DNA from: Candidatus Omnitrophota bacterium
GTDB lineage: Bacteria > Omnitrophota > Gorgyraeia > Duberdicusellales > 4484-171
Assembly (NCBI GenBank): GCA_021735655.1
Contig: JAIPGM010000005.1
Coordinates: 1 to 64,000 of the forward strand
Direction: 5' to 3'
Length of the DNA stretch: 64,000 nucleotides
In this document: one piece after another, positions 1 to 64,000 of the stretch
How positions within the stretch are numbered: position 1 is the stretch's first letter
Layout of the letters: every line of letters begins with the position of its first letter
Notes under the pieces: model-generated
What the model saw: only the letters and a program-made list of their open reading frames with translations
Told to the model about the DNA's origin: nothing
Databases searched by the model: none
Program-made: the position numbers and the translations under genes

Positions 1-141
1 GGTATTTGAAGATTTTAGTAATTTTAAATTACAATCTGATAAAAAAGTTTACCATTTATCTCCAGCCTAATGTAGGGCTTGCGATAAATGGCTTGATATT
101 TTGAGAGTAGAATATACTGGACAATTAACATAGGAGGAAAT

Positions 142-1677
142 ATGGCTAGAGAATACTTAACCCCTACTGAAGCAGCTAAGATACTTAACCTATCACGCCA
201 AGCAGTAATTGAACGAATTAAGGCTGGTTCGCTTTATGCTGAACGGGTTGGTAAACGCTACATCATCCCCCGGAATCAACTCCCTTCTGAAAACGAGACT
301 TTAAACATCAAGAAACCAGCTGAAATCGGAATTTCTCTAAATAAAAAATCGCGAAAAGAGGCTATCAAAAAAGTCTTAGACAAAATAGCCAAAGATAACA
401 TCAGAACAATCCAACTTTGGTTTGTTGATATCTTAGGAATATTAAAGTGTGTCTCAATAACTCAAGGTGAATTAAAGGAAGCCCTTGATCACGGCAAAGG
501 CTTTGATGGCTCGTCAGTGACCGGATTCGCTGAAGCCCAAGAATCCGATATCCTCGCTTTGCCTGATCCCTATACTTTTAAAGTATTGCCTTGGACAGCA
601 AAAGACAATCCAATTGCCAGGATGTTTTGTGATATTTTAAATACTGACTCAACTCCCTATGCCGGAGACCCCCGTTATGTTCTAAAGCGATCTTTGGCCC
701 GAGCTGAGAAACTGGGGCTTACTTTCTTTGTCGGACCGGAGTTAGAATATTTTTATTTCAAATCCGACAAAAAACCAGAAGTAATCGACGAAGGGTCATA
801 TTTTGAACTAATCCCTAATGATCTCGCTGATGTCTTAAGAAACAAAACCGTACGAATACTAGAAGAAATGGGCATTGAAATGGAAGCAACCCACCATGAG
901 GTAGCCCCTTCCCAACATGAAATAGATCCCAAATATAACGACGCCCTTACCATGGCTGATAATGTAATGACCTGTAAATACGTAATCAAGGAAATTGCCC
1001 AACAAAACGGGGTTTATGCAACTTTTATGCCTAAACCTCTATTCGGTGAAAATGGCTCTGGCATGCATGTTCATCAATCACTTTTCAAAGGCGAAAAGAA
1101 CGCCTTTTTTGATAAAAAAGATAAACACCATTTGTCAGCTATAGCTAAAAATTTCATTGCCGGTGAGCTTAAGCATGCGCGAGAAATATCCTCGCTTACC
1201 GCTCAATGGGTAAATTCCTACAAAAGATTGGTCTCCGGTTATGAAGCACCAGTCTATGCCTCCTGGGCTCAAAAGAACCGTACTGCTCTATTAAGGGTTC
1301 CTCTCTATCGACCAGGCAACGAAAAGGCAACTCGAGTCGAATTGCGCTGTCCAGATCCGGCCTGTAACCCTTACCTTGCTTTTGCCGTAATGCTGGCAGC
1401 CGGACTAGAAGGAATCGAAAAAAAATACGAAATTCCTGCACCGGTTGAACCAAACATCTATCATATGGCCATGGAAGAAAGAGAAAGACGAGGATTGACT
1501 TCTCTACCGGGGAATCTCTTTGAAGCAATTATCGAAACAGAAAAAAGTAGCTTCGTAAAAGACACCCTCGGTGAACATATCTTCAATCGTTTCTTATTCA
1601 ATAAGAAGAAAGAATGGGAAGAATACCGTACTCAAATCACCGAACACGAAATTAAAAAGTATTTACCTTTACTTTAA
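142..1677 (+). CDS. Glutamine synthetase type I paralog with a ~70-aa N-terminal excisionase/MerR-like HTH extension.
   Basis: 511-aa ORF. Strong RBS (taggaggaaat) before the ATG. N-terminus LTPTEAAKILNLSRQAVIERIKAGSLYAERVGKRYIIP matches the excisionase-family HTH pattern. The rest is full-length GS-I (DGSS, MPKPLFGENGSGMHVHQSL, NPYLAFA motifs), about 60 % identical to the second glnA in this window. Confidence 0.85.
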   Translation: MAREYLTPTEAAKILNLSRQAVIERIKAGSLYAERVGKRYIIPRNQLPSENETLNIKKPAEIGISLNKKSRKEAIKKVLDKIAKDNIRTIQLWFVDILGILKCVSITQGELKEALDHGKGFDGSSVTGFAEAQESDILALPDPYTFKVLPWTAKDNPIARMFCDILNTDSTPYAGDPRYVLKRSLARAEKLGLTFFVGPELEYFYFKSDKKPEVIDEGSYFELIPNDLADVLRNKTVRILEEMGIEMEATHHEVAPSQHEIDPKYNDALTMADNVMTCKYVIKEIAQQNGVYATFMPKPLFGENGSGMHVHQSLFKGEKNAFFDKKDKHHLSAIAKNFIAGELKHAREISSLTAQWVNSYKRLVSGYEAPVYASWAQKNRTALLRVPLYRPGNEKATRVELRCPDPACNPYLAFAVMLAAGLEGIEKKYEIPAPVEPNIYHMAMEERERRGLTSLPGNLFEAIIETEKSSFVKDTLGEHIFNRFLFNKKKEWEEYRTQITEHEIKKYLPLL

Positions 1678-2795
1678 AAATACTTTTCTAAAATAATTTT
1701 TACTCTTTCAGCGATAGCCAAGCAAGCGGTTAAGCCGGGAGATTCAATGCCAATCAAGTTAATAAAACCCGGTAGGCCTTTTTGGCTTTCTTCAGAAATC
1801 ACAAAATCCCTGAAAGCTTCATCCTCCTTCTGCAATTTAGCCCTTACCCCAACTGTATCCGGTATTAAATCTTCAAGTTCTAAAGACGGTAAGATTTTTT
1901 TTACTGAATTGTAAAAATTGACCTTGTCAGTTTCATCGATATTGTAGTCAATTTCTGAAATATACTTTGCATCCGGACCCAAGCGTAATCCGCCGACTAG
2001 ATCCGGAGTAACATGAATACCTAAGTCTATCTTTGTTGCCGGTGGGTAAACTAAATGCTTTATTGAAAACTTCTCAGGCTTCTTAATTCTAAAGTATTGC
2101 CCTTTACAGTAGCTAAGTTTGTAGTTTTCAGCTTGAATATTAATTCCTGCCATTTCTGCTATTTTATCAGAACAAAGACCAGCAGCATTAACTACTATTT
2201 TACTTTCAAAGGAAAAAGACTCTCCGTTAGGCTCTTTTACCATAACTTTATAGCCAGAACTCTGCTTATCAATTCCAACAACTTCAGTCAAAAAAGAAAA
2301 AGTTACCCCTTGTTGCTTAGCTCGATTATAAAGAAAATTCATTAAACCATGAGAATCTATTATTCCAGAGTTAGGAGAAAAAAGGACTTTTTTGGCTCGA
2401 ACTTGTGGCTCTAAGCGACATAATTCGGCTGGATCTAAAAAGTTTAAATTCTTAACTCCACTATTTAAAGCATTGTCATAAATTGCTTCTATTTTTTGAA
2501 CTTCATCTTGGTTGCAAGCAACAACTAACTTTCCTAAACGCTTAAAAGAGATGCCTTGTTCTAGGCATAACTGATACAAAAGCTTGTTGCCTTGAATGCA
2601 GGTTTGAGCTTTTAACGATCCTGACCGGTAATAGAGGCCGGAATGGATTACTTCGGAATTTCGTGAGCTTGACTCCTGTCCGAAAGAATCATTCTTTTCG
2701 ATAGCAACAATATTTTGGTTAAACTTAGAAAGCTGAGAAGCTATGCTTAGGCCAACGACCCCGGCTCCAATTATGGTAATATCATTCTGCTGCAT
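1674..2795 (-). CDS. FAD-dependent oxidoreductase, L-2-hydroxyglutarate oxidase/dehydrogenase (LhgO)-like.
   Basis: N-terminal GAGVVG dinucleotide-binding motif. Family-level similarity to the LhgO / glycerol-3-P dehydrogenase-like flavoprotein fold. Its stop is convergent with and overlaps the stop of the fused GS. Confidence 0.7.
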   Translation of the reverse strand: MQQNDITIIGAGVVGLSIASQLSKFNQNIVAIEKNDSFGQESSSRNSEVIHSGLYYRSGSLKAQTCIQGNKLLYQLCLEQGISFKRLGKLVVACNQDEVQKIEAIYDNALNSGVKNLNFLDPAELCRLEPQVRAKKVLFSPNSGIIDSHGLMNFLYNRAKQQGVTFSFLTEVVGIDKQSSGYKVMVKEPNGESFSFESKIVVNAAGLCSDKIAEMAGINIQAENYKLSYCKGQYFRIKKPEKFSIKHLVYPPATKIDLGIHVTPDLVGGLRLGPDAKYISEIDYNIDETDKVNFYNSVKKILPSLELEDLIPDTVGVRAKLQKEDEAFRDFVISEESQKGLPGFINLIGIESPGLTACLAIAERVKIILEKYF

Positions 2796-2837
2796 TTTCC
2801 TTATTATAATCGAAAAATGGTAGAAACAAAATAGTAA

Positions 2838-4436
2838 TTACCGCTTGAGCAAGGCAGCCTTAATGAAATCCCTAAATAAAGGGTGAGCAGAGTCAGGTTT
2901 AGATTTAAATTCAGGATGGAACTGGCAAGCTACAAACCAAGGATGGTTTTTTAATTCAATTATCTCAACTAAATTCTTTTGAGGATTAATCCCTGAAAAA
3001 ATCATACCTGCCTTTTCCATTAAATCTCTATATTTATTATTAAACTCATAACGATGTCGATGGCGTTCAGAAATTTTTTCTTTCTTATAGGCCTTGTAAA
3101 CTGTCTCTTTTTTCTTCAAGCAACAATCGTAAGCACCCAAACGCATCGTTGCCCCCTTGTCGCTTAGCATCTTTTGATTTTCAAGTATTGAAATAACCGG
3201 ATATTTAGTATTTTTATTAAACTCTGAAGAATTTGCATTTTTCAGTCCACAAACATTACGCGCAAATTCAATTGCTGCCGTCTGCATCCCTAAACATATG
3301 CCTAAAAAAGGAATTTTATTTTCCCGGGCGAATTTAACTGCTTTGATCTTTCCTTCGATGCCACGGTTACCAAAACCACCCGGGATTAAAATTCCTTTAA
3401 CTTCTTTTAAATATTTCAAAGCATCTTTCTTTTCAATATCTTCAGAGTCAACTTTCTTTATCGAAAGTTTTACGTTATTCTCAATTGCCCCATGGACTAA
3501 GGCCTCATAAATTGACTTATAGGCATCCTGGAGGGCTATATATTTTCCAACAACTGCAATTTCAACCTTTTTTGTCGGAGATTTAACTCTCTTAAGCATC
3601 TTAATCCAATCGGTCAAGTTATCTTCTGGACATTTTAGATTAAGTAACCTAATAATTAACCTGTCTAGTCCCTCCTTCTTGAAAGCAACCGGAACCTCAT
3701 AAATACTTTTTACATCAATAGCAGTAACCACCGCCTCCTTATCGACATTACAAAAAAGAGAAATTTTTTCCCGTGCCTCTTTATTGAGATTTCTTTCGGT
3801 TCTGCAAACAATAATATCGGGAATAATTCCTATCTCACGAAGTTTACCAACACTATGTTGGGTCGGTTTAGTTTTAATCTCTCCGGCCGACTTTATATAA
3901 GGAACTAATGTTACATGGATGTTAATTGCATAGTCGCGACCTAAATCAAGTCGCAGCTGTCTAATTGCCTCCAGGAAAGGGAGTCCCTCGATATCCCCTA
4001 CAGTCCCTCCGATTTCAACAATTACAACATCAACCTGCTGTTTGGTGGCAACTTTGATAATACCTTTTTTTATCTCATCGGTTATGTGAGGAATAATCTG
4101 AACAGTTTTTCCTAAATAATCACCGTGTCTCTCTTTGGAAATAACCGAGTAATATATTTTTCCAGTAGTAATATTATTATCTTTGGTTAACTTAGAATTA
4201 GTAAAACGTTCATAGTGTCCTAGATCTAAATCAGTCTCTGCTCCGTCGTCGGTAACGTAAACCTCTCCGTGTTGAAAAGGATTCATGGTCCCCGGATCAA
4301 CATTAATATAAGGATCACACTTGATAATTGTGACTTTAAGCCCCCGGGATTCAAGAAGCTTGCCAATTGCAGCCGCAGCAATCCCCTTGCCTAAACTCGA
4401 TACGACACCACCGGTAATAAAAATATATTTTGCCAT
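2838..4436 (-). CDS. pyrG: CTP synthase.
   Basis: N-terminus [18 protein letters not shown]...[13 protein letters not shown] and C-terminal GATase domain (GICLGMQ, HPEF) are canonical PyrG. Confidence 0.95.
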
Positions 4437-5812
4437 TACCTCCTCCTTTCTAAAGATCGTTTAGAAAACTTTTTAGGAATTTTTGTCGGATATTTACCAC
4501 TAAAACAAGCTGCGCAAAACTTATCTTTCTCCAAAGGCATAGATTTTAACATACCCTCAAGGCTTAGATACTCCAAACTGTCTAAACCGATAAATTTTTT
4601 AACCTCTTCAATCGTACGACTCGAAGCTATTAACTCTTTCTTTGTCGGAAAGTCTATCCCATAAAAACAAGGTGATATGATTGGCGGGCAACTTACCCGC
4701 ATGTGGATTTCTTTAGCCCCGAACTCCCGTAAAGTTCTCACTCGACTCTTGGAAGTTGTTCCTCGAACAATTGAATCCTCAATAACTACTATTCTTTTAC
4801 CTTTCAAAACATCTCTAATCGGATTAAGCTTCACTCTAACTCTAAAATCTCTAATATATTGAGACGGTTGAATGAAAGTTCGTCCAATGTAATGATTACG
4901 AATCATGCCAACCTCCAAGGGTATACCGCTTTCTTCAGCATAACCCATAGCTGCATAGTTTCCCGAATCAGGAACCGGCATCACTATATCAGCGTCTACC
5001 GAGCATTCTTGGGCAAGTTGTCTACCTAACTGTTTACGCGCTAGATAAACGTTGTTGCCAAAAATATTGCTATCCGGCCTGGCAAAATAAATATATTCAA
5101 AAATACATGACGCTTGATTGCTTTTAGCAAATGGCTTTACCGACTCCAAACTATCTTTTTTTATAAATACTACCTCACCCGGGGCAACATCTCTAACATA
5201 AGTAGCACCAATTAAATCTAAAGCACATGTTTCGCTAGCTAACACATAAACTCCATCAAGTTTTCCTAAGCAGAGTGGACGAAATCCCTGAGGATCTCTT
5301 GCTCCAACTAAAACATCATCCACCATTAATGTTAACGAATAGGCCCCAGCAAGTTTAGAAAGAACTTCAATAACTTTATCTTTAGTACTTTTATTGGACG
5401 ATTTAGCTAAAAGATGGACAATCACCTCTGAATCCATGGTGCTTTGGAAAATAGAACCCTTCTCTTCTAACTCCTTGCGCAAAACTGAAGTATTGGTGAG
5501 ATTCCCATTATGAGCAATAGCTATGTGGCCTTTTTTATGATTAACCAAGAAAGGTTGAATATTTTTAGAAATGCTTGATCCGGTCGTTGAATAACGGACA
5601 TGTCCGACAGCTACATCTCCCCGCAGAGCTTTTATTGCTCGTTCATCAAAAACATCACCAACCAAACCCATAGCCTTATGATATCTGACTCGCCGTCCGT
5701 CATAAGTAACCACCCCGCAGCTTTCTTCGCCACGATGCTGAAGTGCATACAATCCTAAATAAGCCAAACGCGAAGCATCTTTATGTCCAATAACACCAAA
5801 TATTCCACACAT
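4436..5812 (-). CDS. purF: Amidophosphoribosyltransferase.
   Basis: MCGIFGV N-terminal nucleophile Cys and PRTase domain. One-nucleotide overlap with pyrG. Confidence 0.95.
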
Positions 5813-5833
5813 TTTATTATTTCACTCCTTTTG

Positions 5834-8800
5834 TCAGCTAATATATTCCTGTATTGATTTAACTCCTAATTCACCCTTTAGCGCCGACTCTATACCATTA
5901 ACTGCTGCCTGGGCACCCTGAATCGTAGTGATACAAGGAATTCCATACATTACTGCCATGCTCCTTATCGATTTCATATCTGACTGACCTCTTTGGCCAG
6001 AAGGTGTATTTATTATTAATTTTATTTCGCCGCTCTTAATTAAATCCAATAATTGGCCATCGCCTTCGCTAATTTTTCCAACCTCTTTGGCTAAGATATC
6101 GTTGGAACGAAAAACTTTACAAGTGCCCCTGGTTGCCAATATTTTAAACTTCATATCCTTTAGCTTCTTAGCTATAAAAACAATACTTCTTTTATCGTCA
6201 TTTTTAACACTTATAAATATTTTTCCTTCTAACGGCAAAGCTTGACCAGCTGCTACCTGTGACTTATAAAAAGAAGCTCCGAAAGAACTATCTATACCCA
6301 TAACCTCACCGGTTGACTTCATTTCAGGGCCCAGGAGTATGTCTACTCCGGAAAACCTTGAGAATGGCAAAACCGACTCTTTTACCCCACAATGGAAAAT
6401 TTCCTTCTCCTGAGTAAAACCAATTTCATTCAATGTCTGACCAACCATAACCCTAGCAGCAATCTTAGCTAAGGCTACTCCAGTAACTTTACTCACGAAA
6501 GGTATTGTTCTTGAAGCCCGCGGATTTACTTCCAAAACATAAACGATATCGCCTTTTACGGCAAACTGGATATTAATTAACCCACAAACTTTCAATTCCT
6601 TTGCTAAAAGATGTGTATGTTTTCTTATTGTCCCTATAATTTCATCACTCAACGTGTGTGGCGGAATAACACAGGCTGAATCTCCAGAATGAACACCAGC
6701 CTCCTCAATATGCTCCATAATGCCACCGATAACCGTATCTTTTCCATCAGAAACAGCATCCACATCTACCTCCACTGCATCTTCCAAAAATTTATCAATC
6801 AATATCGGGCGGCCTCCCGAAATATTAACTGCCCCTTTGACAAATTGATCTAAAGATTTTTCATCATAAACTATCTTCATTGATCTTCCACCTAATACAT
6901 AAGAAGGTCTAACTAAAATTGGATAACCGATTTCTTTAGCTATCTTTCGGGCAGATTCTTTTGAAATAGCTGATCCGTTTGGTGGTTGGTTAAGGCCCAA
7001 ATCTTTTATTAATTCCGAAAACTTATCTCTATCCTCGGCTCGGTCAATAGAAGATACTGCTGTACCAATAATTGGCGCACCAGCCGCCTCCAATTTTTTA
7101 GCTAGATTAAGCGGAGTCTGACCGCCCAATTGCACTATTACCCCTTGAGGCTTCTCCTTTTCGATAATATTCATTACATCCTCAAAGGTCAATGGCTCAA
7201 AATAAAGCTTATCCGATGTATCGTAATCGGTTGAAACTGTCTCAGGATTCGAATTAACCATAATTGTTTCAAATCCAGCCTCCCTAAGCGCAAACGCAGC
7301 ATGACAACAGCAATAATCAAATTCTATGCCTTGCCCAATACGATTAGGCCCACCACCCAAAATCATTATTTTTTTGTTCTGAGAAACTCTAGTCTCATCT
7401 TCAGTCTCATAAGTAGAATAATAATATGGTGTATAGGCCTCGAACTCGGCCGCACAGGTATCAACCAACTTAAAAGTAGCGGTAACGCCTTTTTCTTTTC
7501 GTAACTTATTTATCGATAACTCATCCGACCCAATCAAATCAGCTATCTGGCGATCACTAAATCCGTACTGCTTGACCTTCTTTAAAAAAACAGCATTTAG
7601 ATCTTTATTGCTTTTAATTTCTTCCTCAAGCTCAACAATCTGCTTTATGTTATCGATAAACCAAAGGTCTATACCCGTCTGTTCAACAATATCATCCAAC
7701 TGCCAGCCTTTCTGAATAGCGTACTTAATATAAAATATTCTTGAGGCATTTGGCTCTTTTAACCTTAAGCTGATTTTCTCATCGGAAACTTCTTTATAAT
7801 CTGACTTGTTGTCCAGCCCGGTATGGCCAATCTCTAATCCTCGCAAACCTTTTTGAAGGGCTTCCTTAAAAGTTCGACCAATAGCCATAGTTTCTCCGAC
7901 TGACTTCATTGATATCCCCAAAATATCCTTTGCCTCGGGAAACTTTTCAAAAGTAAAACGGGGAATTTTAACTACACAGTAATCTATCACCGGCTCAAAT
8001 GAAGCCGGGGTTTCTTTAGTAATATCGTTTTTAATTTCATCCAGGGTATAGCCCACCGCTAGCTTAGCAGCAAACTTTGCTATCGGAAAACCAGTAGCCT
8101 TACTCGCTAGAGCTGAACTGCGTGAAACTCTCGGGTTCATCTCAATAACTACCATTCTTCCATCTTTAGGGTTGACCGCAAATTGAATATTTGAACCGCC
8201 GGTTTCAACGCCGATGGCTCGAATTATATCAATAGAGGCATCGCGCATTTTTTGATATTCTTTATCAGTTAAGGTTTGAGTCGGAGCCACAGTAATTGAG
8301 TCCCCGGTATGAATGCCCATCGGGTCAAAATTCTCTATCGAACAAACTATAACTACATTATCTTTTTTATCACGCATAACTTCTAATTCATACTCTTTCC
8401 AACCAACGATAGACTCCTCAATAAGGATTTCACTAATCATACTGTTATTTAAGCCTAAAGCGGCTATTTCTTCAAATTGTTTTTGGGTGGTAGCGATGCC
8501 TCCTCCAGTTCCACCAAGAGTAAAGCTGGGCCTAATTATCACTGGCAAGCCTATGGCTTTAACCGCTTCTTTTGCTTCTTTGATGTTGTAAGCTAAGGCA
8601 CTCTTAGGTAAATCCAGCCCAATCTCCTGCATTGTTTTTTTAAAAATTTCCCTGTCTTCAGCCTTTTTTATAGCTTCGCAATCGGCACCAATCATCTTAA
8701 CTCCATACCTGTCTAAAATTCCCTGTTCGAAAACCTTCATCGCCGTATTTAGCCCGGTTTGACCACCTAAGGTAGGTAATAATGCATCCGGAGACTCTTT

Positions 8801-9037
8801 CTTGATGATTTTTTCGACTATCTCGGGAGTTATCGGTTCAATATAGGTTGCATCAGCCATTTGTGGATCAGTCATGATCGTGGCTGGATTAGAGTTAAGA
8901 AGAACCACCTTAAAACCTTCTTCTTTTAAAGCCTTGCAAGCTTGAGCCCCAGAATAGTCAAACTCGCAAGCTTGACCAATTATTATTGGCCCAGAACCAA
9001 TGATTAAAATTTTTTTAATATCCTCTCTTTTAGGCAT
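5834..9037 (-). CDS. carB: Carbamoyl-phosphate synthase large subunit.
   Basis: 1067 aa with duplicated ATP-grasp halves and an MGS-like C-terminus; canonical CarB motifs. Confidence 0.95.
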
Positions 9038-10109
9038 AACTCTTTATCATTGAAATGAATTCATCGAATAAATATTCAGCATCATGCGGACCGGGCGAAC
9101 TTTCAGGATGAAATTGAACTGAAAATAACGGCAAGCTTTTGTGACGCAACCCTTCAAGGGTATTATCATTAAGGTTAACCTGCGTTACTTCTATTGATTC
9201 GCAATCTAAAGAATTAATGTCAACGCAAAACCCATGATTTTGTGCCGTTATTGAAACTTTACCGGTTTTTAAATCCTTAACTGGATGATTTCCACCATGA
9301 TGACCAAATTTAAGTTTGTAGGTTCTGCCACCCAAAGCCTGACCAAGTATCTGATGCCCAAAACAAATTCCAAAAAGCGGAACTTTACCGATCAGCCCCT
9401 TTACTGTATCAACAAGATAAGTAACGGCCGAAGGGTCTCCCGGACCATTAGAAAGTAACACTCCGTCAGGTTTAATTTTAAAAATTTCGTCTAAAGCGAT
9501 ACTTGCCGGCACAACCGTTACCTTGCAATTCCTCTCACTTAATTTCCTTAAGCTGTTCAGTTTTAAACCGCAGTCAATAACAACTATCTTAAATTTTCCC
9601 TTATCACTCCAAACCCAAGGCTCCTTACAGGTAACCTCTTTTACCAAATCAATACCGATTAACCCTTTTGATTCTCTAGCCCGCTTAACTAAAATTTGGT
9701 CACTACAATTTTCAGTTGAAATCACCGCTTTCATCGCTCCCTTAAGTCTTATTTGTCGCGTAAGGGCTCTAGTATCAAAACCTTCAATGCCAATTACATC
9801 ATTCTCAGTCAAATAATCCGGAAGGCTCTGGGTAGCACGCCAATTACTATAAACCCTGCTGCATTCGCGCACTAAAAACCCTTCCAAAAATGGCTTCTTT
9901 GATTCAACATCACCAGGATTAATTCCATAATTACCAATTAAAGGATAAGTCATTAAAACAATTTGCCCTTTATAGGAAGGATCGGTAATTATCTCCTGAT
10001 AACCACTTAAGCTGGTATTGAAAACTACTTCACCACTCCTTTCCCCCGAACCAGAGAAGCAATCTCCTTGGAAAATAATTCCATTTTCAAGAGCTATTCG
10101 AGCTTTCAC
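9030..10109 (-). CDS. carA: Carbamoyl-phosphate synthase small (glutaminase) subunit.
   Basis: CPSase_sm N-domain plus GATase1 (GICFGHQ, HPE). Eight-nucleotide overlap with carB. Confidence 0.95.
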
Positions 10110-12694
10110 GACGACGTCTCCTTTTTACTAAAAAAACATATAACCCTTTGCGAAGTAACATCGGAGATTATCCTCAAATCTTCGCTGCTTAGGTCATAGA
10201 CACTAATAATATCTTTATACTTAGCAGAACCAGGTACTAATTTAGCGAGCAAATTATCATGCTCAATCAACCAAGACTTATTAAATATAACTCCCTTATT
10301 TTCAGGAAAAAGAGCAATATAAAATATGCTAGTTTCGACTAAATCCTGAAAGAAATGGGTTCCAAAAGATAATTCCGGCATAAGGTTTCCAGCTGAAAAT
10401 GCAACCTCAGCTAAGACTGCTATATTATTTATCTCGGCAAATTTTACTGGAACGCCCAAGGATGGAGTTGTTGTGCCCCATCTTCCCGGTCCGATAAGAA
10501 GAGTATAGAACTGCTCCCGATCAGTCAGATTCCGATTGAGCCGCCCGACAACCCGAGCGATTTCATACTTATCTGATAAAACTAATTTATTGTAACCTTC
10601 CGGATCAATATAGATAATTCTTTCTACTTTATGAGAAATATTTCCGCCGAAAAAATACCCTTGAGACTCAAAAAATATATCAGTTTTAAGTATTTTCTTA
10701 GGCATCCTGACCCTTTTACCGATACCAACTGTTTGTAATGGTCTACACTGTAATACATTTATTTTAAATAAATCATCCTCAGTAAAATTAACGGTAAATT
10801 CTAATTCTACTGGATAATTATAACTTTTCTCAAGTAATTCCAGTATCTTCTTAAAAGAATTGGCTAATTTACTCTTGCTAAAAGCCTTATCTAAAGTTAA
10901 TATCCAGTAATCCTTATCTTTTAAATTTCTACCGCGCATCATTTCTGTAGCTTCATAATCTTTAACCGCCATGCGGTTTAAATCGTTATAAATATTACTA
11001 CGAGCCAAATCATTAAATGAAATGGTTTCAAAACTATTATTTTTTGTATTTATAACATCGACCTCGTGCTGTGAGAATTTTCGCAAATCGTCTTTTTCGG
11101 CATACGGCCTTCGCAAAGGATCATCTAAAGCAACCATCCTCGGATAATCACCTTCAACCCGATTAACCGCTCTAGTGCCCAGCCCAAAAACTACCCTAAG
11201 CATTCCCGCTTTAGGGTCAATATCTTTATTCCAAACATGGGTATTGTGTGAAACTCCAACCCCAGCTAGATCAGGGAAAAAACAACAATCATGATGGGCT
11301 CCAGAAACTCGTTGTATTAAAAGCGCCATCTGCTCATCCAACTTGTCCAAACCACGCTGCTTCCGGTAGACTAAAGCATCCTCGCTCATGGTGCTGGCAT
11401 AAATTTTTCTTACTGCCTCGGCAAACATAAGATATCTTTGCTCGGGGCTGCCCTGGTTAGCCAAAAATATACTCTCATACTTACCAGCAAAAGCATTACC
11501 AAATCCGTCCTCAAGCAATGAACTTGACCGTATGATAATCGGTGAAGAGCCAAAATATTCAATAATTTGTTGAAAATGTTCTCTGATCTCCTCAGAAAAA
11601 GTTCCATAAAGCATCTTATCTTTAAGAATCTTCGCAATCGAAAAATAACCTTCTTCGCCTCTTTGCTGCATACGTAATTTCCACCAGCGGTTTTGCACAA
11701 TATAAGAATAAAATATATCTGAACCAATATAAAACGAATCGTGTGGTTCTGAAAGTTTAGGCCAATCCGGCAATTTTTCCGAAAGCATCTTACGGGCCAA
11801 AAGCATACCAGCGCTTTTACCACCGATAAAACCAGTTCCAATTAAGCGAGATTTTATATCAATTAACTCAGCCAGTGATAAATTATTCACTGCCAACGAC
11901 ATAATTTTTTCATTTTTGCTTATCATCAAGCTACAAATTTTCTTAACAATATCGGATATTTTTTCCTTAGCCGGCCGGACCTTAATTAGTTCGTCAGCTT
12001 CAAGAAATAAACGATCCCAATAATCAAGATTTCGCTTTGCGCTTTCAAGGCCCTTTTCGCTAATATGAGAAAGTATTTCTACCGCATTAATGCTGTCGGC
12101 AATTGGTGTCCAGCGATCATCTTCTCTTTGATGCGGAAGAAACATTGTCGGTGTATACCGATTCCAAACTTTCAACGGATGGATATAAAAACTTCCCCGA
12201 CAGCGATAGACATCCATAAGCAGTTGTGTGGTTTCTCGTATTTGAGCTATCGACTTAAAAGAATGACTATTACGTAATATCGAAAAATAAGTTAAAGTTT
12301 TAAGTTCGTAAAGATAAGGACAAGTTACCATAAAAAAATTACCAATCATTAAATCACTGGCCCAAGCCGAGAGCAACTCTGAAAGGCAATCAAAAACATA
12401 ATAAGCGCCCTGGCCTTCTTTAGTAATAATTTGATTTAATTCGGTAGCAAACGACTCAAAACCAATCGAAGGTTTAAGATCATATCGCTTTATCTTAGCT
12501 GAAGATTCTAGTAACTCTTTATGTGAAGCAAAACGGATATAGATAACCTTCTTATCCTCAAGCAAAGCCTGATCAACAAAAGGCTTAACCAGCTCAACGT
12601 AGTCTTCTATATCATCAATTTGCCAAACAACATTGTCACCAGCTCGTAACCCGGTAATTACTTTATCCAAACCTTTTATTCCCGTACTTATCAT
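10106..12694 (-). CDS. Large protein of unknown function: degenerate KaiC/RecA-like N-domain plus a PEP-synthase/PPDK_N-type ATP-grasp domain.
   Basis: 862 aa. The N-terminus GIKGLDKVITGLRAGDNVVWQID resembles KaiC/RecA domain starts but has no Walker A motif. The central region has PpsA/PPDK_N signatures (IIRSSSLLEDGFGNAFAGKYESI; ...FKINVLQCRPLQ). The C-terminus has GPGRWGTTTP, a swivel-like stretch without the catalytic His. ATGA overlap with carA and an 11-nt gap after gltD place it in the same operon. Confidence 0.55.
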   Translation of the reverse strand: MISTGIKGLDKVITGLRAGDNVVWQIDDIEDYVELVKPFVDQALLEDKKVIYIRFASHKELLESSAKIKRYDLKPSIGFESFATELNQIITKEGQGAYYVFDCLSELLSAWASDLMIGNFFMVTCPYLYELKTLTYFSILRNSHSFKSIAQIRETTQLLMDVYRCRGSFYIHPLKVWNRYTPTMFLPHQREDDRWTPIADSINAVEILSHISEKGLESAKRNLDYWDRLFLEADELIKVRPAKEKISDIVKKICSLMISKNEKIMSLAVNNLSLAELIDIKSRLIGTGFIGGKSAGMLLARKMLSEKLPDWPKLSEPHDSFYIGSDIFYSYIVQNRWWKLRMQQRGEEGYFSIAKILKDKMLYGTFSEEIREHFQQIIEYFGSSPIIIRSSSLLEDGFGNAFAGKYESIFLANQGSPEQRYLMFAEAVRKIYASTMSEDALVYRKQRGLDKLDEQMALLIQRVSGAHHDCCFFPDLAGVGVSHNTHVWNKDIDPKAGMLRVVFGLGTRAVNRVEGDYPRMVALDDPLRRPYAEKDDLRKFSQHEVDVINTKNNSFETISFNDLARSNIYNDLNRMAVKDYEATEMMRGRNLKDKDYWILTLDKAFSKSKLANSFKKILELLEKSYNYPVELEFTVNFTEDDLFKINVLQCRPLQTVGIGKRVRMPKKILKTDIFFESQGYFFGGNISHKVERIIYIDPEGYNKLVLSDKYEIARVVGRLNRNLTDREQFYTLLIGPGRWGTTTPSLGVPVKFAEINNIAVLAEVAFSAGNLMPELSFGTHFFQDLVETSIFYIALFPENKGVIFNKSWLIEHDNLLAKLVPGSAKYKDIISVYDLSSEDLRIISDVTSQRVICFFSKKETSS

Positions 12695-12705
12695 TTTAGA
12701 AACCT

Positions 12706-14151
12706 CTAAGTAACCGATAAGTTACTTTCTCCGATTAAATACTTATCAATATAATGAGCACAACGCCTGCCTTCAGAAATAGCCCAAACAACCAGTGACT
12801 GGCCACGTCGCATATCTCCGGCCGAAAAAACTTTATCAACCGATGTCATATATTTATTATCGGTTTTTACATTTCCCTGCTTGTCAAGTTTAACTTTAAG
12901 ATCGCTAAGTAAGCCAGCATGTTCCGGATGTAAAAACCCTATAGCCAAAATAACTATATCAACCTCAATCTCAAAATCACTCCCGAGAATATCTTGCATA
13001 ACCGGGCAACTCTTGCCATCAGCTGCAACAAATTCTACCCTTTTACAGCAAATTTTCTTTAAGCGACCACCCTTGCCAACAAATTGCTTTGTCAAAACAG
13101 CCCATTGACGTTGACCACCCTCCTGATGACTTGAGGTCGTCTTTAAAAGTAAAGGATAATTCGGCCAAGGATAATCTTTACTACGGCACCGTAAAGGCTT
13201 CGGCATGACTTCTATCTGGACAACCCTAGCTGCCGACTGACGATGAGCAGTCCCTAAACAATCAGCCCCGGTATCGCCTCCGCCGATAACAACAACTCTT
13301 TTACCAGAGACATCAATAATTTGATCCTCTGGAATACTCTCACCGGAAAGCCTTCTGTTGACTTGGGTTAAATAGTCCATAGCGTAATAAATACCCTTAA
13401 GTTCCCTGCCCTTTATTTTAAGATCTCTTGGAACGCGTGAGCCTCCGGCTAAACAAATAGCATCAAATTCAGTTGTCAGTTTTTCAACCGAATAATCTCT
13501 TCCTACATCAACACCGGTCTTAAAAACAACCCCTTCCTCTTTCCAAATATTGATACGCCGATCGATTATAGACTTTTCAAGTTTAAAATCAGGTATACCA
13601 TAACGAAGAATTCCTCCCGGTTGATTGTCGCGCTCAAAAATAACTACCCTGTGTCCGGCCCGGTTTAGTTGAGTTGCCACAGTTAAACCAGCTGGGCCTG
13701 AACCAACAACCGCTACTTTTTTGCCAGTCCGCTCGCCTACAGTGATCGGTTTAATTATCCCGGCTCTAAAACCAAATTCACTAACAGCCAGCTCATTTTC
13801 AGCAATAGTAACAGCATCACTATTCAAAGCTAACACGCAAGCATGCTCGCAAATAGCCGGACAAATTCTACCAGTTATTTCTGGAAGATTGTTGGTCGCT
13901 TCTAATAACTTAACTGCTTCTTCCCAATTGCCCTTAAACATATAATCATTCCACTCCGGGATATAGTTTCCTATCGGACAGGCCCAATGACAAAAAGGCG
14001 TACCACAATCCATGCAACGTGATGCCTGCTCCTGCGACTGCTCATCGGGTCGCAGATAGCGAACTTCTTTAAAATCCTGAATTCGCTCATCGACCTGACG
14101 ATACTTACCCTCTTTTCTTGATGCCTTCAGAAAACCTCTTAAATCACCCAT
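12706..14151 (-). CDS. gltD: Glutamate synthase (NADPH) small subunit.
   Basis: Cys cluster CMDCGTPFC...CP and the VAVVGSGPAGL FAD/NAD motif. Start taken at the ATG (MGDLRG) preceded by GGAG. An alternative TTG start at 14172 is possible. Overlaps the gltB stop. Confidence 0.9.
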   Translation of the reverse strand: MGDLRGFLKASRKEGKYRQVDERIQDFKEVRYLRPDEQSQEQASRCMDCGTPFCHWACPIGNYIPEWNDYMFKGNWEEAVKLLEATNNLPEITGRICPAICEHACVLALNSDAVTIAENELAVSEFGFRAGIIKPITVGERTGKKVAVVGSGPAGLTVATQLNRAGHRVVIFERDNQPGGILRYGIPDFKLEKSIIDRRINIWKEEGVVFKTGVDVGRDYSVEKLTTEFDAICLAGGSRVPRDLKIKGRELKGIYYAMDYLTQVNRRLSGESIPEDQIIDVSGKRVVVIGGGDTGADCLGTAHRQSAARVVQIEVMPKPLRCRSKDYPWPNYPLLLKTTSSHQEGGQRQWAVLTKQFVGKGGRLKKICCKRVEFVAADGKSCPVMQDILGSDFEIEVDIVILAIGFLHPEHAGLLSDLKVKLDKQGNVKTDNKYMTSVDKVFSAGDMRRGQSLVVWAISEGRRCAHYIDKYLIGESNLSVT

Positions 14152-17100
14152 CGTATGTCTCCGACAAACCAAGTTTTTCCTCTATCTGTGCTTCCTCTAA
14201 TATGCGCTTATACTCTATCGGTATAACCCGGATAAATTTTTTGAGTTCTTCATTCATGCTATCGATAACCCTTTTTGCTCTTTTGCTTCCGGTATATTTG
14301 AAATGGTTATCAAGTAAATTATACAATACATCTTTGTCCTTCTCCTTGATCTCTTGAAGTTCAACCATATCTAAATTACATTTATTTCTAAAGGTCTTAT
14401 CTTGATCATAAATATAAGCTATTCCGCCACTCATACCAGCAGCAAAATTTCTGCCGGTTTTGCCTAAAACAATTACTCGACCACCAGTCATATATTCACA
14501 ACCGTGATCGCCAAGACCTTCAACAACTGCATACAACCCGGAGTTTCTTATGCAAAACCTCTCACCAGCTACACCACAAATATAAGCCTCACCGGAAATT
14601 GCTCCATAAAAACTAGTATTGCCGATAATTATATTCTCAGTCGGTTCAAAATCAGCTCTTTTATCCGAATATACTATTATTTTTCCACCGGATATACCTT
14701 TTCCGATATAATCATTAGCCATCCCCTCTAATTCAAAAGTAATGCCCTTAGCTAGAAATGCACCAAAACTTTGTCCGGCTGCACCCTTAAACTTACAATT
14801 AATTGTGTCCTCTAAGAGCACTCCATCACCGCATCTGCGTGAAAGTTCACCGCTCAACATTGCACCGGTAGCCCGATTGGTATTATTAATATCCATAACT
14901 ATATTTACCGGCCTATTTTTCTTAAAAGCAACTTCACTCATCTTTATTAGCTTACTATCTAAAACCGAACCTAAATCTTTAGCCTGTTTAGACTTTCGAT
15001 ATGGTTTGATATTTTGATTAGAGCAATCCGGACGATAAAGAATTCTTGATAAATCCAATCCTTTTGCTTTTTCCGGAACAATCGCCCTATCCATTTCAAG
15101 CAAATCAGTACGTCCAATCATCTCATTAATAGTTCTTATTCCTAAACTTGCCATAATCTGACGGAGTTCTTTTACGACAAAATGAAAATAATTTACTATA
15201 TATTCCGGACGGCCCCTAAACCGTTTCTGCAAAATATCATCCTGGGTAGCTACCCCGACTGAACAATTATTTAAGTGGCAATGCCTGAGCATAACACAAC
15301 CACTGATAATCAAGACAGCCGTACAAAAACCATATTCTTCGGCTCCCAATAAGGCAGCTATTGCAACATCGCGACCAGTGCGTATTTGTCCATCGGTCTG
15401 TATGCGAACTCTCGAACGTAGCTTGTTAAGTATCAAAGTCTGATGTGTTTCAGAAAGGCCCAACTCCCAAGGAAGCCCAGCATAACGTATTGAACTCATT
15501 GGCGAGGCACCAGTACCGCCATCACCCCCTGAAATAAGTATCATGTCAGCGTGACCCTTAGCTACCCCGGCAGCAACCGTGCCCACGCCTAGCTCCGAAA
15601 CAAGCTTCACACTCACCCGGGCATTAGGGTTGGCATTTTTTAGATCAAAAATTAACTGGGCTAAGTCTTCAATTGAATAAATATCATGATGTGGTGGCGG
15701 TGATATTAAAGTTACTCCCGGAGTAGTAAACCTAGTCCTAGCAATTGATTCACTGACTTTATGTCCCGGAAGTTGACCGCCTTCTCCTGGCTTTGCGCCT
15801 TGGGCAATTTTTATCTGTATTTCATCAGCATTAACTAAATAATTTATAGTTACCCCAAAGCGGCCAGAAGCAACCTGTTTTATGGCACTTCTTCTGGAAT
15901 CACCGTTAGGTAAAGTTATAAATCTAGATGGATCCTCTCCGCCCTCACCAGTATTAGACTTTCCACCTATTCTATTCATAGCAATAGCAATAGTTTCATG
16001 AGCCAATCTACTTATTGAGCCAAAACTCATGGCACCGGTAGCAAAACGTTTCATGATATCCTTAGCTAGCTCAACCTTATCAATCGGAATTTCCTTTTGC
16101 TTCTTAAACTTAAACAAACTCCTCAAAGTCGTTGGATTAGCTGACTGATCGTTTATAACCTGAGCAAATTCGCAATAACGATCATAATCATTATTAGTTG
16201 CAGCGTCCTGTAAAGTTGCTATACTTTTTGGATTCCAAAGATGAAACTCGCCGTCTTTTTTCCACTGGTAAATTCCACCACTAGCCAAGTAAGGTTTCTC
16301 AATCACTCTCCTAGGATAAGCCTCTTTATGTCTTTCGATGGTTTCGTTAGCAACCCCTAATAGGCTAACTCCGCCAATCCGAGATGCTGTACCAGTAAAA
16401 TATTTGTCAATAAAATCGGAAGCTAAACCCAAAGCTTCAAATATCTGAGCGCCCCGATAACTTCTCAAGGTAGATATCCCCATCTTTGAAAGTATCTTTA
16501 AGATACCGTCAGTTAAAGCTTTTCGGTAATTAGTTAAGGCTTTTTGATAATCAAGAAAAATTTCTTTTTTATCGATCAGATAACCAATAGCTCCATAAGC
16601 AAGGTAAGGATTTATACAATCAGCCCCATAGCCAATAAGTAGGGCAAAATGGTGTACTTCCCGAGGCTCAGCACTTTCAACAACTATCGCCACCTGTGAA
16701 CGAATAGTCTTTTCTACCAAATGCTGGTGGACAGCGCTTACCGCTAAAAGAATCGGAAGAGCAATATTATCTTTATTAACTCCCCGATCGCTGAGAATAA
16801 CAAAAGAATATCCTTGTTCAATGGCATATTCTGTTTCAAAACAAATTCGCTCTAGAGCTCGGACAAAACCTTCTTGACCACTGGCAGCATCAAAAAACGT
16901 ATATACTGTTTTGGCTTTAAATCCATTTATACTGATATCACGTAAATTCTGAAACTCTTGATCATTCAATATTGGATTTTTAACTCTAAGCTTATGACTA
17001 TGCCCCGGAGTTTCCTCAAGAATATTCTTCTCCGGGCCGACATAGCTCTCCAAACTCATAACTAACTTCTCTCTAATTGAATCTATGGCCGGATTAGTAA

Positions 17101-18676
17101 CTTGAGCAAAAAGCTGCTTAAAATAACTATAAAGCAGTTGGGGTTTGGCCGATAAAAAAGCATGCGGAGTATCATTACCCATTGAGCTAACCGGTTCTTT
17201 CCCACTTTCAGCCATAGGCTTTATAATTAACCTAAGGTCTTCACGTGAATAGCCAAAAGCTTTTAAACTGTAGATTATTTCTTCATATTCCTCTCGGTTA
17301 CAATCACCAATAGCCAATTCATCAAAATTAACCATGCCTGCATCGTTCCATTGTTTGTAAGGAAAACGAGAAGCTACCCGTCGCTTAATTTCCGAATCAT
17401 CTACTATTGAGCCGGATTCAGTATCAATAAAAAATATCTTTCCCGGCTCGAGCCGTCCAGAAAGCTTGATTTCTGCTGGATCTATATCTAAAACACCAAC
17501 TTCCGATGCCATTACCACGAATCCATTCTTGGTTATTATGTACCGAGCTGGTCTGAGACCATTTCGATCAAGAGCGGCTGCTATGTTTTTTCCATCAGTA
17601 AAAGCTACAGCGGCCGGGCCATCCCAAGGCTCCATAAAACAAGCATGATACTTATAGAAATGTTTTAGCTCCGAGCTCATTGATTTGTCGTCTTCCCAGG
17701 CTGCTGGGATTAACATCATCATCGCATGCTCGATAGATCTTCCCGACAAAACCAAGAGCTCCAAAATGTTATCGAGCGCAGCTGAATCACTTCCACCCTT
17801 AACGATAACTGGTTTCAACTTATCAATATCGCTACCAAATGATTGACTAACCAACAACCTTTCCCTGGCGCTTACCCAATTTATATTGCCACGTAAAGTG
17901 TTTATTTCGCCATTGTGGGCTAAAAAACGGAAAGGTTGGGCTAAATCCCAAGTAGGAAAAGTATTTGTACTATAACGTGAATGGACTAAACAAAGTGAAC
18001 TTTCTAAGGAGCTATCCTTTAAATCAACAAAAAAATCACGTAGTTGCGAAGGCATTAGCAAACCTTTATAGCTTAAAGTCCGAGACGACAGGTTAGTTAT
18101 ATAAAAAAAAGATTTCTGCTTTAATCCGGCTACGCTAATTGCATTTTCGATTTGTTTACGAATAACATAAAGTTTTCGTTCAAAACCAAGCTGATCATCT
18201 AATTCCCCGCTTCTACCAATAAAAGCCTGAGATATAAATGGCATGCTACGCCTAGCACCTTTGCCAATCACTGAAACTTCAACCGGAACGTCACGCCAAC
18301 CTAAAAACTCTTGGCCTTCCTGTTTAATCTTTTTTTCGAATATACCGCGGCAAATGTCTCGTTCGTTCTTATCGGTCGGTAAAAATACTAAGCCAGTACC
18401 ATAGAAATTTGCCTTTGGCAAATTAATTCCGCTAGCTTTACATTTTTCAAACAAAAACTTATGTGGTATCTGAATAAGCATACCGGCGCCATCCCCGGTA
18501 TTAGGATCTGAACCAACAGCTCCACGATGACTTAAGCGCTCAAGAACCTCAATGCCCTTATCAATAAGAGCATAAGATTTCTTGCCGTTTATATTACAAA
18601 CAAACCCTACACCACAGCTATCATGCTCAAACTGCGAATCATATAAACCCTGGGTTTTAGGAAAATTGGAAAACAT
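14144..18676 (-). CDS. gltB: Glutamate synthase large subunit.
   Basis: 1510 aa. Ntn amidotransferase Cys (DSCGVGF), FMN/Fe-S central domain and the GXGXG C-terminal domain. Confidence 0.95.
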   Translation of the reverse strand: MFSNFPKTQGLYDSQFEHDSCGVGFVCNINGKKSYALIDKGIEVLERLSHRGAVGSDPNTGDGAGMLIQIPHKFLFEKCKASGINLPKANFYGTGLVFLPTDKNERDICRGIFEKKIKQEGQEFLGWRDVPVEVSVIGKGARRSMPFISQAFIGRSGELDDQLGFERKLYVIRKQIENAISVAGLKQKSFFYITNLSSRTLSYKGLLMPSQLRDFFVDLKDSSLESSLCLVHSRYSTNTFPTWDLAQPFRFLAHNGEINTLRGNINWVSARERLLVSQSFGSDIDKLKPVIVKGGSDSAALDNILELLVLSGRSIEHAMMMLIPAAWEDDKSMSSELKHFYKYHACFMEPWDGPAAVAFTDGKNIAAALDRNGLRPARYIITKNGFVVMASEVGVLDIDPAEIKLSGRLEPGKIFFIDTESGSIVDDSEIKRRVASRFPYKQWNDAGMVNFDELAIGDCNREEYEEIIYSLKAFGYSREDLRLIIKPMAESGKEPVSSMGNDTPHAFLSAKPQLLYSYFKQLFAQVTNPAIDSIREKLVMSLESYVGPEKNILEETPGHSHKLRVKNPILNDQEFQNLRDISINGFKAKTVYTFFDAASGQEGFVRALERICFETEYAIEQGYSFVILSDRGVNKDNIALPILLAVSAVHQHLVEKTIRSQVAIVVESAEPREVHHFALLIGYGADCINPYLAYGAIGYLIDKKEIFLDYQKALTNYRKALTDGILKILSKMGISTLRSYRGAQIFEALGLASDFIDKYFTGTASRIGGVSLLGVANETIERHKEAYPRRVIEKPYLASGGIYQWKKDGEFHLWNPKSIATLQDAATNNDYDRYCEFAQVINDQSANPTTLRSLFKFKKQKEIPIDKVELAKDIMKRFATGAMSFGSISRLAHETIAIAMNRIGGKSNTGEGGEDPSRFITLPNGDSRRSAIKQVASGRFGVTINYLVNADEIQIKIAQGAKPGEGGQLPGHKVSESIARTRFTTPGVTLISPPPHHDIYSIEDLAQLIFDLKNANPNARVSVKLVSELGVGTVAAGVAKGHADMILISGGDGGTGASPMSSIRYAGLPWELGLSETHQTLILNKLRSRVRIQTDGQIRTGRDVAIAALLGAEEYGFCTAVLIISGCVMLRHCHLNNCSVGVATQDDILQKRFRGRPEYIVNYFHFVVKELRQIMASLGIRTINEMIGRTDLLEMDRAIVPEKAKGLDLSRILYRPDCSNQNIKPYRKSKQAKDLGSVLDSKLIKMSEVAFKKNRPVNIVMDINNTNRATGAMLSGELSRRCGDGVLLEDTINCKFKGAAGQSFGAFLAKGITFELEGMANDYIGKGISGGKIIVYSDKRADFEPTENIIIGNTSFYGAISGEAYICGVAGERFCIRNSGLYAVVEGLGDHGCEYMTGGRVIVLGKTGRNFAAGMSGGIAYIYDQDKTFRNKCNLDMVELQEIKEKDKDVLYNLLDNHFKYTGSKRAKRVIDSMNEELKKFIRVIPIEYKRILEEAQIEEKLGLSETYDG

Positions 18677-18897
18677 TAACTCCTCCAGTCTTTAACACGA
18701 ATGCCCAGCCTTTTAATCTTTGAATGAAGAGTGTTTCTATTAAGGCCTAAAATCTTTGCCGCCTGAAGCTTATTGCCATCAACACGAGCTAAAACTGACT
18801 CAATCAAAGGTTTTTCAATGGCCTCGATGACCATTCGGTAAACTTCACCATCTTTAGCTTTAAAAAAAATATCATCAAATTCTACCATTTTTTTCAT
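18676..18897 (-). CDS. Small Fis/NtrC-C-terminal-type HTH DNA-binding protein.
   Basis: 73 aa. The C-terminus LQAAKILGLNRNTLHSKIKRLGI is a Fis-family HTH_8 motif. Its stop overlaps the gltB start, suggesting translational coupling. Confidence 0.65.
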   Translation of the reverse strand: MKKMVEFDDIFFKAKDGEVYRMVIEAIEKPLIESVLARVDGNKLQAAKILGLNRNTLHSKIKRLGIRVKDWRS

Positions 18898-18904
18898 CCC
18901 CTAC

Positions 18905-18945
18905 CAAAAAATAAAAATAAATTATTTTGCCTATATTTTAGGCAA
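18905..18945 (-). terminator. Terminator-like AT-rich hairpin plus U-run between the GATase1 gene and the Fis-HTH/gltB start.
   Basis: Minus strand: UUGCCUAAAAUAUAGGCAA followed by a U-rich tract, ending about 8 nt before the RBS GGTAGGGG of the Fis-like gene. Confidence 0.45.
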
Positions 18946-18961
18946 GCCTGGTCAAAATTTT

Positions 18962-19690
18962 TTAGACAACCAAATTTGCTTTTCTTTCAGAAATAATACG
19001 GGAAAAATTTAAGTAAAGCATCTTTGCCTGATAAATATATTTTTCCTGACAATTAAAATAATCAAACAATAATTTAGTCCTATCAATATCGGCAGAGTAA
19101 TGTTGACACCAACCTTTTAACATCTCAAGATTCATCTCCGGATGAAACTGTACCCCCCAAGCACAAGGGGAAAAACGCACCGCCTGATTTCTGCAAGCTC
19201 TTCCCTCAGCTAAAAGTTTAGCTTCCTTCGGTAATTCAAAGGTATCTTCATGCCATTGGAACACATCAAGCCTTTCGTCTAAACCCCTAAATAATCTGTC
19301 GGCTTGAGCCTCCTCTGTTAAAGAAACTTTAGACCAACCAATTTCCTTATTTTCACACCTTGTAACCTTAGCTCCTAGGGCTTTAGCGATAAGTTGTGCT
19401 CCCAAACATATCCCGAGAACCGGAATTTCCTCCCTAATCAGATACCTTAAAAACTCCTCTTCAACTTCAAGAAAAGGAAACTCCCTCTTCTGGTAGACAT
19501 TCATCGGCCCGCCAAAAACAACCACTCCTTCAATCTGAGAAATATTTTTAATTAGCGAGCCATCTTTAAACTCAAGAAATTGTTTAGGCTGACTTATATC
19601 CAAAATGCGAGTATCCCACTTAGTGCTTTCCAGGAACTTTCCAAAAGTCCCTGGACCTTCCAAACCTAAATGCTGTATAAAAATAATCAT
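18962..19690 (-). CDS. Class I glutamine amidotransferase (GATase1-like, GMP-synthase/PuuD-like).
   Basis: 242 aa with catalytic triad context GICLGAQL ... FHPE. Five-nucleotide gap after glnA. Confidence 0.8.
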   Translation of the reverse strand: MIIFIQHLGLEGPGTFGKFLESTKWDTRILDISQPKQFLEFKDGSLIKNISQIEGVVVFGGPMNVYQKREFPFLEVEEEFLRYLIREEIPVLGICLGAQLIAKALGAKVTRCENKEIGWSKVSLTEEAQADRLFRGLDERLDVFQWHEDTFELPKEAKLLAEGRACRNQAVRFSPCAWGVQFHPEMNLEMLKGWCQHYSADIDRTKLLFDYFNCQEKYIYQAKMLYLNFSRIISERKANLVV

Positions 19691-19695
19691 TCTTT

Positions 19696-21027
19696 TTACA
19701 AAATTGAAAGATACTTATCCAATTCATATTGAGGAACTTGGATTTTATAATTATCCCACTCCTTCTTCTTTAACTCCACAAACCTGGGAAAAATATGTTC
19801 ACCGAGCACCTTTTTAACCAATTCACTCTCTTCGGTTATTGAAACTGCATGTCCCAAGCTATCCGGAAGAGTCTCAATGCCTTGATCTTTTCGCTCGGAA
19901 TCGCTAAGATGATACAAATTTTTCTCCATCGGATTAGGCACCTTATAGCCTTTTTCAATGCCTTCAAGCCCGGCATGAAGCATTGCTGCAAAGGTAAGAT
20001 AAGGGTTACATGCTGGATCGGCAGCCCGAAATTCACAACGAGTAGCCTTTTCTTGACCAGGATGGTACAAAGGAACTCTAACCAAGGCGCTTCGATTCCT
20101 ACGACTCCAAGCAATATAAACCGGAGCCTCATAACCAGGAACCAACCGCTTGTAAGAATTAGTAGTTTGAGCAAATATTGAACAAATTTCCTTGGAATGC
20201 TTAAGAAGTCCGGCTATATAGCTGTGACCAACCCCAGAAAGAAAATCTTCAGCCTTAGGATCAAAAAAGGCGTTCTTTTCGCCTTTAAACAGTGATTGAT
20301 GAACATGCATACCAGAACCATTTTCGCCAAATAAGGGTTTAGGCATAAAAGTAGCGTAAACTCCGAATTTGCTAGCGATTTCTTTTACTACCACTCGATA
20401 AGTTATTACATCATCAGCCATCTTTAATGCATCTTGATAACGCATGTCTACTTCATGTTGAGACGGTGCTACTTCATGATGTGAATACTCAACATGAATT
20501 CCCATTTTCTCTAAAGCCAACACTGTTTCTCTTCGTAGATCACTAGCAACATCAAGAGTGGTTAGATCAAAATAACCCCCTTTATCCAAAGTTTCAGTAT
20601 TATTTTCGCTTTTGAAATAAAAGAACTCTAGTTCGGGACCTAGATAGAAATGGTCAAATCCCATTTTTTTAGCCCGCTCCAAGGCTCTTTTTAAAACATA
20701 GCGCGGATCGCCAACATATGGCGTACGATCAGGATTAAGCACGTCACAAATCATTCGAGCAACTGCCTTTTCCCTCGGCCGCCAAGGCAATATTGCAAAA
20801 GTTTCCGGATCAGGCATAGCAATCATATCTGATTCTTCAATGTCCTGATAACCGGTAATCGAAGAGCCATCAAAACCCATACCATTTTCTAAAGCTCCCT
20901 CTAATTCATTATCGGTTATCGAAAAACTCTTTACCTGCCCTAGAATATCAGTAAACCATAAACGAATAAACTTAACATCATTCTCCTTAACCAGTTTTAA
21001 AATATCCTGCTTTGTTTTCTTAGCCAT
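19696..21027 (-). CDS. glnA: Glutamine synthetase type I (I-alpha-like, 443 aa).
   Basis: Canonical GS-I motifs (DGSS, KPLFGENGSGMHVHQSL, NPYLTFAAML). RBS cggagg before the ATG. Confidence 0.95.
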   Translation of the reverse strand: MAKKTKQDILKLVKENDVKFIRLWFTDILGQVKSFSITDNELEGALENGMGFDGSSITGYQDIEESDMIAMPDPETFAILPWRPREKAVARMICDVLNPDRTPYVGDPRYVLKRALERAKKMGFDHFYLGPELEFFYFKSENNTETLDKGGYFDLTTLDVASDLRRETVLALEKMGIHVEYSHHEVAPSQHEVDMRYQDALKMADDVITYRVVVKEIASKFGVYATFMPKPLFGENGSGMHVHQSLFKGEKNAFFDPKAEDFLSGVGHSYIAGLLKHSKEICSIFAQTTNSYKRLVPGYEAPVYIAWSRRNRSALVRVPLYHPGQEKATRCEFRAADPACNPYLTFAAMLHAGLEGIEKGYKVPNPMEKNLYHLSDSERKDQGIETLPDSLGHAVSITEESELVKKVLGEHIFPRFVELKKKEWDNYKIQVPQYELDKYLSIL

Positions 21028-21052
21028 CTTACACCTCCGTTTTGTTTATGCT

Positions 21053-21098
21053 CCTAAAAATAAAAATGGTGTCTTAAGCCCTAAGGCTTTAAAACACC
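21053..21098 (-). terminator. Intrinsic-terminator-like hairpin plus U-run between glnB and glnA, ending ~25 nt before the glnA start codon.
   Basis: Minus strand: GGUGUUUUAAAGCCUUAGGGCUUAAGACACC followed by AUUUUUAUUUUU, then RBS GGAGG and ATG. Two further hairpins sit upstream (21119-21133, 21140-21155). Confidence 0.55.
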
Positions 21099-21228
21099 AT
21101 TGTTTTGAAAGCTTTTTTGCACAAACTTTGTGCTTTTTTGGCTGAAATTTCAGCCCTCAATATATATAAGTAAAAAAATGGGTCTTTTGGTAACCTTTTT
21201 TTTAAAATTTTTTCCTGGCCCATAAAAT

Positions 21229-21570
21229 TTACCCTATAGCATCACTTCCTCGCTCTCCGGTCCTTATTCTAATGCACTCCGGTAAATCTAATACAAATAT
21301 CTTGCCATCACCGATTGTACCGGTTTTAGCCCCTTTAATTATCGCTTTAACCGTAGGTTCGACAAAATCCTTATTTACGGCTATTTCAAGACGCACTTTT
21401 TTTAAAAGATTAACCTCATGGATGACGCCCCTATAGGTTTCGGTGTAGCCTTTCTGCTGACCACAACCTAAAGCATTAGAAACAGTCATCTTGTGAACAT
21501 CGGCATCAAAGAGAGCCTGTTTAACATCTGATAATTTATGCGGCTGAATCATTGCAATTACTAACTTCAT
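21229..21570 (-). CDS. glnB: PII nitrogen regulatory protein.
   Basis: 113 aa GlnB/GlnK fold ([13 protein letters not shown]..., T-loop [12 protein letters not shown]). His replaces the Tyr51 uridylylation site. 14-nt gap after amt. Confidence 0.9.
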
Positions 21571-21584
21571 GGTTTACCTCCCTG

Positions 21585-22931
21585 TTATTTAGTAGTAAAT
21601 ATTTCAAATCCAGAATAAGTCTCCATGCCATGCTGGGTGATATCTAAACCCTTTAACTCTTCTTCCCTGGATACTCTCAAGCCGATAAACCGGTCAATCA
21701 GCTTAAACACGGTAAACATCACAACTGACACAAAACTGACGACGGCTAAAACACCCAAAGCCTGAACGCCTAACTGAGCAATACCACCGCCATGAATCAA
21801 ACCATCGCGGGCTAAACCCAATGATTTATGGCCAAAAATACCAACAGCTAAAGTACCCCAAACACCATTCATCATATGTACCGGAACCGCTCCCACCGGA
21901 TCATCAACTCTAATCTTATCAAGAAAAACAGTGCCGACAACCACAATAATACCGCCGATAGCTCCAATAATCATAGCCTCTAAAGGAGTTACAAAGGCAC
22001 AAGGCGCAGTTATCGCCACCAAACCGGCTAAAGCTCCGTTCATAGTCATAGTTAAATCCGGCTTGCCAAACTTTTTCCAGTTAAAAAACATAGCCGATAA
22101 AGCTCCCGCAACTGCAGCCATATTAGTAGTAACAGCAACATGAGCTATTTGACTGCCATCGCCAACACTCAAAGTTGAACCGGGATTAAAACCAAACCAA
22201 GCAAACCATAAAATTAAGGTCCCCAACGATGCTAAAGTCATAGAATGCCCCTCAATAGCATTGGCTGATCCATCTTTATTGAACTTACCAATACGCGGCC
22301 TCAATACAATTGTCCCCATAAGGGCTGCTGTGCCGCCTACAGCGTGAACTACGCTCGATCCGGCAAAATCGGCAAAATTTAAATTACTGAGCCAACCGCC
22401 GCCCCAAATCCAATGGCCAATTATCGGATAAACTGTGGCTGAAATTAAAAATGAATATATAAGATACGCTTTAAACTTCATTCTTTCGGCTACACCACCA
22501 GCAACTATAGTTGCTGCGGCTCCGCAGAATACAGCGTGAAAAAACCAAGCCGCATAGAGAGGCAAATGTCCATCATGAGCGGCATTAACCATAAACCAAC
22601 CCTTAAAGCCCATAAAACCATTTCCGGCGCCAAACATTATGGCATAACCAAATATGAAAAATCCCACAGAAGCCATACAAAAATCTAAAAAGTTATTCAT
22701 CAACACATTACAAGTATTTTTAGCCCTAATTAACCCCGCTTCCAACATACCAAATCCAGCCTGCATGATAAAAACCATGAAGGCTGCAATCATAACCCAA
22801 AGAGTATCAATTCCAGCTACCGTAGCGTAAGCCGTATTCTCATCGGCAAAAACCGACCCTAAAGCCACGGAACTAATTACTCCTAAAAATAATACCGCCG
22901 AAACTAACTTTTTAATTTTTTTTATCTTCAT
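21585..22931 (-). CDS. amt: Ammonium transporter (Amt family), copy 1.
   Basis: 448 aa with signal peptide and 11 TM helices. Amt signatures; 60-70 % similar to copy 2. Confidence 0.92.
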   Translation of the reverse strand: MKIKKIKKLVSAVLFLGVISSVALGSVFADENTAYATVAGIDTLWVMIAAFMVFIMQAGFGMLEAGLIRAKNTCNVLMNNFLDFCMASVGFFIFGYAIMFGAGNGFMGFKGWFMVNAAHDGHLPLYAAWFFHAVFCGAAATIVAGGVAERMKFKAYLIYSFLISATVYPIIGHWIWGGGWLSNLNFADFAGSSVVHAVGGTAALMGTIVLRPRIGKFNKDGSANAIEGHSMTLASLGTLILWFAWFGFNPGSTLSVGDGSQIAHVAVTTNMAAVAGALSAMFFNWKKFGKPDLTMTMNGALAGLVAITAPCAFVTPLEAMIIGAIGGIIVVVGTVFLDKIRVDDPVGAVPVHMMNGVWGTLAVGIFGHKSLGLARDGLIHGGGIAQLGVQALGVLAVVSFVSVVMFTVFKLIDRFIGLRVSREEELKGLDITQHGMETYSGFEIFTTK

Positions 22932-22982
22932 CTACGTCCCCCCTTTTTTATTCGTACCGAATGGAACTTATTTTGTTTTTAT

Positions 22983-24329
22983 TTATTGAGTAGTAAAAAT
23001 TTGAAACCCTGAGTATGCTTCCATACCATGCTCATCGATATCTAAACCTTTTAACTCTTCTTCTTTGGATACTCTTAAGCCTATAGTAGCTTTAACTATT
23101 TTAAAAAGGATCAAAGCTGTACCAAACACCCAAGCAAACACCGACACAACACCAATTAGCTGAGTAATAAATTGGCCTATACCCCCACCAAAAAATAAAC
23201 CATCAACTCCACCATAAGATTTTTGGGCAAATAATCCTGCAGACAGTGTCCCCCAAGCGCCACACACACCATGAACCGATACGGCGCCGACCGGATCATC
23301 GATATGAAGCACCTTGTCTATAAATTCAACACTCAACACAACAAGAATGCCGCCGATAGCGCCAATTATGATTGCGCTTAAGGGTGAAACGTTAGCACAA
23401 GGAGCAGTTATCGCTACCAATCCAGCAAGTGCACCATTTAAAGCCATGCTAGTATCCGGCTTACCAAATCTTATCCAAGCCGTAAACATAGCTGCAGTAG
23501 CTCCGGCTGCAGCTGCTAAATTTGTAGTTACCGCAATTACAGCAATACTTAAATCTGTCCCCGCAGTTGTGCTTCCGGCATTAAATCCAAACCATCCAAA
23601 CCAAAGAATAAACACACCCAAAGCTGCCAAAGGGATACTATGACCAGGAATAGCATTTGATGAACCATCTTTATTATATTTGCCAAGTCTAGGGCCAAGC
23701 ATCATTGCTCCGGCTAAAGCTGCCCAACCGCCGACCGAATGAACCACAGTTGAACCAGCAAAGTCAATCATTCCCTTAGCTGATAACCAGCCACCACCCC
23801 AAATCCAATGTCCGGCAACCGGATAAATTATGGCCGTAATAAAAACACTGTACCAAAGATAACCGCTGAACTTTGTTCTTTCAGCCATAGCTCCGGAAAC
23901 TATTGTGGCCGCGGTAGCGGCAAACACTACTTGAAACATCCAAAAAGCAAATTGCCACAAACCATCAGCAGTAGCCGGATTAGCTGCACTCAAAAAAAAT
24001 CCGTCTTTGCCAAAAAGGCCAAAAGTACTGGTTCCAAACATTATGCCAAAGCCAACAGCCCAATAGGTAATTGAACCAACTGAAAAATCCATAAGGTTCT
24101 TCATCATAATGTTACAAGCATTTTTGGCCCGGGTAAAACCGGTCTCAACCATGGCAAAGCCGGCTTGCATAAAAAATACCAAGAATGCTGCGACCAAAAC
24201 CCATACTGTATCAATAGAAACAGCGTTGCTGGCTGAAGTTGCCTCCTCAGCAAAAGCCGAGAAGCTCAACCCCAATAGCACAATACCGATACTAAACATT
24301 AATGATAATTTTTTTAGTTTTATTAACAT
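22983..24329 (-). CDS. amt: Ammonium transporter (Amt family), copy 2.
   Basis: 448 aa with signal peptide, an Amt-family paralog, in tandem with copy 1. Confidence 0.92.
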   Translation of the reverse strand: MLIKLKKLSLMFSIGIVLLGLSFSAFAEEATSASNAVSIDTVWVLVAAFLVFFMQAGFAMVETGFTRAKNACNIMMKNLMDFSVGSITYWAVGFGIMFGTSTFGLFGKDGFFLSAANPATADGLWQFAFWMFQVVFAATAATIVSGAMAERTKFSGYLWYSVFITAIIYPVAGHWIWGGGWLSAKGMIDFAGSTVVHSVGGWAALAGAMMLGPRLGKYNKDGSSNAIPGHSIPLAALGVFILWFGWFGFNAGSTTAGTDLSIAVIAVTTNLAAAAGATAAMFTAWIRFGKPDTSMALNGALAGLVAITAPCANVSPLSAIIIGAIGGILVVLSVEFIDKVLHIDDPVGAVSVHGVCGAWGTLSAGLFAQKSYGGVDGLFFGGGIGQFITQLIGVVSVFAWVFGTALILFKIVKATIGLRVSKEEELKGLDIDEHGMEAYSGFQIFTTQ

Positions 24330-24344
24330 AAGGATACCTCTCTC

Positions 24345-25136
24345 TTAGAATCCGTAGCTAACTTCAAAACCACCCCATAATTCTTCATCACCATTATTAA
24401 TCTCTTCTTCATGATTAATCGTATAGTGCAAACTAGGAGTTAGACTGAAACCACCCAAAGCATAAGAAGTTGATAATGAAAGTTCAGTCGCATAAAGCGA
24501 GCTAGGTTCAAGATCGGCAACTCCGTCATTGCCCCAGTTAACTACTCCTAAGGCAAGAGTTTGTCCTTCTTGAATTAAAGAATGCTTCAGAAGCGGGAGT
24601 TCAGCATCAAAACCCCAAGAATAATACCAACCCTCATCAGGACCACCGGATTTGGCTTGAAAATCATAGCCGGCAAAAAAGCTTGCTGAAACGTCAATTG
24701 GAAGAAAAGGTATTTTATTCAAGGTTCCGGAAAGCCAAGACTCAGAAACATCAGCCGTGCTGGCTGTATTAGGAAAGTCAAAGTAAGTATATCCGGTTGA
24801 AAAATTAAATTGATCATCGAATAGATCTCGAGAAAAAGTTACAGTATAATCAAGCTCTTCGCCGTCTTCATGCCCACTATTCATCGGAAATGATCCCCAG
24901 ACATTGAATGAAAGGTCAACCCCATCGATAAGCCCAGGAAATCCAATATCAATACTCGGCTGGTGTGCTCCATCATTATCGCTATAGAGATCTTGCCCAC
25001 GCCAGATATATCTAGAAACATAAGTATCAGTTACGGTAACCTCAACCGGCTGGCCAGCAAACTCAAAAGCATAAATATCCCCTAAAAAAATAACACTAAA
25101 TATTATATTCATTAACCAAACTGATATTTTTTTCAT
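24345..25136 (-). CDS. Putative outer-membrane beta-barrel protein (porin-like), first gene of the amt operon.
   Basis: Signal peptide, alternating amphipathic beta-strand pattern, aromatic-rich, C-terminal ...SYGF. 15-nt gap to amt. Confidence 0.6.
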   Translation of the reverse strand: MKKISVWLMNIIFSVIFLGDIYAFEFAGQPVEVTVTDTYVSRYIWRGQDLYSDNDGAHQPSIDIGFPGLIDGVDLSFNVWGSFPMNSGHEDGEELDYTVTFSRDLFDDQFNFSTGYTYFDFPNTASTADVSESWLSGTLNKIPFLPIDVSASFFAGYDFQAKSGGPDEGWYYSWGFDAELPLLKHSLIQEGQTLALGVVNWGNDGVADLEPSSLYATELSLSTSYALGGFSLTPSLHYTINHEEEINNGDEELWGGFEVSYGF

Positions 25137-25149
25137 AATTTTCTCCCTT

Positions 25150-25200
25150 AAAAATAAAAAAGCGCATTATTCCAAATATCCACCTTTGGAATAACACGCC
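25150..25200 (-). terminator. Intrinsic-terminator-like hairpin plus U-run in the 5' leader immediately upstream of the OMP-amt operon RBS.
   Basis: On the minus strand: GCGUGUUAUUCCAAA-(loop)-UUUGGAAUAAUGCGC (~14 bp stem) followed by UUUUUUAUUUUU, then the RBS AAGGGAG and ATG. There is no room for a promoter between the terminator and the start. Confidence 0.6.
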
Positions 25201-25245
25201 TTTGTGTTTTTACTTAACCTCTACAATCAATTAAGTAAAAAAACT

Positions 25246-25758
25246 CTATCTTTGGTAACCTTTATTTTTCCATTTTTGAACTATTTTCTTTTTATGCTTA
25301 ATAATCATAACATGAGAACAATCAAGCTCTTTGGCTATTTCACGAACAGTATATCCTTTCAACAAATAAGACAAAACCGATTTATCCTTATCAGTTAAAC
25401 CTAAACTATTAATTTCATCAATCGTAAGATTATGATCTATATTTGGTATAAAGTCGGCTTTTTCATCCTTAAGAATATCGCCCAAGGTTTGTCCATTAGG
25501 AGAAATTAACTTATCCAAGCTTGAAATATTCGCCTTAGGCCTACCTTTTCTTAAGAAATTCTGTAGATGAAACTCACAGCCCTTAATTACATAGGCTTGA
25601 TTAATGCCGATCGGCAACCCATTAGAATAATTTTCCCAAAGATAAAGACACATCTCTTGGTATAGATCTTCCTCACTATAAAAACCACGCAGCAAATGCT
25701 TGCGTGCAACAAATCTTAAGCTGGGAGTTATTTTTTCTAATAATATCCTAAAGTCCAT
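25246..25758 (-). CDS. Small sigma-70-family (ECF-like) sigma factor or sigma-like regulator.
   Basis: 170 aa. Region-2-like DLYQEMCLYLWENY. Region-4 HTH LLKGYTVREIAKELDCSHVMIIKHKKKI. Confidence 0.6.
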   Translation of the reverse strand: MDFRILLEKITPSLRFVARKHLLRGFYSEEDLYQEMCLYLWENYSNGLPIGINQAYVIKGCEFHLQNFLRKGRPKANISSLDKLISPNGQTLGDILKDEKADFIPNIDHNLTIDEINSLGLTDKDKSVLSYLLKGYTVREIAKELDCSHVMIIKHKKKIVQKWKNKGYQR

Positions 25759-25777
25759 AAACTTTACCCCTGAAAGT

Positions 25778-25818
25778 CAAAAAGCCCCCATTAGACTTCT
25801 TATTGTCTAGTGAGGGCT
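25778..25818 (-). terminator. Terminator/attenuator-like hairpin in the leader of the sigma-like gene.
   Basis: On the minus strand: AGCCCUCACUAGAC-(loop)-GUCUAAUGGGGGCU (13/14 pairs) followed by UUUUUG. It lies 20 nt upstream of the RBS and downstream of a candidate extended -10. Confidence 0.55.
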
Positions 25819-25848
25819 TCTTTGCCAAAATTAACTTCTTTGTTATTA

Positions 25849-25884
25849 ATTTATACCATGTAAAGTAAAAATCTATTTGTCAAG
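25849..25884 (-). promoter_or_regulatory. Candidate promoter: TTGACA-like -35 and extended -10 TGgTATAAAT on the minus strand, upstream of the leader hairpin.
   Basis: cttgacaa ... catggtataaat read on the minus strand. The 22-nt spacer is non-canonical, so the call rests on the extended -10. Confidence 0.3.
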
Positions 25885-27228
<1,344 letters not shown>

Positions 27229-27323
27229 TTAACTTTTACCAATAAATACTATAACTAACTAGAACAAATGCTCCAAGGGTATGATCCATCTTCCATCTTT
27301 ACTAAATCTTTCCATAAAGTTCT

Positions 27324-28721
27324 CTACCATTTACCTGTTTCTAAATACTGATCAATTGCCAAAGCAGCGGCTTTTCCAGCCCCCATAGCTAAGATTACCG
27401 TAGCTGCACCAGTAGCAATATCTCCTCCGGCAAAAACCCCTTTTTTGCTGGTTTTGCCGGTGTCAGTATCGACTACGATATTTCCCTTTCTTCCTATTTC
27501 AAGACCACTAGTTGTAGAAGGAATCAAGGGATTCGGGCTATTGCCAATAGCTACAACCACTAAATCTACCGGAAGCTTAAAATTTGAGCCCTCGATCGGA
27601 ACTGGACGCCGGCGACCTGAAGTATCCGGTTCACCCAAATCCATTCGCAAACATTCCATATCTTTTACCCAACCTTTTTCATCAGCATGATAGGCAATCG
27701 GCAGGGTTAGAAACTCAAAGATTACTCCTTCTTCTTCGGCATGATGGATCTCTTCTTCTCTAGCCGGCATCTCCTTACGTGAGCGCCGATAGATAATCCT
27801 AGCTTCTTCTGCACCTAAGCGAAGGGCGGTTCTTACTGAATCCATAGCTACATTACCACCACCAATCACAGCAACGTGTTTTCCTTTTATGATTGGAGTA
27901 TCATATTCAGGAAACTTATAGGCCTTCATTAAATTTACTCGAGTTAAATACTCATTGGCCGAATATATACCGTTAGAGTTTTCACCGGGTAAGTCCATAA
28001 ACCAAGGTAAACCAGCCCCGCTACCGATAAATACCGCATCAAATTCATTTAATAGCTCATCTACAGTTTCAAGTTTTCCAACCACAAAGGAAGTTACTAC
28101 TTCCACCCCTAAAGACTTTATATATTCAACCTCTCGTTCAACTACCTTTTTCGGTAAACGAAACTCAGGAATCCCATATATTAACACCCCGCCCATCTTA
28201 TGCAGGGCTTCAAATATTTTTACCTTATGCCCTAATTTAGCTAACTCGCCAGCCACAGTAAGCCCGGCTGGGCCGCCGCCAACTACAGCTACCTTTTTAC
28301 CGGAAGAAGCAACTTTTCTAGGAGCTTCTCGGTTGGTTTGCTCTGCCTCCCAATCAGCGATAAACCGCTCTAGGCGGCCGATACCTACTGGTTCGCCCAT
28401 TTTAGATAATATACAAACCTTCTGGCACTGCTCCTCCTGAGGACAAACTCTACCGCAGATTGCTGGAAGACTATTAGTTTCCTTCATCTTCTTTATTGAG
28501 CCCTTTAAATCTCCCTTAGCAATTAAATCGATAAAGCCGGGGATATCGATACCCACCGGACAACCATCTATACATAAGGGTTTTTTACATTGTAAACAAC
28601 GCTTAGCTTCGCAAATAGCTTCATCAAGCGAATAACCATAAGGCACTTCTTTAAAGTTATTTCTTCGCTCGGACGGATCCTGTTCGCGCATTGGTACCAT
28701 TTTAGGGTCAGGTTTATTCAT
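27324..28721 (-). CDS. GltD-like NAD(P)H oxidoreductase subunit: NfnB / SudA-type (GOGAT small-subunit homolog).
   Basis: 465 aa with Cys clusters CLQCKKPLCIDGCP and CGRVCP, and VAVVGGGPAGL. Paired with a PyrK-like subunit. A genuine gltBD is present elsewhere in the window, so NfnAB is more likely than GOGAT. Confidence 0.75.
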   Translation of the reverse strand: MNKPDPKMVPMREQDPSERRNNFKEVPYGYSLDEAICEAKRCLQCKKPLCIDGCPVGIDIPGFIDLIAKGDLKGSIKKMKETNSLPAICGRVCPQEEQCQKVCILSKMGEPVGIGRLERFIADWEAEQTNREAPRKVASSGKKVAVVGGGPAGLTVAGELAKLGHKVKIFEALHKMGGVLIYGIPEFRLPKKVVEREVEYIKSLGVEVVTSFVVGKLETVDELLNEFDAVFIGSGAGLPWFMDLPGENSNGIYSANEYLTRVNLMKAYKFPEYDTPIIKGKHVAVIGGGNVAMDSVRTALRLGAEEARIIYRRSRKEMPAREEEIHHAEEEGVIFEFLTLPIAYHADEKGWVKDMECLRMDLGEPDTSGRRRPVPIEGSNFKLPVDLVVVAIGNSPNPLIPSTTSGLEIGRKGNIVVDTDTGKTSKKGVFAGGDIATGAATVILAMGAGKAAALAIDQYLETGKW

Positions 28722-29547
28722 TGTTAATTTGCTTATTTAATTTGCACATTGACTTATCCTCATGCTGCAAAAATCTCTTCTGCCTGGTCATCAACTCATT
28801 AAAATCTACCTTGTGTCCGTCAAAGTCCGGGCCATCAACACAGGTAAACTTAGTTTTATTATTAACCGTAACTCGACAGCCACCGCACATACCAGTTCCG
28901 TCAATCATAATTGCATTAAGACAAACTATAGTTTCTATCTTGTATCCTCTAGTTAAATCAGAAACCGCCTTCATCATTACAACTGGCCCAACACAAAATA
29001 CCAAACCCCAGTCTGAACTTTCACTAAGCAAGCGCTTTAAAGGATCGATTACCAGGCCTTTTTCACCAAGTGAGCCATCATCAGTAGTAATATAAAGCTG
29101 GTCTGAAAACTCCTTAACCTGATCGCGCAAGATCACTAACTTTTCAGTGCGGCCGCCTAAAATTGAGCTTATCTCACACCCAGCTTTTTTAAAAGCCTTA
29201 ACTACCGGCAAAAGCTCAGCAATACCTACACCGCCACCGACAACAATAACCTTTCCATAATTCTTAATCTCTGTGGGTTTGCCTAAGGGTCCGACTAAAG
29301 AATAAAGTGAATCTCCAACTGCTAGTTTACCAAGCAACTTAGTAGTGTAGCCTACCTCTTGAAAAATAATTGTAATCAACCCTTTTTCTTTATCGACATC
29401 AACAATAGTCAAAGGAATACGTTCACCAGCCTCATTAACCATCAACACAACAAACTGACCGGGTAATGCCTTTTTGGCAATAAGCGGTGATTGGATAACA
29501 AACTTGGTTAAATCTTTAGCAATCGACTCTTTAACGATAATTTTCAC
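28714..29547 (-). CDS. PyrK/ferredoxin-NADP reductase-like FAD/[2Fe-2S] subunit (NfnA / SudB-type).
   Basis: 277 aa. FAD/NAD-binding fold and C-terminal CGGC...C cluster. Eight-nucleotide overlap with the GltD-like gene. Confidence 0.75.
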   Translation of the reverse strand: MKIIVKESIAKDLTKFVIQSPLIAKKALPGQFVVLMVNEAGERIPLTIVDVDKEKGLITIIFQEVGYTTKLLGKLAVGDSLYSLVGPLGKPTEIKNYGKVIVVGGGVGIAELLPVVKAFKKAGCEISSILGGRTEKLVILRDQVKEFSDQLYITTDDGSLGEKGLVIDPLKRLLSESSDWGLVFCVGPVVMMKAVSDLTRGYKIETIVCLNAIMIDGTGMCGGCRVTVNNKTKFTCVDGPDFDGHKVDFNELMTRQKRFLQHEDKSMCKLNKQINNE

Positions 29548-29639
29548 TCTTGTCTCCCCTTACCCTTACATTCTGTCAATTTTTCAAAAATAGCACAGAA
29601 AATAAAAAAACGCCTTTTCTTTGCGCTGCTGTGCAAAAA

Positions 29640-29672
29640 AAAGACGTCCTTGTCTCCTGTATAAATATACCA
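29640..29672 (-). promoter_or_regulatory. Candidate sigma70-like promoter (TTGACA-16-TATATT) upstream of the nfnA-nfnB-gdhA unit.
   Basis: Minus strand: cacTTGACAattcgatttagattggTATATTtatac, about 100 nt upstream of the nfnA start, followed by a structured leader. Confidence 0.4.
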
Positions 29673-29698
29673 ATCTAAATCGAATTGTCAAGTGATTT

Positions 29699-30400
29699 TC
29701 AGTCTTTTTTTATTTCTTGAGCTAAGATAACTGCCTCAGCAATTTCCTTCATCGAAACCCGCTTGTCCATACTTATCTTTCTTATTAAAGCATAGGCTTT
29801 ATCTTCGGTTAATTTTTGCTGATTCATCAAAATGCCTTTGGCCCGCTCGATCTTTTTACGGGCCTGAAGCTCTTCCTGAACTATCTGAGTCTTAACCATT
29901 AACTCCGTATTCTCAATAGCAACTGCGGCCTGATTAGCCACAGTACTGAGAAGCTTAATGTCGCCTTTGGTGAACTTATACTCTGTAGTCGTATAGCAGT
30001 TAATAACTCCGACTGCTCTTCGCTTAACCATCATCGGCACACTAAGCATTGAAACCAACCCTAGCAATTTAGCCAGCTTTTTTTCTTTATAGCTCTTATC
30101 TTTGGAAACATCTAAAATAGTTATCGGTTTTTTGTCATGAGCAACCAGACCGACTATACCTTCGCCTATCTTTAAACTCCGCTCCTTTAAATATTCGCTA
30201 TTTAAAGCCTGGGTAGCTCTTATTTTTAACTCTTTTTTCTTATCATCTAAAAGCCATAAAGCACAAATCTTGGCCTTCATTACATTAGCAGTTAAAGTTA
30301 CTATCAACTTCAATACGTCTTCCAAATATAAATCAGAAGTAATAGCAATGCTAATTTTACTTAAAGTATCGATGTAAGCTTTGTAAGAAGTTTTTGGCAT
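29699..30400 (-). CDS. GAF-ANTAR RNA-binding antitermination regulator.
   Basis: 233 aa. N-terminal GAF-like domain. The C-terminus (ELQARKKIERAKGILMNQQKLTEDKAYALIRKISMDKRVSMKEIAEAVI) is a typical ANTAR coiled-coil/helical domain. Confidence 0.8.
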   Translation of the reverse strand: MPKTSYKAYIDTLSKISIAITSDLYLEDVLKLIVTLTANVMKAKICALWLLDDKKKELKIRATQALNSEYLKERSLKIGEGIVGLVAHDKKPITILDVSKDKSYKEKKLAKLLGLVSMLSVPMMVKRRAVGVINCYTTTEYKFTKGDIKLLSTVANQAAVAIENTELMVKTQIVQEELQARKKIERAKGILMNQQKLTEDKAYALIRKISMDKRVSMKEIAEAVILAQEIKKD

Positions 30401-30410
30401 AATATTTTAT

Positions 30411-30890
30411 TTACCGACCTAAGCGCAGTTCAAATTGACTCGTTCCGTCAGATAAAAGAACTGTGCTCGGGGTAATTTCGATTATAGTCTTTTTACCAAC
30501 CTGATCACCTAGCCCGACTATTCTATCGTCAATTACTGCCTTCGGATCTTTTTCATTCCAAATAATACCACCAAGGCTTAGCCCGCTGCCAATTACTTTA
30601 GTTTCAATCCGATTTTGAGTAAAAGGGTCTCTTTTTAAAGCAAGCAGCCTGGTCTCTTCTTCTAGTTTTTGATACAACCCTTCAGTTAGTTGCTTGGCAA
30701 CAGTATTTGGATACAAAGTATTATAAGGTATATTGCTATCTTCTTGCTCAGTTAAAACAGTAGATTCCAATGTTTTTTTTCTACGCTCCTGAACCTTCTG
30801 AACAGTTTTCTTAGCATTACCAATAGCCATAATCAATATTAGCACTAGGAAACCGGTAATTATGAGTTTTATTTTATCCTTCTTGCTCAT
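30411..30890 (-). CDS. Pilus assembly protein, PilP-like (tentative).
   Basis: 159 aa. N-terminal TM then a beta-rich domain. Position after PilO in the cluster. Confidence 0.4.
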   Translation of the reverse strand: MSKKDKIKLIITGFLVLILIMAIGNAKKTVQKVQERRKKTLESTVLTEQEDSNIPYNTLYPNTVAKQLTEGLYQKLEEETRLLALKRDPFTQNRIETKVIGSGLSLGGIIWNEKDPKAVIDDRIVGLGDQVGKKTIIEITPSTVLLSDGTSQFELRLGR

Positions 30891-30907
30891 GATTGCAATA
30901 CCTGTAT

Positions 30908-31492
30908 CTACGATAAAAGATAAATCTTGAAATCCAAACTAACTTTCAATTTTCTATCCTTAGCCGATGAGTCTTTGATAATCTCTATTCTCTCAACGGT
31001 CACCAAGGCTAAGAGCTCGCTCCTAAGCCTCTCGATGTATTGCACTAACTCTGTATATGTGCAGTTAATCTCAATAGCAACCAAAATACTTTGGCAAATT
31101 CTTTGACCTATTGCTAGAGCCTCCTTTTTGCCTTGGAGAACTGCTTGCTTAGCTCCCGGCTTAAAAGAAATAATACTAATATTCGACTGACGAGCTAAAT
31201 CAGAAATCTTACTTAAAGCCTCCTCTTCCTTGACTGGAAACTTACCCTCTAGGGCTGAGAATCTTTCTTTAAGCAGAGTTATCCCTTTTTCTAAAGAGCC
31301 TGCTTCCAGGGCTATTTTTTCAATGTCTGAAACCTCTTTCTCGATATTTGCAAGTTCTAACTTTAAGGCTGCTACTTTCTTACGGCTAGGGCTATAAATT
31401 AATGACCAAAAAATTATAAAAGCTAACAAAACAATAACAGTGATGATTATTATCTTTTTTTGACTCTGAGTTATTTGATTTAAACTTATCAT
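30908..31492 (-). CDS. Type IV pilus assembly protein PilO-like.
   Basis: 194 aa. N-terminal TM plus coiled coil plus C-terminal domain. Synteny after PilMN. Confidence 0.55.
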   Translation of the reverse strand: MISLNQITQSQKKIIIITVIVLLAFIIFWSLIYSPSRKKVAALKLELANIEKEVSDIEKIALEAGSLEKGITLLKERFSALEGKFPVKEEEALSKISDLARQSNISIISFKPGAKQAVLQGKKEALAIGQRICQSILVAIEINCTYTELVQYIERLRSELLALVTVERIEIIKDSSAKDRKLKVSLDFKIYLLS

Positions 31493-31506
31493 GAACTTAA
31501 TTATTA

Positions 31507-33135
31507 CTAATCTGCCAACTCACAAGCTAGTTCAAATTTTTGGATCGAACCTTCTTTTTTTGAAGAAGTTAAACCAGCTTCAATAAAAAAGGCTGAACTC
31601 TCCAACCGCTGCATAAATTTAGATAAAACTGTTTCGGACAATTCACCGCTTGCTAAAACATGACCCCGGAGAGTCAAGTTACTTCTCTCCTGATTAAAAC
31701 TTACCTGATCTAAAATTACCTCATCAGGAACTAAAACACTTAATAACTTAAGTAAACCATCGGCCGGAACCTTTCCGATCTGCAATTGATTAACCAAGGC
31801 TTCTCTGGCTAGAATACCCTGCCTAAGAGTCCTCACTTCGCTAATAGTTTCAAGGTGGGCTTTAGCATTAAAAATTCTAACCTTATAACTAGCCTCTTGA
31901 GACTTAAGAATCAATACCGCAAAAAAGAATAAAGCCGCTATGGTTATCGCTGAAACTCGCAACGATACTGTCTGGATTAATTCTGACTTTTGAGCTTTTA
32001 TCTCTTTAGGGAGCAGGTTAATTGCTGTCGCAGAAAAAAGAACCGCCCCAAGATTATTTAGCAGCTGAAGACGAGAATTATCTAACTTATCCTGGCCGAT
32101 CTCGCCAAAATCAAAGTTTTCAAGAAAAGGCAAGCTTAAAACTTCCAAAGATAACTCTTTGGCCAGGTAACTATCTAAATTTTTTAAATTAGCGCCACCG
32201 CCAACCAAGTACAGCTTGGAAGAAATCTCTTGATCAAGCTCAGAAACAAAATAATCAAAACTACGTTTTAATTCTTTAGCTAGAATCTCTAAATGTGGCC
32301 GCATCAAAGAAATAACTTGAATCGCCTCAATATTGCCCTTGATAGCCTGGTTTTGACTTTTCGGAAAACCAAAGGTCTGCTTTATCTCCTCGGCCTCGGC
32401 ATAACTAAGTTGAACTTTTCCTTTATCGGAAATAAGCGTTCCGGTTAAGTCTTGGGTAAGCTTTTCTGAAGAAAAAGGTATTTTTCGAGAAAATTTCAAA
32501 GTATTATTAAGATAAATATAGAGACTACTCTGGTTGTAGCCAATATCAAGGATACTTTCAACTTTAAAACTTTCCGGCTGAGACTTTAAAATATTGCTAT
32601 AATTAAAAGGCGCTAAGGAAACCTTTGATGGGGTAATATTGCATTCTTTTAATACCGATATATATTCATTAACCGCTTCTGCGTTAGCGACAGCAAAAAC
32701 TATCTCGTTTTTCTTTACTTGCTCTTGATCGGTAAATTCTCTAATAACCTGCCACTCAATAGTCGCATCTTTTAAATCGAAGTTAAGCTCATCTTTCAGC
32801 TGCCACTTAGCTGCTCCGATAATTTCAGCCTTAGGTAAAACCGGCAACTCAAGATTTTTTATTACTATTGAATCCGGGTCGGAAATAGTTAAACAAACTT
32901 GGGCTTCCAAGATAGAATTTCTTTCTAAGAAAGATTTAATCAGCGCTATTAAGTCATCTTTTGTCTGATTAGTTAAAGATATTTTCTCAATTAATAAATC
33001 TTTGAGCTTAAACCTATTCCTGTATGGTTCTAAAAAAGAAATCTTTAAAAAAGCCTGGCCAAACTCAATAGATACCACTACCTTCGGCTTTTTTTGAAAA
33101 ATACTAGTTAAATTTGCAATAAGCCCATTAACCAT
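31507..33135 (-). CDS. PilM-PilN fusion protein (actin-like ATPase fold plus TM/PilN-like C-terminal part).
   Basis: 542 aa. A TM segment around residue 390 separates a ~380-aa PilM-like region from a ~150-aa PilN-like tail. Confidence 0.6.
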   Translation of the reverse strand: MVNGLIANLTSIFQKKPKVVVSIEFGQAFLKISFLEPYRNRFKLKDLLIEKISLTNQTKDDLIALIKSFLERNSILEAQVCLTISDPDSIVIKNLELPVLPKAEIIGAAKWQLKDELNFDLKDATIEWQVIREFTDQEQVKKNEIVFAVANAEAVNEYISVLKECNITPSKVSLAPFNYSNILKSQPESFKVESILDIGYNQSSLYIYLNNTLKFSRKIPFSSEKLTQDLTGTLISDKGKVQLSYAEAEEIKQTFGFPKSQNQAIKGNIEAIQVISLMRPHLEILAKELKRSFDYFVSELDQEISSKLYLVGGGANLKNLDSYLAKELSLEVLSLPFLENFDFGEIGQDKLDNSRLQLLNNLGAVLFSATAINLLPKEIKAQKSELIQTVSLRVSAITIAALFFFAVLILKSQEASYKVRIFNAKAHLETISEVRTLRQGILAREALVNQLQIGKVPADGLLKLLSVLVPDEVILDQVSFNQERSNLTLRGHVLASGELSETVLSKFMQRLESSAFFIEAGLTSSKKEGSIQKFELACELAD

Positions 33136-33375
33136 AAGTTTTTACTACATAGTAAGCAATAAACAATAATAAAATAGAAATTAGAATGCTCGAAACTCCT
33201 ATACCAACCCTTAAATTATAAACTGTTTCTTCAAAGGATACAAGGGCTTTATTGGTATACTCGGAAATCAATCTAAGTGTATCTGGGCAAATAAACAAAA
33301 CCATACCAAAAAAGGAAGGAAACTAAACCTACAACTATTTAAAAAACCATCATAGACCTCCTTTTATAAATATTA

Positions 33376-33972
33376 CTAAAAACTTTTAATTTCTACACTC
33401 TGGGTAAGGTCAACTGAACCTTGAAAATCATCAAAGTTGCCGGTTGCGGTTTTAACAGTAATACTAATGATTACTCGCCGGATATCGGTTAAAGCATCCA
33501 CCCCTAAAACCCAATCAGCATCAGAAGCCTTTTTATAACTAAAAATAACTCCTGTAGTATCCTTACCGTCAATAGTAAGTTCGGTTGGAATATAGTAAGG
33601 TACAACTGATTCAGCTGACCAGCTCCCACCACTATTGGTGCTAATTGAGCGGTAAATATGACCGTCACCACTGTCCCAACGAAACCGAACTGAAAGCACA
33701 ACTGCCGGGTAACCATAACTATAAGAAAATTGGGTACTCGAAGCATCGATTATGCTCCGAGTGTATCTTAAGCCCCGGGCATCAGGCGTACCCTCAATCA
33801 TTAGATTGCTAATTTCTTGAGCAATTTTTTGACAATCAAGCTGCCGCGGACTATAAATAAATAACTGAACAAAAAAAATCATCGCTCCAGCTACTACAGC
33901 AGCGACAATTGAAACTATCAACATAGTCATTATTAACTCAATTAAGGTCTCGCACTTTTTTATTTTTACCAT
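33376..33972 (-). CDS. Minor pseudopilin / type IV pilin-like protein.
   Basis: N-terminus ...ETLIELIMTMLIVSIV is a class III (prepilin) signal-like hydrophobic helix. Confidence 0.6.
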   Translation of the reverse strand: MVKIKKCETLIELIMTMLIVSIVAAVVAGAMIFFVQLFIYSPRQLDCQKIAQEISNLMIEGTPDARGLRYTRSIIDASSTQFSYSYGYPAVVLSVRFRWDSGDGHIYRSISTNSGGSWSAESVVPYYIPTELTIDGKDTTGVIFSYKKASDADWVLGVDALTDIRRVIISITVKTATGNFDDFQGSVDLTQSVEIKSF

Positions 33973-34733
33973 GAGTAAGCTGTGGTTTCAGTTGCATCGC
34001 TCATTACAAACACTAGACTACTAACTGAGCTTAAATTTTTACTAAAAGTAAATAGACCAGTATTGTTATACGTTGCTCCAGCCGAAAGAGTAAAATTAGT
34101 ATCAAAAGTGATAGTTGATCCTGAACTCTGAGTACCGCTCCACCTTTGAGAACCGTCCATAGTAATAGTTTTAACCTTTATGCCGCTTGCACCGCTAAAA
34201 CTGATAGTTACTCCAGTAATAGTTATGCCGCTGCCACCAGTATTCTCTAAGGTAATATTCTGTAAATTCTTAGCCACTATACTTCCTCCGGATACTGCCA
34301 ATGAGTCTGCTTCGTTGCCACCCACCCCAGCAACGCCTCCACCGCTTCCAGAACCAAAAGAAGCATTAGCCAAGTAAGTGACTACTCTTGCTAGTTGGCT
34401 CGCGCTACCGCCCTCATAAACCGTAACTACAACTTTCTTTAAGGTACTGTTTGAACCAACAACAAAATCAACTTCACGTCTTAAATCCTGACTATAGCCC
34501 TCATAATTTGAAGTATTAGTATCATAACCATCAGCTAGAGTAATATTATCATAGGCTAAGCTATTAATCTTAGACATCTCAGTTTTAGCTAAACCTTCAG
34601 CAACCAACAGTTGACGAGAATAAGCTATTGAACGTATGTACTCCATAGTCATAATACTGCTTGGTATCACCACTATTGCTATAATTACTATAGCGATAAT
34701 TAACTCAATAAGGGTAACGCTCTTTCTTATCAT
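33966..34733 (-). CDS. Minor pseudopilin.
   Basis: N-terminus KSVTLIELIIAIVIIAIVV, a prepilin-type motif with Glu at +5. Ser/Gly/Thr-rich. Confidence 0.6.
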   Translation of the reverse strand: MIRKSVTLIELIIAIVIIAIVVIPSSIMTMEYIRSIAYSRQLLVAEGLAKTEMSKINSLAYDNITLADGYDTNTSNYEGYSQDLRREVDFVVGSNSTLKKVVVTVYEGGSASQLARVVTYLANASFGSGSGGGVAGVGGNEADSLAVSGGSIVAKNLQNITLENTGGSGITITGVTISFSGASGIKVKTITMDGSQRWSGTQSSGSTITFDTNFTLSAGATYNNTGLFTFSKNLSSVSSLVFVMSDATETTAYSW

Positions 34734-35500
34734 GGCAGTATGTGATCCTGTGATTCTTCCCAGGAGACAATCTTGCTAGTTCCTATATCATAAGCTGCCT
34801 TAAGAGTACGTCTCCAGGTATAATTTGTGACTATCTTACCAGTAGAAGTTATATTCATAACATTATCAGAAGTAAGACCAGAGTTTAAAAGCATAACTTC
34901 AACCGTACTCCCATCGCTAAAAGTAATAACTGCTGTAATAGTCATGGGAGTAATATCGCTGCCTATTTCCCAATCCAACCAAACATCATTCTCAGTTGTA
35001 CCAGCCGGTATTGTAAAATCAGCCATGTCAATGTTAGTTCCACTCTGAGCGGTTCCAGTCCACTCAGCAGTTGCCCGACCCAAATCTATACTAATTAAGT
35101 TCTCACCGGCATCAGGGGTCCAGCTTACCTGCACATGAGTTATAGTAAGATCACCACCGCTAACATTGGTCATGCTAACATTTTTCAATTTTCGATTAGC
35201 AATTATGTTTGTGGTGCTTGAATCAGCAATAAAAAACATGCCTGAGCCGCCAAAAGAATAATAAGTATTTGGGTCTATCGCAATATCGGCTTGAGCGCTA
35301 ACTAAACCATCAGCTTCGTAGTCAGCTACTGCCGCCATAACTCCGGCCTGAGCAGCATAAAAAGCCTTTTGCTGATCAATGCTAGCGATATTATACTCTA
35401 AGGCTTGACTTATATAGACTACAATACCTAAGGCTACTATAGCCATTAAAACAACTATAATGATTACTGCAATTAAAGCAAAACTCTTATGTTTGATCAT
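34730..35500 (-). CDS. Minor pseudopilin (PilX/GspK-like, lacks Glu+5).
   Basis: N-terminus KSFALIAVIIIVVLMAIVALGIVV. Overlaps the neighbouring pseudopilin. Confidence 0.55.
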   Translation of the reverse strand: MIKHKSFALIAVIIIVVLMAIVALGIVVYISQALEYNIASIDQQKAFYAAQAGVMAAVADYEADGLVSAQADIAIDPNTYYSFGGSGMFFIADSSTTNIIANRKLKNVSMTNVSGGDLTITHVQVSWTPDAGENLISIDLGRATAEWTGTAQSGTNIDMADFTIPAGTTENDVWLDWEIGSDITPMTITAVITFSDGSTVEVMLLNSGLTSDNVMNITSTGKIVTNYTWRRTLKAAYDIGTSKIVSWEESQDHILP

Positions 35501-35591
35501 TGTTAACTAACAATAATGACAGTAAAAAGGGGGCAGAGAAATTAGAATGTTAATTTTCTGCCCCCTGCTTCTTCATAATCAATTAAACTCT

Positions 35592-35969
35592 TTATTGAAA
35601 CGTTCCGTTGGCAACAGTGTAGTTGTAAACAGTACCGGTCGGACCAGTATAGTTAACACCTGAGGCCCTGCTCCAATCCTGAGTTACTCCTTGAGCCAAT
35701 ACATTCTCAAAGCAAGGATCAGCTACGCTGCAAGTAGTATTATTATTATCCCCAAGAGTAGTCGGCCAAGCACAAGTCCCACCGGCACAAGCATTAGCAT
35801 AAAAAGTTGCTATGCCAGAGCGCACACCGCCGATTATACCCTTCTCGGCAGCTATCTGGGCTTGAGATTGAAGATCGTAGTATTTAGGAATAGCTACCGC
35901 AGCTAAGATTCCCAAAATAACAATGATCATGATTAGCTCGATCAAAGTAAAACCTTTTCTCATAAACAC
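35592..35969 (-). CDS. Major type IV pilin / GspG-like pseudopilin.
   Basis: MFMRKGFTLIELIMIIVILGILAAVAIP is a canonical prepilin N-methylation motif. 125 aa, Cys-rich C-terminus. Confidence 0.85.
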   Translation of the reverse strand: MFMRKGFTLIELIMIIVILGILAAVAIPKYYDLQSQAQIAAEKGIIGGVRSGIATFYANACAGGTCAWPTTLGDNNNTTCSVADPCFENVLAQGVTQDWSRASGVNYTGPTGTVYNYTVANGTFQ

Positions 35970-35973
35970 CTCC

Positions 35974-37191
35974 TTATCGTTTAAAAATTGCCATTAAATT
36001 CCACATTGGTAAAAATATTCCCAGAGCCATAAAAAGAACACCACAGCCTAAAACAAGTATCATTATCGGCTCAATCAAGGAACTAAAATTTTCAATTGTA
36101 TATTCAATCTGGCTATCGTAATAGTCAGAAACAAATAAAAGTAGTTCATCAACTCTACCGGAATCTTCACCTACTGCAACCATTTGAGTTACTACCGGAG
36201 CAAACATTCCACTCTTCTTCATTGGATTGGCAATTCCCTCTCCCTCATTGACCGAAGTCCGGATATCATTTATCGTCTTTTCAATCACTGCATTGCCTAT
36301 ACCACCGGAAGAAAGCTCCAAAACCCGCAAAATTGGCACGCCTGAATGCATCAGAGTGCCGGTGGCCCGGCAGAAACGAGACATATACATTTTCAAAAAT
36401 AACGGCCCAAAAACCGGAACCTTTAATTTAAATTTATCCCATAAAAATCGCCCGCCTTTCGTATTGATATATTTGTAAAAAGAAAAAATAACTATACCTA
36501 ACAAAATCCCGGTAAGCCACCAATATTGACTGACCGCAGTATTAATCCAAATAAGCACCCGGGTTGGTAAAGGTAAAACTATATTAGCCGCTGAGTAAAT
36601 CTTAACAAAACGAGGAATTACAAAAATGATCAGAATAAAAAAAGCAATCGCCATAGCGCAAACTACCATCATCGGATAACGAGTTGCGCTCTTAATCTGC
36701 ATCTTTATTTTTTCTTCATGGACTCCTAAGGCGCTTAAGCGCTCTAAGGATTCACCTAGGGTTCCACTTTCCTCAGCCGACTTAAGCATATTAGTATAAA
36801 GCGGACTGAAAACTTTCGGGTGTCTCTCAAGAGCGCTTGATAAGTCATTGCCCTCTCTTATTTCTCGAGACACCGCTTCTAAGGTTTTTTTAAAAAGTTT
36901 ATTACTAGTTTGATCACCGAGTGCCACTAGGCTTGAAAGAATAGTTACTCCAGCCCGTTGCAAAGTTGCAAACTGACGAGTAAACATATTAATTTCAGAA
37001 AGTTTAACCTTTTTAAACCGGCGTAACAACTCATTTAAAAAATTAGCTTCCTTACTCGACTCTTCTATAGTTACAGGCAAATAGTCCATTTCTTTAAGCT
37101 TATTAGCAACTGCATTTTCGGTTTCAGCTTCCATTGAACCGGTGACCAGCTTACCTTGTTTGTCGCGAGCCTTGTATTGAAATTCAGCCAT
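35974..37191 (-). CDS. Type IV pilus / T2SS inner-membrane platform protein (PilC/GspF).
   Basis: 405 aa with the duplicated GspF-domain architecture and three TM helices. Confidence 0.85.
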   Translation of the reverse strand: MAEFQYKARDKQGKLVTGSMEAETENAVANKLKEMDYLPVTIEESSKEANFLNELLRRFKKVKLSEINMFTRQFATLQRAGVTILSSLVALGDQTSNKLFKKTLEAVSREIREGNDLSSALERHPKVFSPLYTNMLKSAEESGTLGESLERLSALGVHEEKIKMQIKSATRYPMMVVCAMAIAFFILIIFVIPRFVKIYSAANIVLPLPTRVLIWINTAVSQYWWLTGILLGIVIFSFYKYINTKGGRFLWDKFKLKVPVFGPLFLKMYMSRFCRATGTLMHSGVPILRVLELSSGGIGNAVIEKTINDIRTSVNEGEGIANPMKKSGMFAPVVTQMVAVGEDSGRVDELLLFVSDYYDSQIEYTIENFSSLIEPIMILVLGCGVLFMALGIFLPMWNLMAIFKR

Positions 37192-38864
37192 TACTTAACC
37201 TTGGTTACCTTTAATACTTCTTCCGCTGTAGTAATACCCTGACTTACCTTCTCTAAGCCGTCCTCGCTTAAGGTTTTTATCCAACCTGAGGCTACGGCCC
37301 TTTCTAATATCTTATCAGCTGATTGTTTTTCATTAACCATATTGCGTATCTCATCGTTAATAGTGAAAAACTCATAGATTCCAGTTCTTCCCATAAATCC
37401 AGTATTATCGCATTTTTTGCAACCCTTGCCACGATAAAATAAATTCTTGATTTTAACACCTAAATCTTTCAAAATAGACTCTGATGGTTTATACTCTTCT
37501 TTACACTTATCACAAATTACTCTCACTAATCTTTGAGCAATAACCCCAATAACCGAGCTAGAAACTAAAAACGGTTCAACCCCCATATCAACCAAACGGG
37601 TTAAAGATGATACAGCATCATTAGTGTGTAGTGTCGAAAGAACCAAATGTCCGGTAAGCGAAGCTCTAATTGCAATCTCAGCGGTTTCCTTATCACGAAT
37701 TTCACCAACCATAATCACATCCGGATCCTGACGCAAAATTGCTCGAAGACCTTCAGCAAAAGTAACACCAATTTTAGAATTTACCTGGGTCTGGCGTATT
37801 AAAGGCAATTCATATTCAACTGGATCCTCAATAGTAATAATATTTTTATCAATTGAATTAATAGTAGTTAGAGCTGCATAAAGAGTAGTAGTTTTTCCGC
37901 TTCCGGTAGGCCCAGTTACTAGAATAATTCCATTAGGCCGATGGATAAGTTTATTAAGTGCCTCTAGACTTTCATTAGATAAACCTAGATCTTTAAGCCC
38001 TAAAACAACTGACGACTTATCTAAAATTCTCATTACCACATTCTCTCCGTGAACTGTCGGAAAAGTTGAAACTCTGATGTCAATATCCCGATTTTCTATC
38101 TTTAAACGAATTTTTCCATCTTGGGGCCGGCGATTCTCAGCAATATCTAAATTAGCCAAAATTTTAATTCGCGAGGTTAAAGCTCGATTTAAGGCTTTGG
38201 GTAAATTGTGGGACTCACGGAGAACTCCATCAACTCGGTTGCGGACCAGTAAAGTTTTAGCTTCTGGTTCAATATGAATATCCGAAGCCCGTTCCTTCAC
38301 TGCCTTAGAAATAATTAAGCTAACCAATTTTACTACCGGAGCTTCTTCGGCAATTTCAGCTAAATCCTTATCGTCCTTGACTGAAATTCTTTCAGTATCG
38401 ATAGAATCAACGATTTCGTCAACTGTAGATGAACCACCATAATAGATATCTAAAATCTTTTGAATCCCGGTCTCAGAGGCTACAACCGGATCAATAGCAT
38501 CCATCTGGCTCATCTTACGAGCCTGATCCAAAGCTACTATGTCCTGAGGGTTAAACATAGCTACGGTTAAACTAGTACCAACCTTAAATAAAGGCACCAT
38601 TTTATATTTTTTAGCTAATTTTTCAGGAATTAACTTGGTTAATTCTGAATCAATAACGTATTCGCCTAAATCCATATAGGGCACACCTAAAGCTTTAGCC
38701 CTAACTTCAGCAATACTTTCCTCACTGATAAACTTTAACTTTTCCAAAGCCTTAATAATCGAAAGGCCAGTACGCCTGGTCTCGATCGTTGCCTGATCGA
38801 GCTGTTCCTGAGTAATCAAATTCTCTTTTAGTAATAAATCAGCTATCTCTTGTTTTTTAGCCAT
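37191..38864 (-). CDS. Type IV pilus assembly / T2SS ATPase (PilB/GspE).
   Basis: 557 aa. N-terminal GspII_E_N domain, Walker A GPTGSGKTTT, and a C-terminal tetracysteine CDKC...CKKC. Confidence 0.9.
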   Translation of the reverse strand: MAKKQEIADLLLKENLITQEQLDQATIETRRTGLSIIKALEKLKFISEESIAEVRAKALGVPYMDLGEYVIDSELTKLIPEKLAKKYKMVPLFKVGTSLTVAMFNPQDIVALDQARKMSQMDAIDPVVASETGIQKILDIYYGGSSTVDEIVDSIDTERISVKDDKDLAEIAEEAPVVKLVSLIISKAVKERASDIHIEPEAKTLLVRNRVDGVLRESHNLPKALNRALTSRIKILANLDIAENRRPQDGKIRLKIENRDIDIRVSTFPTVHGENVVMRILDKSSVVLGLKDLGLSNESLEALNKLIHRPNGIILVTGPTGSGKTTTLYAALTTINSIDKNIITIEDPVEYELPLIRQTQVNSKIGVTFAEGLRAILRQDPDVIMVGEIRDKETAEIAIRASLTGHLVLSTLHTNDAVSSLTRLVDMGVEPFLVSSSVIGVIAQRLVRVICDKCKEEYKPSESILKDLGVKIKNLFYRGKGCKKCDNTGFMGRTGIYEFFTINDEIRNMVNEKQSADKILERAVASGWIKTLSEDGLEKVSQGITTAEEVLKVTKVK

Positions 38865-38884
38865 TATCTCTCCAATTATTGTAT

Positions 38885-40216
38885 TTATCTACGTATCCTC
38901 AAATTCTTAGGAAGAGTGACTGTAAAAGTTGTCCCTTTGTTAATTTCAGAATCAACGAAGGTCTCTCCTCCGTGCATCTCAACAATATCCTTAACGATCG
39001 ATAAGCCCAAGCCGCTACCTTTAACTTTATCCTTAGAATACCCTTCGATTCTTTTGAATCGATCAAAAATTTTGTCTAAATCTTGCTTCGGCATACCAAT
39101 GCCAGTATCAGAAACGATAATCTTTACATTTTTTTCAGTATCTTCAAGTTTCAGGTTAATCTTACCCTTTGGTTTGTTATATTTTATAGCATTGTCGATA
39201 AAGTTTGAGATAACTTCATAAAGCTTATCTTCGTCCCCCCAAATTTCTATTTTTCTATTTGGCAAAGAAATCTTGATGTCGACTTCCTTTTTTTGGGCCA
39301 GCGGCCTAAGGGTTGCTACTGCTAATTCAGCTATCCTTCCTATATCAAAAAGGGTTCTTTTCATCTCCCTAGTTTCAGCATCTACTTTTGAAAAATCTAG
39401 CAAATCATCAATTAGGCGACTTAGACGACTAATGCTTTGAACCGCCAAGCTTAAAAGTTTTTTCTGCTGGCTATTAATATTTCCAGCTATTTCCTCTAGA
39501 ATAATCCCTACCGATTCTTTAATTGCCGTCAAGGGCGTGCGTAACTCATGAGATACATTAGCAATAAAATTGGCCCTTAGGTCATCTAAATGCTTTGTGT
39601 CTTCTCTGAGACGAGAATTAGTGACCGCTAAGGCAGCTAAATCGGCTAACTTGCTTAAAATATCAAGGTCTTCTTCATTGAAAACACCTTTAGAAATTTT
39701 ATTGTTAACATTTATCACCCCAATAACCTTATCTTGTATTTTTAAAGGAACGCTTAATAAAGAATTGGTATTATACTTCCCGTTACGTTTAGAAAAGCGC
39801 GGATCTTTGCTGATATCTTTAACTAATAAAGACTGCCCAGTTTGGGCAACCCAACCAGAAACGCCTTCACCTAGCTTAACTTTTACGTTCTTAATAATCT
39901 CTTTATCTAGACCTTTAGCAAACTTGATTAGCATCTCGCCGGTATTTTTTCCAACCAACATAAGTGAAACAATCCCAACTGACATTACATTAGCGATTCT
40001 ATCCACAAGCATATTAAGAGTTTTCTCTAAATTAAAATTACCGGATATTTCTTTACTAATATTATAAGCCATCGTTAATTTAAAAAGTTCTTTCTCTAAA
40101 AAATCTCGGTTTTCTTTACTTAAGCTACTCTTAAAATCTTTTAAATTAACTAAAGATTTAGTAACCTCTGTTATCGACTTCTTGCGCTTAAACAAACGTG
40201 CGACCGTATTAATCAT
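38885..40216 (-). CDS. GAF-domain sensor histidine kinase.
   Basis: GAF domain, HisKA (VSHELRTPL), HATPase_c (GSGLGLSIV). Confidence 0.85.
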   Translation of the reverse strand: MINTVARLFKRKKSITEVTKSLVNLKDFKSSLSKENRDFLEKELFKLTMAYNISKEISGNFNLEKTLNMLVDRIANVMSVGIVSLMLVGKNTGEMLIKFAKGLDKEIIKNVKVKLGEGVSGWVAQTGQSLLVKDISKDPRFSKRNGKYNTNSLLSVPLKIQDKVIGVINVNNKISKGVFNEEDLDILSKLADLAALAVTNSRLREDTKHLDDLRANFIANVSHELRTPLTAIKESVGIILEEIAGNINSQQKKLLSLAVQSISRLSRLIDDLLDFSKVDAETREMKRTLFDIGRIAELAVATLRPLAQKKEVDIKISLPNRKIEIWGDEDKLYEVISNFIDNAIKYNKPKGKINLKLEDTEKNVKIIVSDTGIGMPKQDLDKIFDRFKRIEGYSKDKVKGSGLGLSIVKDIVEMHGGETFVDSEINKGTTFTVTLPKNLRIRR

Positions 40217-40587
40217 GCTTGTTCTCCAGTCAACTCTTTAATCTTATCTAGTAAAACCTTAGGCTCAAAAGGCTTAACTATATAAGCATCAGCCCCAACT
40301 TCTTGCCCCATTTTCTTATCACTATCTTGAGCCCGGGCCGTAAAAAGAATAATCGGTATGCTTTTATACTTTTCATCAAATTTAAGCATTCGGCAGACTT
40401 TATAACCATCAACCTTAGGAAGCATTAAGTCTAAAATAATTAAATCCGGATTACTCTTCTTTGCTTTGTCCAACGCCTCCTGGCCATCATAAGCAAATAG
40501 AACATCATAACCGCTAGCTTCTAGCCTCATCTTTAACATCTCAACCAACGCTGCTTCATCGTCAACTACGAGTATTTTTTTTGCCAT
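40213..40587 (-). CDS. Single-domain response regulator (CheY-like REC).
   Basis: MAKKILVVDDE..., D...D...K receiver motifs. Start chosen at the ATG preceded by AAAGGGGAGAG. The longer ORF to 40638 would overlap the upstream REC gene. Confidence 0.8.
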   Translation of the reverse strand: MAKKILVVDDEAALVEMLKMRLEASGYDVLFAYDGQEALDKAKKSNPDLIILDLMLPKVDGYKVCRMLKFDEKYKSIPIILFTARAQDSDKKMGQEVGADAYIVKPFEPKVLLDKIKELTGEQA

Positions 40588-40628
40588 CTTGCTCTCCCCT
40601 TTTAAATCCTGATAAATTAACTTTTGTT

Positions 40629-41009
40629 TTATTGACAATACTTATCTGCTACGCTTAAAACCTTATTTATATTTTTAACCTCTTGGGACAAATCTCCAGT
40701 TTTAACAATAAACCCCGAAGCACCCATATCTTTTGCTTTATCGAAAAGTTTCTGATCAGAATAAGCAGTTATAATGAATATCGGTAAATGCTTATCATGT
40801 TTTCTGATTTTTTTTAAGGTGTCTAGACCATTAAGCTTAGGCATTAATATATCAAGTAATACCACGTCCAGCCTTTCATTCTTTATCTTCTCTAAACCCT
40901 CCTTGCCATCAGAAGCAGTGATAACTTCATAATTATTCTCTTTTAGCCTCTGGCTAATCAGATCTAAAAAATCTGGTTCATCGTCCACAACCAATATCTT
41001 TTTTTTCAT
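40629..41009 (-). CDS. Single-domain response regulator (REC).
   Basis: MKKKILVVDDEPDF... receiver domain, 126 aa. Confidence 0.85.
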   Translation of the reverse strand: MKKKILVVDDEPDFLDLISQRLKENNYEVITASDGKEGLEKIKNERLDVVLLDILMPKLNGLDTLKKIRKHDKHLPIFIITAYSDQKLFDKAKDMGASGFIVKTGDLSQEVKNINKVLSVADKYCQ

Positions 41010-41030
41010 CGAACACCTCGCTTTTGATTC

Positions 41031-41402
41031 CTAATCATCTTTCTTAATTTTCTTTAAAATACTTTCTATTTCTTCTTTAATATTACCATCTTTAACGATA
41101 AACCCGGTTGCCCCTGCTCTTTTAGCCTCTTCTTTTCGATTCTCGGTGGAAAAAGATGTCAACATAAATACTGGCAACTTCTTATGTTTATTTCTTATTA
41201 TCTCTAAAGCCGACATTCCGTCAAGTACCGGCATCAATATATCTAAAAAGACTATGTCAGGACTATCACTCTCTACCTTCTCTACTCCTTTCTGACCATT
41301 AACAGCGCTACATATCTCACAATTATTAGCCTCTAATCTAACTTTCATTATCTCCACGAAAACCGGATCATCATCAACAAGTAAAACTTTAAGTTTAGGC
41401 AT
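41031..41402 (-). CDS. Single-domain response regulator (REC).
   Basis: MPKLKVLLVDDDPVF... receiver domain, 123 aa. Confidence 0.85.
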   Translation of the reverse strand: MPKLKVLLVDDDPVFVEIMKVRLEANNCEICSAVNGQKGVEKVESDSPDIVFLDILMPVLDGMSALEIIRNKHKKLPVFMLTSFSTENRKEEAKRAGATGFIVKDGNIKEEIESILKKIKKDD

Positions 41403-41411
41403 AACTACCCC

Positions 41412-44400
41412 TTAACTCCTTCTTGCTTTATCGATTAAGTCAGCTTCACCTTTAGCATCATCGGGATAAGTTGATATCCTTACCCCGAAGGAAACCTTTT
41501 TAACTAATCGTTTTTTAATTAAATAACTATCCAAAGCCCTTCTTAGTCTTTCTTCTATCCTTAAGGCATTATACCTATTACAATCGGCAAGAGTAATTAT
41601 ATACTCCCCGACGACATCCCTAGTCACCAGTCTCCCTTGACCCTTAATAGCACTTTCAAGAATACTGCTAATTTCCTTTACGATTATTTTCATCTCCCTT
41701 AAAGATAACTCTTTATTTAACTCAATAAAATTATCAATATTTAGTATCACAAGCGACATTTTAATATTATCTCTAGCCGCATCCCTGATAGCATCCTTAA
41801 TAAACTCCTTAAATAAAGCATCACTATTATAATTAGGAAAAGTAAAAATAAATTTTGTTCCTTTGCCTTTTGAACTTTCAACCCAAATCCTTCCATTATG
41901 CAACGTAACAATCCCCTTAACAATAGATAAACCCAAGCCAGTTCCTTTTTCACCAGCTCCGACATCGCGCTCAAACTGCTGGAATTTATCGAATATCTTA
42001 GATAAATCACTCTTTGCAATACCTTTCCCGGTATCAACCACGCTACAAACAACCTCGTCATTCTTCGCCTCGATTACGATCTCAATGTAGCCTTTTTCGG
42101 TAAACTTAAAAGCATTATTAATCAAATTAACAAATATTTGAACAGCTTTATCCGAATCAAGATAAACCTCAAGTTTTTTTGTCGGAAGTTTAGTTTTAAT
42201 CTCAAGGCCTTTTTCTTTTGCCTTAAGCTCAAAAGATGAAACCACATCTTTTATTAATCTATTAATATTAATCAACTGCCTTTTAAGTATCACCTTTCCA
42301 GATTCAATTTTAGATATATCCAAAAGTTCATTTATAATCCGAGCTAACCGATCAATATTATTCTTAGAAGTAACAAGAATCCTTTCCTGTTTTTCATTAA
42401 TTTCACCCGGTATCTTATCTAAAATTAAACTTATCCCCTCCTTAGTGATAGATAAGGGAGTACGTAATTCATGAGATACGGTTGCGACAAAATTACTCTT
42501 TAAATCATCAAGTCTTTGAAGCTCGATATTTTTCTGCTCCATTTCTTCATAAAGCATCCTAATAGCTTCTTGATTCTTTTTCCGTTGAGTAATATCCTCG
42601 GCAACCTTAAGGTAATAGTTAACTTCACCGCTGTACTCTCTAATCGGTGATATCGAGGCTTGCTCCCAATAAAGCTGACCATTCTTTTTTTTATTATGGA
42701 ATTCACCTCGCCACTCTTTACCTGCAATAATAGTCTTCCATAAATCGCTATAACTATCCGAAGGCATATCTCCTGACTTTAAAACTCGAGGATTTTTTCC
42801 TAAAACTTCTTCCGATGAATAGCCGGTGAGCTGAGTAAACTTTGGATTTACATAAACAAGATTCCCTTTGACATCAGTAATTACCACCACACTCGGACTT
42901 TGCTCAACGGCACGTGATAATTTTTCCAATTCCTGTTGAGCAATTTTATGCTCAGTGATATTGCGGACTGTAGCCTGAAGGAGCTTCTTACCACTAATTT
43001 CCATAGCAGTTAAGAGAACTGTCGCGAAAAATTCTTCTCCTTTCATCGTTTTATGCTTCCACTCAAAAAAATGTGAGCCTTTATCAATTGCCATTTCCAT
43101 CATTTGTTTAGATTTGACAAAAGAAGAAAGTCCATCTGGTTGCTGTTCGGGCGATACCTCTGCCGGCCCCTTACTAATGAACCCTTCCTCGCTCTCGCAA
43201 GCGAATAATTCTAAAGTGGCCTTGTTGCAGCTCAAAAACTTTCCTTCACAATCTAATGTCATTATCGCATCGCGAGACGAATCGAAAAGAATTCGATATT
43301 TCTCTTCACTCATTCGCACTGCTTCTTCTACTTTTTTGCGCTCAGTGATATCTTCAAAAATTTCTAAAATTGCTTTCTTGCCCTTATAAACCATACCAGC
43401 ATACGTTATTTGAACTACTCGTCCACCAAGCACATCTCTACTTTCACAAGTCTCAATTCCCTCCACCCATACATCTTTCTTAAGCGGACAAAGATCACAT
43501 TGCTTTTTATTGTCTTTATAAGCCTCCCAGCACTTTCTCCCTTCAAGATCGTCGCCACAGGCATGCTTCAATATATTATTGGCAAAAATTATAGTTCCAT
43601 CTTCAGCAACAATATCTATCCCAAAAGGTATAGTAGCTAACAAAGCTTGGTTAAGTTCGTTAATTTTTACTAGCTCTCCCTCAGCTTTTTTACGCATGTC
43701 AATTTCTTTATTTAAATCACTTATAAAGGTAGTCGTATTTTTTAATTTATCGATCATCACATTAAAAGAGTCAGAAAATTGTTCAATTTCATCACCAGTA
43801 TTTATCTCCACTTTGAAATTTAAATTTCCCTCAGCAACCTTAGTTGTAGCTTCATGCAATATTGTTATCGGTTTTACAAAGATTCCGCTAAAAATAAATC
43901 CTAAACCGGCCAACACTATCAATAGAATAATAATAATAATAAGTGAATTAAAAATTAACCTATTTAAAGATTCAAACACCTCGGCTGATTCCTGATCTAT
44001 GCAAATTCTCCACGATAGCCCTCGCTCCAAAAGATTAGATTGCATAACTAAGGCATAAGCGACAAACATTCTCTTTCCTTGAATTTTAGATTTATCTATC
44101 ATCATCCATTGATTCTTATTTTCTAATAGTTTACCTAAATCTTTAGTGCTGAAAAATTTAGCAGTTAGCGGTTTAAATTCAGGATGGTATAGAATGTTGG
44201 CTTCTTGATCAATTAAGACAGCATGGCCAGTTTTTCCGATTTTAAAATTTTCTAAAGCTGAAAAAAAACGTTTTATGTCTAATACGGCCTTACAGACACC
44301 TATCACTTCTCCGGAGCCTCTGATCGGGACCGCTAGAGATATCCCTAAAACATTACTTGATTCATCATAGTTAGCGCCCTCAATGTAAACCTTACCTTCA

Positions 44401-44939
44401 CCGTTATTAAACGCCTCTTGCCACCACTGCTCATCTGCCTGGTAAAAGTCAGTAGTCTTACCTGACGCGGCGACTAAACCTCCAAATCTATCAGTTACGA
44501 ATATTTCACTTAAACTGTTATCGACATCTTTTACTCTAGTTAATCGCTTACTTACTGGACTTTCTAAATATCTTTTAACCAATAAGTTATCTTCGGAATC
44601 GCTAATCCATTCCTCATCCCGGCTTTTAAAATAAGCTCGAATAGCATCCTGATCCATACCTTCATAGTTCAAATTATGCCTTTTAATCTCATCTATACGC
44701 AGAGGATGCGACATGTATATATCTATATCTAAAATTTCCTCATCAATAATCCTAGCCATTGCTGCGCTGAGTAGCTGTGCCATATCGCGATAATCTTCAC
44801 CAATATTATTCCGCAACAGATTAGCTGCCCAAAAATATCCTAAGCTAAGGACTACCGACGCAAAAATAACGAGACACAAACAAATCATTAAGGTAATCTT
44901 GCGTCTAATACCGGTTTTATGTTTTATTTCTTGTTGCAT
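41412..44939 (-). CDS. Multidomain sensor histidine kinase: TM-dCache-TM-HAMP-Cys-rich-PAS(x3)-HisKA-HATPase_c-degenerate GGDEF.
   Basis: 1175 aa. Two TM segments flank a periplasmic Cache-like region. Cys cluster C-x6-C...C-x2-C. Repeated PAS-like blocks. HisKA at SHELRTPL. HATPase at GTGLGLSIV. The C-terminal ~150 aa resemble GGDEF, but with VGEYI in place of GGDEF. Confidence 0.8.
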   Translation of the reverse strand: MQQEIKHKTGIRRKITLMICLCLVIFASVVLSLGYFWAANLLRNNIGEDYRDMAQLLSAAMARIIDEEILDIDIYMSHPLRIDEIKRHNLNYEGMDQDAIRAYFKSRDEEWISDSEDNLLVKRYLESPVSKRLTRVKDVDNSLSEIFVTDRFGGLVAASGKTTDFYQADEQWWQEAFNNGEGKVYIEGANYDESSNVLGISLAVPIRGSGEVIGVCKAVLDIKRFFSALENFKIGKTGHAVLIDQEANILYHPEFKPLTAKFFSTKDLGKLLENKNQWMMIDKSKIQGKRMFVAYALVMQSNLLERGLSWRICIDQESAEVFESLNRLIFNSLIIIIILLIVLAGLGFIFSGIFVKPITILHEATTKVAEGNLNFKVEINTGDEIEQFSDSFNVMIDKLKNTTTFISDLNKEIDMRKKAEGELVKINELNQALLATIPFGIDIVAEDGTIIFANNILKHACGDDLEGRKCWEAYKDNKKQCDLCPLKKDVWVEGIETCESRDVLGGRVVQITYAGMVYKGKKAILEIFEDITERKKVEEAVRMSEEKYRILFDSSRDAIMTLDCEGKFLSCNKATLELFACESEEGFISKGPAEVSPEQQPDGLSSFVKSKQMMEMAIDKGSHFFEWKHKTMKGEEFFATVLLTAMEISGKKLLQATVRNITEHKIAQQELEKLSRAVEQSPSVVVITDVKGNLVYVNPKFTQLTGYSSEEVLGKNPRVLKSGDMPSDSYSDLWKTIIAGKEWRGEFHNKKKNGQLYWEQASISPIREYSGEVNYYLKVAEDITQRKKNQEAIRMLYEEMEQKNIELQRLDDLKSNFVATVSHELRTPLSITKEGISLILDKIPGEINEKQERILVTSKNNIDRLARIINELLDISKIESGKVILKRQLININRLIKDVVSSFELKAKEKGLEIKTKLPTKKLEVYLDSDKAVQIFVNLINNAFKFTEKGYIEIVIEAKNDEVVCSVVDTGKGIAKSDLSKIFDKFQQFERDVGAGEKGTGLGLSIVKGIVTLHNGRIWVESSKGKGTKFIFTFPNYNSDALFKEFIKDAIRDAARDNIKMSLVILNIDNFIELNKELSLREMKIIVKEISSILESAIKGQGRLVTRDVVGEYIITLADCNRYNALRIEERLRRALDSYLIKKRLVKKVSFGVRISTYPDDAKGEADLIDKARRS

Positions 44940-45008
44940 TTTCTATTAAGTATTTTAGGTAAGTTTCTTGTATTTATCAGTTTATCATCCTGCCGAAAAA
45001 TTACAAGA

Positions 45009-45024
45009 TGATATTACAATATCA
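45009..45024. promoter_or_regulatory. Perfect 7-bp inverted repeat TGATATT-ac-AATATCA in the leader of the large sensor kinase operon.
   Basis: Read directly from the sequence, about 70 nt upstream of the HK start codon. Confidence 0.3.
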
Positions 45025-45066
45025 TATATCTAGAAAGGATAAATTAAGAAAAAGGAAGGTATATCT

Positions 45067-45759
45067 TTAGAAAGAAACTTTCAGCTTTGTCCCAAAAATA
45101 TGCAAATCATTCCACTTATCGCTCTTTTCGGTAGTTTCCCAAAGATAGTAGACTTCACCTTTTAGGTTTTTGATGATTTTAAGACCAAATCCGCCATAGA
45201 ACCGGTTGCGGTTTAAAGTTTCAACATCAAAATCATAAAAAATCTCATCAGCTATATAAGGCTGAATCTCTAGTTTGGTAAGCTTAAACGGAGCTTTTAT
45301 GCTAAACTTATTACGATAACGCCAATAATTATCAGCATCCTCACGATTTCGATATTCTAAGCGGCCACGATTGCTAAAGGCCAAATCAAATAATTTCCAT
45401 TTTAGATCAGCATTTAGGTGAGGTCGGTTCTCTACCTTCCAATCGCTACTTTTATCTTCATGAATATGCCGATAGTTTACACCGAGATCTAACCAACTAA
45501 CCAAGCCAGAATAAGTTACTCCTAGATCTGAATGATTATAGTAAGGATTATTAGCATTATCGCCCCAGCGGAACTCTTCTTCAAACGATAGTTTCCAATC
45601 ATCATTAATCTTTTTAGATACGTTCGAAGTATTCCAATATTGAAAGTCGCCATCATCAAAAGAAAAGGAACAAAAAGGAAATAATGCAATCGCAATAGTT
45701 AAAACAATTAACTTTCTCATAGAAAAATAATATACATCACGAAACAAAACTGTCAACAA
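45067..45759 (-). CDS. Putative outer-membrane protein (DUF2490-like beta-barrel).
   Basis: Signal peptide, Trp/Tyr/Asn-rich alternating pattern, C-terminal ...KVSF. Confidence 0.5.
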   Translation of the reverse strand: MLTVLFRDVYYFSMRKLIVLTIAIALFPFCSFSFDDGDFQYWNTSNVSKKINDDWKLSFEEEFRWGDNANNPYYNHSDLGVTYSGLVSWLDLGVNYRHIHEDKSSDWKVENRPHLNADLKWKLFDLAFSNRGRLEYRNREDADNYWRYRNKFSIKAPFKLTKLEIQPYIADEIFYDFDVETLNRNRFYGGFGLKIIKNLKGEVYYLWETTEKSDKWNDLHIFGTKLKVSF

Positions 45760-45780
45760 TAAAGTATATAAAGTTGTCTG

Positions 45781-47307
45781 TTAAACGGGTAGAGTAAATA
45801 TAAAACGGGAGCCTTTTCCTTCACCCTTAGAACTAGCCTCTATTTTTCCCTTATGTTCCTGAATGATATCTTTACAAATTGCAAGGCCCAGCCCAGTTCC
45901 TTCAACTTTTCCGCTTCTGGCTGGTTTAATTTGCTCAAAGGAATGAAAAAGTTTTGGAATATCATTTTTCTTTATACCGATTCCGGTATCAAAAACTTCA
46001 ACTTCGATACTATTGTCTATTTTTCTGGTAACTACAATAACTTCGCCTTTTTTGGTAAATTTAATCGCATTACTGACTAAGTTGCTGATAACTTGACTAA
46101 TCCGATCCTTATCAAACCTTGGCTTAGGTAAATCCTGACCAAGCTTTAAGCTAAACTGCAAACCTTTACGCTCAGCCAAAGGTTGCATTATTTCATAAAC
46201 ATCCCTGACAACCTCATTGACATCGTCCTCTTTAAGCCTAAGCTCCATCTTGCCGGCTTCCAGCTTTTGAAATTCTAAAACATCATTAATCAAACGAGCT
46301 AGACGATTAACGTTCTTTTTGGCCATCGAGAGAAGGTTCTTTTGCTCAGTGTTTGTATCTCCGGCCAACCCATCGAAAACTATACTAATGCTGGTTTTAA
46401 TTGCCGCCAAAGGTGTCCGCAGCTCATGAGAAACCATTGAAGTTAGTTTTGACTTATATTCCACAGCCTCGCGTAACTTTTCTTCAACTCTTTTACGTTC
46501 GCTAATCTCTTTTTTAAGTTCAAGAGTACGCTCATCGACTAATTCTTCAAGATGATCCTGATATTTCTTTAACTCATCGGTCATCGTATTAAACAAAGAA
46601 GCCAAATCGCCGATCTCGTCATTGCCCTTGACCTCGGTATGACGTCCAAATTCCTTATGAGAAATAATATATCTAATAGCTCCCAACAGCTTCGAAATCG
46701 GAACAATAACAATCCTAGAAAGGCTCTGATAAAATAAAAATATACAAAAACCTAAGGCTAACAGTAAAACCAAAAGGTTTTGAGCCCGCATTTTTCTTAT
46801 TTTACTATTTATAATTTCTTGTTTTATCCCAACATTGATCGTCCCGATAACCTCTTCGAACCAAGGAATTGGAATAATTGACTCATAATACTTACCAATA
46901 ACCAAAGTCCTCCGTTGGGAAGTTTTTAACGGATAGAGGTCACCGTATTTACCTTTGTCATAAATACTACTAAAAAAAGGAGATTTAGCATGGTATAAAA
47001 TCTTTCCATCCCGATCAGCAATAAAGCAATAATCAATGCCTTCATTTGCAAATAAAACACTCTGCAAATATTCATCCATACCCGAAAATTCATCGAGCGA
47101 AAAATAACGTAAATTATTGTGTACAGTCCGACGCAAAGCCTTACCAACCGCATAAGATTTTTCCTCCAAGGCTTCTTTATAAGCTACTTTAAAAGAAAAA
47201 ATGGTAATCAATGAATTAGCAGCTACCGCTACAACAATAACTAAAAGAATAACCGAAAATAGCTTGGTTTTGACACTTATATATTTCTTCTCTGATTTTT
47301 TATTCAT
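45781..47307 (-). CDS. Sensor histidine kinase (two TM, periplasmic sensor, HAMP, HisKA, HATPase_c).
   Basis: 508 aa with SHELRTPL and GTGLGLAIC motifs. Confidence 0.88.
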   Translation of the reverse strand: MNKKSEKKYISVKTKLFSVILLVIVVAVAANSLITIFSFKVAYKEALEEKSYAVGKALRRTVHNNLRYFSLDEFSGMDEYLQSVLFANEGIDYCFIADRDGKILYHAKSPFFSSIYDKGKYGDLYPLKTSQRRTLVIGKYYESIIPIPWFEEVIGTINVGIKQEIINSKIRKMRAQNLLVLLLALGFCIFLFYQSLSRIVIVPISKLLGAIRYIISHKEFGRHTEVKGNDEIGDLASLFNTMTDELKKYQDHLEELVDERTLELKKEISERKRVEEKLREAVEYKSKLTSMVSHELRTPLAAIKTSISIVFDGLAGDTNTEQKNLLSMAKKNVNRLARLINDVLEFQKLEAGKMELRLKEDDVNEVVRDVYEIMQPLAERKGLQFSLKLGQDLPKPRFDKDRISQVISNLVSNAIKFTKKGEVIVVTRKIDNSIEVEVFDTGIGIKKNDIPKLFHSFEQIKPARSGKVEGTGLGLAICKDIIQEHKGKIEASSKGEGKGSRFIFTLPV

Positions 47308-48503
47308 TTAACTATATTTTCTCCGGACATTTCTATATATTCAACCGGAACTTTAATTCCGAACTCCTCAGCTTTACGCAAATCAAAAGCAAAACCATTA
47401 TTCTTCGGCCATTCTGGATATATCTCTTTGATTGATCTACCTTCGAATAGCTCTTTAATCATTCTGGCAGCTTGGTGGCCCATGCTTCGGTTAGAAGGAT
47501 ATACAACCATAGTCGCTCCCCAGCCTTGCATAACCGACTCCTTTCCTAGACCAATCAAAGGCTTAGTCGCGTTTTCATAAACCATACGACAAAAATACTC
47601 CTGCACCCCCATCTGATCATTAGGGGCCAAGAAAACATCAACTATCGGATCAAGTTCTAAAACAAACCTCTTAGCTGCTTCAGCCATATATTTGCTTCCT
47701 TTTTCGCCAACAACTAAAGGCACTGAACGAAAAATAATCTTAAAATTCTTAAACTCAAGATTAGTTTTAAAAAGCTCCTCGGCCCACTTACGATAACTCC
47801 TTGACTGAGGCATATCAGCATAAATAAGACCAATAATTTTTGCCTTAGGCATTAACTCTTTGATAAATTCAAAACGGGTCGCAACTCTTAGAGGGTAATG
47901 GACTCCGGTAAAATTATACTTAGGCGGCGCATCAAAATCTTCAATTACTCCAATTCCAACTGGATCGGTATTAGCAGCAAAAACAGCTACTTGATCCTTG
48001 CCTAAAAGTACATTTTTAGCAGCAACGGTCATCACTGTACCATTAATAAAAATAATATCATAATTGTTCGGTAACTGTTCCTTGAGAATCGCCTCGCCTT
48101 TTTTTATATCATTTTCAATGACAAAGTAAGCCAGGCTTAAATTGCCCCCTTCTCGATAACCCCAATAACTGAGACGTTCAAGCATAGCTTCCCTTACCTC
48201 TTTATAGGGCTCTCCGGTTTGAGAATCCAAAATAAGCAGTTTAAAATTTCGGGAAGAATTTTTAGCCACCGCTGGCTGATTCTCGGTAAATAGTGCGGTT
48301 TCCTCAACTCGATCAGAATTAGTACAGGAAATAATTAGGCCTAGGCAAACAAAAATAAACGACCTTAATAATAAATTTAAAAAATTAACACCTTTCATCT
48401 TATGGTGATATTTTACCATAAACCATAAGACACAAAAACAAAAAATCCCCACCTTTTTTAAGGTGGGGATAGCTTGCTTAATTGTTCCTTCAGCCCAATT
48501 CAA
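47304..48503 (-). CDS. Periplasmic ABC-type substrate-binding-like protein (PF04392-like), probable ligand-binding partner of the downstream kinase.
   Basis: 399 aa. Signal/TM N-terminus and periplasmic-binding-protein-like alpha/beta pattern. Four-nucleotide overlap with the HK. Confidence 0.55.
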   Translation of the reverse strand: MNWAEGTIKQAIPTLKKVGIFCFCVLWFMVKYHHKMKGVNFLNLLLRSFIFVCLGLIISCTNSDRVEETALFTENQPAVAKNSSRNFKLLILDSQTGEPYKEVREAMLERLSYWGYREGGNLSLAYFVIENDIKKGEAILKEQLPNNYDIIFINGTVMTVAAKNVLLGKDQVAVFAANTDPVGIGVIEDFDAPPKYNFTGVHYPLRVATRFEFIKELMPKAKIIGLIYADMPQSRSYRKWAEELFKTNLEFKNFKIIFRSVPLVVGEKGSKYMAEAAKRFVLELDPIVDVFLAPNDQMGVQEYFCRMVYENATKPLIGLGKESVMQGWGATMVVYPSNRSMGHQAARMIKELFEGRSIKEIYPEWPKNNGFAFDLRKAEEFGIKVPVEYIEMSGENIVK

Positions 48504-48512
48504 GGACTAAGG

Positions 48513-49690
48513 TTATTTCCCTAAGTTAATCGCTCTGACCTTTACAACACCTTCAATCTTAGAAAGAGCTTTTATAGTCTCCTCCTTAGGTTCATCTGAA
48601 GCATCGATAATCGTACAAGCATAGCCGGCTTTACTCTTATTTAACATCTCAACGATATTAATATTGGCTTTAGCTAAAATCGTTGAAACCTGACCAACCA
48701 TATTCGGAATATCTTTATTCATAACTATCAACCGGTGACTAGAATTTTGCTCTAATTTACAGTCAGGAAAATTAACTGAATTCTTAATAACCCCCCGCTC
48801 AATGAAATTACGCAACTGCTTAACAACCATTACTGCGCAATTAGTTTCGGCCTCTTGGGTTGAAGCACCAAGATGAGGTATGGCTATTACCTTATCCATG
48901 TTAAGTAGTTCATCATCAGGAAAATCAGTTACATATCTCTCAACTATACCGTCTTTGATTGCTTTAGCTAAATCATCATTGTTTACTATTCCACCACGGG
49001 AAAGATTTAAAATCCTGACACCTTTTTTCATCCGAGAAAACTTCTCACTATCAACCATTCCTTTAGTTGCATCAGTCAAAGGCGTGTGCAGCGAAATATA
49101 ATCTGCTTCAGCCATAAGTGCATCTAAACCATTAGCTCGTTTTACCTGTCTTGAAAGACCCCAAGCCGACTCAACCGAGATAAACGGATCATAGCCAACA
49201 ACCTCCATACCCAAATCTAAAGCAGCATTGGCCACCATAACCCCGATTTTACCTAAGCCAACAATACCGAGAGTTTTGCCCATAATCTCAAAACCGGCAA
49301 AATCTTTCTTATTCTTTTCTACCGAGGTCGGAACTTCAGTTCCCTTTCCCTTAAGTGATTCAGAAAAGGCAATACCCTTAGAGATATCCCTTGAAGCTAG
49401 CAGCAATCCGGCTATAGTCAACTCTTTTACGGCGTTAGCATTGGCTCCCGGAGTATTAAAAACAACCACCCCTCTTTCTGAGCACTTATCAATCGAAATA
49501 TTGTTGGTTCCGGCTCCAGCCCGACCCACCGCAAGAAGAGATTTCGGTAACTCCATATCATGCATCTTAAAGCTTCGGAGGATTATTGCTTCGGGATTAG
49601 TAACTTCAGTACCAATCTCATATTGATCAAGCGGAAAAAGGGCTAAGCCCTCTGTTGAAATTTTATCTAGTTTCATTACCTTATACATCA
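48513..49690 (-). CDS. serA: D-3-phosphoglycerate dehydrogenase (with C-terminal ACT domain).
   Basis: 2-hydroxyacid dehydrogenase NAD-binding GxGxxG (GIVGLGKIG). ACT-like C-terminus. Start assigned to the MMYKVMKL ATG preceded by AAAGGAGGA; the longer ORF would overlap serC. Confidence 0.85.
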
Positions 49691-49707
49691 TATCCTCCTT
49701 TAGTTGC

Positions 49708-50790
49708 TTATCGGTTTGTTTTTTCGAATTCTTCCATAAGTTCAACAAGTTTTTTAACCCCTTCAACCGGCATGGCATTGTAAATACTAGCTCGCATGCC
49801 GCCGACAGTACGGTGTCCTTTCAAAGTCTTAAAACCTTTAGCTGAAGCCTCCTCGATGAATTTCGCATCTAGCTCCTTATTCCCGGTAACAAAAGGGACA
49901 TTCATCAAAGAACGGTTTTCTTTTTTAACCGGACTGCTGAAAAGTTTTGACTGATCTAAATAGCTATAGAGAATTTCTGCTTTTTCACGATTGAGCTTTT
50001 CGATTGCCGCCAGTCCTCCTTTTCCCTTAATCCAGGCAAAAACTAACCCGGCTATATAGATTGAATAGCAGGGCGGTGTATTGAACATCGAACCGGCGTC
50101 AAGATGAGTTTTGTAATTAAGCATCGCCGGAATACTGTCTGGAGCCTGGCCTACTAAATCTTCACGGATGATAACCAAGGTAACACCGGCTGGTCCGATA
50201 TTTTTCTGAGCTCCGGCAAAGATAACTCCAAATTTTGAAACATCAATTGGCTCAGACAAAATATTAGAAGACATATCGGCGATTAAAGGAACTGCCCCTG
50301 TATTAGGGATCTTTTCATAAACTGTTCCGTAAATCGTATTGTTAGTTGCGATATAGAAATAGTCAGCGTCTTTAGAAAAATCATCAGAATTAAGTTCCGG
50401 GATATAAGTAAAATTCTTATCTTCGGAACTGGCAACAACCTTAACCGCCCCCTGTTTCTTAGCTTCGGCTATTGCTTTCTTGGTCCATTGGCCGGTATGC
50501 ACATAGTCGGCTTTTTTATTTTTGACCATTAAGTTCAAGGGAATCATCGAGAACTGTAAACTTGCCCCGCCTTGCAAAAACAAAACCTTATAGTTATCCG
50601 GAATAGCCATGATTTCTCGTAGGGTAGCTTCGGCCGTCTCGATAATACCTTTAAACTCCTTGCCGCGATGAGAAAGTTCCATTACACTCATACCACTTCC
50701 TTGATAATTAAACATCTCTGCGGCAGCTTTCTTCAAAACTTCCTCTGGCAAAACTGCTGGTCCAGCACTAAAATTGTATACCCTCTCCAT
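49708..50790 (-). CDS. serC: Phosphoserine aminotransferase.
   Basis: MERVYNFSAGPAVLP... class V aminotransferase with PLP Lys context. Confidence 0.92.
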   Translation of the reverse strand: MERVYNFSAGPAVLPEEVLKKAAAEMFNYQGSGMSVMELSHRGKEFKGIIETAEATLREIMAIPDNYKVLFLQGGASLQFSMIPLNLMVKNKKADYVHTGQWTKKAIAEAKKQGAVKVVASSEDKNFTYIPELNSDDFSKDADYFYIATNNTIYGTVYEKIPNTGAVPLIADMSSNILSEPIDVSKFGVIFAGAQKNIGPAGVTLVIIREDLVGQAPDSIPAMLNYKTHLDAGSMFNTPPCYSIYIAGLVFAWIKGKGGLAAIEKLNREKAEILYSYLDQSKLFSSPVKKENRSLMNVPFVTGNKELDAKFIEEASAKGFKTLKGHRTVGGMRASIYNAMPVEGVKKLVELMEEFEKTNR

Positions 50791-50792
50791 GG

Positions 50793-51410
50793 TTACCCCC
50801 CTTTAAGTGATGCGGCAACAAACCGCAAAGCATTAGTAAAATCCATATCTAAATACATAATATTTTCTGGCACTATAATTTTAATCGCTGAAAAATTTAA
50901 AATACCACGCACCCCGGCTTTGATTAACTTATCGGCTACGGCCTGAGCTGAGCCTGCCGGAACAGCGATTATTGCCAACTCAATGTTTCGCTGTTTAATA
51001 ATACTTTCTAATTGGTTATCGCCAAAAACATCGATAGCAGTGCGAATTCTTTCAATCTTATTAATACTGCAATCAAACCCAGCCACAATTTCAAATCCAT
51101 CCTCCTGAAACTTTTCATAATCTAGGAGAGCGCTCCCGAGACGTCCCAAGCCAACAATACAGGCCTTGCGCTTCTGATTTAAATTAAGCTTACGCCCCAA
51201 CTCTTGCTTTAAACCGCTAACTTCGTAGCCTTTTCGAGTGTAACCGGTAAGGCCTAAAGAGCTAATATCTTTACGCACCGTATATTCAGTAGCACCAATA
51301 GCTTTAGCCAGATTCAGAGAAGATACAAAATCAACTCCTTGCTTTTCTAAGGTGTTTAAATATCCAAAAATCTTACAAATTCGCTCAAGACTATTATCTG
51401 ATAAACTCAT
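50793..51410 (-). CDS. rex: Redox-sensing transcriptional repressor Rex.
   Basis: 205 aa. N-terminal winged helix plus Rossmann NADH-binding domain (ACIVGLGRLGSAL). Confidence 0.85.
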   Translation of the reverse strand: MSLSDNSLERICKIFGYLNTLEKQGVDFVSSLNLAKAIGATEYTVRKDISSLGLTGYTRKGYEVSGLKQELGRKLNLNQKRKACIVGLGRLGSALLDYEKFQEDGFEIVAGFDCSINKIERIRTAIDVFGDNQLESIIKQRNIELAIIAVPAGSAQAVADKLIKAGVRGILNFSAIKIIVPENIMYLDMDFTNALRFVAASLKGG

Positions 51411-51431
51411 ATATGTTCCTTAACCTTATTT

Positions 51432-51448
51432 AAGTGAAATAATTCACT
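51432..51448. promoter_or_regulatory. Candidate Rex operator (GTGAA-N4-TTCAC inverted repeat) about 25 nt upstream of rex.
   Basis: aaGTGAAataaTTCACt resembles the Firmicute-type Rex box TTGTGAA-W4-TTCACAA. Confidence 0.5.
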
Positions 51449-51604
51449 ATTATAGCTAATTTATACCCTATATTACCCTGAATGTCAAGATATTTTATGG
51501 TATTTTTTAGGCTAACTAATAAATGTATATTTTTCAATCGATTATCAGTATGATTCCTATAATATTAGTGAAATTTTTCACCCCATTATCAAAAAAAGGG
51601 GCGA

Positions 51605-53011
51605 TTATTGCCGGCCAGACAAAAATACAGTTTCGTCTTTTGCCGGAATACTGACTTTAATATTGTGCTTTTTCAGGTTAGTTCTTAATACCTCAGACTG
51701 CTCTTCGTCACCATGAACAATAAAAACCTTCTTTAACTTACCTTGGCATTTTTTAACATATTCGACCAGACCATTTTTATCCGAATGTGAACTAAAAGCA
51801 TTTAAAGTAACTACTTCGGCATTTAATTTATAAGGATGACCAAAGATCTTAACTTCCGGGTTTCTTTCAACAATTCTTCGGCCTAAGGTATTTTTAGCCA
51901 TATAGCCAATTGCAATTATGGTGTTGTGTGGATTTTCAATATTGTTTTTTAAATGGTGAAGTATTCGACCATTTTCGCACATTCCGGAAGCTGATATTAT
52001 TATCATCGGGCTTTTCTTTTCATTAAGCTTCTTTGATTTGTTGACATCAGTTATATAGGTAATGCTGCCATAACCTAAAGGATCCTCTTCTCTTTGAAAA
52101 GCCTGCTGAGTGATATCATCGAAATACTGCCAATTTTCCCGAAATACTTTAGTCAAATTCACCGCCAGGGGACTATCAACATAAATTGGAATCTTTTTTA
52201 TCTTTTTACGCTTTATCAACTCACTGATAAAAAATACAATTAACTGTGTTCTTTCTAAAGCAAAAGAAGGGATGATAATTTTACCGCCCCGCTTAATCGT
52301 ACGATTTACAGCAGCAGCCAGCTCTTCCTCAGCATCTTCGATACTTGAGTGACTTCTCCCACCATAGGTACTTTCAATTATAAGGTAATCTATATCTTTG
52401 GGAACTTCCGGATTTCTAAGTAAGGGCATGCCATAGCGGCCTAGGTCTACGGCATAAGCTATGCGCATATTGCCATGAGTAGTTTTAATATCAAGGGTTG
52501 GTACAGTTGAACCAAGAATATGCCCGGCTTCAAAAAAAGTTAAATCTATCTCTCTGGCCAAAGGAAATTTTTGATGATATTCCAAAGATCTAATATATTT
52601 AAGTGACTTCTCAGCATCTTTTTTAGTATAAAGTGGTTCCCTTGGCGGGAGATGTTTACGACGGTTAATCTTATTTACATAACGAACATCTTCTTCCTGG
52701 ACATAACCACTATCAGCAAGCATGTAATGCAATAATTTCTTAGTGACCGGAGTAGCAAATACATGTGAACGATAGCCGTTTTTTATTAAAGTCGGGATAT
52801 TACCACAATGATCGATATGAGCGTGGGAGACCACGCAGGCCTTTAAGCTTTGTGGGTTAAAGGAAAACTTTGAATTAACTTGGTAGGTTTCATCCCGACG
52901 ACCATGGAAAAGGCCGCAATCAAGCAATATACTGGAATGATCTGTAGATACAAGATGCTGCGAGCCGGTAACTGTACGAGCTCCGCCGCAGAATTTAATC
53001 GTTACTGTCAA
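51605..53011 (-). CDS. MBL-fold beta-CASP family ribonuclease/hydrolase.
   Basis: HAHIDH metal-binding motif, beta-CASP and RNA-specificity-like C-terminal region; 468 aa. Confidence 0.8.
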   Translation of the reverse strand: MTVTIKFCGGARTVTGSQHLVSTDHSSILLDCGLFHGRRDETYQVNSKFSFNPQSLKACVVSHAHIDHCGNIPTLIKNGYRSHVFATPVTKKLLHYMLADSGYVQEEDVRYVNKINRRKHLPPREPLYTKKDAEKSLKYIRSLEYHQKFPLAREIDLTFFEAGHILGSTVPTLDIKTTHGNMRIAYAVDLGRYGMPLLRNPEVPKDIDYLIIESTYGGRSHSSIEDAEEELAAAVNRTIKRGGKIIIPSFALERTQLIVFFISELIKRKKIKKIPIYVDSPLAVNLTKVFRENWQYFDDITQQAFQREEDPLGYGSITYITDVNKSKKLNEKKSPMIIISASGMCENGRILHHLKNNIENPHNTIIAIGYMAKNTLGRRIVERNPEVKIFGHPYKLNAEVVTLNAFSSHSDKNGLVEYVKKCQGKLKKVFIVHGDEEQSEVLRTNLKKHNIKVSIPAKDETVFLSGRQ

Positions 53012-53126
53012 CTAATACTCCTGGTGTTTTCATATCTACGTAGGAAACTTTTATTCCATGATTAATTATACCCTAATAATGAGAAAACCTAAAGTAAAAA
53101 TAATTAGCGATTTCTTTGAATTAAAC

Positions 53127-53693
53127 TTACTTTAGATAAGCCTTGATGATTTTTTGCTCTTTTAACGGCTTACTGGCTGAATTAACCGCTGTGCCTTCTA
53201 TTTTTTGAACAACTTCATAACCGGAGATTACTTCGCCAAAAATTGTATGCTTCATGTTAAGCCAAGGAGTAGGAACCGTAGTAATAAAAAATTGACTTCC
53301 GTTACTATTGGGTCCGGAATTAGCCATCGCCAATAGACCCGGCTTATCAAATTTAAGAGTTGGAGTAAATTCATCCTCAAACGACGCACCCCAAATTGAG
53401 CGACCGCCCATGCCGGTACCAGTCGGGTCTCCGCCTTGAATCATGAAATCAGCCATCACCCTGTGAAATATTATTCCGTTATAATAACCCTGCTCAACCA
53501 GTCCGATGAAATTTTCACAAGCTTTCGGTGCCCGCTCCGGCATAAGTTTAAGCTCGATATTACCCTGATTTGTTTCTAGAACTACTATATTTTTTTCCAT
53601 AGCTTTAACCTCCCCAAAAATACTGCCGGTAAAAATACCAATTAATAAAAAAACAAATAACCTTTTCATAAACCCCCTCTCCTCCTTCAGCAA
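53127..53693 (-). CDS. ppiB: Cyclophilin-type peptidyl-prolyl cis-trans isomerase (secreted).
   Basis: Signal peptide plus cyclophilin motifs (FHRVMADFMIQGGDP). Confidence 0.9.
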   Translation of the reverse strand: MLKEERGFMKRLFVFLLIGIFTGSIFGEVKAMEKNIVVLETNQGNIELKLMPERAPKACENFIGLVEQGYYNGIIFHRVMADFMIQGGDPTGTGMGGRSIWGASFEDEFTPTLKFDKPGLLAMANSGPNSNGSQFFITTVPTPWLNMKHTIFGEVISGYEVVQKIEGTAVNSASKPLKEQKIIKAYLK

Positions 53694-53708
53694 TATTTCA
53701 ACCGATCC

Positions 53709-54878
53709 CTAAACCATTCTTATCGCTAGGGCCAAAGCACTGCCACCGCCTAGACAAGTAGCGGTTAAACCAATTTTTTTATTCTGAACCTTAAGCACAT
53801 TGATCAAAGTAACTAGCCCTCGGGCTCCGGAAACTCCCAAGGGATGACCCAAGGCAAGGGTTCCGCCAAAAACATTCAAACGTTGCTTATCCGCACCGCT
53901 TAAATTCATAGTCACTAAAGCTTGAACTGAAAAAGCCTCATTTATTTCAAATATATCCACGTCAGACAATTCAAGCGAGCTCAACTTAAGGCACTTTTTA
54001 ATCGCCAAGGCCGGAGCAGTAAAAACTAACTTTGCTTCAACAGCAACTGTAGCATATCCCAAAATATAAGCTAAAGGAGTAAGTTTATTTTCCTTAAGCC
54101 CCTTATCGGAAGAAAAAATCAAAGCCGCGGCTCCGTCTGCCGGGGCTGAAGAACTACCGGCAGTAACCGTACCGTTAGCTTCGAAAGCCGCAGGTAAATT
54201 GGATAATTTTTCTAAAGATAAGTTTTTTCTTGGCTTTTCATCGAGACTGAAAATCTTATCGTCATTTATAGAAATTGGTACAATTTCATTAGCAGATAGT
54301 CCTTGTTCTTGAGCATGGATCGCTTTGCGATGACTATCTAAAGTATAGATATCCTGATCCTCTCGGGATATATTAAACTCTTTAGCCGTATACTCAGCGA
54401 TTACTCCCATATGAGTATTGTTTAACTTACACCAAAGGCCGTCGTCAATTAAACTGTCACCTAAATCTTCCTTCTTGAATTCTCCTGACTTTTTATTTCG
54501 TGGCAAAATATATGGACATTGAGAAGCACTTTCCAAGCCTCCGGCAATAATTAAATCTGAATCTCGACAAAGTATAGCCTGACTTGCCAAAACTGCTGAT
54601 TTTAAACCCGAACCACAAACTTTGTTTATGGTAAAAGCCGGAGTTTCAACTGACAAACCGGCAGCAACTAAAGCCTGCCTAGCCGGATTCTGCCCTAAAC
54701 CGGTGCTTATGACATTCCCCATTATTACTTCATCTAGTGACGATTTATTTATCGAATTTTTTTCAACAATTTTTCTGATTACCGAACCGCCAAGTGAAAC
54801 CGCAGATAGCGTTTTCAAGCTCTGCCCCATGCCACCGATAGGAGTTCTTAAGCCATCTACTATAAATACCTTTTCCAT
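53709..54878 (-). CDS. Acetyl-CoA C-acetyltransferase (thiolase).
   Basis: Thiolase N- and C-domains with active-site Cys (NKVCGSG), GHPLG and CLGGG near the C-terminus. Confidence 0.92.
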   Translation of the reverse strand: MEKVFIVDGLRTPIGGMGQSLKTLSAVSLGGSVIRKIVEKNSINKSSLDEVIMGNVISTGLGQNPARQALVAAGLSVETPAFTINKVCGSGLKSAVLASQAILCRDSDLIIAGGLESASQCPYILPRNKKSGEFKKEDLGDSLIDDGLWCKLNNTHMGVIAEYTAKEFNISREDQDIYTLDSHRKAIHAQEQGLSANEIVPISINDDKIFSLDEKPRKNLSLEKLSNLPAAFEANGTVTAGSSSAPADGAAALIFSSDKGLKENKLTPLAYILGYATVAVEAKLVFTAPALAIKKCLKLSSLELSDVDIFEINEAFSVQALVTMNLSGADKQRLNVFGGTLALGHPLGVSGARGLVTLINVLKVQNKKIGLTATCLGGGSALALAIRMV

Positions 54879-54895
54879 ATCCTGAAATATCTCCT

Positions 54896-55996
54896 CTAGC
54901 GAGACTTCGATTTAATTAATTCAAGTATCCGACCTACATCAACATACTTATCAATCAAATCTTCAGTTTTTTTAATCTTAGGTTTATCTTCGGCCCGGAT
55001 CTTAAAAATCATATTGTTAATCCTTCTAGCTGTAGAAAAAGAATCTTCCTCAACCAAGATTAAAGGAATATTAGCCCGGTCAATCGCCTCAATTATCTTT
55101 TTGACTGGTTTTTTTCCATAAGTAGCTATGATCCCGGAGATGTGATATTTATCAGCCACACCCAAAACCCAGCCACTTAAGGCTGAAAATATGATATCTT
55201 CACGATTTCCAGGAACAATCAAAAGAGTTCCGCCGGAAAAATAATCTAAAGCCTGATGAGCAACCACATCTCCAATGACAAAACGCTCAACCACTCTACC
55301 GAGACCATTATGACCACAGATAAGCTTACCCTTAAAATCCTCAAGCAACTCCGAAATTGTAGGATTAGAAAGCACCTCTTCAAAAGGAATCACTCCCAAA
55401 ACCTCTACCCCTTTTCTGGTTAAGCCTTTGCGAATTAGACGGTTAATTTTTTTGTATTTACTTTTTTTAACCTTATTAATGATTACCCCTAAAACTTCTA
55501 CCCCTCGAAGATCGAATTCAGCCCGATTAAGCATAATTTCATCAATCGGCCGGCCAATACCACCACAGCTCACAATAATAACTTTGAGTTTAAGTAACTT
55601 TGCCACATCAGCATTAGACATGTCAAACACCGAACCCACGCCAGCATGGCCAGTTCCTTCAACTAACAAAAAATTACACGACTTCTTTAAGCGCTCATGG
55701 GAACTTTTAACTTTATTAGCCAAAACAGAACGTTTACCGTGCAAGATATATTCCTCGGTAAAACCTGGAGGGATAGCTATCGGACTCATATCCTGCAAAT
55801 TACCCTTAAAGCCAAATATCTGTTTCATAAGCACTGCGTCTTTATCTATCTTTTTACCGTCAACAATCCGATACTGCTGCCCAACCGGTTTCATATAGCC
55901 TAGGCGCTTAACCCGTTTTTTCAAAACTGAAAGAAGCCCCAATGAAACTATAGTCTTTCCGTCATTTTGCCTGGTAGCACCAATATAAATACTCAT
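54896..55996 (-). CDS. Standalone phosphotransacetylase N-terminal-like protein (P-loop-like plus DRTGG domain).
   Basis: 366 aa resembling the N-terminal regulatory region of long Pta proteins. No PTA_PTB catalytic domain. Confidence 0.55.
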   Translation of the reverse strand: MSIYIGATRQNDGKTIVSLGLLSVLKKRVKRLGYMKPVGQQYRIVDGKKIDKDAVLMKQIFGFKGNLQDMSPIAIPPGFTEEYILHGKRSVLANKVKSSHERLKKSCNFLLVEGTGHAGVGSVFDMSNADVAKLLKLKVIIVSCGGIGRPIDEIMLNRAEFDLRGVEVLGVIINKVKKSKYKKINRLIRKGLTRKGVEVLGVIPFEEVLSNPTISELLEDFKGKLICGHNGLGRVVERFVIGDVVAHQALDYFSGGTLLIVPGNREDIIFSALSGWVLGVADKYHISGIIATYGKKPVKKIIEAIDRANIPLILVEEDSFSTARRINNMIFKIRAEDKPKIKKTEDLIDKYVDVGRILELIKSKSR

Positions 55997-56064
55997 AAAT
56001 TATCACCTCTCTCTTCTAATCTGCTCCGGTAAAAAATATAAAAAATCGTCTTGCCAAAATCATC

Positions 56065-57279
56065 CTAACTTTTTTTCTCTAAGCTCTGCCACTTAGTTTT
56101 TAAATCATCTCTATTTATCGCTTCTAAAAGATAATTAGTAAATTCACCGGCAGTTGCACCATTATCACGACCGGTAATTTTAATTTTTTGTTCAAAGTTT
56201 CCGCAAATATCCAAAGCCATACTTACCTTCTCAGCCTGATCCTTAAAACCAATATGGTTTAAAAGCATTGAACTTGCCCGAATCATTGATGATGGATCAG
56301 CATACTTAGCCCGTCCCTCCTTAACCATTCGAGGAGCACTCCCATGGATAGCCTCAAACATTGCCCAAAATTTACCGATATTAGCACTACCGGCAGTCCC
56401 TACTCCGCCTTGAAGTTGAGCAGCTTCATCAGTTAAAATATCACCGTAAAGATTAGGTAATACCATAACTTGAAAGTCGCTGCGACGGGCCGGATCAAGT
56501 AGTTTAGCAGTCATAATATCAATATACCACTCATCAGAGCTTATGCCTTCGGCTTCATACTCTTTAGCAATAGCTTTAGCTACTTTTGAAAATCTACCAT
56601 CAGTAGTTTTAACTACATTTGATTTTGTAACTACAGTTACCCGTTTTAAATTATTTTTCCGGGCATATTCAAAAGCCATACGGATAATTCGCTCAGCCCC
56701 TTGTTCAGTAATAACCTTAAAATCAATACTTAGATCATCACCGACATTTACCCCGCTAGAACCTAGAATATAGGCGCCTTCAGTATTCTCACGAAAAAAA
56801 ATCCAATCAATACCTTGGGCCGGGACTTTAACCGGCCGAACATTAGCAAAAAGATCCAACTCCCGACGCATAGCAACATTAGCACTTTCAATATTCGGCC
56901 AAGAATCTCCGGCTTGCGGCGTGGTAGTCGGACCTTTTAAAATAACATGGCATTTTTTTATTTCCTTTAAAACGTCATCGGGAATTGCCTTCTTATGTTT
57001 TGCCCGGTTTTCAATAGTTAAACCTTCAATAGTTTTAAAAGCGACTTTTCCTTGCTCAAGCTCTTTAGCCAACATGGCCTCTAAAACCTTACGGGCATGT
57101 TTTGAAATTTCCAGGCCAATTCCATCTCCGGCACAAATACCGATAATTATCGGTTTCAAAGTTGCATAATCAATCCAATCTTTAGCCTGTTTCATTTCCT
57201 TAATCCGCAAAAGTTGTTCTCTAATCAATTGGTCAAATTTATTCTTTGCTTCCTCTATTAATTTAGACTCTTTAAACAT
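56065..57279 (-). CDS. Isocitrate/isopropylmalate dehydrogenase-family enzyme (probable isocitrate dehydrogenase) with ~45-aa N-terminal coiled-coil extension.
   Basis: IIGICAGDGIG, NLYGDILTD/A and related family motifs. Confidence 0.75.
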   Translation of the reverse strand: MFKESKLIEEAKNKFDQLIREQLLRIKEMKQAKDWIDYATLKPIIIGICAGDGIGLEISKHARKVLEAMLAKELEQGKVAFKTIEGLTIENRAKHKKAIPDDVLKEIKKCHVILKGPTTTPQAGDSWPNIESANVAMRRELDLFANVRPVKVPAQGIDWIFFRENTEGAYILGSSGVNVGDDLSIDFKVITEQGAERIIRMAFEYARKNNLKRVTVVTKSNVVKTTDGRFSKVAKAIAKEYEAEGISSDEWYIDIMTAKLLDPARRSDFQVMVLPNLYGDILTDEAAQLQGGVGTAGSANIGKFWAMFEAIHGSAPRMVKEGRAKYADPSSMIRASSMLLNHIGFKDQAEKVSMALDICGNFEQKIKITGRDNGATAGEFTNYLLEAINRDDLKTKWQSLEKKS

Positions 57280-57337
57280 CGCTTGCTCCTCGTTTATTAC
57301 ACTTTATCAAAAAAATTGAAAACCGGCTGAAATTTAT

Positions 57338-59278
57338 TCATTCAAAAAATAAGTTGTGCCAAATAGCAAAATTAAGCAAAGCCCAAATTTTAAAAGTATT
57401 ATTTCCGGCTCCGGAAAAATGTCGCTTTAGCAAACTTTGAACATATTCCACGTTAAAGTAACCCATTTTTTTCAGATTCGCCTCAGAAAGATAATCAGTA
57501 ACCATAGGCTTAGCTTCCTTTTTCATCCATGGACCCACTGGCACACTGAGCCCTTTTTTAGCATTAAATATAATTTTAGCAGGAAGTTTACCTTTCATAG
57601 CTTTTTTTAGGCAATATTTCGATTCCAACCTCCTGACTTTTAAATTAAACGGCATCGCCATTATAAAATCTATCAAAGAATTATCTAGAAACGGTGATCT
57701 TATTTTTAATCCGGTAGCTCTACTTGCACAATCAAACATCGGCTGCAGAAAGTTTGGAGAAAGTATGTTAAAATCAGCAGCTATAATCTTATTGAAATCA
57801 CTTATACCTTTTATACCGCTTAATTGTTTTTTATAGGCATCAAAAGAATCATGCGAAGCAACCCCTCGTAAATCATTGCTATAAAGCTTCTGCTTTTCCT
57901 GCTCGCTGAAACTCAAACGCCAAAAATAATGGGCTCGGGCAACATCATTATAACGAGTTCCAGTCATAAGGTGCCGGATTTTAAAACTTAGGCTAACCGG
58001 CCAATTAGAAATCGAAAATTTATCGGCAATCGTTGCGATACCTCTTTTTAATCCTTTGGGAACTAACCGACTGTAATGAAAATTTGCTATATCTGCCAAG
58101 TAAGTATTAAACCCGCCTAGCGTTTCATCCGAGCCAGATCCGCTAAAAGCCACTTCTAAATCGGTATTATTTTTGATATAGTCAGAAACCAAATAAGTTC
58201 CCAGTATGGCCGGATTAGCGGCTAGACTGTCCCGATGCCAAATAATCTTTGGCAGCAATTTACATGCTTCTGGTCCAACATCTACCCTAGTAGCATCAAT
58301 GTTTAAACTATCCGAAGCATCTAAAACAGTCTTAGCAGTGTTATACTTTTTAACCCTGAATGCTGCATAAAAAGCTCTTGGCTTAACTTTTCCAAAGCTA
58401 TCAGTCAAATATGCTAAGCTGCTAGAATCTACCCCTCCACTGAAAAGAAGGCCGATGGATTTTTCCTGATCCAACTGACGTACCGCTGATTCTTTCAACT
58501 TTTCATAGAACGAATCAAAATAATAAGAGTCAGATTTTGCCTCTTGTTTAACTTCTGAAGGCTTCCAATACTCTCTTAAGCTAACTTTTTTTCCCGAACA
58601 CAACAATAAATGCCCCGGAGGAAGTGTATTTACGTCTTTGACTAATGTCTTAGGATCAGGAACATAGTTGTAAGAAAAAAAATCATGTAATCCGGAATAA
58701 TCTAAATGCTTATTGAAATTAGGATCGGCTAATATGGCCTTAATCTCTGAGCCAAAACTAATTCCTCCAGATTGAATAGTATAAAATAAAGGTTTATTGC
58801 CGAACCTGTCCCTGGCCAGCAATAATGCTTTTGCTCTTTTATCCCAGATTGCCAAAGCAAATATTCCATTTAAATACTTTATGCAATCAGCTCCGTATTC
58901 TTCGTAAAGATGGATTATAACTTCTGCCCGGTGAGCTGTTTTTAAGATATGGCCTTTCTGTTCTAGATCCTGCCTTAATTCATTAAAGTTATAGAGCTCC
59001 CCTTCATAGACTAGTAGGAGATCTTTTTCTTTAGAAGTTAACCCTTTAGCTTTTTCTAAATCAGCTGTATTTTGAATCCCAGTGCATACGCAACCAGAAC
59101 ATCTAGTTTCTTTTTTGCTGCCACAACAATTCGTTATGAGGCCTAATCCGATATTATCATCAATAAATACATCTCGCTTGCTGGGACGATGTTTTAAAGT
59201 ATCGGCCATCTTGATGATCACACTTTGACTCACCTGCCGATCAGAATTAAACTCAAATTTTCCGCATATTCCACACAT
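57338..59278 (-). CDS. asnB: Asparagine synthetase (glutamine-hydrolysing).
   Basis: MCGI N-terminal Cys. AsnB synthetase domain SGGVDSS. About 25-aa Cys-rich insertion in the glutaminase domain. Confidence 0.9.
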   Translation of the reverse strand: MCGICGKFEFNSDRQVSQSVIIKMADTLKHRPSKRDVFIDDNIGLGLITNCCGSKKETRCSGCVCTGIQNTADLEKAKGLTSKEKDLLLVYEGELYNFNELRQDLEQKGHILKTAHRAEVIIHLYEEYGADCIKYLNGIFALAIWDKRAKALLLARDRFGNKPLFYTIQSGGISFGSEIKAILADPNFNKHLDYSGLHDFFSYNYVPDPKTLVKDVNTLPPGHLLLCSGKKVSLREYWKPSEVKQEAKSDSYYFDSFYEKLKESAVRQLDQEKSIGLLFSGGVDSSSLAYLTDSFGKVKPRAFYAAFRVKKYNTAKTVLDASDSLNIDATRVDVGPEACKLLPKIIWHRDSLAANPAILGTYLVSDYIKNNTDLEVAFSGSGSDETLGGFNTYLADIANFHYSRLVPKGLKRGIATIADKFSISNWPVSLSFKIRHLMTGTRYNDVARAHYFWRLSFSEQEKQKLYSNDLRGVASHDSFDAYKKQLSGIKGISDFNKIIAADFNILSPNFLQPMFDCASRATGLKIRSPFLDNSLIDFIMAMPFNLKVRRLESKYCLKKAMKGKLPAKIIFNAKKGLSVPVGPWMKKEAKPMVTDYLSEANLKKMGYFNVEYVQSLLKRHFSGAGNNTFKIWALLNFAIWHNLFFE

Positions 59279-59338
59279 TATCTCTACCTGTTTATCTGCA
59301 AGTATCGATCACGACTGTTGTTTTGATTAAGCTACGGT

Positions 59339-60931
59339 TTACTTGAAACGTTTTTTCTTCTTTGTGTTTTTAGCTCTTTCGACTAGCGGTTTTTTACCTG
59401 ATTTTGTTTTTTTAAAAGCATCGAGGATTTTTTCGGCTTCCTTAAAGGATACCGTAATAAATGAAAACTTATCAAAAACACTGACATCATTTATTTTTCT
59501 CTGGTCGATTCGCGAAACCTGCTGAATCAGTTCAACTATTTTGCGGGCAGTCATTTTATCAATCTTACCCTTAGCTACAAAAAGTCGAGTTGTTCCCTTT
59601 TTGTCAACATAGGGTTCTCGAATCATCGAATATTTAGCTTCATCCAGCTCTTCGCCAAAGGAATACTCAATTAAAGCTGAGATTACACTTTCCGGATCAT
59701 TTTCAGCTAAGATATCTTTAGCAAAAGATTTATGCTTTTGTGCATTCTCGGTATCAATTAAATCATCAAGACTTTTTTTAATCCGTACCTTCTTTGAGCT
59801 AATAACTTCTTCAACCCCAGGAATCTCTTTCCGACGAATATCAGTCTTAGTAAGTCTTTTGATAAATGTTAACTTTCGGTATTCATCAGAGGTAACAAAT
59901 GTGATCGCCGTACCAGTTCTGCCAGCTCTACCGGTTCTACCGATTCGATGCACATAGCTATGTGGGTCTTGAGGAAGTGCAAAATTTATAACGTGAGTTA
60001 AATCATTCACATCGATTCCTCTGGCGGCAACATCGGTAGCGACCAAAATAGTAGAACGCTTTTGCTTGAACTTATCAAGAATTCGTTCACGTTGGTTTTG
60101 AGAAATATCTCCATGAAGGCCATCTGAATCGTAACCACGGAAGCTAAGTTTTCGTGCTAATTCATCAACATCAATTTTAGTTCTACAAAAGATTAAACCA
60201 TAAAATTCATTTTCGCTATCAATAATTCTACATAATGCCTCAAATTTGTCGGCTCGATTCACTTCGAAATATATCTGATCAGTTAAACTTACCGTTAATT
60301 GATCTTGAGAAGCTCTAACCAGTTTATAACTTTTCATGTATTTCTTAGCAAGTTCGAGTATCGGCCTTGGCATGGTGGCCGAAAAAAGTAAAACCCGTTT
60401 TTCTTTACTCGCATAAGAAAGTATCTCCTCAACATCATCAATGAAACCCATATTAAGCATTTCATCAGCTTCATCGAGAATAAAATAGTTCACCTCGGAG
60501 AGATCTAAGGTTTTTCTTAATAAATGGTCTTTTACCCTTCCCGGGGTGCCAACTACAATGTCTACACCTTTGCGCAATCTGCGTAATTGCTGGTCTATAG
60601 ACTGACCGCCGTAAATTGCGGCAATATCTAGACTCTTATTGCCTCTTAAAGAATTTATTTCTTCAGCAACTTGCACTGCTAGCTCTCTAGTCGGGGTTAA
60701 GATGATAGCTTGGGGGGATCTTGTTCTATTGGTAATTTTTTCAATTAAAGGCAGGCCAAAAGCAGCAGTTTTACCGGTTCCGGTTTGGGCTTGGCCAACA
60801 ATATCGCAGCTATCCTTTAAAAACAAAGGAATAATTTCCTTTTGTATTTGGGTTGGTTCTTCAAAGCCTTTTCTTTTTAAGGCTGCTAAAGTGCTATCGG
60901 CTAAACCTAATTCTTTAAATTTCTCTAACAT
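59339..60931 (-). CDS. DEAD-box ATP-dependent RNA helicase (DeaD/CshA-like with C-terminal extension).
   Basis: Q-motif, AQTGTGKT, DEAD, SAT and HRIGRTGR motifs; 530 aa. Confidence 0.92.
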   Translation of the reverse strand: MLEKFKELGLADSTLAALKRKGFEEPTQIQKEIIPLFLKDSCDIVGQAQTGTGKTAAFGLPLIEKITNRTRSPQAIILTPTRELAVQVAEEINSLRGNKSLDIAAIYGGQSIDQQLRRLRKGVDIVVGTPGRVKDHLLRKTLDLSEVNYFILDEADEMLNMGFIDDVEEILSYASKEKRVLLFSATMPRPILELAKKYMKSYKLVRASQDQLTVSLTDQIYFEVNRADKFEALCRIIDSENEFYGLIFCRTKIDVDELARKLSFRGYDSDGLHGDISQNQRERILDKFKQKRSTILVATDVAARGIDVNDLTHVINFALPQDPHSYVHRIGRTGRAGRTGTAITFVTSDEYRKLTFIKRLTKTDIRRKEIPGVEEVISSKKVRIKKSLDDLIDTENAQKHKSFAKDILAENDPESVISALIEYSFGEELDEAKYSMIREPYVDKKGTTRLFVAKGKIDKMTARKIVELIQQVSRIDQRKINDVSVFDKFSFITVSFKEAEKILDAFKKTKSGKKPLVERAKNTKKKKRFK

Positions 60932-61209
60932 GGCGGTTATTATAGCAGATTATCCAATATTATAAAGGGTTTGTTTTAGGCGACGATATTGACTTGGGGA
61001 ACGTAAATTGCTCCTACAAGCCCAATTCAAACTAGATTCCAATCAACCTTTTTATAAACATACTCAAAAACTACCCTGCGACAGGCTAATAGGAAAAAAC
61101 AGAATTAAAAAAATAGCTTTTATTTTACAATTCTTGTCAACTTTTTTAACCTACCCTACGTCTTATATATGTAAAGATTGAAATATCAAGCCTAAAAAAG
61201 GAGGTAGCC

Positions 61210-61599
61210 ATGAAAAACCTAGTTGTTCTGATTCTCATTACTATGATGTCCCTAACCGGTACGGTTAAAGTTTTTGCTAGCGACTGGGATGTTGCTGGTA
61301 AAGTACTAACCGGTATTGCCGGATTAAGAGTTATTACCGGCGGCAAAGTAGATTTAATTGGTGGTATAACTGGTATAAACAAAAACCGCTATGTTTCCAG
61401 TAAAAAATATCGTAATCAAAGTAAAAACCATGAATACTGTCAACAAGAATGGGTTCCCTACTACAGTTGGGAACGAGAATGGATTCCGACCCATAGTGAA
61501 TACAGCAAGAAAAAAGGTGAGATTATTGTCGAAGGCCACTACATTAAATATAAAGTCACCAACAATGGTCATTGGCAAACAAATCACAGATGCAGATAG
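61210..61599 (+). CDS. Small secreted hypothetical protein.
   Basis: Strong RBS aaaggaggtagccATG. Signal peptide MKNLVVLILITMMSLTGTVKVFA. Gly-rich segment, then Trp/Cys-containing C-terminal half. This is the only plus-strand gene in the last 60 kb. Confidence 0.55.
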   Translation: MKNLVVLILITMMSLTGTVKVFASDWDVAGKVLTGIAGLRVITGGKVDLIGGITGINKNRYVSSKKYRNQSKNHEYCQQEWVPYYSWEREWIPTHSEYSKKKGEIIVEGHYIKYKVTNNGHWQTNHRCR

Positions 61600-61648
61600 A
61601 TCCCTTTTCAACTAAACCAATAAGTCTGATTTAACATCTAGGTAAGAC

Positions 61649-62884
61649 TCATAAGCTATTACCACAAACCCAGCCGGTAGAAAATGCTGCTTGCATATTA
61701 TATCCACCGGTTCCAGCGTCAATATCAATCATCTCGCCGGCAAAATAAAGTCCGGAGATGAGTTTTGACTCCATTGTCTTAGGATTAATTTCTTTTGTGT
61801 TAACGCCGCCCCTGGTAACAACGCCATCTTTAAGTGGCATCACTCCGGTTACAGTTAACCGTAAATCAGATAACCCCTTGACCATCCTCTTTCTCTCCTC
61901 AGCTGTAATTTGACTTGCTGTTTTGCCTGCATCAAGGCAACAATATTGGAAAAATCCATCTATTACCTTATTTGGCAAAAGGTTTTTGAATATATTTTTT
62001 ATAGTCTTTTTGGGGCTAGTGCTGAACTCACTCAAAAACATTGCATCTAACTTTTTATTATCCAGGGTCGGTTTAAAATTAATTCCTAGAGTTACTTTAT
62101 CTGCGGACCTTAAAGCATCATAGATATCGGCGCTAAGATCAAGAACAATTGGACCGGATATCCCAAAATGAGTAAAAAGCATCTCACCAAAACGATGGCT
62201 CATCTCTTTTTTGCCCGAAAAAAGGGTCAAGCGTACATTTTTAAATGCTATCCCCTGCCAAGCTCTGATAAATTTTTCTTTAATCCTCACCGGGACTAAG
62301 GCCGGCTTTAAAACTATGATTTCATGACCAAGCTCCTCTGCCATTCTATATCCATCGCCACTTGAGCCGGTCAAAGGATAGGAAAGACCCCCGGTTGCAA
62401 TCACCACTTTCCTGGCACTAAAAGAGTTATTAGAATTAGTTAAAACTCCCCTAACTGATCCATCTCTAAGCAAAACTTTTTTTACCCGCTGATTAAAAAT
62501 AATTTTAATATTTCTATTTTTTAACCTTGTTTTTAAAGCGCCTAGAACATCTCCGGCTTGATCAGTTTTGGGAAATATTCTTCCGTCATTCTCCACCTTA
62601 AGTTTAAGATTGGAATTTTCAAAAAATGATACTAGTTCAGTGTTAAAGAATTTTGCAAAAGCATTTCTTAAAAAGTTACCGGAAGCAGAAAACTTATCTA
62701 AAAATTCTCTAATCTCACAGGAATTAGTCAGATTGCACCTACTATTTCCTGAAATAAGCAGTTTCTTGCCTGGAGAACTATTTCGTTCAATCAATAAAAC
62801 TTTTCTTTTTCTTTGGGCCGCGCCGATTGCTGCCATCATCCCCGAAGGACCGGCCCCGACTATAATTACATCAAATTCTTCCAT
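61649..62884 (-). CDS. HI0933/BaiN-like NAD(P)/FAD-dependent flavoprotein.
   Basis: VIIVGAGPSGMMAA dinucleotide motif; 411 aa, typical for this family. Confidence 0.8.
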   Translation of the reverse strand: MEEFDVIIVGAGPSGMMAAIGAAQRKRKVLLIERNSSPGKKLLISGNSRCNLTNSCEIREFLDKFSASGNFLRNAFAKFFNTELVSFFENSNLKLKVENDGRIFPKTDQAGDVLGALKTRLKNRNIKIIFNQRVKKVLLRDGSVRGVLTNSNNSFSARKVVIATGGLSYPLTGSSGDGYRMAEELGHEIIVLKPALVPVRIKEKFIRAWQGIAFKNVRLTLFSGKKEMSHRFGEMLFTHFGISGPIVLDLSADIYDALRSADKVTLGINFKPTLDNKKLDAMFLSEFSTSPKKTIKNIFKNLLPNKVIDGFFQYCCLDAGKTASQITAEERKRMVKGLSDLRLTVTGVMPLKDGVVTRGGVNTKEINPKTMESKLISGLYFAGEMIDIDAGTGGYNMQAAFSTGWVCGNSL

Positions 62885-63017
62885 AAAAAATACTCCGAGG
62901 CATTATACTTTCTTAAACACCTCTAGTCAAAAGCAAAACGGTCTGACCCATAAGCCCAGCGCTCGACTGAAGCACTTCATAAAACCACTTATTACTATTT
63001 TAAAAAAAATCGTAAAT

Positions 63018-64000
63018 TTAGGTAAGCATTGCCAGCAGTTGGGAGAGCTTTATCGTAGCTACACCGATCACCGAATCAGCTCCTCCATAATAATTATAAA
63101 TAGTGTTGCCACGACAAATATGGCCGCAAGGAAAAACAACATTGGGAATTTGACCTTCTTTTTCGTATTTTTTTTCCGGGTTAAATATTGCTTCGCTGGT
63201 ACGCGAAAGAACAACCAGAGGGTTTTTAAGATCAAGTAAAGCCGCCCCTAAACTATAATGACAATCTTCAGAAACTCCGTGATAAAATAAAATCCATCCA
63301 GCCTTGGTTTTTATCGGTGGCCCGGCTAAGCCAATTTTTTTACTGTCCCACATTCCATAACGCGGACCCATGAGCCAAAGACCTTTAGCAACCTCCTGTG
63401 GTGCTTTTTCCAAAGAATTCACAAAATCCACACAGATCTGACTATTGATCCGATGAACTATCAAGTATTGACCATTAATCTTTTCAGGAAAAATGCAGGC
63501 ATCTTTATCATCAATCCCCAAAGGAGTAATCAAAACTGGTTTCGTCCAATTCCATTTATGGTTGAGAAAATCTTTCACGCTGATCGAAGAAAGCCCTACC
63601 CGCGGTGGCTCAACTCCGTTATAGGCGGTATAGCACATATATAAAGTATTACCTATTCTAACAATTCGCGGATCTTCACAGCCAGAGTTACCATTAGGAA
63701 CTTTCTTTATCTCACAATCTAAACGCGGCAGGTAAATCGGTTCAGACAACCTCTGAGTAATTGTTAAACCATCCGAACTCATCGCATAACCCAAGGTTGA
63801 AGTATTATCTTCAGACATTGCCCGGTAAACAATATGAATTTTACCATCAAGCTCAATTGCTGCCGGGTTAAAAGTTGCCTTGCTTTCCCAAGGATGTCCG
63901 CTAATCGGAGCAATTATCGGATTCTTCTTATGCCGAACAACGTAGCCAGATTTTGACTTCGGATGAATACTATTAATTAAATCTTTCAGCCTGACCTTAG
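63018..64000 (-). CDS. GH130-family (DUF377) glycoside hydrolase/phosphorylase, 5' end truncated by the window edge.
   Basis: The ORF continues in frame beyond 63818 to the window end (…GHPWESKATFNPAAIELDGKIHIVYRAMSEDNTSTLGYA…). Beta-propeller GH130-like motifs. The N-terminus is not in the window. Confidence 0.75.
   Translation of the reverse strand, partial: KVRLKDLINSIHPKSKSGYVVRHKKNPIIAPISGHPWESKATFNPAAIELDGKIHIVYRAMSEDNTSTLGYAMSSDGLTITQRLSEPIYLPRLDCEIKKVPNGNSGCEDPRIVRIGNTLYMCYTAYNGVEPPRVGLSSISVKDFLNHKWNWTKPVLITPLGIDDKDACIFPEKINGQYLIVHRINSQICVDFVNSLEKAPQEVAKGLWLMGPRYGMWDSKKIGLAGPPIKTKAGWILFYHGVSEDCHYSLGAALLDLKNPLVVLSRTSEAIFNPEKKYEKEGQIPNVVFPCGHICRGNTIYNYYGGADSVIGVATIKLSQLLAMLT

What the first reader, a model, noticed from the sequence alone, without database searches (positions are those of the whole stretch)
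1674..30400. About 29 kb unidirectional supercluster concentrating ammonium uptake, GS/GOGAT, GDH and most glutamine amidotransferases
About 24 kb are on one strand (25758 down to 1674): sigma-like, OMP, amt, amt, glnB, glnA, GATase1, Fis-HTH, gltB, gltD, unknown kinase-like, carA, carB, purF, pyrG, LhgO-like. Adjacent are gdhA, an NfnAB-like pair, GAF-ANTAR and a second HTH-fused GS. Nearly every enzyme uses ammonium, glutamine or 2-oxoglutarate; the LhgO-like oxidase would generate 2-oxoglutarate. asnB lies further downstream. Tight spacing and many overlaps imply long polycistronic transcripts. This looks like an unusual nitrogen regulon architecture rather than chance adjacency.
Basis: inference. 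Interest (0 to 1): 0.6.

Follow-up and report, generated by a model that had tools for sequence, protein, structure and literature searches.

The report
Omnitrophota nitrogen-assimilation supercluster with ANTAR-type leaders
A 30-kb block in an uncultivated Omnitrophota bacterium holds ammonium uptake, GS/GOGAT, GDH and several glutamine-using enzymes; related genomes keep the block, and it looks co-regulated by RNA antitermination leaders and a cluster-specific promoter rather than being one giant operon.

Summary
The gene list is correct. Pfam/NCBIfam confirm all 21 genes at the stated coordinates, plus the HTH-fused GS at 142-1677. The source is a Candidatus Omnitrophota MAG.

Being on one strand is not special: 49 of 51 genes in the 64-kb window are on the minus strand.

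The clustering is not chance. The closest relative keeps the whole order from GAF-ANTAR to pyrG, and about 20 other Omnitrophota contigs keep the core (sigma, amt, glnB, glnA, fis, gltBD, the PPDK_N protein).

It is not one long transcript. Four leaders, before nfnA, the sigma-like gene, omp-amt and glnA, carry a small hexaloop hairpin (A1, G4) that overlaps a strong terminator. That is the known ANTAR target design, and a GAF-ANTAR gene sits at the cluster edge.

A promoter-like motif, GGTTACC-N14-TTTACTT, occurs only before omp-amt and glnA. It co-occurs with the ECF-like sigma gene.

ANTAR nitrogen regulons are already known, so this is a new variant of a known kind.

The most novel part is the 862-aa 'kinase-like' protein, which has a pseudo-KaiC domain followed by a PPDK_N ATP-grasp domain. 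This uncharacterised family sits next to gdhA, amt, NrpR or NifA-like genes across several phyla.

The parts
142..1677 (+). HTH_17 (excisionase/MerR-like) domain fused to type I glutamine synthetase. It is convergent with the end of the cluster.
   Evidence: Pfam PF12728+PF03951+PF00120. NCBIfam GlnA 504.7 bits (cut-off 429) and excise domain 33 bits (cut-off 28.8). The fusion is conserved in 120/120 best Omnitrophota clusters. It takes the same position in L165 and sits next to GAF-ANTAR in L162.
1674..2795 (-). FAD-dependent oxidoreductase of the LhgO / type-2 GlpO group; substrate unresolved.
   Evidence: Pfam DAO. NCBIfam LhgO 235 bits (cut-off 299) and GlpO-II 208 bits (cut-off 460). Absent in L165. 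A 65% identical copy lies in the L163 nitrogen cluster.
2838..4436 (-). pyrG, CTP synthase (class-I GATase)
   Evidence: Pfam CTP_synth_N + GATase
4436..5812 (-). purF, amidophosphoribosyltransferase (class-II GATase)
   Evidence: Pfam GATase_7/6 + Pribosyltran
5834..9037 (-). carB, carbamoyl-phosphate synthase large subunit
   Evidence: Pfam CPSase_L domains + MGS
9030..10109 (-). carA, carbamoyl-phosphate synthase small (glutaminase) subunit
   Evidence: Pfam CPSase_sm_chain + GATase
10106..12694 (-). 862-aa uncharacterised protein with three parts: an N-terminal KaiC/RecA/Elp4-like fold without a Walker A motif, a PPDK_N ATP-grasp domain, and a C-terminal region of about 200 aa with no known family.
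12706..14172 (-). gltD, glutamate synthase small subunit
   Evidence: Pfam Fer4_20 + Pyr_redox_2
14144..18676 (-). gltB, glutamate synthase large subunit (class-II GATase)
   Evidence: Pfam GATase_2, Glu_syn_central, Glu_synthase, GXGXG
18676..18897 (-). 73-aa stand-alone Fis/NtrC-type HTH_8 DNA-binding protein; its stop overlaps the gltB start.
   Evidence: ORF. NCBIfam Fis and the NtrC C-terminal domain. HTH_8 in L001/L165. Conserved before gltB in relatives.
18928..18944 (-). 17-bp dyad TGCCTAAAATATAGGCA in the GATase-fis gap, followed by a U-rich tract. Candidate operator and/or weak terminator.
   Evidence: The related motif TGCnyAAAAnnTAGGCA lies upstream of fis in 14/27 loci, against 0.017 expected per 120 nt.
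18962..19690 (-). Stand-alone class-I glutamine amidotransferase, 5 nt after glnA.
   Evidence: Pfam GATase. NCBIfam PRK07053-like, below cut-off. Same position in L164/L165.
19696..21027 (-). glnA, type I glutamine synthetase
   Evidence: Pfam
21056..21106 (-). glnA leader attenuator. The hairpin AAAAC-AAUGGU-GUUUU (hexaloop with A1, G4) overlaps the 5' arm of an intrinsic terminator with a U-tract. The RBS follows within about 20 nt.
   Evidence: Fold z = -5.6. Descriptor hit. In alignment A3 the terminator is 97.7% paired with 5/11 pairs compensatory, and P2 pair 135-148 is AU:10/GC:5.
21119..21133 (-). Conserved element GCACAAAGUUUGUGC in the glnA leader. It is either an RNA hairpin (P1) or an NtrC-like DNA dyad.
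   Evidence: 100% pairable in 16 sequences, 3/6 pairs compensatory, and all one-sided changes give G-U. It resembles the dyad before fis.
21168..21195 (-). Promoter-like motif GGTTACC-N14-TTTACTT upstream of glnA.
   Evidence: Only 2 matches in the window, 0 expected. Conserved at fixed spacing upstream of glnA in relatives.
21229..21570 (-). glnB/glnK, PII signal protein
   Evidence: Pfam P-II
21585..22931 (-). Ammonium transporter (copy 1)
   Evidence: Pfam Ammonium_transp
22983..24329 (-). Ammonium transporter (copy 2)
   Evidence: Pfam Ammonium_transp
24345..25136 (-). 263-aa secreted protein, probably an outer-membrane beta-barrel; first gene of the amt unit.
   Evidence: No Pfam hit. Signal peptide and C-terminal ...SYGF. 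Orthologs before amt in L091, L093 and L164.
25148..25207 (-). omp-amt leader attenuator. The hairpin ACAC-AAAGGC-GUGU (hexaloop with A1, G4) overlaps a 19-bp terminator with a U-tract that ends about 5 nt before the RBS.
   Evidence: (z = -5.5). Conserved in alignment A4, with loop A3/G4 invariant and the stem covarying. Present in L164.
25233..25260 (-). Promoter-like motif GGTTACC-N14-TTTACTT upstream of omp-amt; it overlaps the last codons of the sigma-like gene.
25246..25758 (-). 170-aa divergent sigma-70/ECF-like protein (region 2-like EDLYQEMCLYLWE; region 4/GerE HTH).
   Evidence: Pfam GerE. NCBIfam TIGR02937 full length, 37 bits (cut-off 42.9). Weak Sigma70_r2/r4 hits. Its presence tracks the promoter motif: 7/8 loci with the gene versus 0/30 without.
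25776..25845 (-). Leader before the sigma gene: two tandem hexaloop hairpins (UAAC-AAAGAA-GUUA, a 5-nt linker, GGC-AAAGAA-GCC). The second overlaps a terminator with a U-tract.
   Evidence: (z = -4.1). Comparable, often doubled, attenuators occur before sigma orthologs.
25885..27213 (-). gdhA, glutamate dehydrogenase
   Evidence: Pfam ELFV_dehydrog. The 110-nt gap upstream is unstructured.
27324..28721 (-). NfnB-like subunit (GltD-like Fe-S flavoprotein)
   Evidence: Pfam. NCBIfam TIGR01316 599 bits (cut-off 472).
28714..29547 (-). NfnA-like FAD/NAD-binding subunit
   Evidence: Pfam DHODB_Fe-S_bind. NCBIfam PRK06222 387 bits (cut-off 220).
29596..29657 (-). nfnA leader attenuator. The hairpin GGAGAC-AAGGAC-GUCUUU (hexaloop with A1, G4) overlaps a 19-bp terminator with a U-tract.
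   Evidence: (z = -3.5). The same element lies before nfnA in L163 and L164, and before gdhA in L162.
29664..29691 (-). Sigma-70-type promoter-like site TTGACA-16-TGgTATATT upstream of the nfnA leader.
   Evidence: Best match (11/12 plus TG) in the 18-kb scan.
29699..30400 (-). GAF-ANTAR one-component RNA-binding regulator; the proposed antiterminator of the cluster.
   Evidence: Pfam GAF + ANTAR. The GAF domain is closest to PtsP/EI-Ntr and NifA-type GAFs. 74-92% identical orthologs occur across Omnitrophota, always beside nitrogen genes.

Best explanation
This is a lineage-conserved nitrogen-assimilation supercluster of an Omnitrophota bacterium. It is built from at least five co-oriented transcription units, not one operon:
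1. nfnA-nfnB-gdhA
2. the ECF-like sigma gene
3. omp-amt-amt-glnB
4. glnA-GATase
5. fis-gltB-gltD-PPDK_N-carA-carB-purF-pyrG(-lhgO-like)

Units 1 to 4 each start with a leader in which a small hairpin with an A..G.. hexaloop overlaps the 5' arm of a strong intrinsic terminator placed just before the ribosome-binding site. This is the design of ANTAR antitermination targets.

Inferred mechanism: the GAF-ANTAR protein encoded at the cluster edge binds these hairpins when its GAF domain senses nitrogen status. 2-Oxoglutarate and/or glutamine is the most likely signal, by analogy with PtsP/NifA GAF domains. Binding would prevent terminator formation and so switch on ammonium uptake, GS and the NADPH-GDH branch together.

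Units 3 and 4 also share a cluster-specific promoter motif, GGTTACC-N14-TTTACTT. The cluster's own ECF-like sigma factor probably reads it, and that sigma gene itself lies behind an ANTAR-type attenuator, which gives a feed-forward cascade.

Unit 5 has translationally coupled spacing and a conserved 17-bp dyad in front of the small Fis/NtrC-type HTH gene. That HTH protein, or the HTH-GS fusion, probably binds the dyad.

Shown: gene content, synteny, conserved RNA structures with covariation, and motif distribution. Inferred: who binds what, the ligand, and the direction of regulation.
For: - Gene identities.
- Synteny: the complete order GAF-ANTAR ... pyrG then HTH-GS is present in the closest relative. 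The core sigma-(omp)-amt-glnB-glnA-fis-gltB-gltD-PPDK_N recurs in L003-L008, L083-L103 and others. Looser nitrogen clusters with GAF-ANTAR occur in L105, L106, L126-L132, L151, L162 and L163.
- Leaders: four of five intergenic leaders fold far better than shuffles, z -3.5 to -5.6.
- Descriptor scan: a hexaloop hairpin that starts a strong terminator hits three of these four leaders plus one weak intragenic site in the whole 64 kb, both strands. The shuffle mean is 0.6. The sigma leader was found by the looser scan.
- The same elements sit before the orthologous genes in L162-L165, and across the loci upstream of glnA (17), sigma (10), gdhA (3), nfnA (3) and amt/omp (4).
- Covariation in 16 glnA leaders: the terminator is 97.7% paired with 5/11 pairs compensatory. 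Loop G4 is invariant and A1 is present in 14/16. The P2 stem covaries AU/GC.
- Published definition of ANTAR targets and their bias to nitrogen genes (PII, amt, GS, GOGAT): PMC3369931.
- Promoter motif: 2 matches in the window against 0 expected. 25 further copies lie on the coding strand at fixed spacing, those with an identified downstream gene preceding glnA or amt/omp. It co-occurs with the sigma gene in 7/8 loci, against 0/30 loci without the gene.
- Spacing and overlaps in unit 5.
- Terminator after glnA, and the dyad before fis, in relatives.
Against: - Only the sigma leader in the window shows the canonical pair of hexaloop hairpins.
- The omp and nfnA leaders have a single hexaloop hairpin. 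The upstream hairpin of the glnA leader has a 3- or 7-nt loop and might be a DNA operator instead.
- No Rfam family matched, so assignment to ANTAR rests on a descriptor and on the neighbouring gene.
- The sigma-like protein scores below the NCBIfam ECF cut-off, and no anti-sigma gene was seen.
- The predicted extended -10 before the sigma gene would start transcription inside the first hairpin. That leader may therefore act on read-through from gdhA.
- Sequences from related lineages are not independent, so the co-occurrence counts overstate support.
- No expression data exist for this organism.
Confidence: 0.65

Rival explanations
1. One reading: one or two very long polycistronic transcripts run from the sigma-like gene (or glnA) down to the LhgO-like gene, driven by ordinary promoters. 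Clustering alone provides the co-regulation.
For: Very tight spacing and overlapping stop/start codons from fis to pyrG, with gaps of 64 nt or less from glnA to lhgO. No strong terminator lies between the GATase and fis in the window; there is only a 7-bp AU-rich hairpin.
Against: Strong terminators with U-tracts lie inside the stretch, before omp (25203-25158) and before glnA (21101-21056), each downstream of a conserved promoter-like motif. In relatives glnA is followed by its own terminator and then the fis dyad.
Confidence: 0.12
2. The leader elements are real attenuators, but the GAF-ANTAR protein does not read them. They could be small metabolite-sensing riboswitches, or targets of another RNA-binding protein.
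For: There is no direct evidence of binding. Three of the four window leaders lack the canonical second hexaloop hairpin. The glnA leader has extra conserved hairpins.
Against: The elements are very small (3-5 bp stem plus hexaloop) and have no conserved junction or pocket typical of riboswitches. Rfam gives no hit. Loop positions 1 and 4 follow the ANTAR rule (PMC3369931). A GAF-ANTAR gene lies next to these clusters in every long contig examined.
Confidence: 0.13
3. The hairpins are ordinary gene-end terminators of the upstream genes (GAF-ANTAR, gdhA, sigma, glnB). GGTTACC-N14-TTTACTT is an operator for a DNA-binding regulator, not a promoter.
For: Each terminator lies downstream of a stop codon. 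GGTNACC is palindromic. Three DNA-binding proteins are encoded in or next to the cluster (Fis-HTH, HTH-GS and the sigma-like GerE HTH).
Against: Only about 5-35 nt separate each U-tract from the next RBS, which leaves no room for a promoter. The segment 5' of the terminator, which forms the hexaloop hairpin, covaries with the terminator arm. The motif always has the same orientation and a fixed spacing of 28 nt, as expected for -35/-10 elements.
Confidence: 0.08
4. The adjacency is a by-product of strong strand bias and chance, with no functional meaning.
For: The whole window is co-directional, so orientation carries no information.
Against: The gene order is conserved in many independent contigs whose proteins are only 65-90% identical. 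Cis-elements are shared. Genes outside the block have unrelated functions.
Confidence: 0.02

Closest known systems
ANTAR antitermination regulons of nitrogen metabolism (EutV, NasR and AmiR targets; predicted regulons in Desulfotomaculum and Pelobacter; Ramesh et al. 2012, PMC3369931)
   Same: Short hairpins with hexaloops carrying A at position 1 and G at position 4, the 3' one overlapping an intrinsic terminator. Several units are controlled in one genome. The targets are PII, ammonium transporter, GS and glutamate-synthase-type genes. An ANTAR protein is encoded nearby.
   Different: The regulator is a one-component GAF-ANTAR protein, an architecture listed but not characterised in PMC3369931 and PMC12591593. 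It is not a response regulator, NIT or AmiC-controlled protein. Most leaders here have one hexaloop hairpin rather than two. The regulon is physically condensed into one block and is layered with a dedicated sigma-like factor.
Enterobacterial Ntr regulon (glnALG, glnK-amtB, gltBD; NtrBC with sigma-54). Recalled from established knowledge.
   Same: The same functional set (Amt, PII, GS, GOGAT) responds to nitrogen status. A Fis/NtrC-type HTH and 17-bp dyads of NtrC-like length are present.
   Different: In E. coli the genes are dispersed. No NtrB/NtrC, AAA+ activator or sigma-54 promoter was found here; the dyad spacing does not fit the -24/-12 pattern. Control appears to be post-initiation.
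amtB-glnK operon, the widespread conserved pair (e.g. PMC3831643, abstract seen)
   Same: amt genes are directly followed by a PII gene.
   Different: Here the unit has two amt copies, is preceded by a beta-barrel-like gene and an attenuator, and is embedded in a 28-kb cluster.
PEP synthase / PPDK / rifampin phosphotransferase dikinases (for the 862-aa protein)
   Different: No swivel phospho-His domain and no PEP/pyruvate TIM-barrel domain were detected. An N-terminal KaiC/RecA-like domain lacking Walker A is added. The genomic context is nitrogen assimilation, not gluconeogenesis or antibiotic resistance.
NfnAB (NADH-dependent reduced ferredoxin:NADP oxidoreductase). Function recalled from established knowledge.
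   Same: A two-gene pair with the expected domain content, above NCBIfam cut-offs.
   Different: Here it is co-transcribed with gdhA behind an ANTAR-type leader. The nfnAB-gdhA linkage recurs in L010, L064, L069, L074, L163 and L164.

Membership tests
ANTAR target RNA (definition of PMC3369931) | Hexanucleotide terminal loop with A at position 1 and G at position 4, on a stem of 3 bp or more. | tested here: met
   Window loops: AAGGAC (nfnA), AAAGAA x2 (sigma), AAAGGC (omp), AAUGGU (glnA). In alignments made without this constraint, G4 is 16/16 and 9/9, and A1 is 14/16 and 8/9.
ANTAR target RNA (definition of PMC3369931) | Two tandem hairpins (P1 and P2) separated by a short linker. | tested here: inconclusive
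   Met for the sigma leader (5-nt linker) and for some relatives' amt and sigma leaders. Not met for the window's omp and nfnA leaders. The glnA P1 has a 3- or 7-nt loop.
ANTAR target RNA (definition of PMC3369931) | P2 overlaps an intrinsic terminator. | tested here: met
   All four leaders. Covariation supports both the terminator and the alternative P2 stem.
ANTAR target RNA (definition of PMC3369931) | Bound by an ANTAR protein, with binding that promotes read-through. | not testable with these tools
   Needs EMSA and in vitro transcription. Only co-localisation with the GAF-ANTAR gene is shown.
ANTAR-domain regulator | ANTAR domain (PF03861) joined to a sensor domain. | tested here: met
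   PF03861 70 bits and GAF 70 bits. The ANTAR part matches Rv1626 and NasR chains; the GAF part matches PtsP GAF structures.
ECF-type sigma-70 factor | Regions 2 and 4 recognised above the family threshold. | tested here: inconclusive
   TIGR02937 aligns end to end but scores 37 bits against a 42.9 cut-off. Pfam r2/r4 hits are only weak and GerE is significant.
ECF-type sigma-70 factor | Cognate promoter with conserved -35/-10 elements near its own gene or regulon. | tested here: met
   GGTTACC-N14-TTTACTT has fixed spacing, lies on the coding strand, sits before amt and glnA, and co-occurs with the gene. Recognition by this protein is inferred.
PEP synthase / PPDK / dikinase family | ATP-grasp nucleotide-binding domain (PPDK_N). 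| tested here: met
PEP synthase / PPDK / dikinase family | Swivel phospho-histidine domain (PEP_mobile), and for PpsA/PPDK a PEP/pyruvate-binding TIM barrel. | tested here: not met
   No PF00391 or PF02896 hit, even at E<=10 on the isolated C-terminal part. All NCBIfam PpsA/Rph models score far below their cut-offs.
KaiC/RecA-type ATPase | RecA-like fold with a Walker A P-loop. | tested here: not met
L-2-hydroxyglutarate oxidase (LhgO) | Score at or above the NCBIfam equivalog cut-off. | tested here: not met
   NF008726 scores 235 bits against a 299 cut-off. GlpO-II scores 208 against 460.
NfnAB | Adjacent NfnA-like and NfnB-like subunits above family thresholds. | tested here: met
   PRK06222 387 bits (cut-off 220) and TIGR01316 599 bits (cut-off 472). 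The genes overlap by 8 nt.
Single operon covering 25758-1674 | No internal terminators or promoters. | tested here: not met
   Terminators at 25203-25158 and 21101-21056, with promoter-like motifs at 25260-25233 and 21195-21168.

The most novel reading that the evidence does not exclude
The 862-aa protein between gltD and carA belongs to a widespread, uncharacterised family. It combines a pseudo-KaiC domain, a PPDK_N ATP-grasp domain and a novel C-terminal domain. The reading is that it is a new component of bacterial nitrogen-status control: an ATP-dependent modifier or sensor acting on GDH/GOGAT flux or on nitrogen regulators.

Its gene lies within 3 kb of nitrogen-assimilation genes in 32 of 53 distant species-representative loci, with gdhA in 21 of them. 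In Syntrophia-type loci it directly abuts NrpR. In Planctomycetota-type loci it directly follows a GAF/sigma-54 NifA-like activator.

Together with the GAF-ANTAR to sigma to ANTAR-gated promoter cascade and the phylum-wide HTH-GS fusion, Omnitrophota would then use a nitrogen control circuit with several parts that have no characterised counterpart.
Probability: 0.35. Interest if true: 0.75.

Novelty: new variant of a known kind. Interest (0 to 1): 0.55.

Why it matters
Omnitrophota are abundant and almost entirely uncultivated, and nothing was found in the searched literature on how they control nitrogen assimilation. This block offers a compact, testable model:
- a one-component GAF-ANTAR sensor
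- four conserved leader attenuators
- a dedicated sigma-like factor with a defined promoter motif
- a translationally coupled GOGAT, carbamoyl-phosphate and nucleotide amidotransferase unit

It extends ANTAR nitrogen regulons to a new phylum and to the uncharacterised GAF-ANTAR architecture.

It also flags two proteins worth experiments: a nitrogen-linked PPDK_N family present in hundreds of species, and an HTH-GS fusion that may merge the GS-plus-transcription-factor logic known from Bacillus into one polypeptide.

Tried and rejected
- **Rfam.** Searches at gathering score over the whole window and at E<=10 over 20900-30500 found only chance-level matches. No known riboswitch or leader family is present.
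- **tRNA scan.** None found.
- **Sigma-54 reading of the fis dyad.** I considered TGCnyAAAAnnTAGGCA, and the glnA-leader GCAC-N7-GTGC element, as a -24/-12 promoter. I rejected this because there is no GG and the GC elements are 2 nt too far apart. It is kept as a candidate operator.
- **Canonical dikinase reading of the 862-aa protein.** Rejected. No swivel-His or PEP-binding domain is present, and PDB sequence search gives only weak ATP-grasp hits.
- **LhgO-like gene as an integral 2-oxoglutarate-producing member.** Not supported by its score or by the closest relative. There is only one supporting co-occurrence, in L163.
- **asnB as part of the cluster.** It lies 27 kb away behind unrelated genes and has no leader element.
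- **The 44-aa ORF that a public annotation calls in the glnB-glnA spacer (L001 992-1126).** It spans the promoter motif and the leader hairpins, and the upstream part of the spacer is not conserved. I treat it as a spurious call.
- **Literature searches** for this cluster, for the PPDK_N/gdhA association and for Omnitrophota nitrogen genes returned nothing relevant.
- **My first descriptor scan** was too loose and gave many intragenic hits. I replaced it with a stricter one that has shuffle controls.
- **Circularity in the all-loci scan.** The loop consensus is partly circular, because the descriptor requires A1 and G4. The unconstrained alignments carry that point instead.

Full report
**Observation**

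On the minus strand, from 30400 down to 1674, the order is:
- GAF-ANTAR
- nfnA-like and nfnB-like
- gdhA
- a 170-aa sigma-70/ECF-like protein
- a 263-aa secreted beta-barrel-like protein
- two ammonium transporters
- PII
- glnA
- a stand-alone class-I GATase
- a 73-aa Fis-type HTH
- gltB and gltD
- an 862-aa PPDK_N-domain protein
- carA, carB, purF, pyrG
- an LhgO/GlpO-like flavoprotein

An HTH_17-GS fusion on the plus strand (142-1677) converges on the end of the block. Type IV pilus genes begin at 30411, so the nitrogen block is about 30 kb.

The window comes from a Candidatus Omnitrophota MAG: the 862-aa and GAF-ANTAR proteins are identical to NCBI entries of that name on a 109-kb contig.

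Two parts of the description are weak:
- Co-directionality is not a feature of the cluster. 49 of 51 genes in the 64-kb window are on the minus strand, with uniformly negative GC skew.
- 'Most amidotransferases' is overstated. Five are present. asnB lies 27 kb away among unrelated genes.

**Is it more than chance?**

Yes. I ran two scans and placed all window proteins on the retrieved loci with tblastn:
- a GTDB species-genome scan anchored on the 862-aa protein (80 loci)
- a metagenome scan anchored on GlnA (80 loci)

In the closest relative the complete order is kept: GAF-ANTAR, nfnA, nfnB, gdhA, sigma, omp, amt, glnB, glnA, GATase, fis, gltB, gltD, PPDK_N, carA, carB, purF, pyrG, then a convergent HTH-GS. 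That relative has one amt gene instead of two and no LhgO-like gene. It also has no pilus genes between GAF-ANTAR and the GAF histidine kinase with its response-regulator genes, which in the window lie at 38885-41402.

About 20 further Omnitrophota contigs (GlnA 83% identical or more) keep the core sigma-(omp)-amt-glnB-glnA-fis-gltB-gltD-PPDK_N. The carA/carB/purF/pyrG tail is variable.

More distant genomes have looser nitrogen clusters that still include a GAF-ANTAR gene. One example is nfnA-nfnB-gdhA-gltB'-glnA-GAF-ANTAR-carB-DUF1846-DAO in the complete genome CP070684.1.

**Transcription units and cis-elements**

The stretch is not one operon. Four intergenic leaders fold into strong terminator hairpins with U-tracts that end 5-35 nt before the next ribosome-binding site. 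Against shuffles their z-scores are -3.5 to -5.6, whereas the nfnB-gdhA spacer is unstructured.

In each of the four, the first bases of the terminator's 5' arm form the loop and 3' half of a small alternative hairpin with an A..G.. hexaloop:

| Leader | Hairpin | Position |
|---|---|---|
| nfnA | GGAGAC-AAGGAC-GUCUUU | 29657-29640 |
| omp-amt | ACAC-AAAGGC-GUGU | 25207-25194 |
| glnA | AAAAC-AAUGGU-GUUUU | 21106-21091 |
| sigma gene | UAAC-AAAGAA-GUUA, 5-nt linker, GGC-AAAGAA-GCC | 25845-25815 |

A strict descriptor (hexaloop hairpin that starts a strong terminator) finds three of these four leaders plus one weak intragenic hit in the whole window on both strands. The shuffle mean is 0.6. The sigma leader was found by the looser scan.

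The same elements precede the orthologous genes in L164, gdhA in L162, and nfnA and a glutamate-synthase gene in L163. Across all loci the descriptor falls upstream of glnA 17 times, sigma 10, gdhA 3, nfnA 3 and amt/omp 4.

An alignment of 16 glnA leaders made without any structural constraint gives the following:
- Loop G4 is invariant and A1 is present in 14/16.
- The terminator is 97.7% paired, with compensatory changes at 5 of 11 pairs.
- The upstream arm of the small hairpin covaries with its partner (AU 10, GC 5).

Both alternative structures are therefore under selection. Nine amt/omp leaders show the same pattern, and some carry two tandem hexaloop hairpins. Sigma leaders in relatives often carry two attenuators in series.

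**Comparison with known systems**

This is the architecture defined for ANTAR targets: hairpins of 3 bp or more with hexaloops carrying A1 and G4, the second overlapping a terminator. Such targets were found predominantly upstream of PII, ammonium transporter, GS and glutamate synthase genes (PMC3369931).

- The ANTAR domain of the cluster's regulator matches Rv1626 and NasR.
- Its GAF domain is closest to the GAF domains of PtsP (EI-Ntr) and NifA-type proteins. I recall these as 2-oxoglutarate/glutamine sensors, which makes nitrogen status the likely signal. That step is inference.
- GAF-ANTAR proteins are listed but not characterised in the 2012 paper and in a 2025 review.
- Membership is incomplete. 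Only the sigma leader in the window has the canonical pair of hexaloop hairpins, Rfam has no matching family, and binding cannot be tested here.

**A second regulatory layer**

The motif GGTTACC-N14-TTTACTT occurs exactly twice in the window, where 0 are expected. One copy is upstream of the omp-amt leader, overlapping the last codons of the sigma-like gene. The other is upstream of the glnA leader.

Twenty-five further copies in relatives have the same spacing and lie on the coding strand, and those with an identified downstream gene precede glnA or amt/omp.

Among loci with enough upstream sequence, 7 of 8 that encode the sigma-like protein have the motif and 0 of 30 without it do. The latter group includes two close relatives (L089, L094) that lack both.

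The 170-aa protein aligns end to end with the ECF sigma model but scores below its cut-off. I therefore propose, with moderate confidence, that it reads these promoters. Its own expression would be gated by an ANTAR-type attenuator, giving a feed-forward circuit.

The predicted extended -10 in front of the sigma gene would start transcription inside the first hairpin. That attenuator may therefore act on read-through from gdhA.

**The downstream 17 kb**

From fis to pyrG the genes overlap or are separated by 21 nt or less, and lhgO follows after 42 nt. This fits one translationally coupled unit.

In relatives without the GATase gene, glnA ends with its own terminator. A conserved 17-bp dyad, TGCnyAAAAnnTAGGCA, then precedes fis. 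It is present in 14/27 loci against 0.017 expected.

The window has the perfect dyad TGCCTAAAATATAGGCA at 18944-18928. It does not fit sigma-54 spacing.

The conserved GCACAAAGUUUGUGC element in the glnA leader resembles it. That element is 100% pairable with G-U-only one-sided changes, so it may be an RNA hairpin, a DNA operator, or both.

**The 'unknown kinase-like' protein**

Evidence on its architecture:
- Only PPDK_N is recognised by sequence.
- The Walker A position is occupied by an invariant non-P-loop sequence.
- No swivel-His or PEP-binding domain is detectable. It is therefore not a PpsA/PPDK/Rph-type dikinase by membership.

Evidence on distribution and context:
- The family is large: 595 or more species genomes, and 821 representatives at E<=1e-30. 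Long forms carry two PPDK_N modules.
- In 53 loci from other phyla (under 65% identity), 32 have a nitrogen-assimilation gene within 3 kb. gdhA accounts for 21 and amt for 8.
- The immediate neighbours include NrpR in Syntrophia-type loci and a GAF/sigma-54/HTH_8 NifA-like activator, 4 nt upstream, in Planctomycetota-type loci.

I found no literature on this association. Its biochemical role is unknown. An ATP-dependent regulatory or modifying function in nitrogen or glutamate metabolism is the best guess.

**Verdict**

The 'nitrogen regulon' reading is right in spirit, but the mechanism is several co-regulated units with ANTAR-type attenuators and a dedicated promoter, not long constitutive polycistrons.

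ANTAR control of nitrogen genes is established, so this is a new variant of a known kind. It occurs in a phylum where it has not been described, and it has three components without characterised counterparts: GAF-ANTAR, the pseudo-KaiC/PPDK_N protein and HTH-GS.

Noticed in passing
window 10106-12694 (-); loci L010-L081: The 862-aa pseudo-KaiC + PPDK_N protein belongs to a large uncharacterised family. Across phyla its gene sits beside gdhA, amt-glnB, GOGAT, carAB, NrpR or NifA-like activators. Long forms of about 1470-1500 aa carry two PPDK_N modules.
   Followed up: yes
window 142-1677 (+); L162 8218-9753; L165 20467-22002: A glutamine synthetase with an N-terminal HTH_17 DNA-binding domain is conserved throughout Omnitrophota (120/120 best clusters, 69-91% identity). 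It lies either divergent from GAF-ANTAR or closing the nitrogen cluster. It may be a one-polypeptide version of the GS-plus-transcription-factor pairing.
   Followed up: partly
window 18928-18944 (-) and 21119-21133 (-): A conserved 17-bp dyad, TGCnyAAAAnnTAGGCA, lies in front of the small Fis-type HTH gene. A similar GCAC-N7-GTGC element lies in the glnA leader. Both have NtrC-site-like length. The binding protein is unknown.
   Followed up: partly
window 30411-38864 (-) versus L164 8599-10717: The type IV pilus genes (pilM/N/O-like, T2SSF, T2SSE, pilins) separate GAF-ANTAR from a GAF histidine kinase and three single-domain response regulators (38885-41402). In the closest relative these directly abut GAF-ANTAR. 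The pilus block therefore looks like an insertion, and the GAF-HK/RR set may belong to the nitrogen circuit.
   Followed up: partly
window 56065-59278 (-): asnB (646 aa) is adjacent to an isocitrate/isopropylmalate dehydrogenase-family gene. No ANTAR-type leader or GGTTACC motif is present there.
   Followed up: partly
L162 13520-16507; L163 14507-17166: In other Omnitrophota nitrogen clusters a DUF1846 gene recurs next to a GATase_7 gene or carB and, in L163, next to the LhgO-like DAO gene.
   Followed up: no
L001 992-1126 (= window about 21223-21089, -): A public annotation calls a 44-aa ORF across the glnB-glnA spacer. It spans the promoter motif and leader hairpins, and the upstream part of the spacer is not conserved in relatives, so it is probably spurious.
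   Followed up: partly
window 45067-45759 (-); L162 10810-11463: A DUF2490 protein (putative outer-membrane protein) occurs in the window and, in L162, directly after GAF-ANTAR. Its relation to the 263-aa beta-barrel-like protein before amt was not tested.
   Followed up: no
window 48513-51410 (-): serA-like and serC-like genes followed by a Rex-type redox regulator. The same trio lies upstream of the nitrogen cluster in L164.
   Followed up: no
loci L002-L081, inside PPDK_N genes: The hexaloop/terminator descriptor hit 15 times inside PPDK_N coding regions across loci. This is probably a conserved coding sequence that mimics the pattern. I did not examine it.
   Followed up: no

Follow-up and report, generated by a model that had tools for sequence, protein, structure and literature searches.

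The small gene directly upstream of the glutamate synthase gene gltB in Candidatus Omnitrophota encodes what is, on balance, best seen as a homodimeric Fis-family (HTH_8) factor dedicated to the GS-GOGAT genes of this phylum, which would bind a palindromic box and regulate its own expression. The argument is built on the identity of its domain and the fold of the protein, on the synteny of the gene and its coupling to gltB, and on a conserved box that matches Fis and NtrC sites. Searches of the literature on Fis-family proteins and gltB, on nitrogen regulation in Omnitrophota/Omnitrophica and on standalone Fis-like nitrogen regulators found no description of this family, and the protein is probably a switch for nitrogen-assimilation genes that regulates itself and had not been described before. 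The features discussed below (Table 1) lie in a window of 64,000 nucleotides, which is the whole stretch of DNA that was analysed.

Table 1. Features in and around the HTH gene (positions are those of the window)
Feature	Position	Strand	Remarks
ORF of standalone HTH_8 (Fis/NtrC-type) protein	18676..18897	-	73 aa from ATG 18897; 70 aa more likely, from ATG 18888
SD-like GGTAGGGG	18898..18905	-	Direct sequence reading; 0 nt from ATG 18897, 9 nt from ATG 18888
Spacer between GATase gene and HTH gene	18898-18961		64 nt
Perfect palindrome TGCCTAAAATATAGGCA, candidate operator	18928..18944	.	17 bp; in GATase-HTH spacer
TAATG stop/start overlap of HTH ORF and gltB	18674..18678	-	TAA 18678-18676, gltB ATG 18676-18674, one base in common
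GGAGGAG Shine-Dalgarno of gltB	18680..18686	-	Within Trp-Arg-Ser codons at end of HTH ORF
gltB, glutamate synthase large subunit	14144..18676	-	1510 aa; ORF; downstream partner of HTH gene
Rest of operon: gltD, 862-aa PPDK_N-domain protein, carA, carB, purF, pyrG	2838..14172	-	Pfam and ORF coordinates

The first-pass annotation had described the product as an isolated Fis/NtrC-type helix-turn-helix without receiver or AAA+ domain, and domain searches bear this out. Pfam HTH_8 (PF02954) matches residues 24-64 over profile positions 2-42 of 42, far above chance (51.2 bits with the cut-off at 22; E=1e-13), while Pfam and NCBIfam found no other domain in the 73-aa protein, neither a receiver nor Sigma54_activat/AAA+. 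The real reading frame is probably shorter by three residues and starts at the second in-frame ATG, since this codon is better spaced from GGTAGGGG and a database protein that is 100% identical (P0001) has been called at 70 aa. The HTH_8 domain and the theme of glnA/glt control are common to this protein and to NtrC (GlnG) and other enhancer-binding proteins, which differ in having a receiver, an AAA+ domain and a GAFTGA loop. Lacking all three, the HTH protein is unable to remodel the holoenzyme of sigma54 or to receive a signal by phosphorylation.

The nearest match in both sequence and structure is Fis from Gamma- and Betaproteobacteria, likewise an HTH_8 protein that stands alone and folds into four helices. 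The top NCBIfam matches are Fis models, a profile of the family matches E. coli Fis with E=5e-15 over Fis residues 35-97 (the DNA-binding domains of NtrC and NtrC4 are matched more weakly), and the closest folds in the PDB are those of Fis and of the NtrC4 DNA-binding domain. An AF2 model has four helices (pLDDT 86, TM 0.68 to Fis), and the DNA-contact residues N-R-x-T are common to both proteins, N53, R54 and T56 (aligned with Fis N84, R85 and T87) being invariant across the family. Such closeness in sequence and fold, together with an upstream box that is a Fis-consensus site and occurs in identical form at proteobacterial dusB promoters, would fit a protein that is simply the Fis orthologue of the phylum, i.e. 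a general nucleoid-associated DNA bender that came to lie beside gltB by a frozen accident and whose box is merely autoregulatory. This is, however, improbable. The equivalog cut-offs of both NCBIfam Fis models, PRK00430 and PRK01905 (the latter for the short ~77-aa betaproteobacterial form of Fis), are missed by far, the two scores being 49.2 bits against 99 and 58.2 against 122. Fis proper forms homodimers and bends DNA at G-N13-C sites of 15 bp with an A/T-rich centre, it is encoded in a dusB-fis operon, and an N-terminal β-hairpin arm (residues ~1-25 of 98) precedes its helix A. The Omnitrophota model, by contrast, is all-helical from residue 2, the arm region is absent, and the protein carries at its C-terminus an aromatic-Lys/Arg tail that is specific to the family and not found in Fis. 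The gene lies beside glutamate synthase whereas that of Fis lies beside dusB, and none of the 69 family loci gave a DusB match, DusB being present only in two loci without a family member (L079 and L085).

Conservation of the gene is extensive. Homologues occur in Omnitrophota metagenomes and genomes, with 349 genomic stretches confirmed by tblastn, a few Margulisiibacteriota and unclassified lineages being also among the carriers, and the ORF is intact with 45-77% identity across dozens of species. Among 80 GTDB species-level loci, almost all of them from Omnitrophota, 58 have the homologue directly upstream of a fused gltB, whose product in related loci has GATase_2, Glu_syn_central, Glu_synthase and GXGXG domains. 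Most of the other loci have the HTH gene before a glutamate synthase that is split or has a single domain: in four further loci it precedes a split archaeal-type enzyme, and in at least one of six GAF-ANTAR loci (L039) a PF01645 protein of 529 aa. On its upstream side the neighbour is variable (GATase, GSI, GSIII, PII or GAF-ANTAR). The linkage to glutamate synthase thus outlasts changes of both enzyme architecture and upstream neighbour, which also argues against a Fis orthologue placed there by accident. GerE-type genes recur in these clusters as well.

The HTH gene is therefore a conserved gene and not a relic, which bears on the earlier suggestion of an NtrC remnant. As the description of a decaying gene this is wrong, because the ORF is conserved across the phylum; a response regulator of NtrC type that has decayed to a DNA-binding domain without present function is essentially refuted by the intact ORF, the invariant DNA-contact residues and the conservation of both the position of the gene and its upstream box. 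As a statement on ancestry it may hold, for what speaks in its favour, besides the DNA-binding domain standing alone, is that family variants of 125 aa have a truncated receiver-like N-terminus. These variants retain only receiver positions ~4-46 and end before the acceptor Asp. Their profile matches to receiver structures range from E=2e-5 to 8e-4, and the relationship is visible only through the PDB profile search, since Pfam gave a single Response_reg match (E=0.004) on the long variants. In the AF2 model of a 126-aa variant the N-terminal half has a pLDDT below 60, so that this model is uninformative on the fold of the stub.

The HTH gene is tightly joined to gltB. On the minus strand the junction reads GAC TGG AGG AGT TAA TG, in which the stop of the first ORF and the start of the second overlap as had been proposed, and the Shine-Dalgarno of gltB lies 3 nt upstream of its ATG. 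The TGGAGG or TGGAAG arrangement is also present in relatives (L001, L004, L006 and L007). The close join is kept in 50 of the 58 species-level loci with a fused gltB, where gltB starts within -30 to +25 nt of the HTH stop, and a start overlapping by -1 or -4 is available in 17 of them. The genes downstream follow in the order gltB, gltD, PPDK_N-domain gene, carA, carB, purF and pyrG, all co-directional and with gaps of -29 to +42 nt. Whether the HTH gene is the first cistron of this operon, as the first-pass annotation had it, is less clear-cut. The assignment is plausible, but glnA and the GATase gene lie just upstream on the same strand, 64 nt away, and a terminator scan of the window found no convincing terminator between them and the HTH gene, so that read-through from glnA-GATase into HTH-glt is possible.

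The stop/start coupling, and the adjacency to the catalytic subunit whatever the architecture of the enzyme, could also be read as signs that the protein acts mainly by contact with glutamate synthase, PII or GS, the catalytic or ligand state of the enzyme freeing or sequestering the dimer and coupled translation handing the HTH protein to nascent GltB. A lack of any sensor domain would fit, as would the C-terminal tail, which is kept even where its codons cannot act as Shine-Dalgarno (with F or Y replacing W). Yet the conserved W-R/K codons do serve in part as the gltB Shine-Dalgarno, and eight of the 58 loci have HTH-gltB gaps of 41-110 nt; we consider such a mode of action unlikely as the main one.

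In support of a DNA-binding regulator, a 17-bp perfect palindrome, TGCCTAAAATATAGGCA, lies in the spacer upstream of the HTH gene and, if the T/A on its flanks is counted, spans 19 bp (18927-18945). Its consensus in the family is TGCyTAAAwTTTArGCA; the search left the central AAwTT unconstrained and this centre is nevertheless conserved. In the window it is the sole zero-mismatch site (25.3 bits, the runner-up having 13.8). A box of at least 15 bits precedes the HTH gene in 58 of the 69 family loci, at 2-40 nt from the start codon, against one of 16 non-family loci; a good box is missing in about 11 of the 69. At a threshold of 12 bits there are 139 sites in the loci and 9-16 in shuffles. Additional boxes are found in the loci before glnA, in many relatives, and before GAF-ANTAR-HTH operons, a specificity that is hard to square with a general Fis orthologue. 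The glnA leader of the window has no strong box, just two weak palindromes with a similar frame, and a two-promoter regulon is thus not evident there.

The box agrees at all specified positions with the Fis consensus GNtYAaWWWtTRaNC (PMC2816674), and it has the TGC-N11-GCA frame of the NtrC 17-mer (PMC8743547), conserved at both the hth-glt and the glnA promoters. It differs from Fis sites in being of high information and restricted to nitrogen genes, whereas those are degenerate and genome-wide. A reverse test, in which metagenomes were scanned for exact matches, returned 120 contigs with the box. It lies 25-100 nt upstream of dusB in 11 of these, five of them with a nearby Fis-like match, and 150-230 nt upstream of alphaproteobacterial glnB-glnA in nine, some with an intervening sigma54-like promoter; another two are loci of Omnitrophota type. 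HTH_8 proteins control the promoters of the first two classes and, on the present reading, those of the third as well. Fis is known to autoregulate at dusB-fis promoters, and unconventional NtrC proteins acting with sigma70 occur in Caulobacter and Rhodobacter. The NtrC of Caulobacter, whose ChIP motif is Fis-like by description, activates glnBA and represses itself (bioRxiv 10.1101/2023.06.06.543975).

Could the palindrome be something other than the operator of the HTH protein, such as part of a promoter, the target of a different regulator or a weak hairpin parting glnA-GATase from glt, the protein acting elsewhere? Each of these has something to recommend it. The centre of the box (TAAAAT/TATAAT) resembles a -10 hexamer and could be just that; the terminator scan of the window lists the palindrome as a weak 7-bp hairpin; and the GerE-type genes provide another candidate binder, since the 170-aa GerE/LuxR-type protein, or else the HTH_17-GS fusion also encoded in the cluster, might occupy the site instead. 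Taken together these alternatives are nonetheless unlikely, in view of the position-by-position match to known HTH_8 sites and of the occurrence of the box at HTH_8-controlled promoters in unrelated phyla. No convincing -35/-10 pair of a sigma70 promoter was found around the box, where a conserved TTGAC is separated from the central TAAAAT by only 9 nt. A reading as terminator was rejected (the stem is a weak 7 bp and relatives have no T-run), as was a conserved RNA hairpin, with a fold z-score of -0.8 that is not better than shuffles. The arms show no compensatory changes, left-arm C-to-A variants retaining their G partner, and the box is therefore not a conserved RNA stem. An Rfam scan of the whole window gave zero matches. 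An arrangement of sigma54 enhancer type was likewise rejected for the window, where TGGCAC-N5-TTGCW has 23 matches against 22 expected and none in the relevant spacers, and inspection of an L011-type high-GC locus revealed no clear sigma54 promoter between box and gene.

These observations outline a model in which a dimer of the HTH protein binds the A/T-centred palindrome before its own start codon. Binding would most likely repress transcription, the box being so near the start codon, where it would cover the promoter or follow closely behind it. As the gene would lead the operon and be translationally coupled to gltB, the level of the protein should track expression of gltBD, carAB, purF and pyrG, which would amount to negative feedback. 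In the many relatives with a second box before glnA, the same protein may balance glutamine synthetase against glutamate synthase. The earlier idea of an autoregulatory factor is thus supported by the conserved Fis/NtrC-type palindrome just before the gene, binding to it being what we infer, whereas that of a nucleoid-like factor is not supported: the synteny with glutamate synthase is fixed and the high-information box is confined to nitrogen-gene promoters, which suggests a dedicated regulator.

A difficulty for this model is the lack of any evident sensor in a protein of 70 aa. Nitrogen status might be conveyed by PII, GS, GltB or some other partner through the C-terminal aromatic-basic tail, or the input might merely be read-through from an attenuator-controlled glnA promoter. 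In a bolder version, which we would rate as rather unlikely, the sensor-less dimer is co-translated with glutamate synthase, receives its nitrogen signal from this enzyme, PII or GS through the tail, forms a new trigger-enzyme circuit and is a living intermediate between NtrC-type and Fis-type proteins, the last point drawn from the truncated receiver stub that some members still have. A resemblance in function only would be that to GlnR/TnrA: GlnR of Bacillus is a small, sensor-less repressor encoded by the first cistron of glnRA, to which feedback-inhibited GS signals via the C-terminal tail. However, GlnR/TnrA have a MerR-type winged HTH, the operator TGTNAN7TNACA and glnA as partner, in contrast to HTH_8 and gltB in Omnitrophota. 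GltC of Bacillus is also a dedicated regulator encoded beside glutamate synthase genes (gltAB), but it is a LysR-family activator of ~300 aa that includes an effector domain, and its gene is transcribed divergently from theirs.

Nitrogen control relies on NtrBC in Proteobacteria, GlnR/TnrA in Firmicutes, GlnR/AmtR in Actinobacteria and NtcA in Cyanobacteria, all of which are well-understood systems, while in uncultured Omnitrophota it is, to our knowledge, essentially unknown. The HTH protein and its box provide a concrete candidate for a transcriptional regulator of GS-GOGAT in this phylum, and the box permits prediction of the regulon from metagenomes alone. That the Omnitrophota box is identical to sites at proteobacterial dusB promoters and upstream of alphaproteobacterial glnBA, and that a standalone HTH_8 protein is here still found within a nitrogen regulon, bears on the origin of Fis from NtrC-like DNA-binding domains. 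If glutamate synthase does relay nitrogen status to its small neighbour, this would represent a new example of a transcription factor controlled by an enzyme.

The small open reading frame before gltB ends in a TAA (18678-18676) that, as read from the sequence, has one base in common with the gltB ATG, and its final codons, GAC TGG AGG AGT, contain the gltB Shine-Dalgarno (SD) sequence GGAGGAG. This agrees with the first-pass annotation, which had proposed a standalone HTH protein of 73 aa whose stop overlaps the gltB start. An SD-like sequence, GGTAGGGG, directly adjoins the first ATG, whereas its distance to an in-frame ATG at 18888 is 9 nt, and a database protein 100% identical to the product (P0001) is annotated with 70 aa; given this spacing and this annotation, the true product is probably 70 aa long. 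The protein belongs to Pfam HTH_8, the sole Pfam domain detected (E=1e-13, residues 24-64), so that its earlier description as an isolated Fis/NtrC-type HTH was accurate. Since both the AAA+ domain and the receiver are missing, an enhancer-binding protein was rejected.

The gene is part of a long co-directional nitrogen cluster in the order GAF-ANTAR regulator, DHODB-FeS and GltD-like pair, gdh, 170-aa GerE-type protein, 263-aa protein, two amtB, PII gene, glnA (GSI), 242-aa class-I GATase, HTH_8 gene, gltB, gltD, 862-aa PPDK_N-domain protein, carA, carB, purF and pyrG. A 64-nt spacer separates the GATase stop (18962) from the HTH start, and the junctions downstream are overlaps or gaps of ≤42 nt. 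Glutamine is the amide donor for the gltBD, carAB, purF and pyrG enzymes; the remaining member downstream, the PPDK_N-domain protein, is conserved and was found in two related loci (L001 and L004) too. An asnB-like gene lies further upstream of this operon, and divergent from it is a gene for a 511-aa glutamine synthetase in which an N-terminal HTH_17 (residues 5-47) is fused to Gln-synt_N and Gln-synt_C, which could be an enzyme-regulator fusion. The 263-aa protein has no Pfam match and the 170-aa protein has a C-terminal GerE/LuxR HTH as its sole domain; their genes are found again before amtB in numerous nitrogen clusters of Omnitrophota (L001, L004, L006, L026, L038 and others) and are candidate members of the same regulon. 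Long terminator-like hairpins with a T-run, with no matching Rfam family, occupy three leaders in the cluster, one of them preceded by a TTGACA-16-TATATT promoter. Together with the GAF-ANTAR gene, they suggest an antitermination layer of nitrogen control.

Features of the nitrogen cluster and occurrences of the box (positions in the window unless a contig is named)
Feature	Position	Strand	Remarks
HTH ORF	18897 to 18676	minus	ATG start, 73 aa encoded
gltB	14144-18676	minus	ORF; glutamate synthase large subunit, 1510 aa
HTH-headed operon	2838-18676	minus	glutamine-amide enzymes gltBD, carAB, purF, pyrG and PPDK_N-domain protein
Perfect palindrome TTGCCTAAAATATAGGCAA	18927-18945		within 64-nt spacer; motif search
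PPDK_N-domain protein	10106-12694		862 aa
HTH_17-glutamine synthetase	142-1677	plus	511 aa
263-aa protein	24345-25136	minus
170-aa protein	25246-25758	minus
GAF-ANTAR gene	29699-30400		in nitrogen cluster
asnB-like gene	57338-59278	minus
Hairpin, DHODB/gltD-like/gdh leader	29606-29691	minus	preceded by promoter
Hairpin, 263-aa/amtB leader	25158-25203	minus
Hairpin, glnA leader	about 21050-21100	minus
Insertion with two palindromes, glnA leader	21119-21155		~50 nt, relative to L001 and L004
Intragenic box copy	L031 3607-3623; also L018, L027, L033, L048		inside HTH gene
Box upstream of dusB	L125 (10235-10251), L184, L142, L151, L149, L159, L156, L145, L096, L147, L148		metagenome contigs
Box upstream of glnB-glnA	L095, L154, L165, L168, L177, L183, L185, L209, L211		metagenome contigs

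A word-indexed search returned 37 relatives which, where named, are Omnitrophota/Omnitrophica Fis-family or HTH proteins, and when 1.8 billion representatives were searched in full with HMMER, 2490 matches fell below 1e-10, most of the best 150 being 65-130 aa long. Among P0038 and about 15 database proteins of 185-260 aa, some have 2-7 tandem HTH_8 units, and one protein of 1423 aa has seven matched stretches; such tandem multi-HTH_8 proteins are an unusual architecture. In all seven relatives inspected (50-72% identity) the small gene directly precedes glutamate synthase, while the gene upstream varies (GATase, GSI, GSIII or PII); in L011 the glutamate synthase is of the split archaeal type, with a 4-nt overlap between the HTH gene and its first subunit. 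When each GTDB species was represented by a single genome, the scan yielded 80 loci, the majority from Omnitrophota MAGs, with WOR-1/Margulisiibacteriota and some unclassified bins as well. The HTH gene is followed by fused gltB in 58 and by split glutamate synthase in four, and follows a GAF-ANTAR gene in six, the only one of which inspected (L039) has a 529-aa PF01645 (Glu_synthase-domain) protein next; ordinary Fis or EBP surroundings account for about 10 (Oligoflexus and other Pseudomonadota). Where gltB is fused, its start falls within -30 to +25 nt of the HTH stop in 50 of 58 loci, 17 of which have a -1 or -4 overlap start available. By this synteny and these close starts, the ORF is a real gene under selection, with glutamate synthase as its constant partner.

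Its affinities are with Fis first and NtrC second. Short and long Fis equivalogs rank best in NCBIfam, followed by NtrC, all far under their cut-offs; the family profile matches E. coli Fis (E=5e-15, Fis residues 35-97) and, more weakly, the DNA-binding domains of ZraR, NtrC and NtrC4. An AlphaFold2 model (four helices, 2-13, 16-38, 43-50 and 54-64; pLDDT 86) retrieves Fis first in Foldseek (TM 0.68) and the NtrC4 DNA-binding domain next. Among the invariant residues (E28, G41, A47, L50, G51, N53, R54, N55, T56 and K60), the counterparts of N53, R54 and T56 in Fis are N84, R85 and T87, known from Fis-DNA crystal structures to contact DNA. The beta-hairpin arm region of Fis has no counterpart in the protein. 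A C-terminal tail missing from Fis is conserved in the family and pairs an aromatic residue (W70 here, F or Y elsewhere) with a following Lys or Arg (R71 here); its codons (TGG AGG or TGG AAG) also serve as the gltB SD in the window and several relatives. A Fis equivalog was rejected on score, arm region and synteny, all of which failed. About one-third of the family is ~125 aa long owing to an N-terminal extension, starting MITILIAEDE and reaching GY, whose profile matches receiver domains at receiver positions ~4-46 only (YycF, 1.9e-5; PhoP, 3e-5; NtrC4 receiver, 7.7e-4). AlphaFold2 was uninformative here; by its sequence, the extension reads as a receiver cut off before the acceptor Asp, which supports descent from a response regulator. 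The suggestion of an NtrC remnant may thus be right as regards ancestry, but what remains is a conserved, selected gene.

The spacer before the HTH gene contains the only zero-mismatch match to the palindrome in the window, and in a PWM scan the box scores 25.3 bits against 13.8 for the second-best site. Among the 69 family loci, 58 have its consensus, TGCyTAAAwTTTArGCA, at ≥15 bits shortly before the homologous gene, against one of 16 non-family loci, and AAwTT is conserved at its centre although the initial search put no constraint there. The predicted start codon is usually 2-40 nt beyond its 3' end. Over all loci, 139 sites reach at least 12 bits, against 9-16 in shuffles, with extra strong boxes before glnA (e.g. 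L019, L025, L032, L038, L043 and L062) and before GAF-ANTAR in loci where it is followed by the HTH gene. Such a palindrome could be a conserved RNA stem, a reading ruled out since changes in the arms go uncompensated (in seven unique sites position 3 is A while its partner is still G), and the transcript folds no better than shuffles; the box is therefore a DNA site. A strong box is absent from the glnA leader of the window, where an insertion contains two palindromes, GGCTGAAATTTCAGCC and GCACAAAGTTTGTGC (21 bp centre to centre), with a GC-N11-GC frame and an AAAnTTT centre like the HTH_8 box, yet weak (≤8 bits). In some relatives a near-perfect copy, TGCCAAAATTTTAGGCA (up to 22 bits), is spelled inside the HTH gene by codons of the conserved AAKILG helix; this is probably a codon-usage coincidence, otherwise an intragenic site, and the window's own HTH gene has none.

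The inner 15 bp of the box, GCyTAAAwTTTArGC, agree at every specified position with the published Fis consensus GNtYAaWWWtTRaNC (PMC2816674), and the TGC-N11-GCA frame is common to the 17-mer and the NtrC consensus TGCACCAnnnTGGTGCA (PMC8743547). In the reverse test, metagenome contigs scanned for exact TGCYTAAAWTTTARGCA matches returned 120 loci. In eleven, on proteobacterial contigs (many 55-65% GC), the box precedes dusB, with which the dusB-fis operon begins, by 25-100 nt. Fis autoregulates its own promoter, and the box here resembles a conserved site of Fis autoregulation. Nine others have it 150-230 nt upstream of glnB-glnA on contigs with alphaproteobacterial PII proteins (Puniceispirillum-like, Sphingomonadales, Rhodospirillaceae and Beijerinckiaceae), four with a TGGCACG-N4-TTG sigma54-like promoter in between; this is likely an NtrC upstream activating site. 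Two show the Omnitrophota-type glnA-GATase-box-HTH arrangement. Caulobacter NtrC binds and activates glnBA and represses itself, and its ChIP motif was called Fis-like (bioRxiv 10.1101/2023.06.06.543975). Together, these consensus fits, loci and autoregulatory precedents point to a site that HTH_8 dimers in general bind with high affinity, here placed before an HTH_8 gene, and we strongly infer that the protein itself occupies it.

No account of this family of small HTH_8 proteins, or of a connection between it and glutamate synthase, was found in the available literature. The closest functional likeness would be GlnR of the Bacillus glnRA operon, the fold of which is unrelated. The boldest reading, a sensor-less regulator coupled to the enzyme that would also mark an NtrC-to-Fis transition, seems improbable. 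In the mechanism proposed, an HTH dimer would bind the box, which would lie on the hth-gltBD-carAB-purF-pyrG promoter or shortly past it, and repress this unit; the box and the ATG are too close together for an activator of class I or class II geometry, which favours repression. Nitrogen input may come from a partner protein via the C-terminal tail, or control may be purely upstream; the glnA, amtB and gdh leaders have terminator-like hairpins, and a GAF-ANTAR gene is present. As the HTH gene would be the leading, translationally coupled cistron, the regulator concentration would report operon output, giving homeostatic feedback, and where relatives have another box at glnA, one protein would couple GS expression to GOGAT expression.

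Follow-up and report, generated by a model that had tools for sequence, protein, structure and literature searches.

A probable ANTAR-type transcription attenuator in the glnA leader of a Candidatus Omnitrophota bacterium

How glutamine synthetase (GS) escapes an apparent terminator just before its start codon is the question raised by a 213-nt spacer between a PII protein gene and glnA, on the minus strand of a Candidatus Omnitrophota genome (contig JAIPGM010000005.1, positions 1 to 64,000, hereafter the window). The PII gene lies 3' of two amtB genes and is therefore of the glnK type, and the encoded GlnA shares 85-88% identity with GlnA proteins from Omnitrophota MAGs. A preliminary description had read the spacer as a unit of three hairpins separated by A-tracts that could pair with a terminal U-tract against termination, leaving GS expression dependent on regulated read-through from the PII gene (there called glnB) or beyond. 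We recovered all three hairpins, the U-tract and the minus-strand sequence as they had been reported; the U-tract is indeed close to the glnA ATG, at a measured gap of 28 nt and not 25 nt. The hairpins constitute the minimum free energy (MFE) fold of the spacer, which at -54.9 kcal/mol was more stable than any of 200 dinucleotide shuffles (-39.5 +/- 4.4 kcal/mol; z = -3.5; 0/200 as stable). From sequence comparison we conclude, with a probability of nearly four in five, that the spacer is an ANTAR-type transcription attenuator controlling glnA.

Anatomy of the glnA leader

The elements of the spacer and the related features of the window are collected in Table 1.

Table 1. Features of the glnA leader, its sibling leaders and candidate regulators in the window.
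Feature	Position	Strand	Description
PII protein gene	21570-21229	-	Pfam P-II, 1.8e-27
Promoter-like motif GGTTACCAAAAGACCCATTTTTTTACTT	21195-21168	-	GGTTACC-N14-TTTACTT; probable start of the glnA leader transcript
Hairpin 1, GGCUGAAAUUUCAGCC	21155-21140	-	near the probable 5' end of the leader; -9.6 kcal/mol, z = -5.1
P1 (hairpin 2), GCACAAAGUUUGUGC	21133-21119	-	GCAC-AAAGUUU-GUGC; first ANTAR-type hairpin
P1-P2 linker, AAAAAAGCUUUC	21118-21107	-	12 nt; sequence not conserved among relatives
P2, putative antiterminator hairpin	21106-21091	-	AAAAC-AAUGGU-GUUUU; 5-bp stem, hexaloop with A1 and G4
Intrinsic terminator (hairpin 3)	21101-21056	-	stem AAUGGUGUUUUAAAGCC / GGCUUAAGACACCAUU, 21101-21065; U-tract AUUUUUAUUUUU to 21056
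Shine-Dalgarno sequence of glnA	21038-21033	-	GGAGGU
glnA	21027-19696	-	GS, 443 aa; ATG at 21027; Gln-synt_C, 8.5e-130
Fis/NtrC-DBD-like HTH protein	18897-18676		73 aa, downstream of glnA; HTH_8, 1e-13; NtrC C-terminus, 5.7e-10
Sigma-gene leader	25845-25779	-	dual hexaloop and overlapping terminator, 25818-25779
ECF-like sigma factor	25758-25246	-	170 aa; TIGR02937 sigma70-ECF across the whole protein, 37 bits, under the 42.9 cutoff; GerE HTH, 1.9e-8
Leader of porin-like/amtB/amtB/glnK operon	25260-25156	-	GGTTACC motif 25260-25233, hairpin, terminator
Leader of FNR-like/GltD-like operon	29656-29604	-	downstream of the ANTAR gene
GAF-ANTAR protein	30400-29699	-	233 aa; Pfam GAF_2, 1.1e-19, and ANTAR, 1.3e-19

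Hairpin 3 has the characteristics of an intrinsic terminator: a stem of at least 13 bp with one bulge (-20.0 kcal/mol; inner part GGUGUUUUAAAGCC-UUAG-GGCUUAAGACACC, 21098-21068) is followed directly by the U-tract. A simple terminator scanner missed it because of the one-base bulge. Since hairpin 3 is conserved at this place in about 30 related genomes, standing between any promoter and the glnA ribosome-binding site (RBS), glnA expression must depend on regulated read-through, and on this point the preliminary description was right.

A further hairpin, P2, was not part of that description. The 5' arm of the terminator is made up of the P2 loop and the P2 3' arm, and P2 holds the first 11 nt of that arm, so that the terminator cannot form while P2 is paired; by their sequences the two structures are thus mutually exclusive. 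The overlap is precise: in 31 of 33 modules the terminator begins at P2-loop base 0 or 1, and a base of the P2 3' arm covaries with the partner it has in each of the two structures (G/C/G in 13 modules, A/U/A in 12, other combinations in 8). On folding, terminators reached -13 to -24 kcal/mol across modules and P2 hairpins 0 to -7 kcal/mol; the P2 of glnA folded alone gave only -2 kcal/mol.

Together, P1 and P2 resemble the two-hairpin RNA targets of ANTAR proteins. Their stems (a 4-bp core in P1, 5 bp in P2) and the linker length lie within the definition of such RNAs, the second hairpin runs into the 5' half of a terminator, and an ANTAR protein is encoded in the same genome. Each loop begins with A and has G as its fourth base (A-A-A-G-U-U-U in P1, A-A-U-G-G-U in P2), the loop signature of ANTAR targets (PMC3369931, PMC8164766); in the EutV-RNA structure, no base other than G4 is contacted specifically (PMC8934654). 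P2 has the expected hexaloop; P1, with a loop of 7 nt, falls outside a strict definition of the class. An extra A7-U13 pair in P1 would turn its loop into a pentaloop with G at position 3, and this pair is A-U in 27 sequences, G-U in 1 and unpaired in 4, with no compensation. From P1 core to P2 core, family members mostly have 12-15 nt; eut leader linkers measure 5-12 nt (PMC3369931), and linkers of 2-25 nt were accepted elsewhere (PMC8164766).

Hairpin 1 is lineage-specific. Of 43 related leaders, no more than 5 fold a hairpin between the promoter-like motif and P1 at -5 kcal/mol or below, and 32 have essentially none, which leaves the supposed three-hairpin unit unsupported. As a third ANTAR hairpin it was rejected, its loop (AAUU or AAAUUU) having no G4 and its presence not being conserved. 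Two other kinds of leader regulation were likewise discarded. The sole leader ORF, AUG-GUG-UUU-UAA, lies within P2, and relatives have no AUG there (AAGGGU or AAAGGC), which speaks against leader-peptide attenuation. A cmscan of 20500-21800 at E<=10 gave hits at chance level alone and no Rfam match to the spacer (the top score was 21.6 bits, where the gathering score is 141), leaving no support for a glutamine riboswitch, T-box or similar family.

Conservation across relatives and competing explanations

Comparison of about 45 Omnitrophota loci revealed a conserved four-part module before glnA, whatever the upstream gene, consisting of the promoter-like motif, P1, P2 and the terminator. A covariance model of P1 and P2 (R1), built from a 28-sequence seed, scored 53.9 bits at the glnA leader. 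Omnitrophota-type loci yielded 34 matches at E<1e-3, rising to 64 at E<1, upstream of glnA, amtB, a porin-like gene or a sigma-like gene. All sites at E<1e-3 were on the coding strand, and at E<1 there was one weak exception (locus L001, 37-80, minus strand, 15.6 bits). Sites in five loci outside the model-building set were recovered at E values of 8e-11 to 3e-4. Among the loci of Actinomycetota, Methanobacteria, Nitrospirota and others collected with the same GlnA query, R1 gave a single weak hit, in Margulisiibacteriota (17.9 bits, E 0.17).

The relatives bear out the expectation of conserved hairpins for hairpins 2 and 3, and not for hairpin 1. Pairing was retained in 92.8% of P1 and P2 cells, compared with 25-62% when partners were slid, and the observed covariation score was reached by 0 of 500 shuffles; these counts come from related sequences in an alignment fitted to the model and are biased towards the structure. 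Neither the P1 loop G nor the C-G pair that closes this loop varied across the 28 seed sequences and the 34 hits, and stem variants kept their pairing (ACAC/GUGU in 6, GCGC/GCGC in 3, GUAC/GUAC in 1, GCAC/GUGU in 5). P2 cells were 95.6% paired, one P2 pair splitting into G-C (16) and A-U (13), around a loop consensus of AARGRY. The G4 columns of both hairpins were invariant in the seed; over the family, A1 opens 49 of 57 P1 loops and 37 of 44 P2 loops. The unusual P1 loop is a family trait, with 7 nt in 45 of 57 members and 6 nt in 12.

The promoter-like motif shares this regularity. GGTTACC-type motifs occur twice in the window (minus strand, 21195-21170 and 25260-25235) against 0.04 expected; across the window and 80 GlnA-anchored loci the glnA strand carries 56 copies and the opposite strand 1, and the motif keeps a constant place 5' of the glnA and amtB/porin leaders. 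We regard GGTTACC-N14-TTTACTT as a putative promoter, with transcription most likely starting just downstream. A sigma-70 consensus scan found no minus-strand match in the spacer, and its overall count equalled chance. From the module end to the ATG most loci have 51-77 nt, which contain just the terminator and RBS and no conserved promoter.

Several other readings of the spacer deserve weighing. Hairpin 2 might be a DNA operator, GCAC-N7-GTGC (duplex GCACAAAGTTTGTGC), for the small Fis/NtrC-DBD-like HTH protein, which would act as a roadblock or initiation regulator, alone or on top of attenuation. The half-sites are nearly invariant in 30 of 33 glnA-type leaders, which is unusual for an RNA stem, their spacing is what we take to be the core spacing of NtrC sites, and the HTH_8 gene follows glnA in 36 loci. 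The pattern of variation nevertheless argues for RNA: invariance of the central G is confined to the sense strand, as an ANTAR loop needs and a symmetric dimer site does not; the wobble variant GCAC/GUGU breaks DNA symmetry and retains RNA pairing; the ACAC/GUGU, GCGC/GCGC and GUAC/GUAC variants are compensatory; loops of 6 and 7 nt would alter half-site spacing; and P1 always keeps the same distance from P2, on its 5' side, and belongs to the coding strand and the transcribed leader. An NtrC-type enhancer serving a sigma-54 promoter was rejected on the same variants and the strand-specific loop G, and although the palindrome is present, no sigma-54 -24/-12 consensus with up to 3 mismatches was found on the glnA strand at 21028-21228 (window-wide there were 241 matches, slightly above the 208 +/- 13 of shuffles). 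We consider the operator improbable. P1 being far more conserved in its GCAC/GUGC stem than ANTAR stems usually are, it could have a different or additional ligand.

Even less probable, in our view, is an independent sRNA gene of ~105 nt that titrates the ANTAR protein like EutX/Rli55 while glnA is transcribed from elsewhere. ANTAR-sequestering sRNAs are known (PMC8934654), and the promoter-like motif, the strong terminator and its distance of 95-313 nt from the ATG in five loci would suit one, although terminated transcripts of ~100 nt with two ANTAR-type loops are expected in any case. In most loci, though, the short interval up to the ATG has no conserved promoter; the module is always co-oriented with, and immediately 5' of, a nitrogen gene, and the overlap of P2 and terminator is a hallmark of cis attenuation. 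There is a very slim chance that GS is made solely by read-through from the glnB operon with A-tracts pairing to the U-tract, as first described. A6 tracts do exist (21139-21134 and 21118-21113, minus-strand sequence), and no obvious terminator was seen in the spacer between the glnB stop and the motif, so that some read-through is possible. The A-tracts are, however, conserved in none of the related leaders (whose linkers read, for example, AGCGGGCAUAUU or AGGAUUAGCUUGG), the covarying alternative being P2, which sequesters the terminator 5' arm; a 6-bp A-U pairing could not outcompete a terminator of -20 kcal/mol; and the supposed dependence on glnB finds no support, given the promoter-like motif 5' of the hairpins and at least seven loci in which the module follows a gene other than glnB. 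Read-through from glnB is possible, yet not required for glnA expression. We give least credence of all to the hairpins being the 3' end of the amtB-glnK operon, a terminator with stabilising stem-loops, and glnA being constitutive from an unrecognised promoter. Hairpin 3 is a good terminator downstream of glnB, but P1, P2 and terminator are conserved before glnA where glnB is not the neighbour, the 28 nt between U-tract and ATG are occupied by the RBS, and three other operons of the window open with the same architecture. Read-through into glnA thus most likely starts at its own promoter and relies on a protein-stabilised P2.

Sibling leaders and candidate regulators

Three further ANTAR-like leaders were found in the window. 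The one before the sigma gene is fully canonical, with hexaloop hairpins UAAC-AAAGAA-GUUA (25845-25832) and GGC-AAAGAA-GCC (25826-25815). The amtB-glnK operon leader combines a hairpin AACAC-AAAGGC-GUGUU (25208-25193) with a 19-bp terminator (25203-25156) and was matched by R1 at 12.7 bits in its P2 part only. The preliminary description also saw the glnB-glnA spacer as a control point for PII:GS stoichiometry; our data lend this no support, and amtB-glnK has a leader and terminator of its own. Before the operon with FNR-like and GltD-like genes, the hairpin GAGAC-AAGGAC-GUCUU (29656-29641) overlaps a terminator (29648-29604) and is preceded by a TTGACA-N16-TATATT promoter. On the strength of these resemblances, we propose that the same device controls the amtB-amtB-glnK operon, the ECF-like sigma gene and the glutamate-synthase-like operon.

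The candidate antiterminator, which would most likely bind P1 and P2, is the GAF-ANTAR protein, encoded ~9 kb from the glnA leader in the same nitrogen cluster; no second ANTAR protein was found among the ORFs of the window. Its GAF part most closely resembles those of PtsP and NifA, and the signal sensed through this domain is probably 2-oxoglutarate or glutamine. Orthologues lie directly upstream of R1-type modules in three loci. Short flanks limit the view of an ANTAR gene to 3 of the 80 GlnA-anchored loci. R1 gave only 17 weak hits on 80 ANTAR-anchored metagenome loci, being specific to the glnA-type P1, and we turned there to a controlled scan for the generic motif: canonical dual-hexaloop attenuators were present 3' of the orthologue in 11 of 59 metagenome loci, compared with 0 of 59 in each of three controls.

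For the GGTTACC promoters, the ECF-like sigma factor is possibly the reader. Its gene lies upstream of glnA in 22 loci, and a GGTTACC motif overlaps its stop codon. The leaders of sigma genes have promoters of a different type, TTGACA-N16-17-TGnTATACT.

We infer the following course of events at glnA. Transcription would most likely start just downstream of GGTTACC-N14-TTTACTT, and P1 would be the first hairpin to form in the nascent leader. By default, the strong terminator and its U-tract would then halt RNA polymerase 28 nt before the glnA start codon. Under nitrogen limitation, the GAF-ANTAR protein would bind the A1/G4 loops, P1 and then P2, and thereby stabilise the weak P2; with the terminator blocked, polymerase would enter glnA.

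Relation to known systems and implications for Omnitrophota

The glnA leader shares its construction with the RNAs of EutV/eut (Enterococcus), NasR/nasF and AmiR/ami (PMC3369931, PMC8934654, PMC8164766): two short hairpins on a short linker, A1/G4 loops with a conserved closing C-G pair, a second hairpin that shares sequence with the terminator 5' arm, an ANTAR-domain protein encoded nearby and targets in nitrogen metabolism. It differs in the 7-nt P1 loop and the conserved P1 stem GCAC/GUGC, and in its presumed regulator, a one-component GAF-ANTAR protein known here from its sequence, whereas the known regulators are REC-, NIT- or AmiR_N-ANTAR proteins. Another parallel is GnfK/GnfR of Geobacter sulfurreducens, in which an ANTAR regulator relieves terminators in nitrogen-gene leaders including those of glnK and amtB (PMC2995071); the loop of the GnfR site CAGGCAANGGCGCC (GGC-AANGGC-GCC) recurs in our P2 consensus, AAC-AARGGC-GUU. 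As in Geobacter (PMC2995071), an initiation system seems to be layered on antitermination. In Geobacter, however, GnfR is a phosphorylated response regulator and initiation uses sigma-54 with GnfL/GnfM; the Omnitrophota regulator would be a GAF sensor, and its initiation layer appears to consist of the ECF-like sigma factor and GGTTACC-N14-TTTACTT, with no visible sigma-54 promoter. The glutamine riboswitch (glnA RNA motif) and further cis-RNAs of GS genes are also structured 5' leaders that tie GS expression to nitrogen status; by comparison, the present leader consists of two minimal hairpins with no ligand pocket, and sensing would be left to the protein.

That ANTAR proteins control nitrogen genes was already described in 2010-2012, and by then sites had been predicted upstream of PII, ammonium transporter, glutamine synthetase and glutamate synthase genes in other phyla (PMC3369931). 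Our literature search found no report of ANTAR regulation in Omnitrophota. The mechanism is thus a known one in a new phylum, with a P1 that departs from the canonical form by its 7-nt loop. The GAF-ANTAR architecture is listed as abundant (PMC12591593) and was without a characterised example at the time of PMC3369931; our literature searches found none.

A wider reading is that in Omnitrophota the whole nitrogen-assimilation regulon is run by a two-layer circuit of GAF-ANTAR protein and ECF-like sigma factor that replaces NtrBC/sigma-54 or GlnR. The GAF-ANTAR protein would sense a nitrogen metabolite directly and relieve the terminators in the sigma-gene leader, the sigma gene being transcribed from its ordinary TTGACA/TGnTATACT promoter. 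The sigma factor would in turn drive the GGTTACC-N14-TTTACTT promoters of the glnA and amtB-glnK operons, whose leaders would be gated by the same ANTAR protein in a coherent feed-forward loop, and P1, with its conserved GCAC stem and 7-nt loop, would stand for an ANTAR recognition code of wider scope. Taken jointly, we offer these propositions tentatively, as possible rather than probable.

Our analysis supplies a predicted natural target set for a GAF-ANTAR protein, and a 7-nt P1 loop with an invariant G4 that probes how strict the ANTAR hexaloop rule is. The two promoter classes could aid the annotation of transcription units in Omnitrophota MAGs. The analysis also provides a concrete, testable model in which an uncultured phylum with small genomes would control GS, ammonium transporters and PII by protein-dependent antitermination and not by textbook initiation regulators.

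The glnB-glnA spacer and its counterparts in relatives

The 201-nt spacer between the PII gene and glnA (minus strand) carries the sequence and hairpins given in the preliminary description and, read on that strand, folds better than dinucleotide shuffles (z = −3.5; 0/200 shuffles fold equally well). Between the U-tract and the glnA ATG lie 28 nt, correcting an earlier figure of 25 nt. A riboswitch was discarded as a candidate, the Rfam search of the spacer returning no matching family.

Features of the nitrogen-assimilation cluster and its leader RNAs
Feature	Coordinates	Strand	Remarks
GAF-ANTAR protein, 233 aa	30400-29699	-	Pfam ANTAR, 1.3e-19
ANTAR-like leader of the operon 3′ of the ANTAR gene (FNR-like/GltD-like)	29656-29604	-	
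Sigma-gene leader	25845-25779	-	fully canonical: UAAC-AAAGAA-GUUA, GGC-AAAGAA-GCC, terminator
ECF-like sigma, 170 aa	25758-25246	-	TIGR02937 full length, 37 bits, below cutoff
GGTTACC-N14-TTTACTT copies	25233-25260 and 21168-21195	-	
ANTAR-like leader of the porin-amtB-amtB-glnK operon	25208-25156	-	
PII gene	21570-21229	-	
Hairpin 1	21155-21140	-	GGCUGAAAUUUCAGCC
Hairpin 2 (P1)	21133-21119	-	GCACAAAGUUUGUGC
P2	21106-21091	-	AAAAC-AAUGGU-GUUUU, window form of conserved AAC-AARGRY-GUU
Terminator	21098-21068	-	bulged 13-bp hairpin
U-tract	ends 21056	-	AUUUUUAUUUUU
Shine-Dalgarno of glnA	21038-21033	-	GGAGGU
glnA	21027-19696	-	ATG at 21027
Stand-alone Fis/NtrC-DBD-like HTH protein, 73 aa	18676-18897	-	
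FNR-like + GltD-like pair, gdhA, porin-like gene, two amtB		-	other cluster members
Class-I amidotransferase, gltB, gltD		-	further cluster members

We compared the 260 nt upstream of glnA in 45 related loci and found a module that is conserved without glnB as a neighbor, other genes lying upstream in L003, L006, L016, L021, L029, L031, and L034. Its 5′ end reads GGTTACCAAAA-N7-TTTTTTACTT and is followed, after a variable 13–45 nt, by GCAC-N7-GUGC with an invariant central G (P1), a non-conserved linker, the conserved AAC-AARGRY-GUU (P2), a strong terminator, and the RBS. Of the three hairpins originally proposed, hairpin 2 and the terminator are thus kept in relatives, whereas hairpin 1 (−9.6 kcal/mol in the window) has a counterpart at ≤ −5 kcal/mol in only 5/43 related leaders. 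The terminator-glnA distance is enlarged by 100–300 nt in L018, L026, L036, and L009.

Searching the loci retrieved by the GlnA query with a covariance model of both conserved hairpins (R1, 28-sequence seed) gave 34 sites at E < 1e-3, rising to 64 at E < 1, and regained non-seed sites at E 8e-11 to 3e-4. A single weak match, seen at E < 1, is on the opposite strand (L001 37-80, minus, 15.6 bits); every other match has the coding orientation. All but another weak one (L057, Margulisiibacteriota, 17.9 bits, E 0.17) fall in Omnitrophota-type loci; loci from Actinomycetota, Methanobacteria, and Nitrospirota retrieved with the same query gave none. The genes 3′ of the matches are glnA, amtB, the porin-like gene, and the ECF-like sigma gene. 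The spacer element is a real, conserved regulatory RNA.

Alternative pairing of P2 and the terminator

The first 11 bases of the terminator 5′ arm are the P2 hexaloop and P2 3′ arm, which makes the two structures mutually exclusive, and the terminator stem starts at P2 loop base 0 or 1 in 31/33 modules. Terminator stability is high (−13 to −24 kcal/mol over modules; −20 in the window) and that of P2 low (0 to −7; −2 in the window), so that termination would be the default state. Covariation across relatives, suggested as a check in the preliminary description, supports both alternatives: 92.8% of paired cells in the R1 alignment can pair (25–62% with partners slid), and the covariation score is 0.205 vs 0.136 ± 0.012 in shuffles. 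One P2 pair is G-C in 16 sequences and A-U in 13, and its 3′-arm base also varies in concert with the base it would pair with in the terminator (G/C/G 13, A/U/A 12, other 8). The proposal of a regulated terminator gating glnA is borne out by a conserved module in which P2 excludes the terminator. Its override had been attributed to pairing between A-tracts and the U-tract; since both A6 tracts are missing from relatives, that antiterminator is unsupported, and P2 is the conserved, covarying alternative.

Relation to ANTAR targets

Published ANTAR targets consist of two short hairpins whose loops have A as the first and G as the fourth base (A1/G4), the second hairpin overlapping a terminator (PMC3369931; criteria in PMC8164766), and the Omnitrophota module resembles them in both respects. 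In the EutV-RNA crystal structure, the sole base-specific contact is the flipped-out G4, and the minimal site is a single loop (PMC8934654). The Geobacter GnfR site GGC-AANGGC-GCC precedes terminators of glnK, amtB, and nif genes (PMC2995071), and its loop equals the Omnitrophota P2 loop consensus AARGGC. In other phyla, ANTAR sites have been predicted before PII, ammonium-transporter, and glutamine/glutamate synthase genes (PMC3369931).

The only ANTAR protein encoded in the window is the GAF-ANTAR protein within the nitrogen cluster, and its orthologues (50–54% identity) lie directly 5′ of R1 modules in L002, L025, and L040. We also scanned a metagenome set of 80 loci with a GAF-ANTAR orthologue (61–80% identity) for two A1/G4 hexaloop hairpins with an overlapping terminator ≤230 nt 3′ of the ANTAR gene. 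This strict scan was positive in 11/59 loci vs 0/59 in each control (reverse-complement, shuffled, in-gene); positives in L084 and L091 resemble coding sequence, making 9 the safer count. Within the window, the leaders of the porin-amtB-amtB-glnK and FNR-like/GltD-like operons have just one clear A1/G4 hexaloop hairpin apiece. Tandem pairs of ANTAR-type attenuators precede the regulated gene in some relatives (L010 ~1084-1226, L150 ~5740-5870).

P1 of the glnA leader is not a hexaloop in the strict sense. Its loop has 7 nt in the window and in 45/57 family members and 6 nt in 12 (e.g., AUAGAU, AGAGUA); in the 7-nt form, A1 and G4 stay in place and the additional base is 3′; A7 might pair with U13. 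The stem is unusually conserved and largely invariant in glnA leaders, with ACAC/GUGU (6), GCGC/GCGC (3), GUAC/GUAC (1), and wobble GCAC/GUGU (5) in the wider family. Because of this loop and stem, we predict that the glnA leader works like an ANTAR attenuator, in a family with canonical members, rather than claiming strict membership.

The most serious rival reads GCAC-N7-GTGC as a DNA operator for the Fis/NtrC-DBD-like protein, possibly as an additional layer. The protein is conserved, a homologue lying 3′ of glnA in 36/80 loci, and binding to the P1 palindrome is conceivable. Nevertheless, the invariant G is strand-specific, P1 shows wobble and compensatory variants, its spacing varies (6 or 7 nt), it keeps a fixed register with P2, and the glnA strand of the spacer has no sigma-54 promoter match, so we regard an operator as improbable. 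A free-standing decoy sRNA is less likely given the usual module-to-ATG distance of just 51–77 nt, as is a plain glnB-operon terminator given conservation without glnB.

Promoter motif, ECF-like sigma factor, and genomic setting

Two copies of GGTTACC-N14-TTTAC are present in the window, one ahead of the glnA leader and one ahead of the amtB-operon leader, vs 0.04 expected. Across the window and 80 loci, the glnA strand carries 56 copies of the GGTTACC motif and the opposite strand one; a locus typically has two, at the same two positions. The sigma-gene leader and those of ANTAR-adjacent operons instead have canonical TTGACA-N16-17-TGnTATACT promoters ending 8–12 nt 5′ of P1, which indicates two promoter classes. 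By inference, the spacer contains a promoter dedicated to glnA, perhaps read by the ECF-like sigma; on this reading, glnA expression need not depend on transcription from glnB or upstream, such read-through being possible and unnecessary. A purine-rich patch (GTAGA, AGAG, or GGTAGAAG) 5–25 nt 3′ of the TTTACTT block in many L001–L045 leaders (e.g., window 21160-21156) may mark the transcription start region.

GlnA shares 85–88% identity with GlnA of Candidatus Omnitrophota MAGs, and every gene of the cluster is on the minus strand. The Fis/NtrC-DBD-like gene lies just past glnA and the amidotransferase gene and overlaps the gltB start. The porin-like gene (24345-25136, minus; 263 aa), first in the amtB-amtB-glnK operon, encodes a signal-peptide-like N-terminus and is possibly an outer-membrane channel; Pfam and NCBIfam gave no matches, and its L001 orthologue (62–65% identity) likewise follows an ANTAR-type leader. 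Elsewhere, a second glutamine synthetase (142-1677, plus; 511 aa) fuses an N-terminal HTH_17 (excisionase/MerR-like) DNA-binding domain to GS N- and C-domains, and between gltD and carA, within the nitrogen and nucleotide cluster, an 862-aa protein (10106-12694, minus) has a PPDK_N (PEP-utilizing, ATP-binding) domain and, by eye, a putative KaiC/RecA-like N-terminus.

The GGTTACC motif adjoins the 3′ end of the divergent ECF-like sigma gene, overlapping its stop codon. The ANTAR-type leader of the sigma gene, together with the GGTTACC motif before nitrogen operons, suggests a cascade from ANTAR protein to sigma factor to nitrogen operons. The mechanism is already known, and every functional step described here is a prediction; the novelty lies in the setting, which is Omnitrophota, with GAF-ANTAR as the regulator, 7 nt in the P1 loop, and an accompanying ECF-like sigma that has a promoter motif of its own.

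Follow-up and report, generated by a model that had tools for sequence, protein, structure and literature searches.

A putative outer-membrane beta-barrel of a Gcw_chp-like family encoded next to ammonium transporter genes in Candidatus Omnitrophota

The putative porin gene, its operon and its leader

The stretch of DNA analysed here (the window) comprises the first 64,000 nucleotides of contig JAIPGM010000005.1 (assembly GCA_021735655.1) from a Candidatus Omnitrophota bacterium. It carries a nitrogen-assimilation supercluster on one strand, which starts with the genes for a GAF-ANTAR protein, a GltD-like oxidoreductase pair, gdhA and a 170-aa regulator, and continues with the porin gene described here, amt1, amt2, glnK, glnA, a class-I amidotransferase gene, gltB, gltD and carB. 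The genes that concern us are the following.

29699..30400, minus strand: GAF-ANTAR RNA-binding antiterminator (PF13185 at 1e-19, PF03861 at 1.3e-19)
25246..25758, minus strand: 170-aa regulator directly upstream of the porin gene leader, with weak sigma-70 region 2 and region 4/LuxR-type helix-turn-helix
24345..25136, minus strand: porin gene, first cistron of the unit, for a putative 12-stranded outer-membrane beta-barrel of 263 aa, a divergent Gcw_chp/TorF-like member
24330..24344, minus strand: 15-nt spacer from the porin stop to the amt1 start, GAGAGAGGTATCCTT, with the amt1 ribosome-binding site GAGAGAGG inside
22983..24329, minus strand: amt1, ammonium transporter (PF00909, E 1.9e-135)
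21585..22931, minus strand: amt2, ammonium transporter (PF00909, E 7e-130), after a gap of 51 nt from amt1
21229..21570, minus strand: glnK (P-II; PF00543, E 1.8e-27), 14 nt after amt2

The porin open reading frame (ORF) starts with ATG, encodes 263 aa ending in ...EVSYGF and closes with the TAA stop codon at 24347..24345. The amt1 start codon follows at 24329..24327, with its Shine-Dalgarno sequence in the 15-nt spacer. An earlier reading of the same letters without database searches (the sequence-only reading) had described a 263-aa signal-peptide protein with a C-terminal Phe lying 15 nt before two amt genes, and the ORF, the stop and start coordinates and the PF00909 matches all bear this out. 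The two transporters are 56% identical to each other (BLASTP), and glnA lies 201 nt after glnK. A terminator scan found no terminator between the porin and amt genes. Judged from the sequence, the porin gene appears to be translationally close-coupled to amt1 and would be co-transcribed with amt1-amt2-glnK. Upstream, the 170-aa regulator matches PF00196 at 1.9e-8 and TIGR02937 at 2.5e-9, the latter under its cutoff, and neighbour clustering shows that 15 related loci have a homologue of it as the gene just before the porin gene.

The region between the 170-aa regulator gene and the porin gene has the organization of a regulated leader.

25137..25245, minus strand: leader of 109 nt, with a promoter-like element, hairpins P1 and P2, a terminator and a ribosome-binding site
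25239..25211, minus strand: TTTACT-N17-TAAGTA, a putative promoter
25179..25208, minus strand: tandem hexaloop hairpins P1 (AACAC-AAAGGC-GTGTT) and P2 (TCC-AAAGGT-GGA), with loop A1 and G4, an ANTAR-type antiterminator target
25148..25203, minus strand: intrinsic terminator from the terminator scan, with a 19-bp stem and a U-tract
25149..25143, minus strand: porin ribosome-binding site AAGGGAG

The terminator has an RNAfold energy of -25.2 kcal/mol (z = -6.2 against shuffles), and its end is reported 21 nt before the porin start codon. Because the 5' arm of the terminator overlaps P1 and P2, the hairpins and the terminator are mutually exclusive. Targets of ANTAR proteins have been defined by dual hairpins with A1 and G4 in the loop and an overlapping terminator, and reported examples precede genes for P-II and for ammonium transporters (PMC3369931). 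Both parts of an ANTAR attenuator are found here: dual A1/G4 hexaloops on the one hand, and an overlapping terminator together with an ANTAR protein in the genome on the other. The GAF-ANTAR protein encoded at the head of the supercluster is the probable regulator of the porin leader, and we infer that the leader is under ANTAR control. In five other loci, GAF-ANTAR homologues with 74-76% identity are encoded no more than 1.5 kb upstream of the porin gene.

An Rfam search of 18-32 kb returned no known RNA family. A strict descriptor for a dual hexaloop plus overlapping terminator missed the leader (one match against a shuffle mean of 0.7), its rules for stem length and arm start being too narrow, and k-mer enrichment was used instead. 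Among 18 leaders, the unbiased enrichment returned ACAAAG, AGACGT/CGTCTT and the TTTACTT element. The exact pattern AAAGGY...AAAGGY occurs twice in the window, a count reached by 48 of 100 shuffles and not significant alone. Of the 19 orthologous loci inspected, most have comparable hairpin pairs with a terminator; L004 and L009 have partial hairpin versions only, no hairpins were found in the L033 leader, and none lie just upstream of the porin gene in L001 and L005, where its immediate upstream neighbour is a glnK-like gene. The first cistron after the nitrogen-type attenuator is the porin gene in the window genome and the glnK-like gene in L001 and L005. The proposal of the sequence-only reading that the porin gene heads the amt operon agrees with the regulated leader upstream and with the tight coupling to amt1-amt2-glnK downstream.

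The predicted barrel and its family

Three segments of the protein are referred to below.

25068..25136, minus strand: signal peptide, aa 1-23, MKKISVWLMNIIFSVIFLGDIYA, with cleavage predicted from sequence before FEF
24990..25016, minus strand: motif S-R-Y-I-W-R-G-Q-D, aa 41-49, the most conserved segment in the family, in the ordered loop 1 between strands 1 and 2
24348..24377, minus strand: C-terminal strand WGGFEVSYGF, of beta-signal type and ending in Phe, the last strand of the model (251-262)

The N-terminus is of the typical Sec type, with MKK, a hydrophobic core and IYA before the FE of the mature protein, and has no lipobox Cys. At the other end, F263 is kept in at least 90% of 47 family members. 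A Sec signal peptide together with a C-terminal aromatic beta-signal is expected of an outer-membrane beta-barrel (BAM substrate). AlphaFold2, given the 47-sequence family alignment, returned a model with a mean pLDDT of 90.4 and a pTM of 0.82, in which a signal helix (2-18) and a low-confidence linker (19-22) are followed by 12 long antiparallel strands that close into a barrel with an even strand number. A Foldseek search of the PDB with this model retrieved outer-membrane barrels only, for example OmpG, Tsx, the COG4313 channel, PcoB and KdgM, with LpxR, OMPLA and autotransporter barrels likewise among the structural matches. The beta-barrel of the sequence-only reading thus passed the check by prediction, and the porin is confidently predicted to be an outer-membrane beta-barrel. 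It would be located in the outer membrane and have an open pore through the barrel. The diderm envelope which that reading had also put forward is consistent with an outer-membrane barrel and is not new for the phylum.

The mature protein is strongly acidic, with 38 D/E against 6 K/R and a pI of 4.05. When the strands are read by alternation, the polar faces carry E32, D63, D74, E94, D96, D104, E132, D158, D177, E179, E252 and E258 and no basic residue at all. These polar faces presumably point to the lumen. In family alignments A1 and A4, Y43, W45, R46 and G47 of the loop-1 motif are nearly invariant and D49 is invariant; the motif would lie at the pore and may line or constrict it. In its modelled 12-stranded monomeric barrel fold the window protein resembles the specific porins KdgM, NanC and VhGalP. 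Unlike this likeness in fold, no sequence relationship to the KdgM/NanC family was seen in Pfam or in PDB sequence and profile searches, and the structural alignments have 9-12% identity. Whereas KdgM/NanC pores have basic residues and pass acidic sugars, the mature window protein has a net charge of about -32.

Curated models do not recognize the protein. A Pfam and NCBIfam search of the 263 aa gave no match even at E <= 1, a PDB sequence search gave nothing, and a PDB profile search gave noise only (E about 0.2); neither turned up a solved structure of any superfamily member. PF09694 and TIGR02001 gave no score, even at E <= 1, for the window protein or for any Omnitrophota relative. On the other hand, a homologue search found 101 proteins (E down to 1e-131), nearly all of them 'hypothetical proteins' of Candidatus Omnitrophota metagenome-assembled genomes, with one (MCF7908227.1) 100% identical to the window protein. 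Because of these homologues and the kept gene order the ORF is not a chance one, and a mobile or chance ORF was ruled out by homologue conservation and synteny; a tblastn search of a plasmid collection with the window protein gave no match. The precomputed Pfam annotation is empty for 100 of the 101 homologues. The window protein matches the PF09694-positive protein P0101 at E 3.6e-15. When the family HMM (A1) was run against 1.84 billion cluster representatives, 1287 clusters (at 50% identity) were matched at E <= 1e-3, and 52 of 91 sampled distant matches of the HMM also match PF09694 (Gcw_chp). Proteins named 'uncharacterized protein (TIGR02001 family)' are among the matches of profile A3, while among the distant relatives there are one MipA (PF06629) match and others to YaiO or DUF2490.

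The N-terminal Y-x-[WF]-R-G motif of the porin aligns with PF09694-positive sequences. The porin shares with Gcw_chp (PF09694)/TIGR02001 proteins a size of about 240-270 aa, a signal peptide, an all-beta fold and the motif S-x-Y-[IM]-[WF]-R-G; unlike them, it fails both models, and the homology is at the profile level only. The profile searches therefore put the porin on a divergent branch of the Gcw_chp superfamily (PF09694; 'TorF family putative porin'), beyond the reach of the curated models, and we file it as a divergent relative and not as an annotated member because it is below the curated PF09694 and TIGR02001 thresholds. A literature search on Gcw_chp, TIGR02001, TorF and FrrB found no relevant paper, and none describing the Gcw_chp family or its linkage to amt or kdp; the Rhodobacter 'TorF' is FleT, an unrelated flagellar regulator and not a member of this porin family. 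The median net charge ranges from -21 to -27 across family groups and is -27 in the amt-linked clade. The acidity and the conserved motifs are family-wide and not amt-specific.

Linkage to amt and kdp genes

Genome scans, metagenome scans and exact look-ups yielded 109 loci. Among the close relatives with enough downstream DNA to be judged (L001-L012, L030, L032-L035 and L029), an amt gene lies directly downstream of the porin gene and is followed by glnK in all 18: every one of the 12 genome loci, all 5 metagenome loci that could be judged, and L029. In a quick neighbour-joining tree these amt-linked relatives form one clade with L029 basal, and within the Omnitrophota clade the linkage was inherited as synteny and does not amount to 18 independent events. 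The sister paralogue clade (42-57% identity) is not amt-linked; its genes are followed by genes for solute-binding proteins and Cache/HAMP/PAS kinases or for a methyltransferase, or are preceded by NikR. The amt-linked clade is split from the sister paralogues by about six modest positions only, and therefore no NH4+ site could be proposed. Indeed, we see in the porin sequence no specific feature that points to NH4+.

Among distant relatives (25-35% identity), 4 of 44 judgeable loci are amt-linked and the other 40 are not, their usual neighbours being FolC-like ligases and HAMP/CHASE kinases. The bacterium BMS3Bbin09 has the order HTH_8-porin-amt-PII-HTH_8-amt-PII-amt (hhalign probability 98.1%), Bacteroides finegoldii has porin-PII-amt-GSIII, and Prevotella has glnK-amt-porin; the S-R-Y-I-W-R-G-Q-D motif can be aligned in the Bacteroides and Prevotella proteins. 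Further independent linkages to amt are found in Sedimentisphaerales (L025) and in the metagenome loci L042, L096, L098 and L099. The linkages in these other lineages are independent and differ in gene order. Thus, the co-occurrence with amt across genomes that the sequence-only reading had pointed to extends to every judgeable close relative and to several other phyla. Its description of the arrangement as unusual holds for the literature and not for the genomes, in which porin-amt recurs.

In three Bacteroidales, B. finegoldii, P. distasonis and B. fragilis, a paralogue sits between kdpC and kdpD, in the order kdpFABC-[porin]-kdpD; in B. fragilis the gap between kdpC and the porin paralogue is only 2 nt. 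No linkage to kdp was seen in any Omnitrophota or Planctomycetota-like locus. One of the kdp-linked proteins is labelled 'predicted porin' (FrrB) by JGI. The Bacteroides kdp-operon protein belongs to the same superfamily as the window protein (hhalign probability 96.8-97.3% in the region of the N-terminal motif), and certain of its close homologues carry PF09694. It too is encoded among the genes of a high-affinity system for the uptake of a monovalent cation, in this case Kdp (K+) and not Amt, and it has less than 30% identity to the window protein, alignable over about 70-100 residues only. K+ and NH4+ are close in size. Since the Amt and Kdp systems have each recruited the same acidic barrel family, these proteins would be cation channels and not bystanders. 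What is new is the undescribed, recurrent partnership of this porin family with Amt and Kdp; the family itself is known and uncharacterised.

A candidate outer-membrane channel for small cations

The porin is probably an outer-membrane channel for small cations, because its relatives in other phyla adjoin ammonium or potassium pumps. The strongly acidic barrel interior leads us to expect cation selectivity, and NH4+ would be the physiological substrate. We favour, at even chances, a cation-selective outer-membrane channel that is expressed with Amt and feeds NH4+ to the periplasm under nitrogen limitation. In the mechanism we propose, the porin monomer would form a channel of 12 strands in the outer membrane, its interior strongly acidic. 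When nitrogen is scarce, the GAF-ANTAR protein would override the leader terminator to allow the porin-amt1-amt2-glnK transcript. The channel would then concentrate NH4+, and probably methylammonium too, and pass it to the periplasm, so that at micromolar ammonium the permeability of the outer membrane would no longer limit the high-affinity Amt transporters.

In its logic the proposal follows OprP and PhoE, ion-selective porins that phosphate starvation induces together with a high-affinity uptake system of the inner membrane. OprP and PhoE are 16-stranded trimers selective for anions; they are alike in the proposed logic only, their sequences being unrelated, and unlike them the window porin would be cation-selective and is encoded in the same operon as its transporter. 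An ammonium-uptake porin with experimental support is PorA of Methylotuvimicrobium buryatense 5GB1C, which facilitates ammonium uptake and before which, according to its authors, no ammonium/ammonia-specific porin had been characterised (2025 preprint, bioRxiv 10.1101/2025.01.28.635327). Our literature search found no other experimentally supported ammonium-uptake porin. PorA differs from the window protein in being a classical porin of 402 aa and 16 strands that was found by mutation and not by linkage to amt, and no relationship between PorA and the Gcw_chp-like family was seen.

How specific the channel would be is a separate matter. A channel dedicated to ammonium, as the sequence-only reading had it, is plausible. 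A generic pore for small cations, expressed in step with Amt, fits just as well as an NH4+-specific one, because the acidity and the motifs are family-wide and because paralogues have Kdp, NikR, binding-protein/sensor-kinase or housekeeping neighbours. The Kdp-linked paralogues and the family-wide conserved residues weaken the case for strict NH4+ specificity.

A step further from specificity would be a general small diffusion pore, induced with the nitrogen-stress regulon and admitting many small nitrogen compounds and ions with no preference for NH4+. Members with unrelated neighbours have the conserved residues and the acidity in common with the window protein, the amt-linked clade has few residues peculiar to it, and a rise of non-specific porins during nitrogen limitation has been proposed for SAR11 (OmpU; PMC3870248) and for Kuenenia (PMC7438415). 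However, the repeated independent linkage to both Amt and Kdp, in varied gene orders and phyla, stands against a pore of this kind, a net charge near -30 on a barrel of 240 aa argues for strong charge selectivity, and a 12-stranded monomer makes a narrow pore that is ill suited to amino acids. We consider such a pore unlikely, while leaving it an appreciable share of the probability.

Certain 12-stranded barrels are enzymes or are without a pore, and the window protein could likewise have a structural or scaffolding role of the MipA/OmpV type, act as an enzyme in the outer membrane or serve as a receptor, its link to amt being regulatory or historical. The matches of distant relatives to MipA, YaiO and DUF2490 are in keeping with this, as are LpxR, OMPLA and the autotransporter barrels among the structural matches. 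The highly conserved, ordered loop 1 could plug the modelled barrel or form an active site. Against such a bystander role speaks the recruitment of the family by both Amt and Kdp systems, and we hold a barrel that is not a channel to be doubtful. An entry port that supplies ligand to periplasmic sensors or binding proteins, and not to uptake, with a loose tie to Amt here, is very improbable: the solute-binding proteins and Cache/HAMP/PAS histidine kinases after the sister paralogues, the sensor/regulator genes (mostly HAMP/CHASE kinases) immediately upstream in 24 relatives and the position of the Bacteroides kdp-linked copy directly before kdpD would suit it, but the window unit has no periplasmic sensor, its regulator is the cytoplasmic GAF-ANTAR protein, and the porin gene is close-coupled in translation to amt1.

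Returning to the small-cation channel, we suggest, tentatively and at somewhat less than even chances, that the Gcw_chp-like superfamily as a whole comprises phylum-spanning, acidic, 12-stranded outer-membrane channels for small monovalent cations, with paralogues hard-wired into Amt operons for NH4+ (Omnitrophota, Bacteroidota, Planctomycetota and others) and into Kdp operons for K+ (Bacteroidales). The channel idea lends itself to direct testing, since gut Bacteroides that are genetically tractable have homologues. The usual assumption is that ammonium and potassium pass the outer membrane via general porins. The porin-amt and porin-kdp operons suggest that many diderm bacteria equip themselves with a matched entry step at the outer membrane when scavenging these cations. 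If this is true, these proteins would be the first dedicated outer-membrane channels for ammonium and potassium, and the passage of NH4+ and K+ across the outer membrane would be a regulated, rate-relevant step and not a matter of ions diffusing freely through general porins. A large family, spread over the 1287 clusters and annotated only as 'hypothetical' or 'putative porin', would also gain its first function.

ANTAR-type leader and further hexaloop sites in the nitrogen cluster

The leader between the gene for a 170-aa sigma/LuxR-like protein and the porin gene (the predicted outer-membrane beta-barrel gene followed by amt1, amt2 and glnK) has the architecture of an ANTAR target: it contains two AAAGNN hexaloops, and this dual motif overlaps a strong terminator. 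A gene in the same orientation, 4.5 kb 5' of the leader, encodes a GAF-ANTAR protein. Most of the orthologous loci examined in Omnitrophota have a leader of like design; ANTAR genes adjoin the porin gene in L002, L003, L004, L035 and L039. Two additional candidate sites occur in the one-strand nitrogen cluster to which these genes belong, and taken together, they suggest an ANTAR regulon that would span the entire cluster.

Features of the nitrogen cluster and its flank (window positions)
25148..25245 (-), dual AAAGNN hexaloop and overlapping terminator in the porin-amt leader
25246..25758 (-), 170-aa protein, weak matches to sigma-70 region 2 and to the region 4/LuxR helix-turn-helix
25815..25845 (-), candidate dual-hexaloop site TAAC-AAAGAA-GTTA / GGC-AAAGAA-GCC followed by a T-run, in the interval that separates gdhA from the small sigma-like gene
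29605..29658 (-), candidate dual-hexaloop site GAC-AAGGAC-GTC ... GC-ACAGCA-GC followed by a T-run, in the interval that separates the GltD-like pair from the ANTAR gene
29699..30400 (-), GAF-ANTAR protein
30411..38864 (-), PilM-PilN fusion, PilO-like ORF, platform protein T2SSF and ATPase T2SSE

In 15 related loci (L004, L006-L008, L010-L013, L029, L031-L035 and L039), the gene immediately 5' of the porin gene encodes this 170-aa protein. That gene is followed by a conserved element, GGTTACCA..TAG..TTTACTTAA, which looks like a promoter (-35 TTTACT, N16-17, TAAGTA). The nitrogen cluster is directly flanked in the window by assembly genes of the type IV pilus / type II secretion kind, at 30411..38864 (-).

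Database labels of the homologous contigs

Nitrogen clusters of the Omnitrophota type were also found on contigs labelled 'Methanosarcinales archaeon', 'Thermoproteota archaeon' or 'uncultured Planctomycetia' (L001, JAIWAR010000015.1; L002, L004, L008, L009, L012 and L013; and the contig of homologue P0064). These archaeal and Planctomycetia labels are probably binning or taxonomy errors. The PLSDB records NZ_OY7259xx (L115-L118) are filed as 'plasmid 28/45/59/89' of Bacteroides and Parabacteroides TSDC17.2-1.1 isolates; they hold the core chromosomal genes kdp, glnA, dapF, guaA and asnB, are typed as non-mobilizable, and look like chromosome fragments filed under plasmids.

Partners of other porin-family members

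In bacterium BMS3Bbin09 (L113 200..7252), amt genes form a repeated array, HTH_8 (57 aa)-[porin]-amt-PII / HTH_8-amt-PII / amt, in which tiny Fis-type helix-turn-helix ORFs precede each amt unit and which a Nitro_FeMo-Co gene adjoins. In the Bacteroidales P. distasonis, B. finegoldii and B. fragilis, a paralogue annotated as a hypothetical protein is embedded in the potassium-uptake operon as kdpC-[paralogue]-kdpD (L116 5004..5774; L118 4501..5265; L119 6001..6750).

Downstream of the sister paralogues of the amt-linked clade are genes for solute-binding proteins of the periplasm (SBP_bac_3, NMT1) and for histidine kinases with Cache/HAMP/PAS domains (L014 6743..9555; L017 1498..5930). Porin, binding protein and sensor are a recurrent module among these paralogues. 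Upstream of the Omnitrophota paralogue P0094 (42% identical) are a 95-aa ORF and a gene for a nickel-responsive regulator of the NikR type (L027/L028 4196..5810), and this arrangement hints that other members of the porin family may serve other cations.
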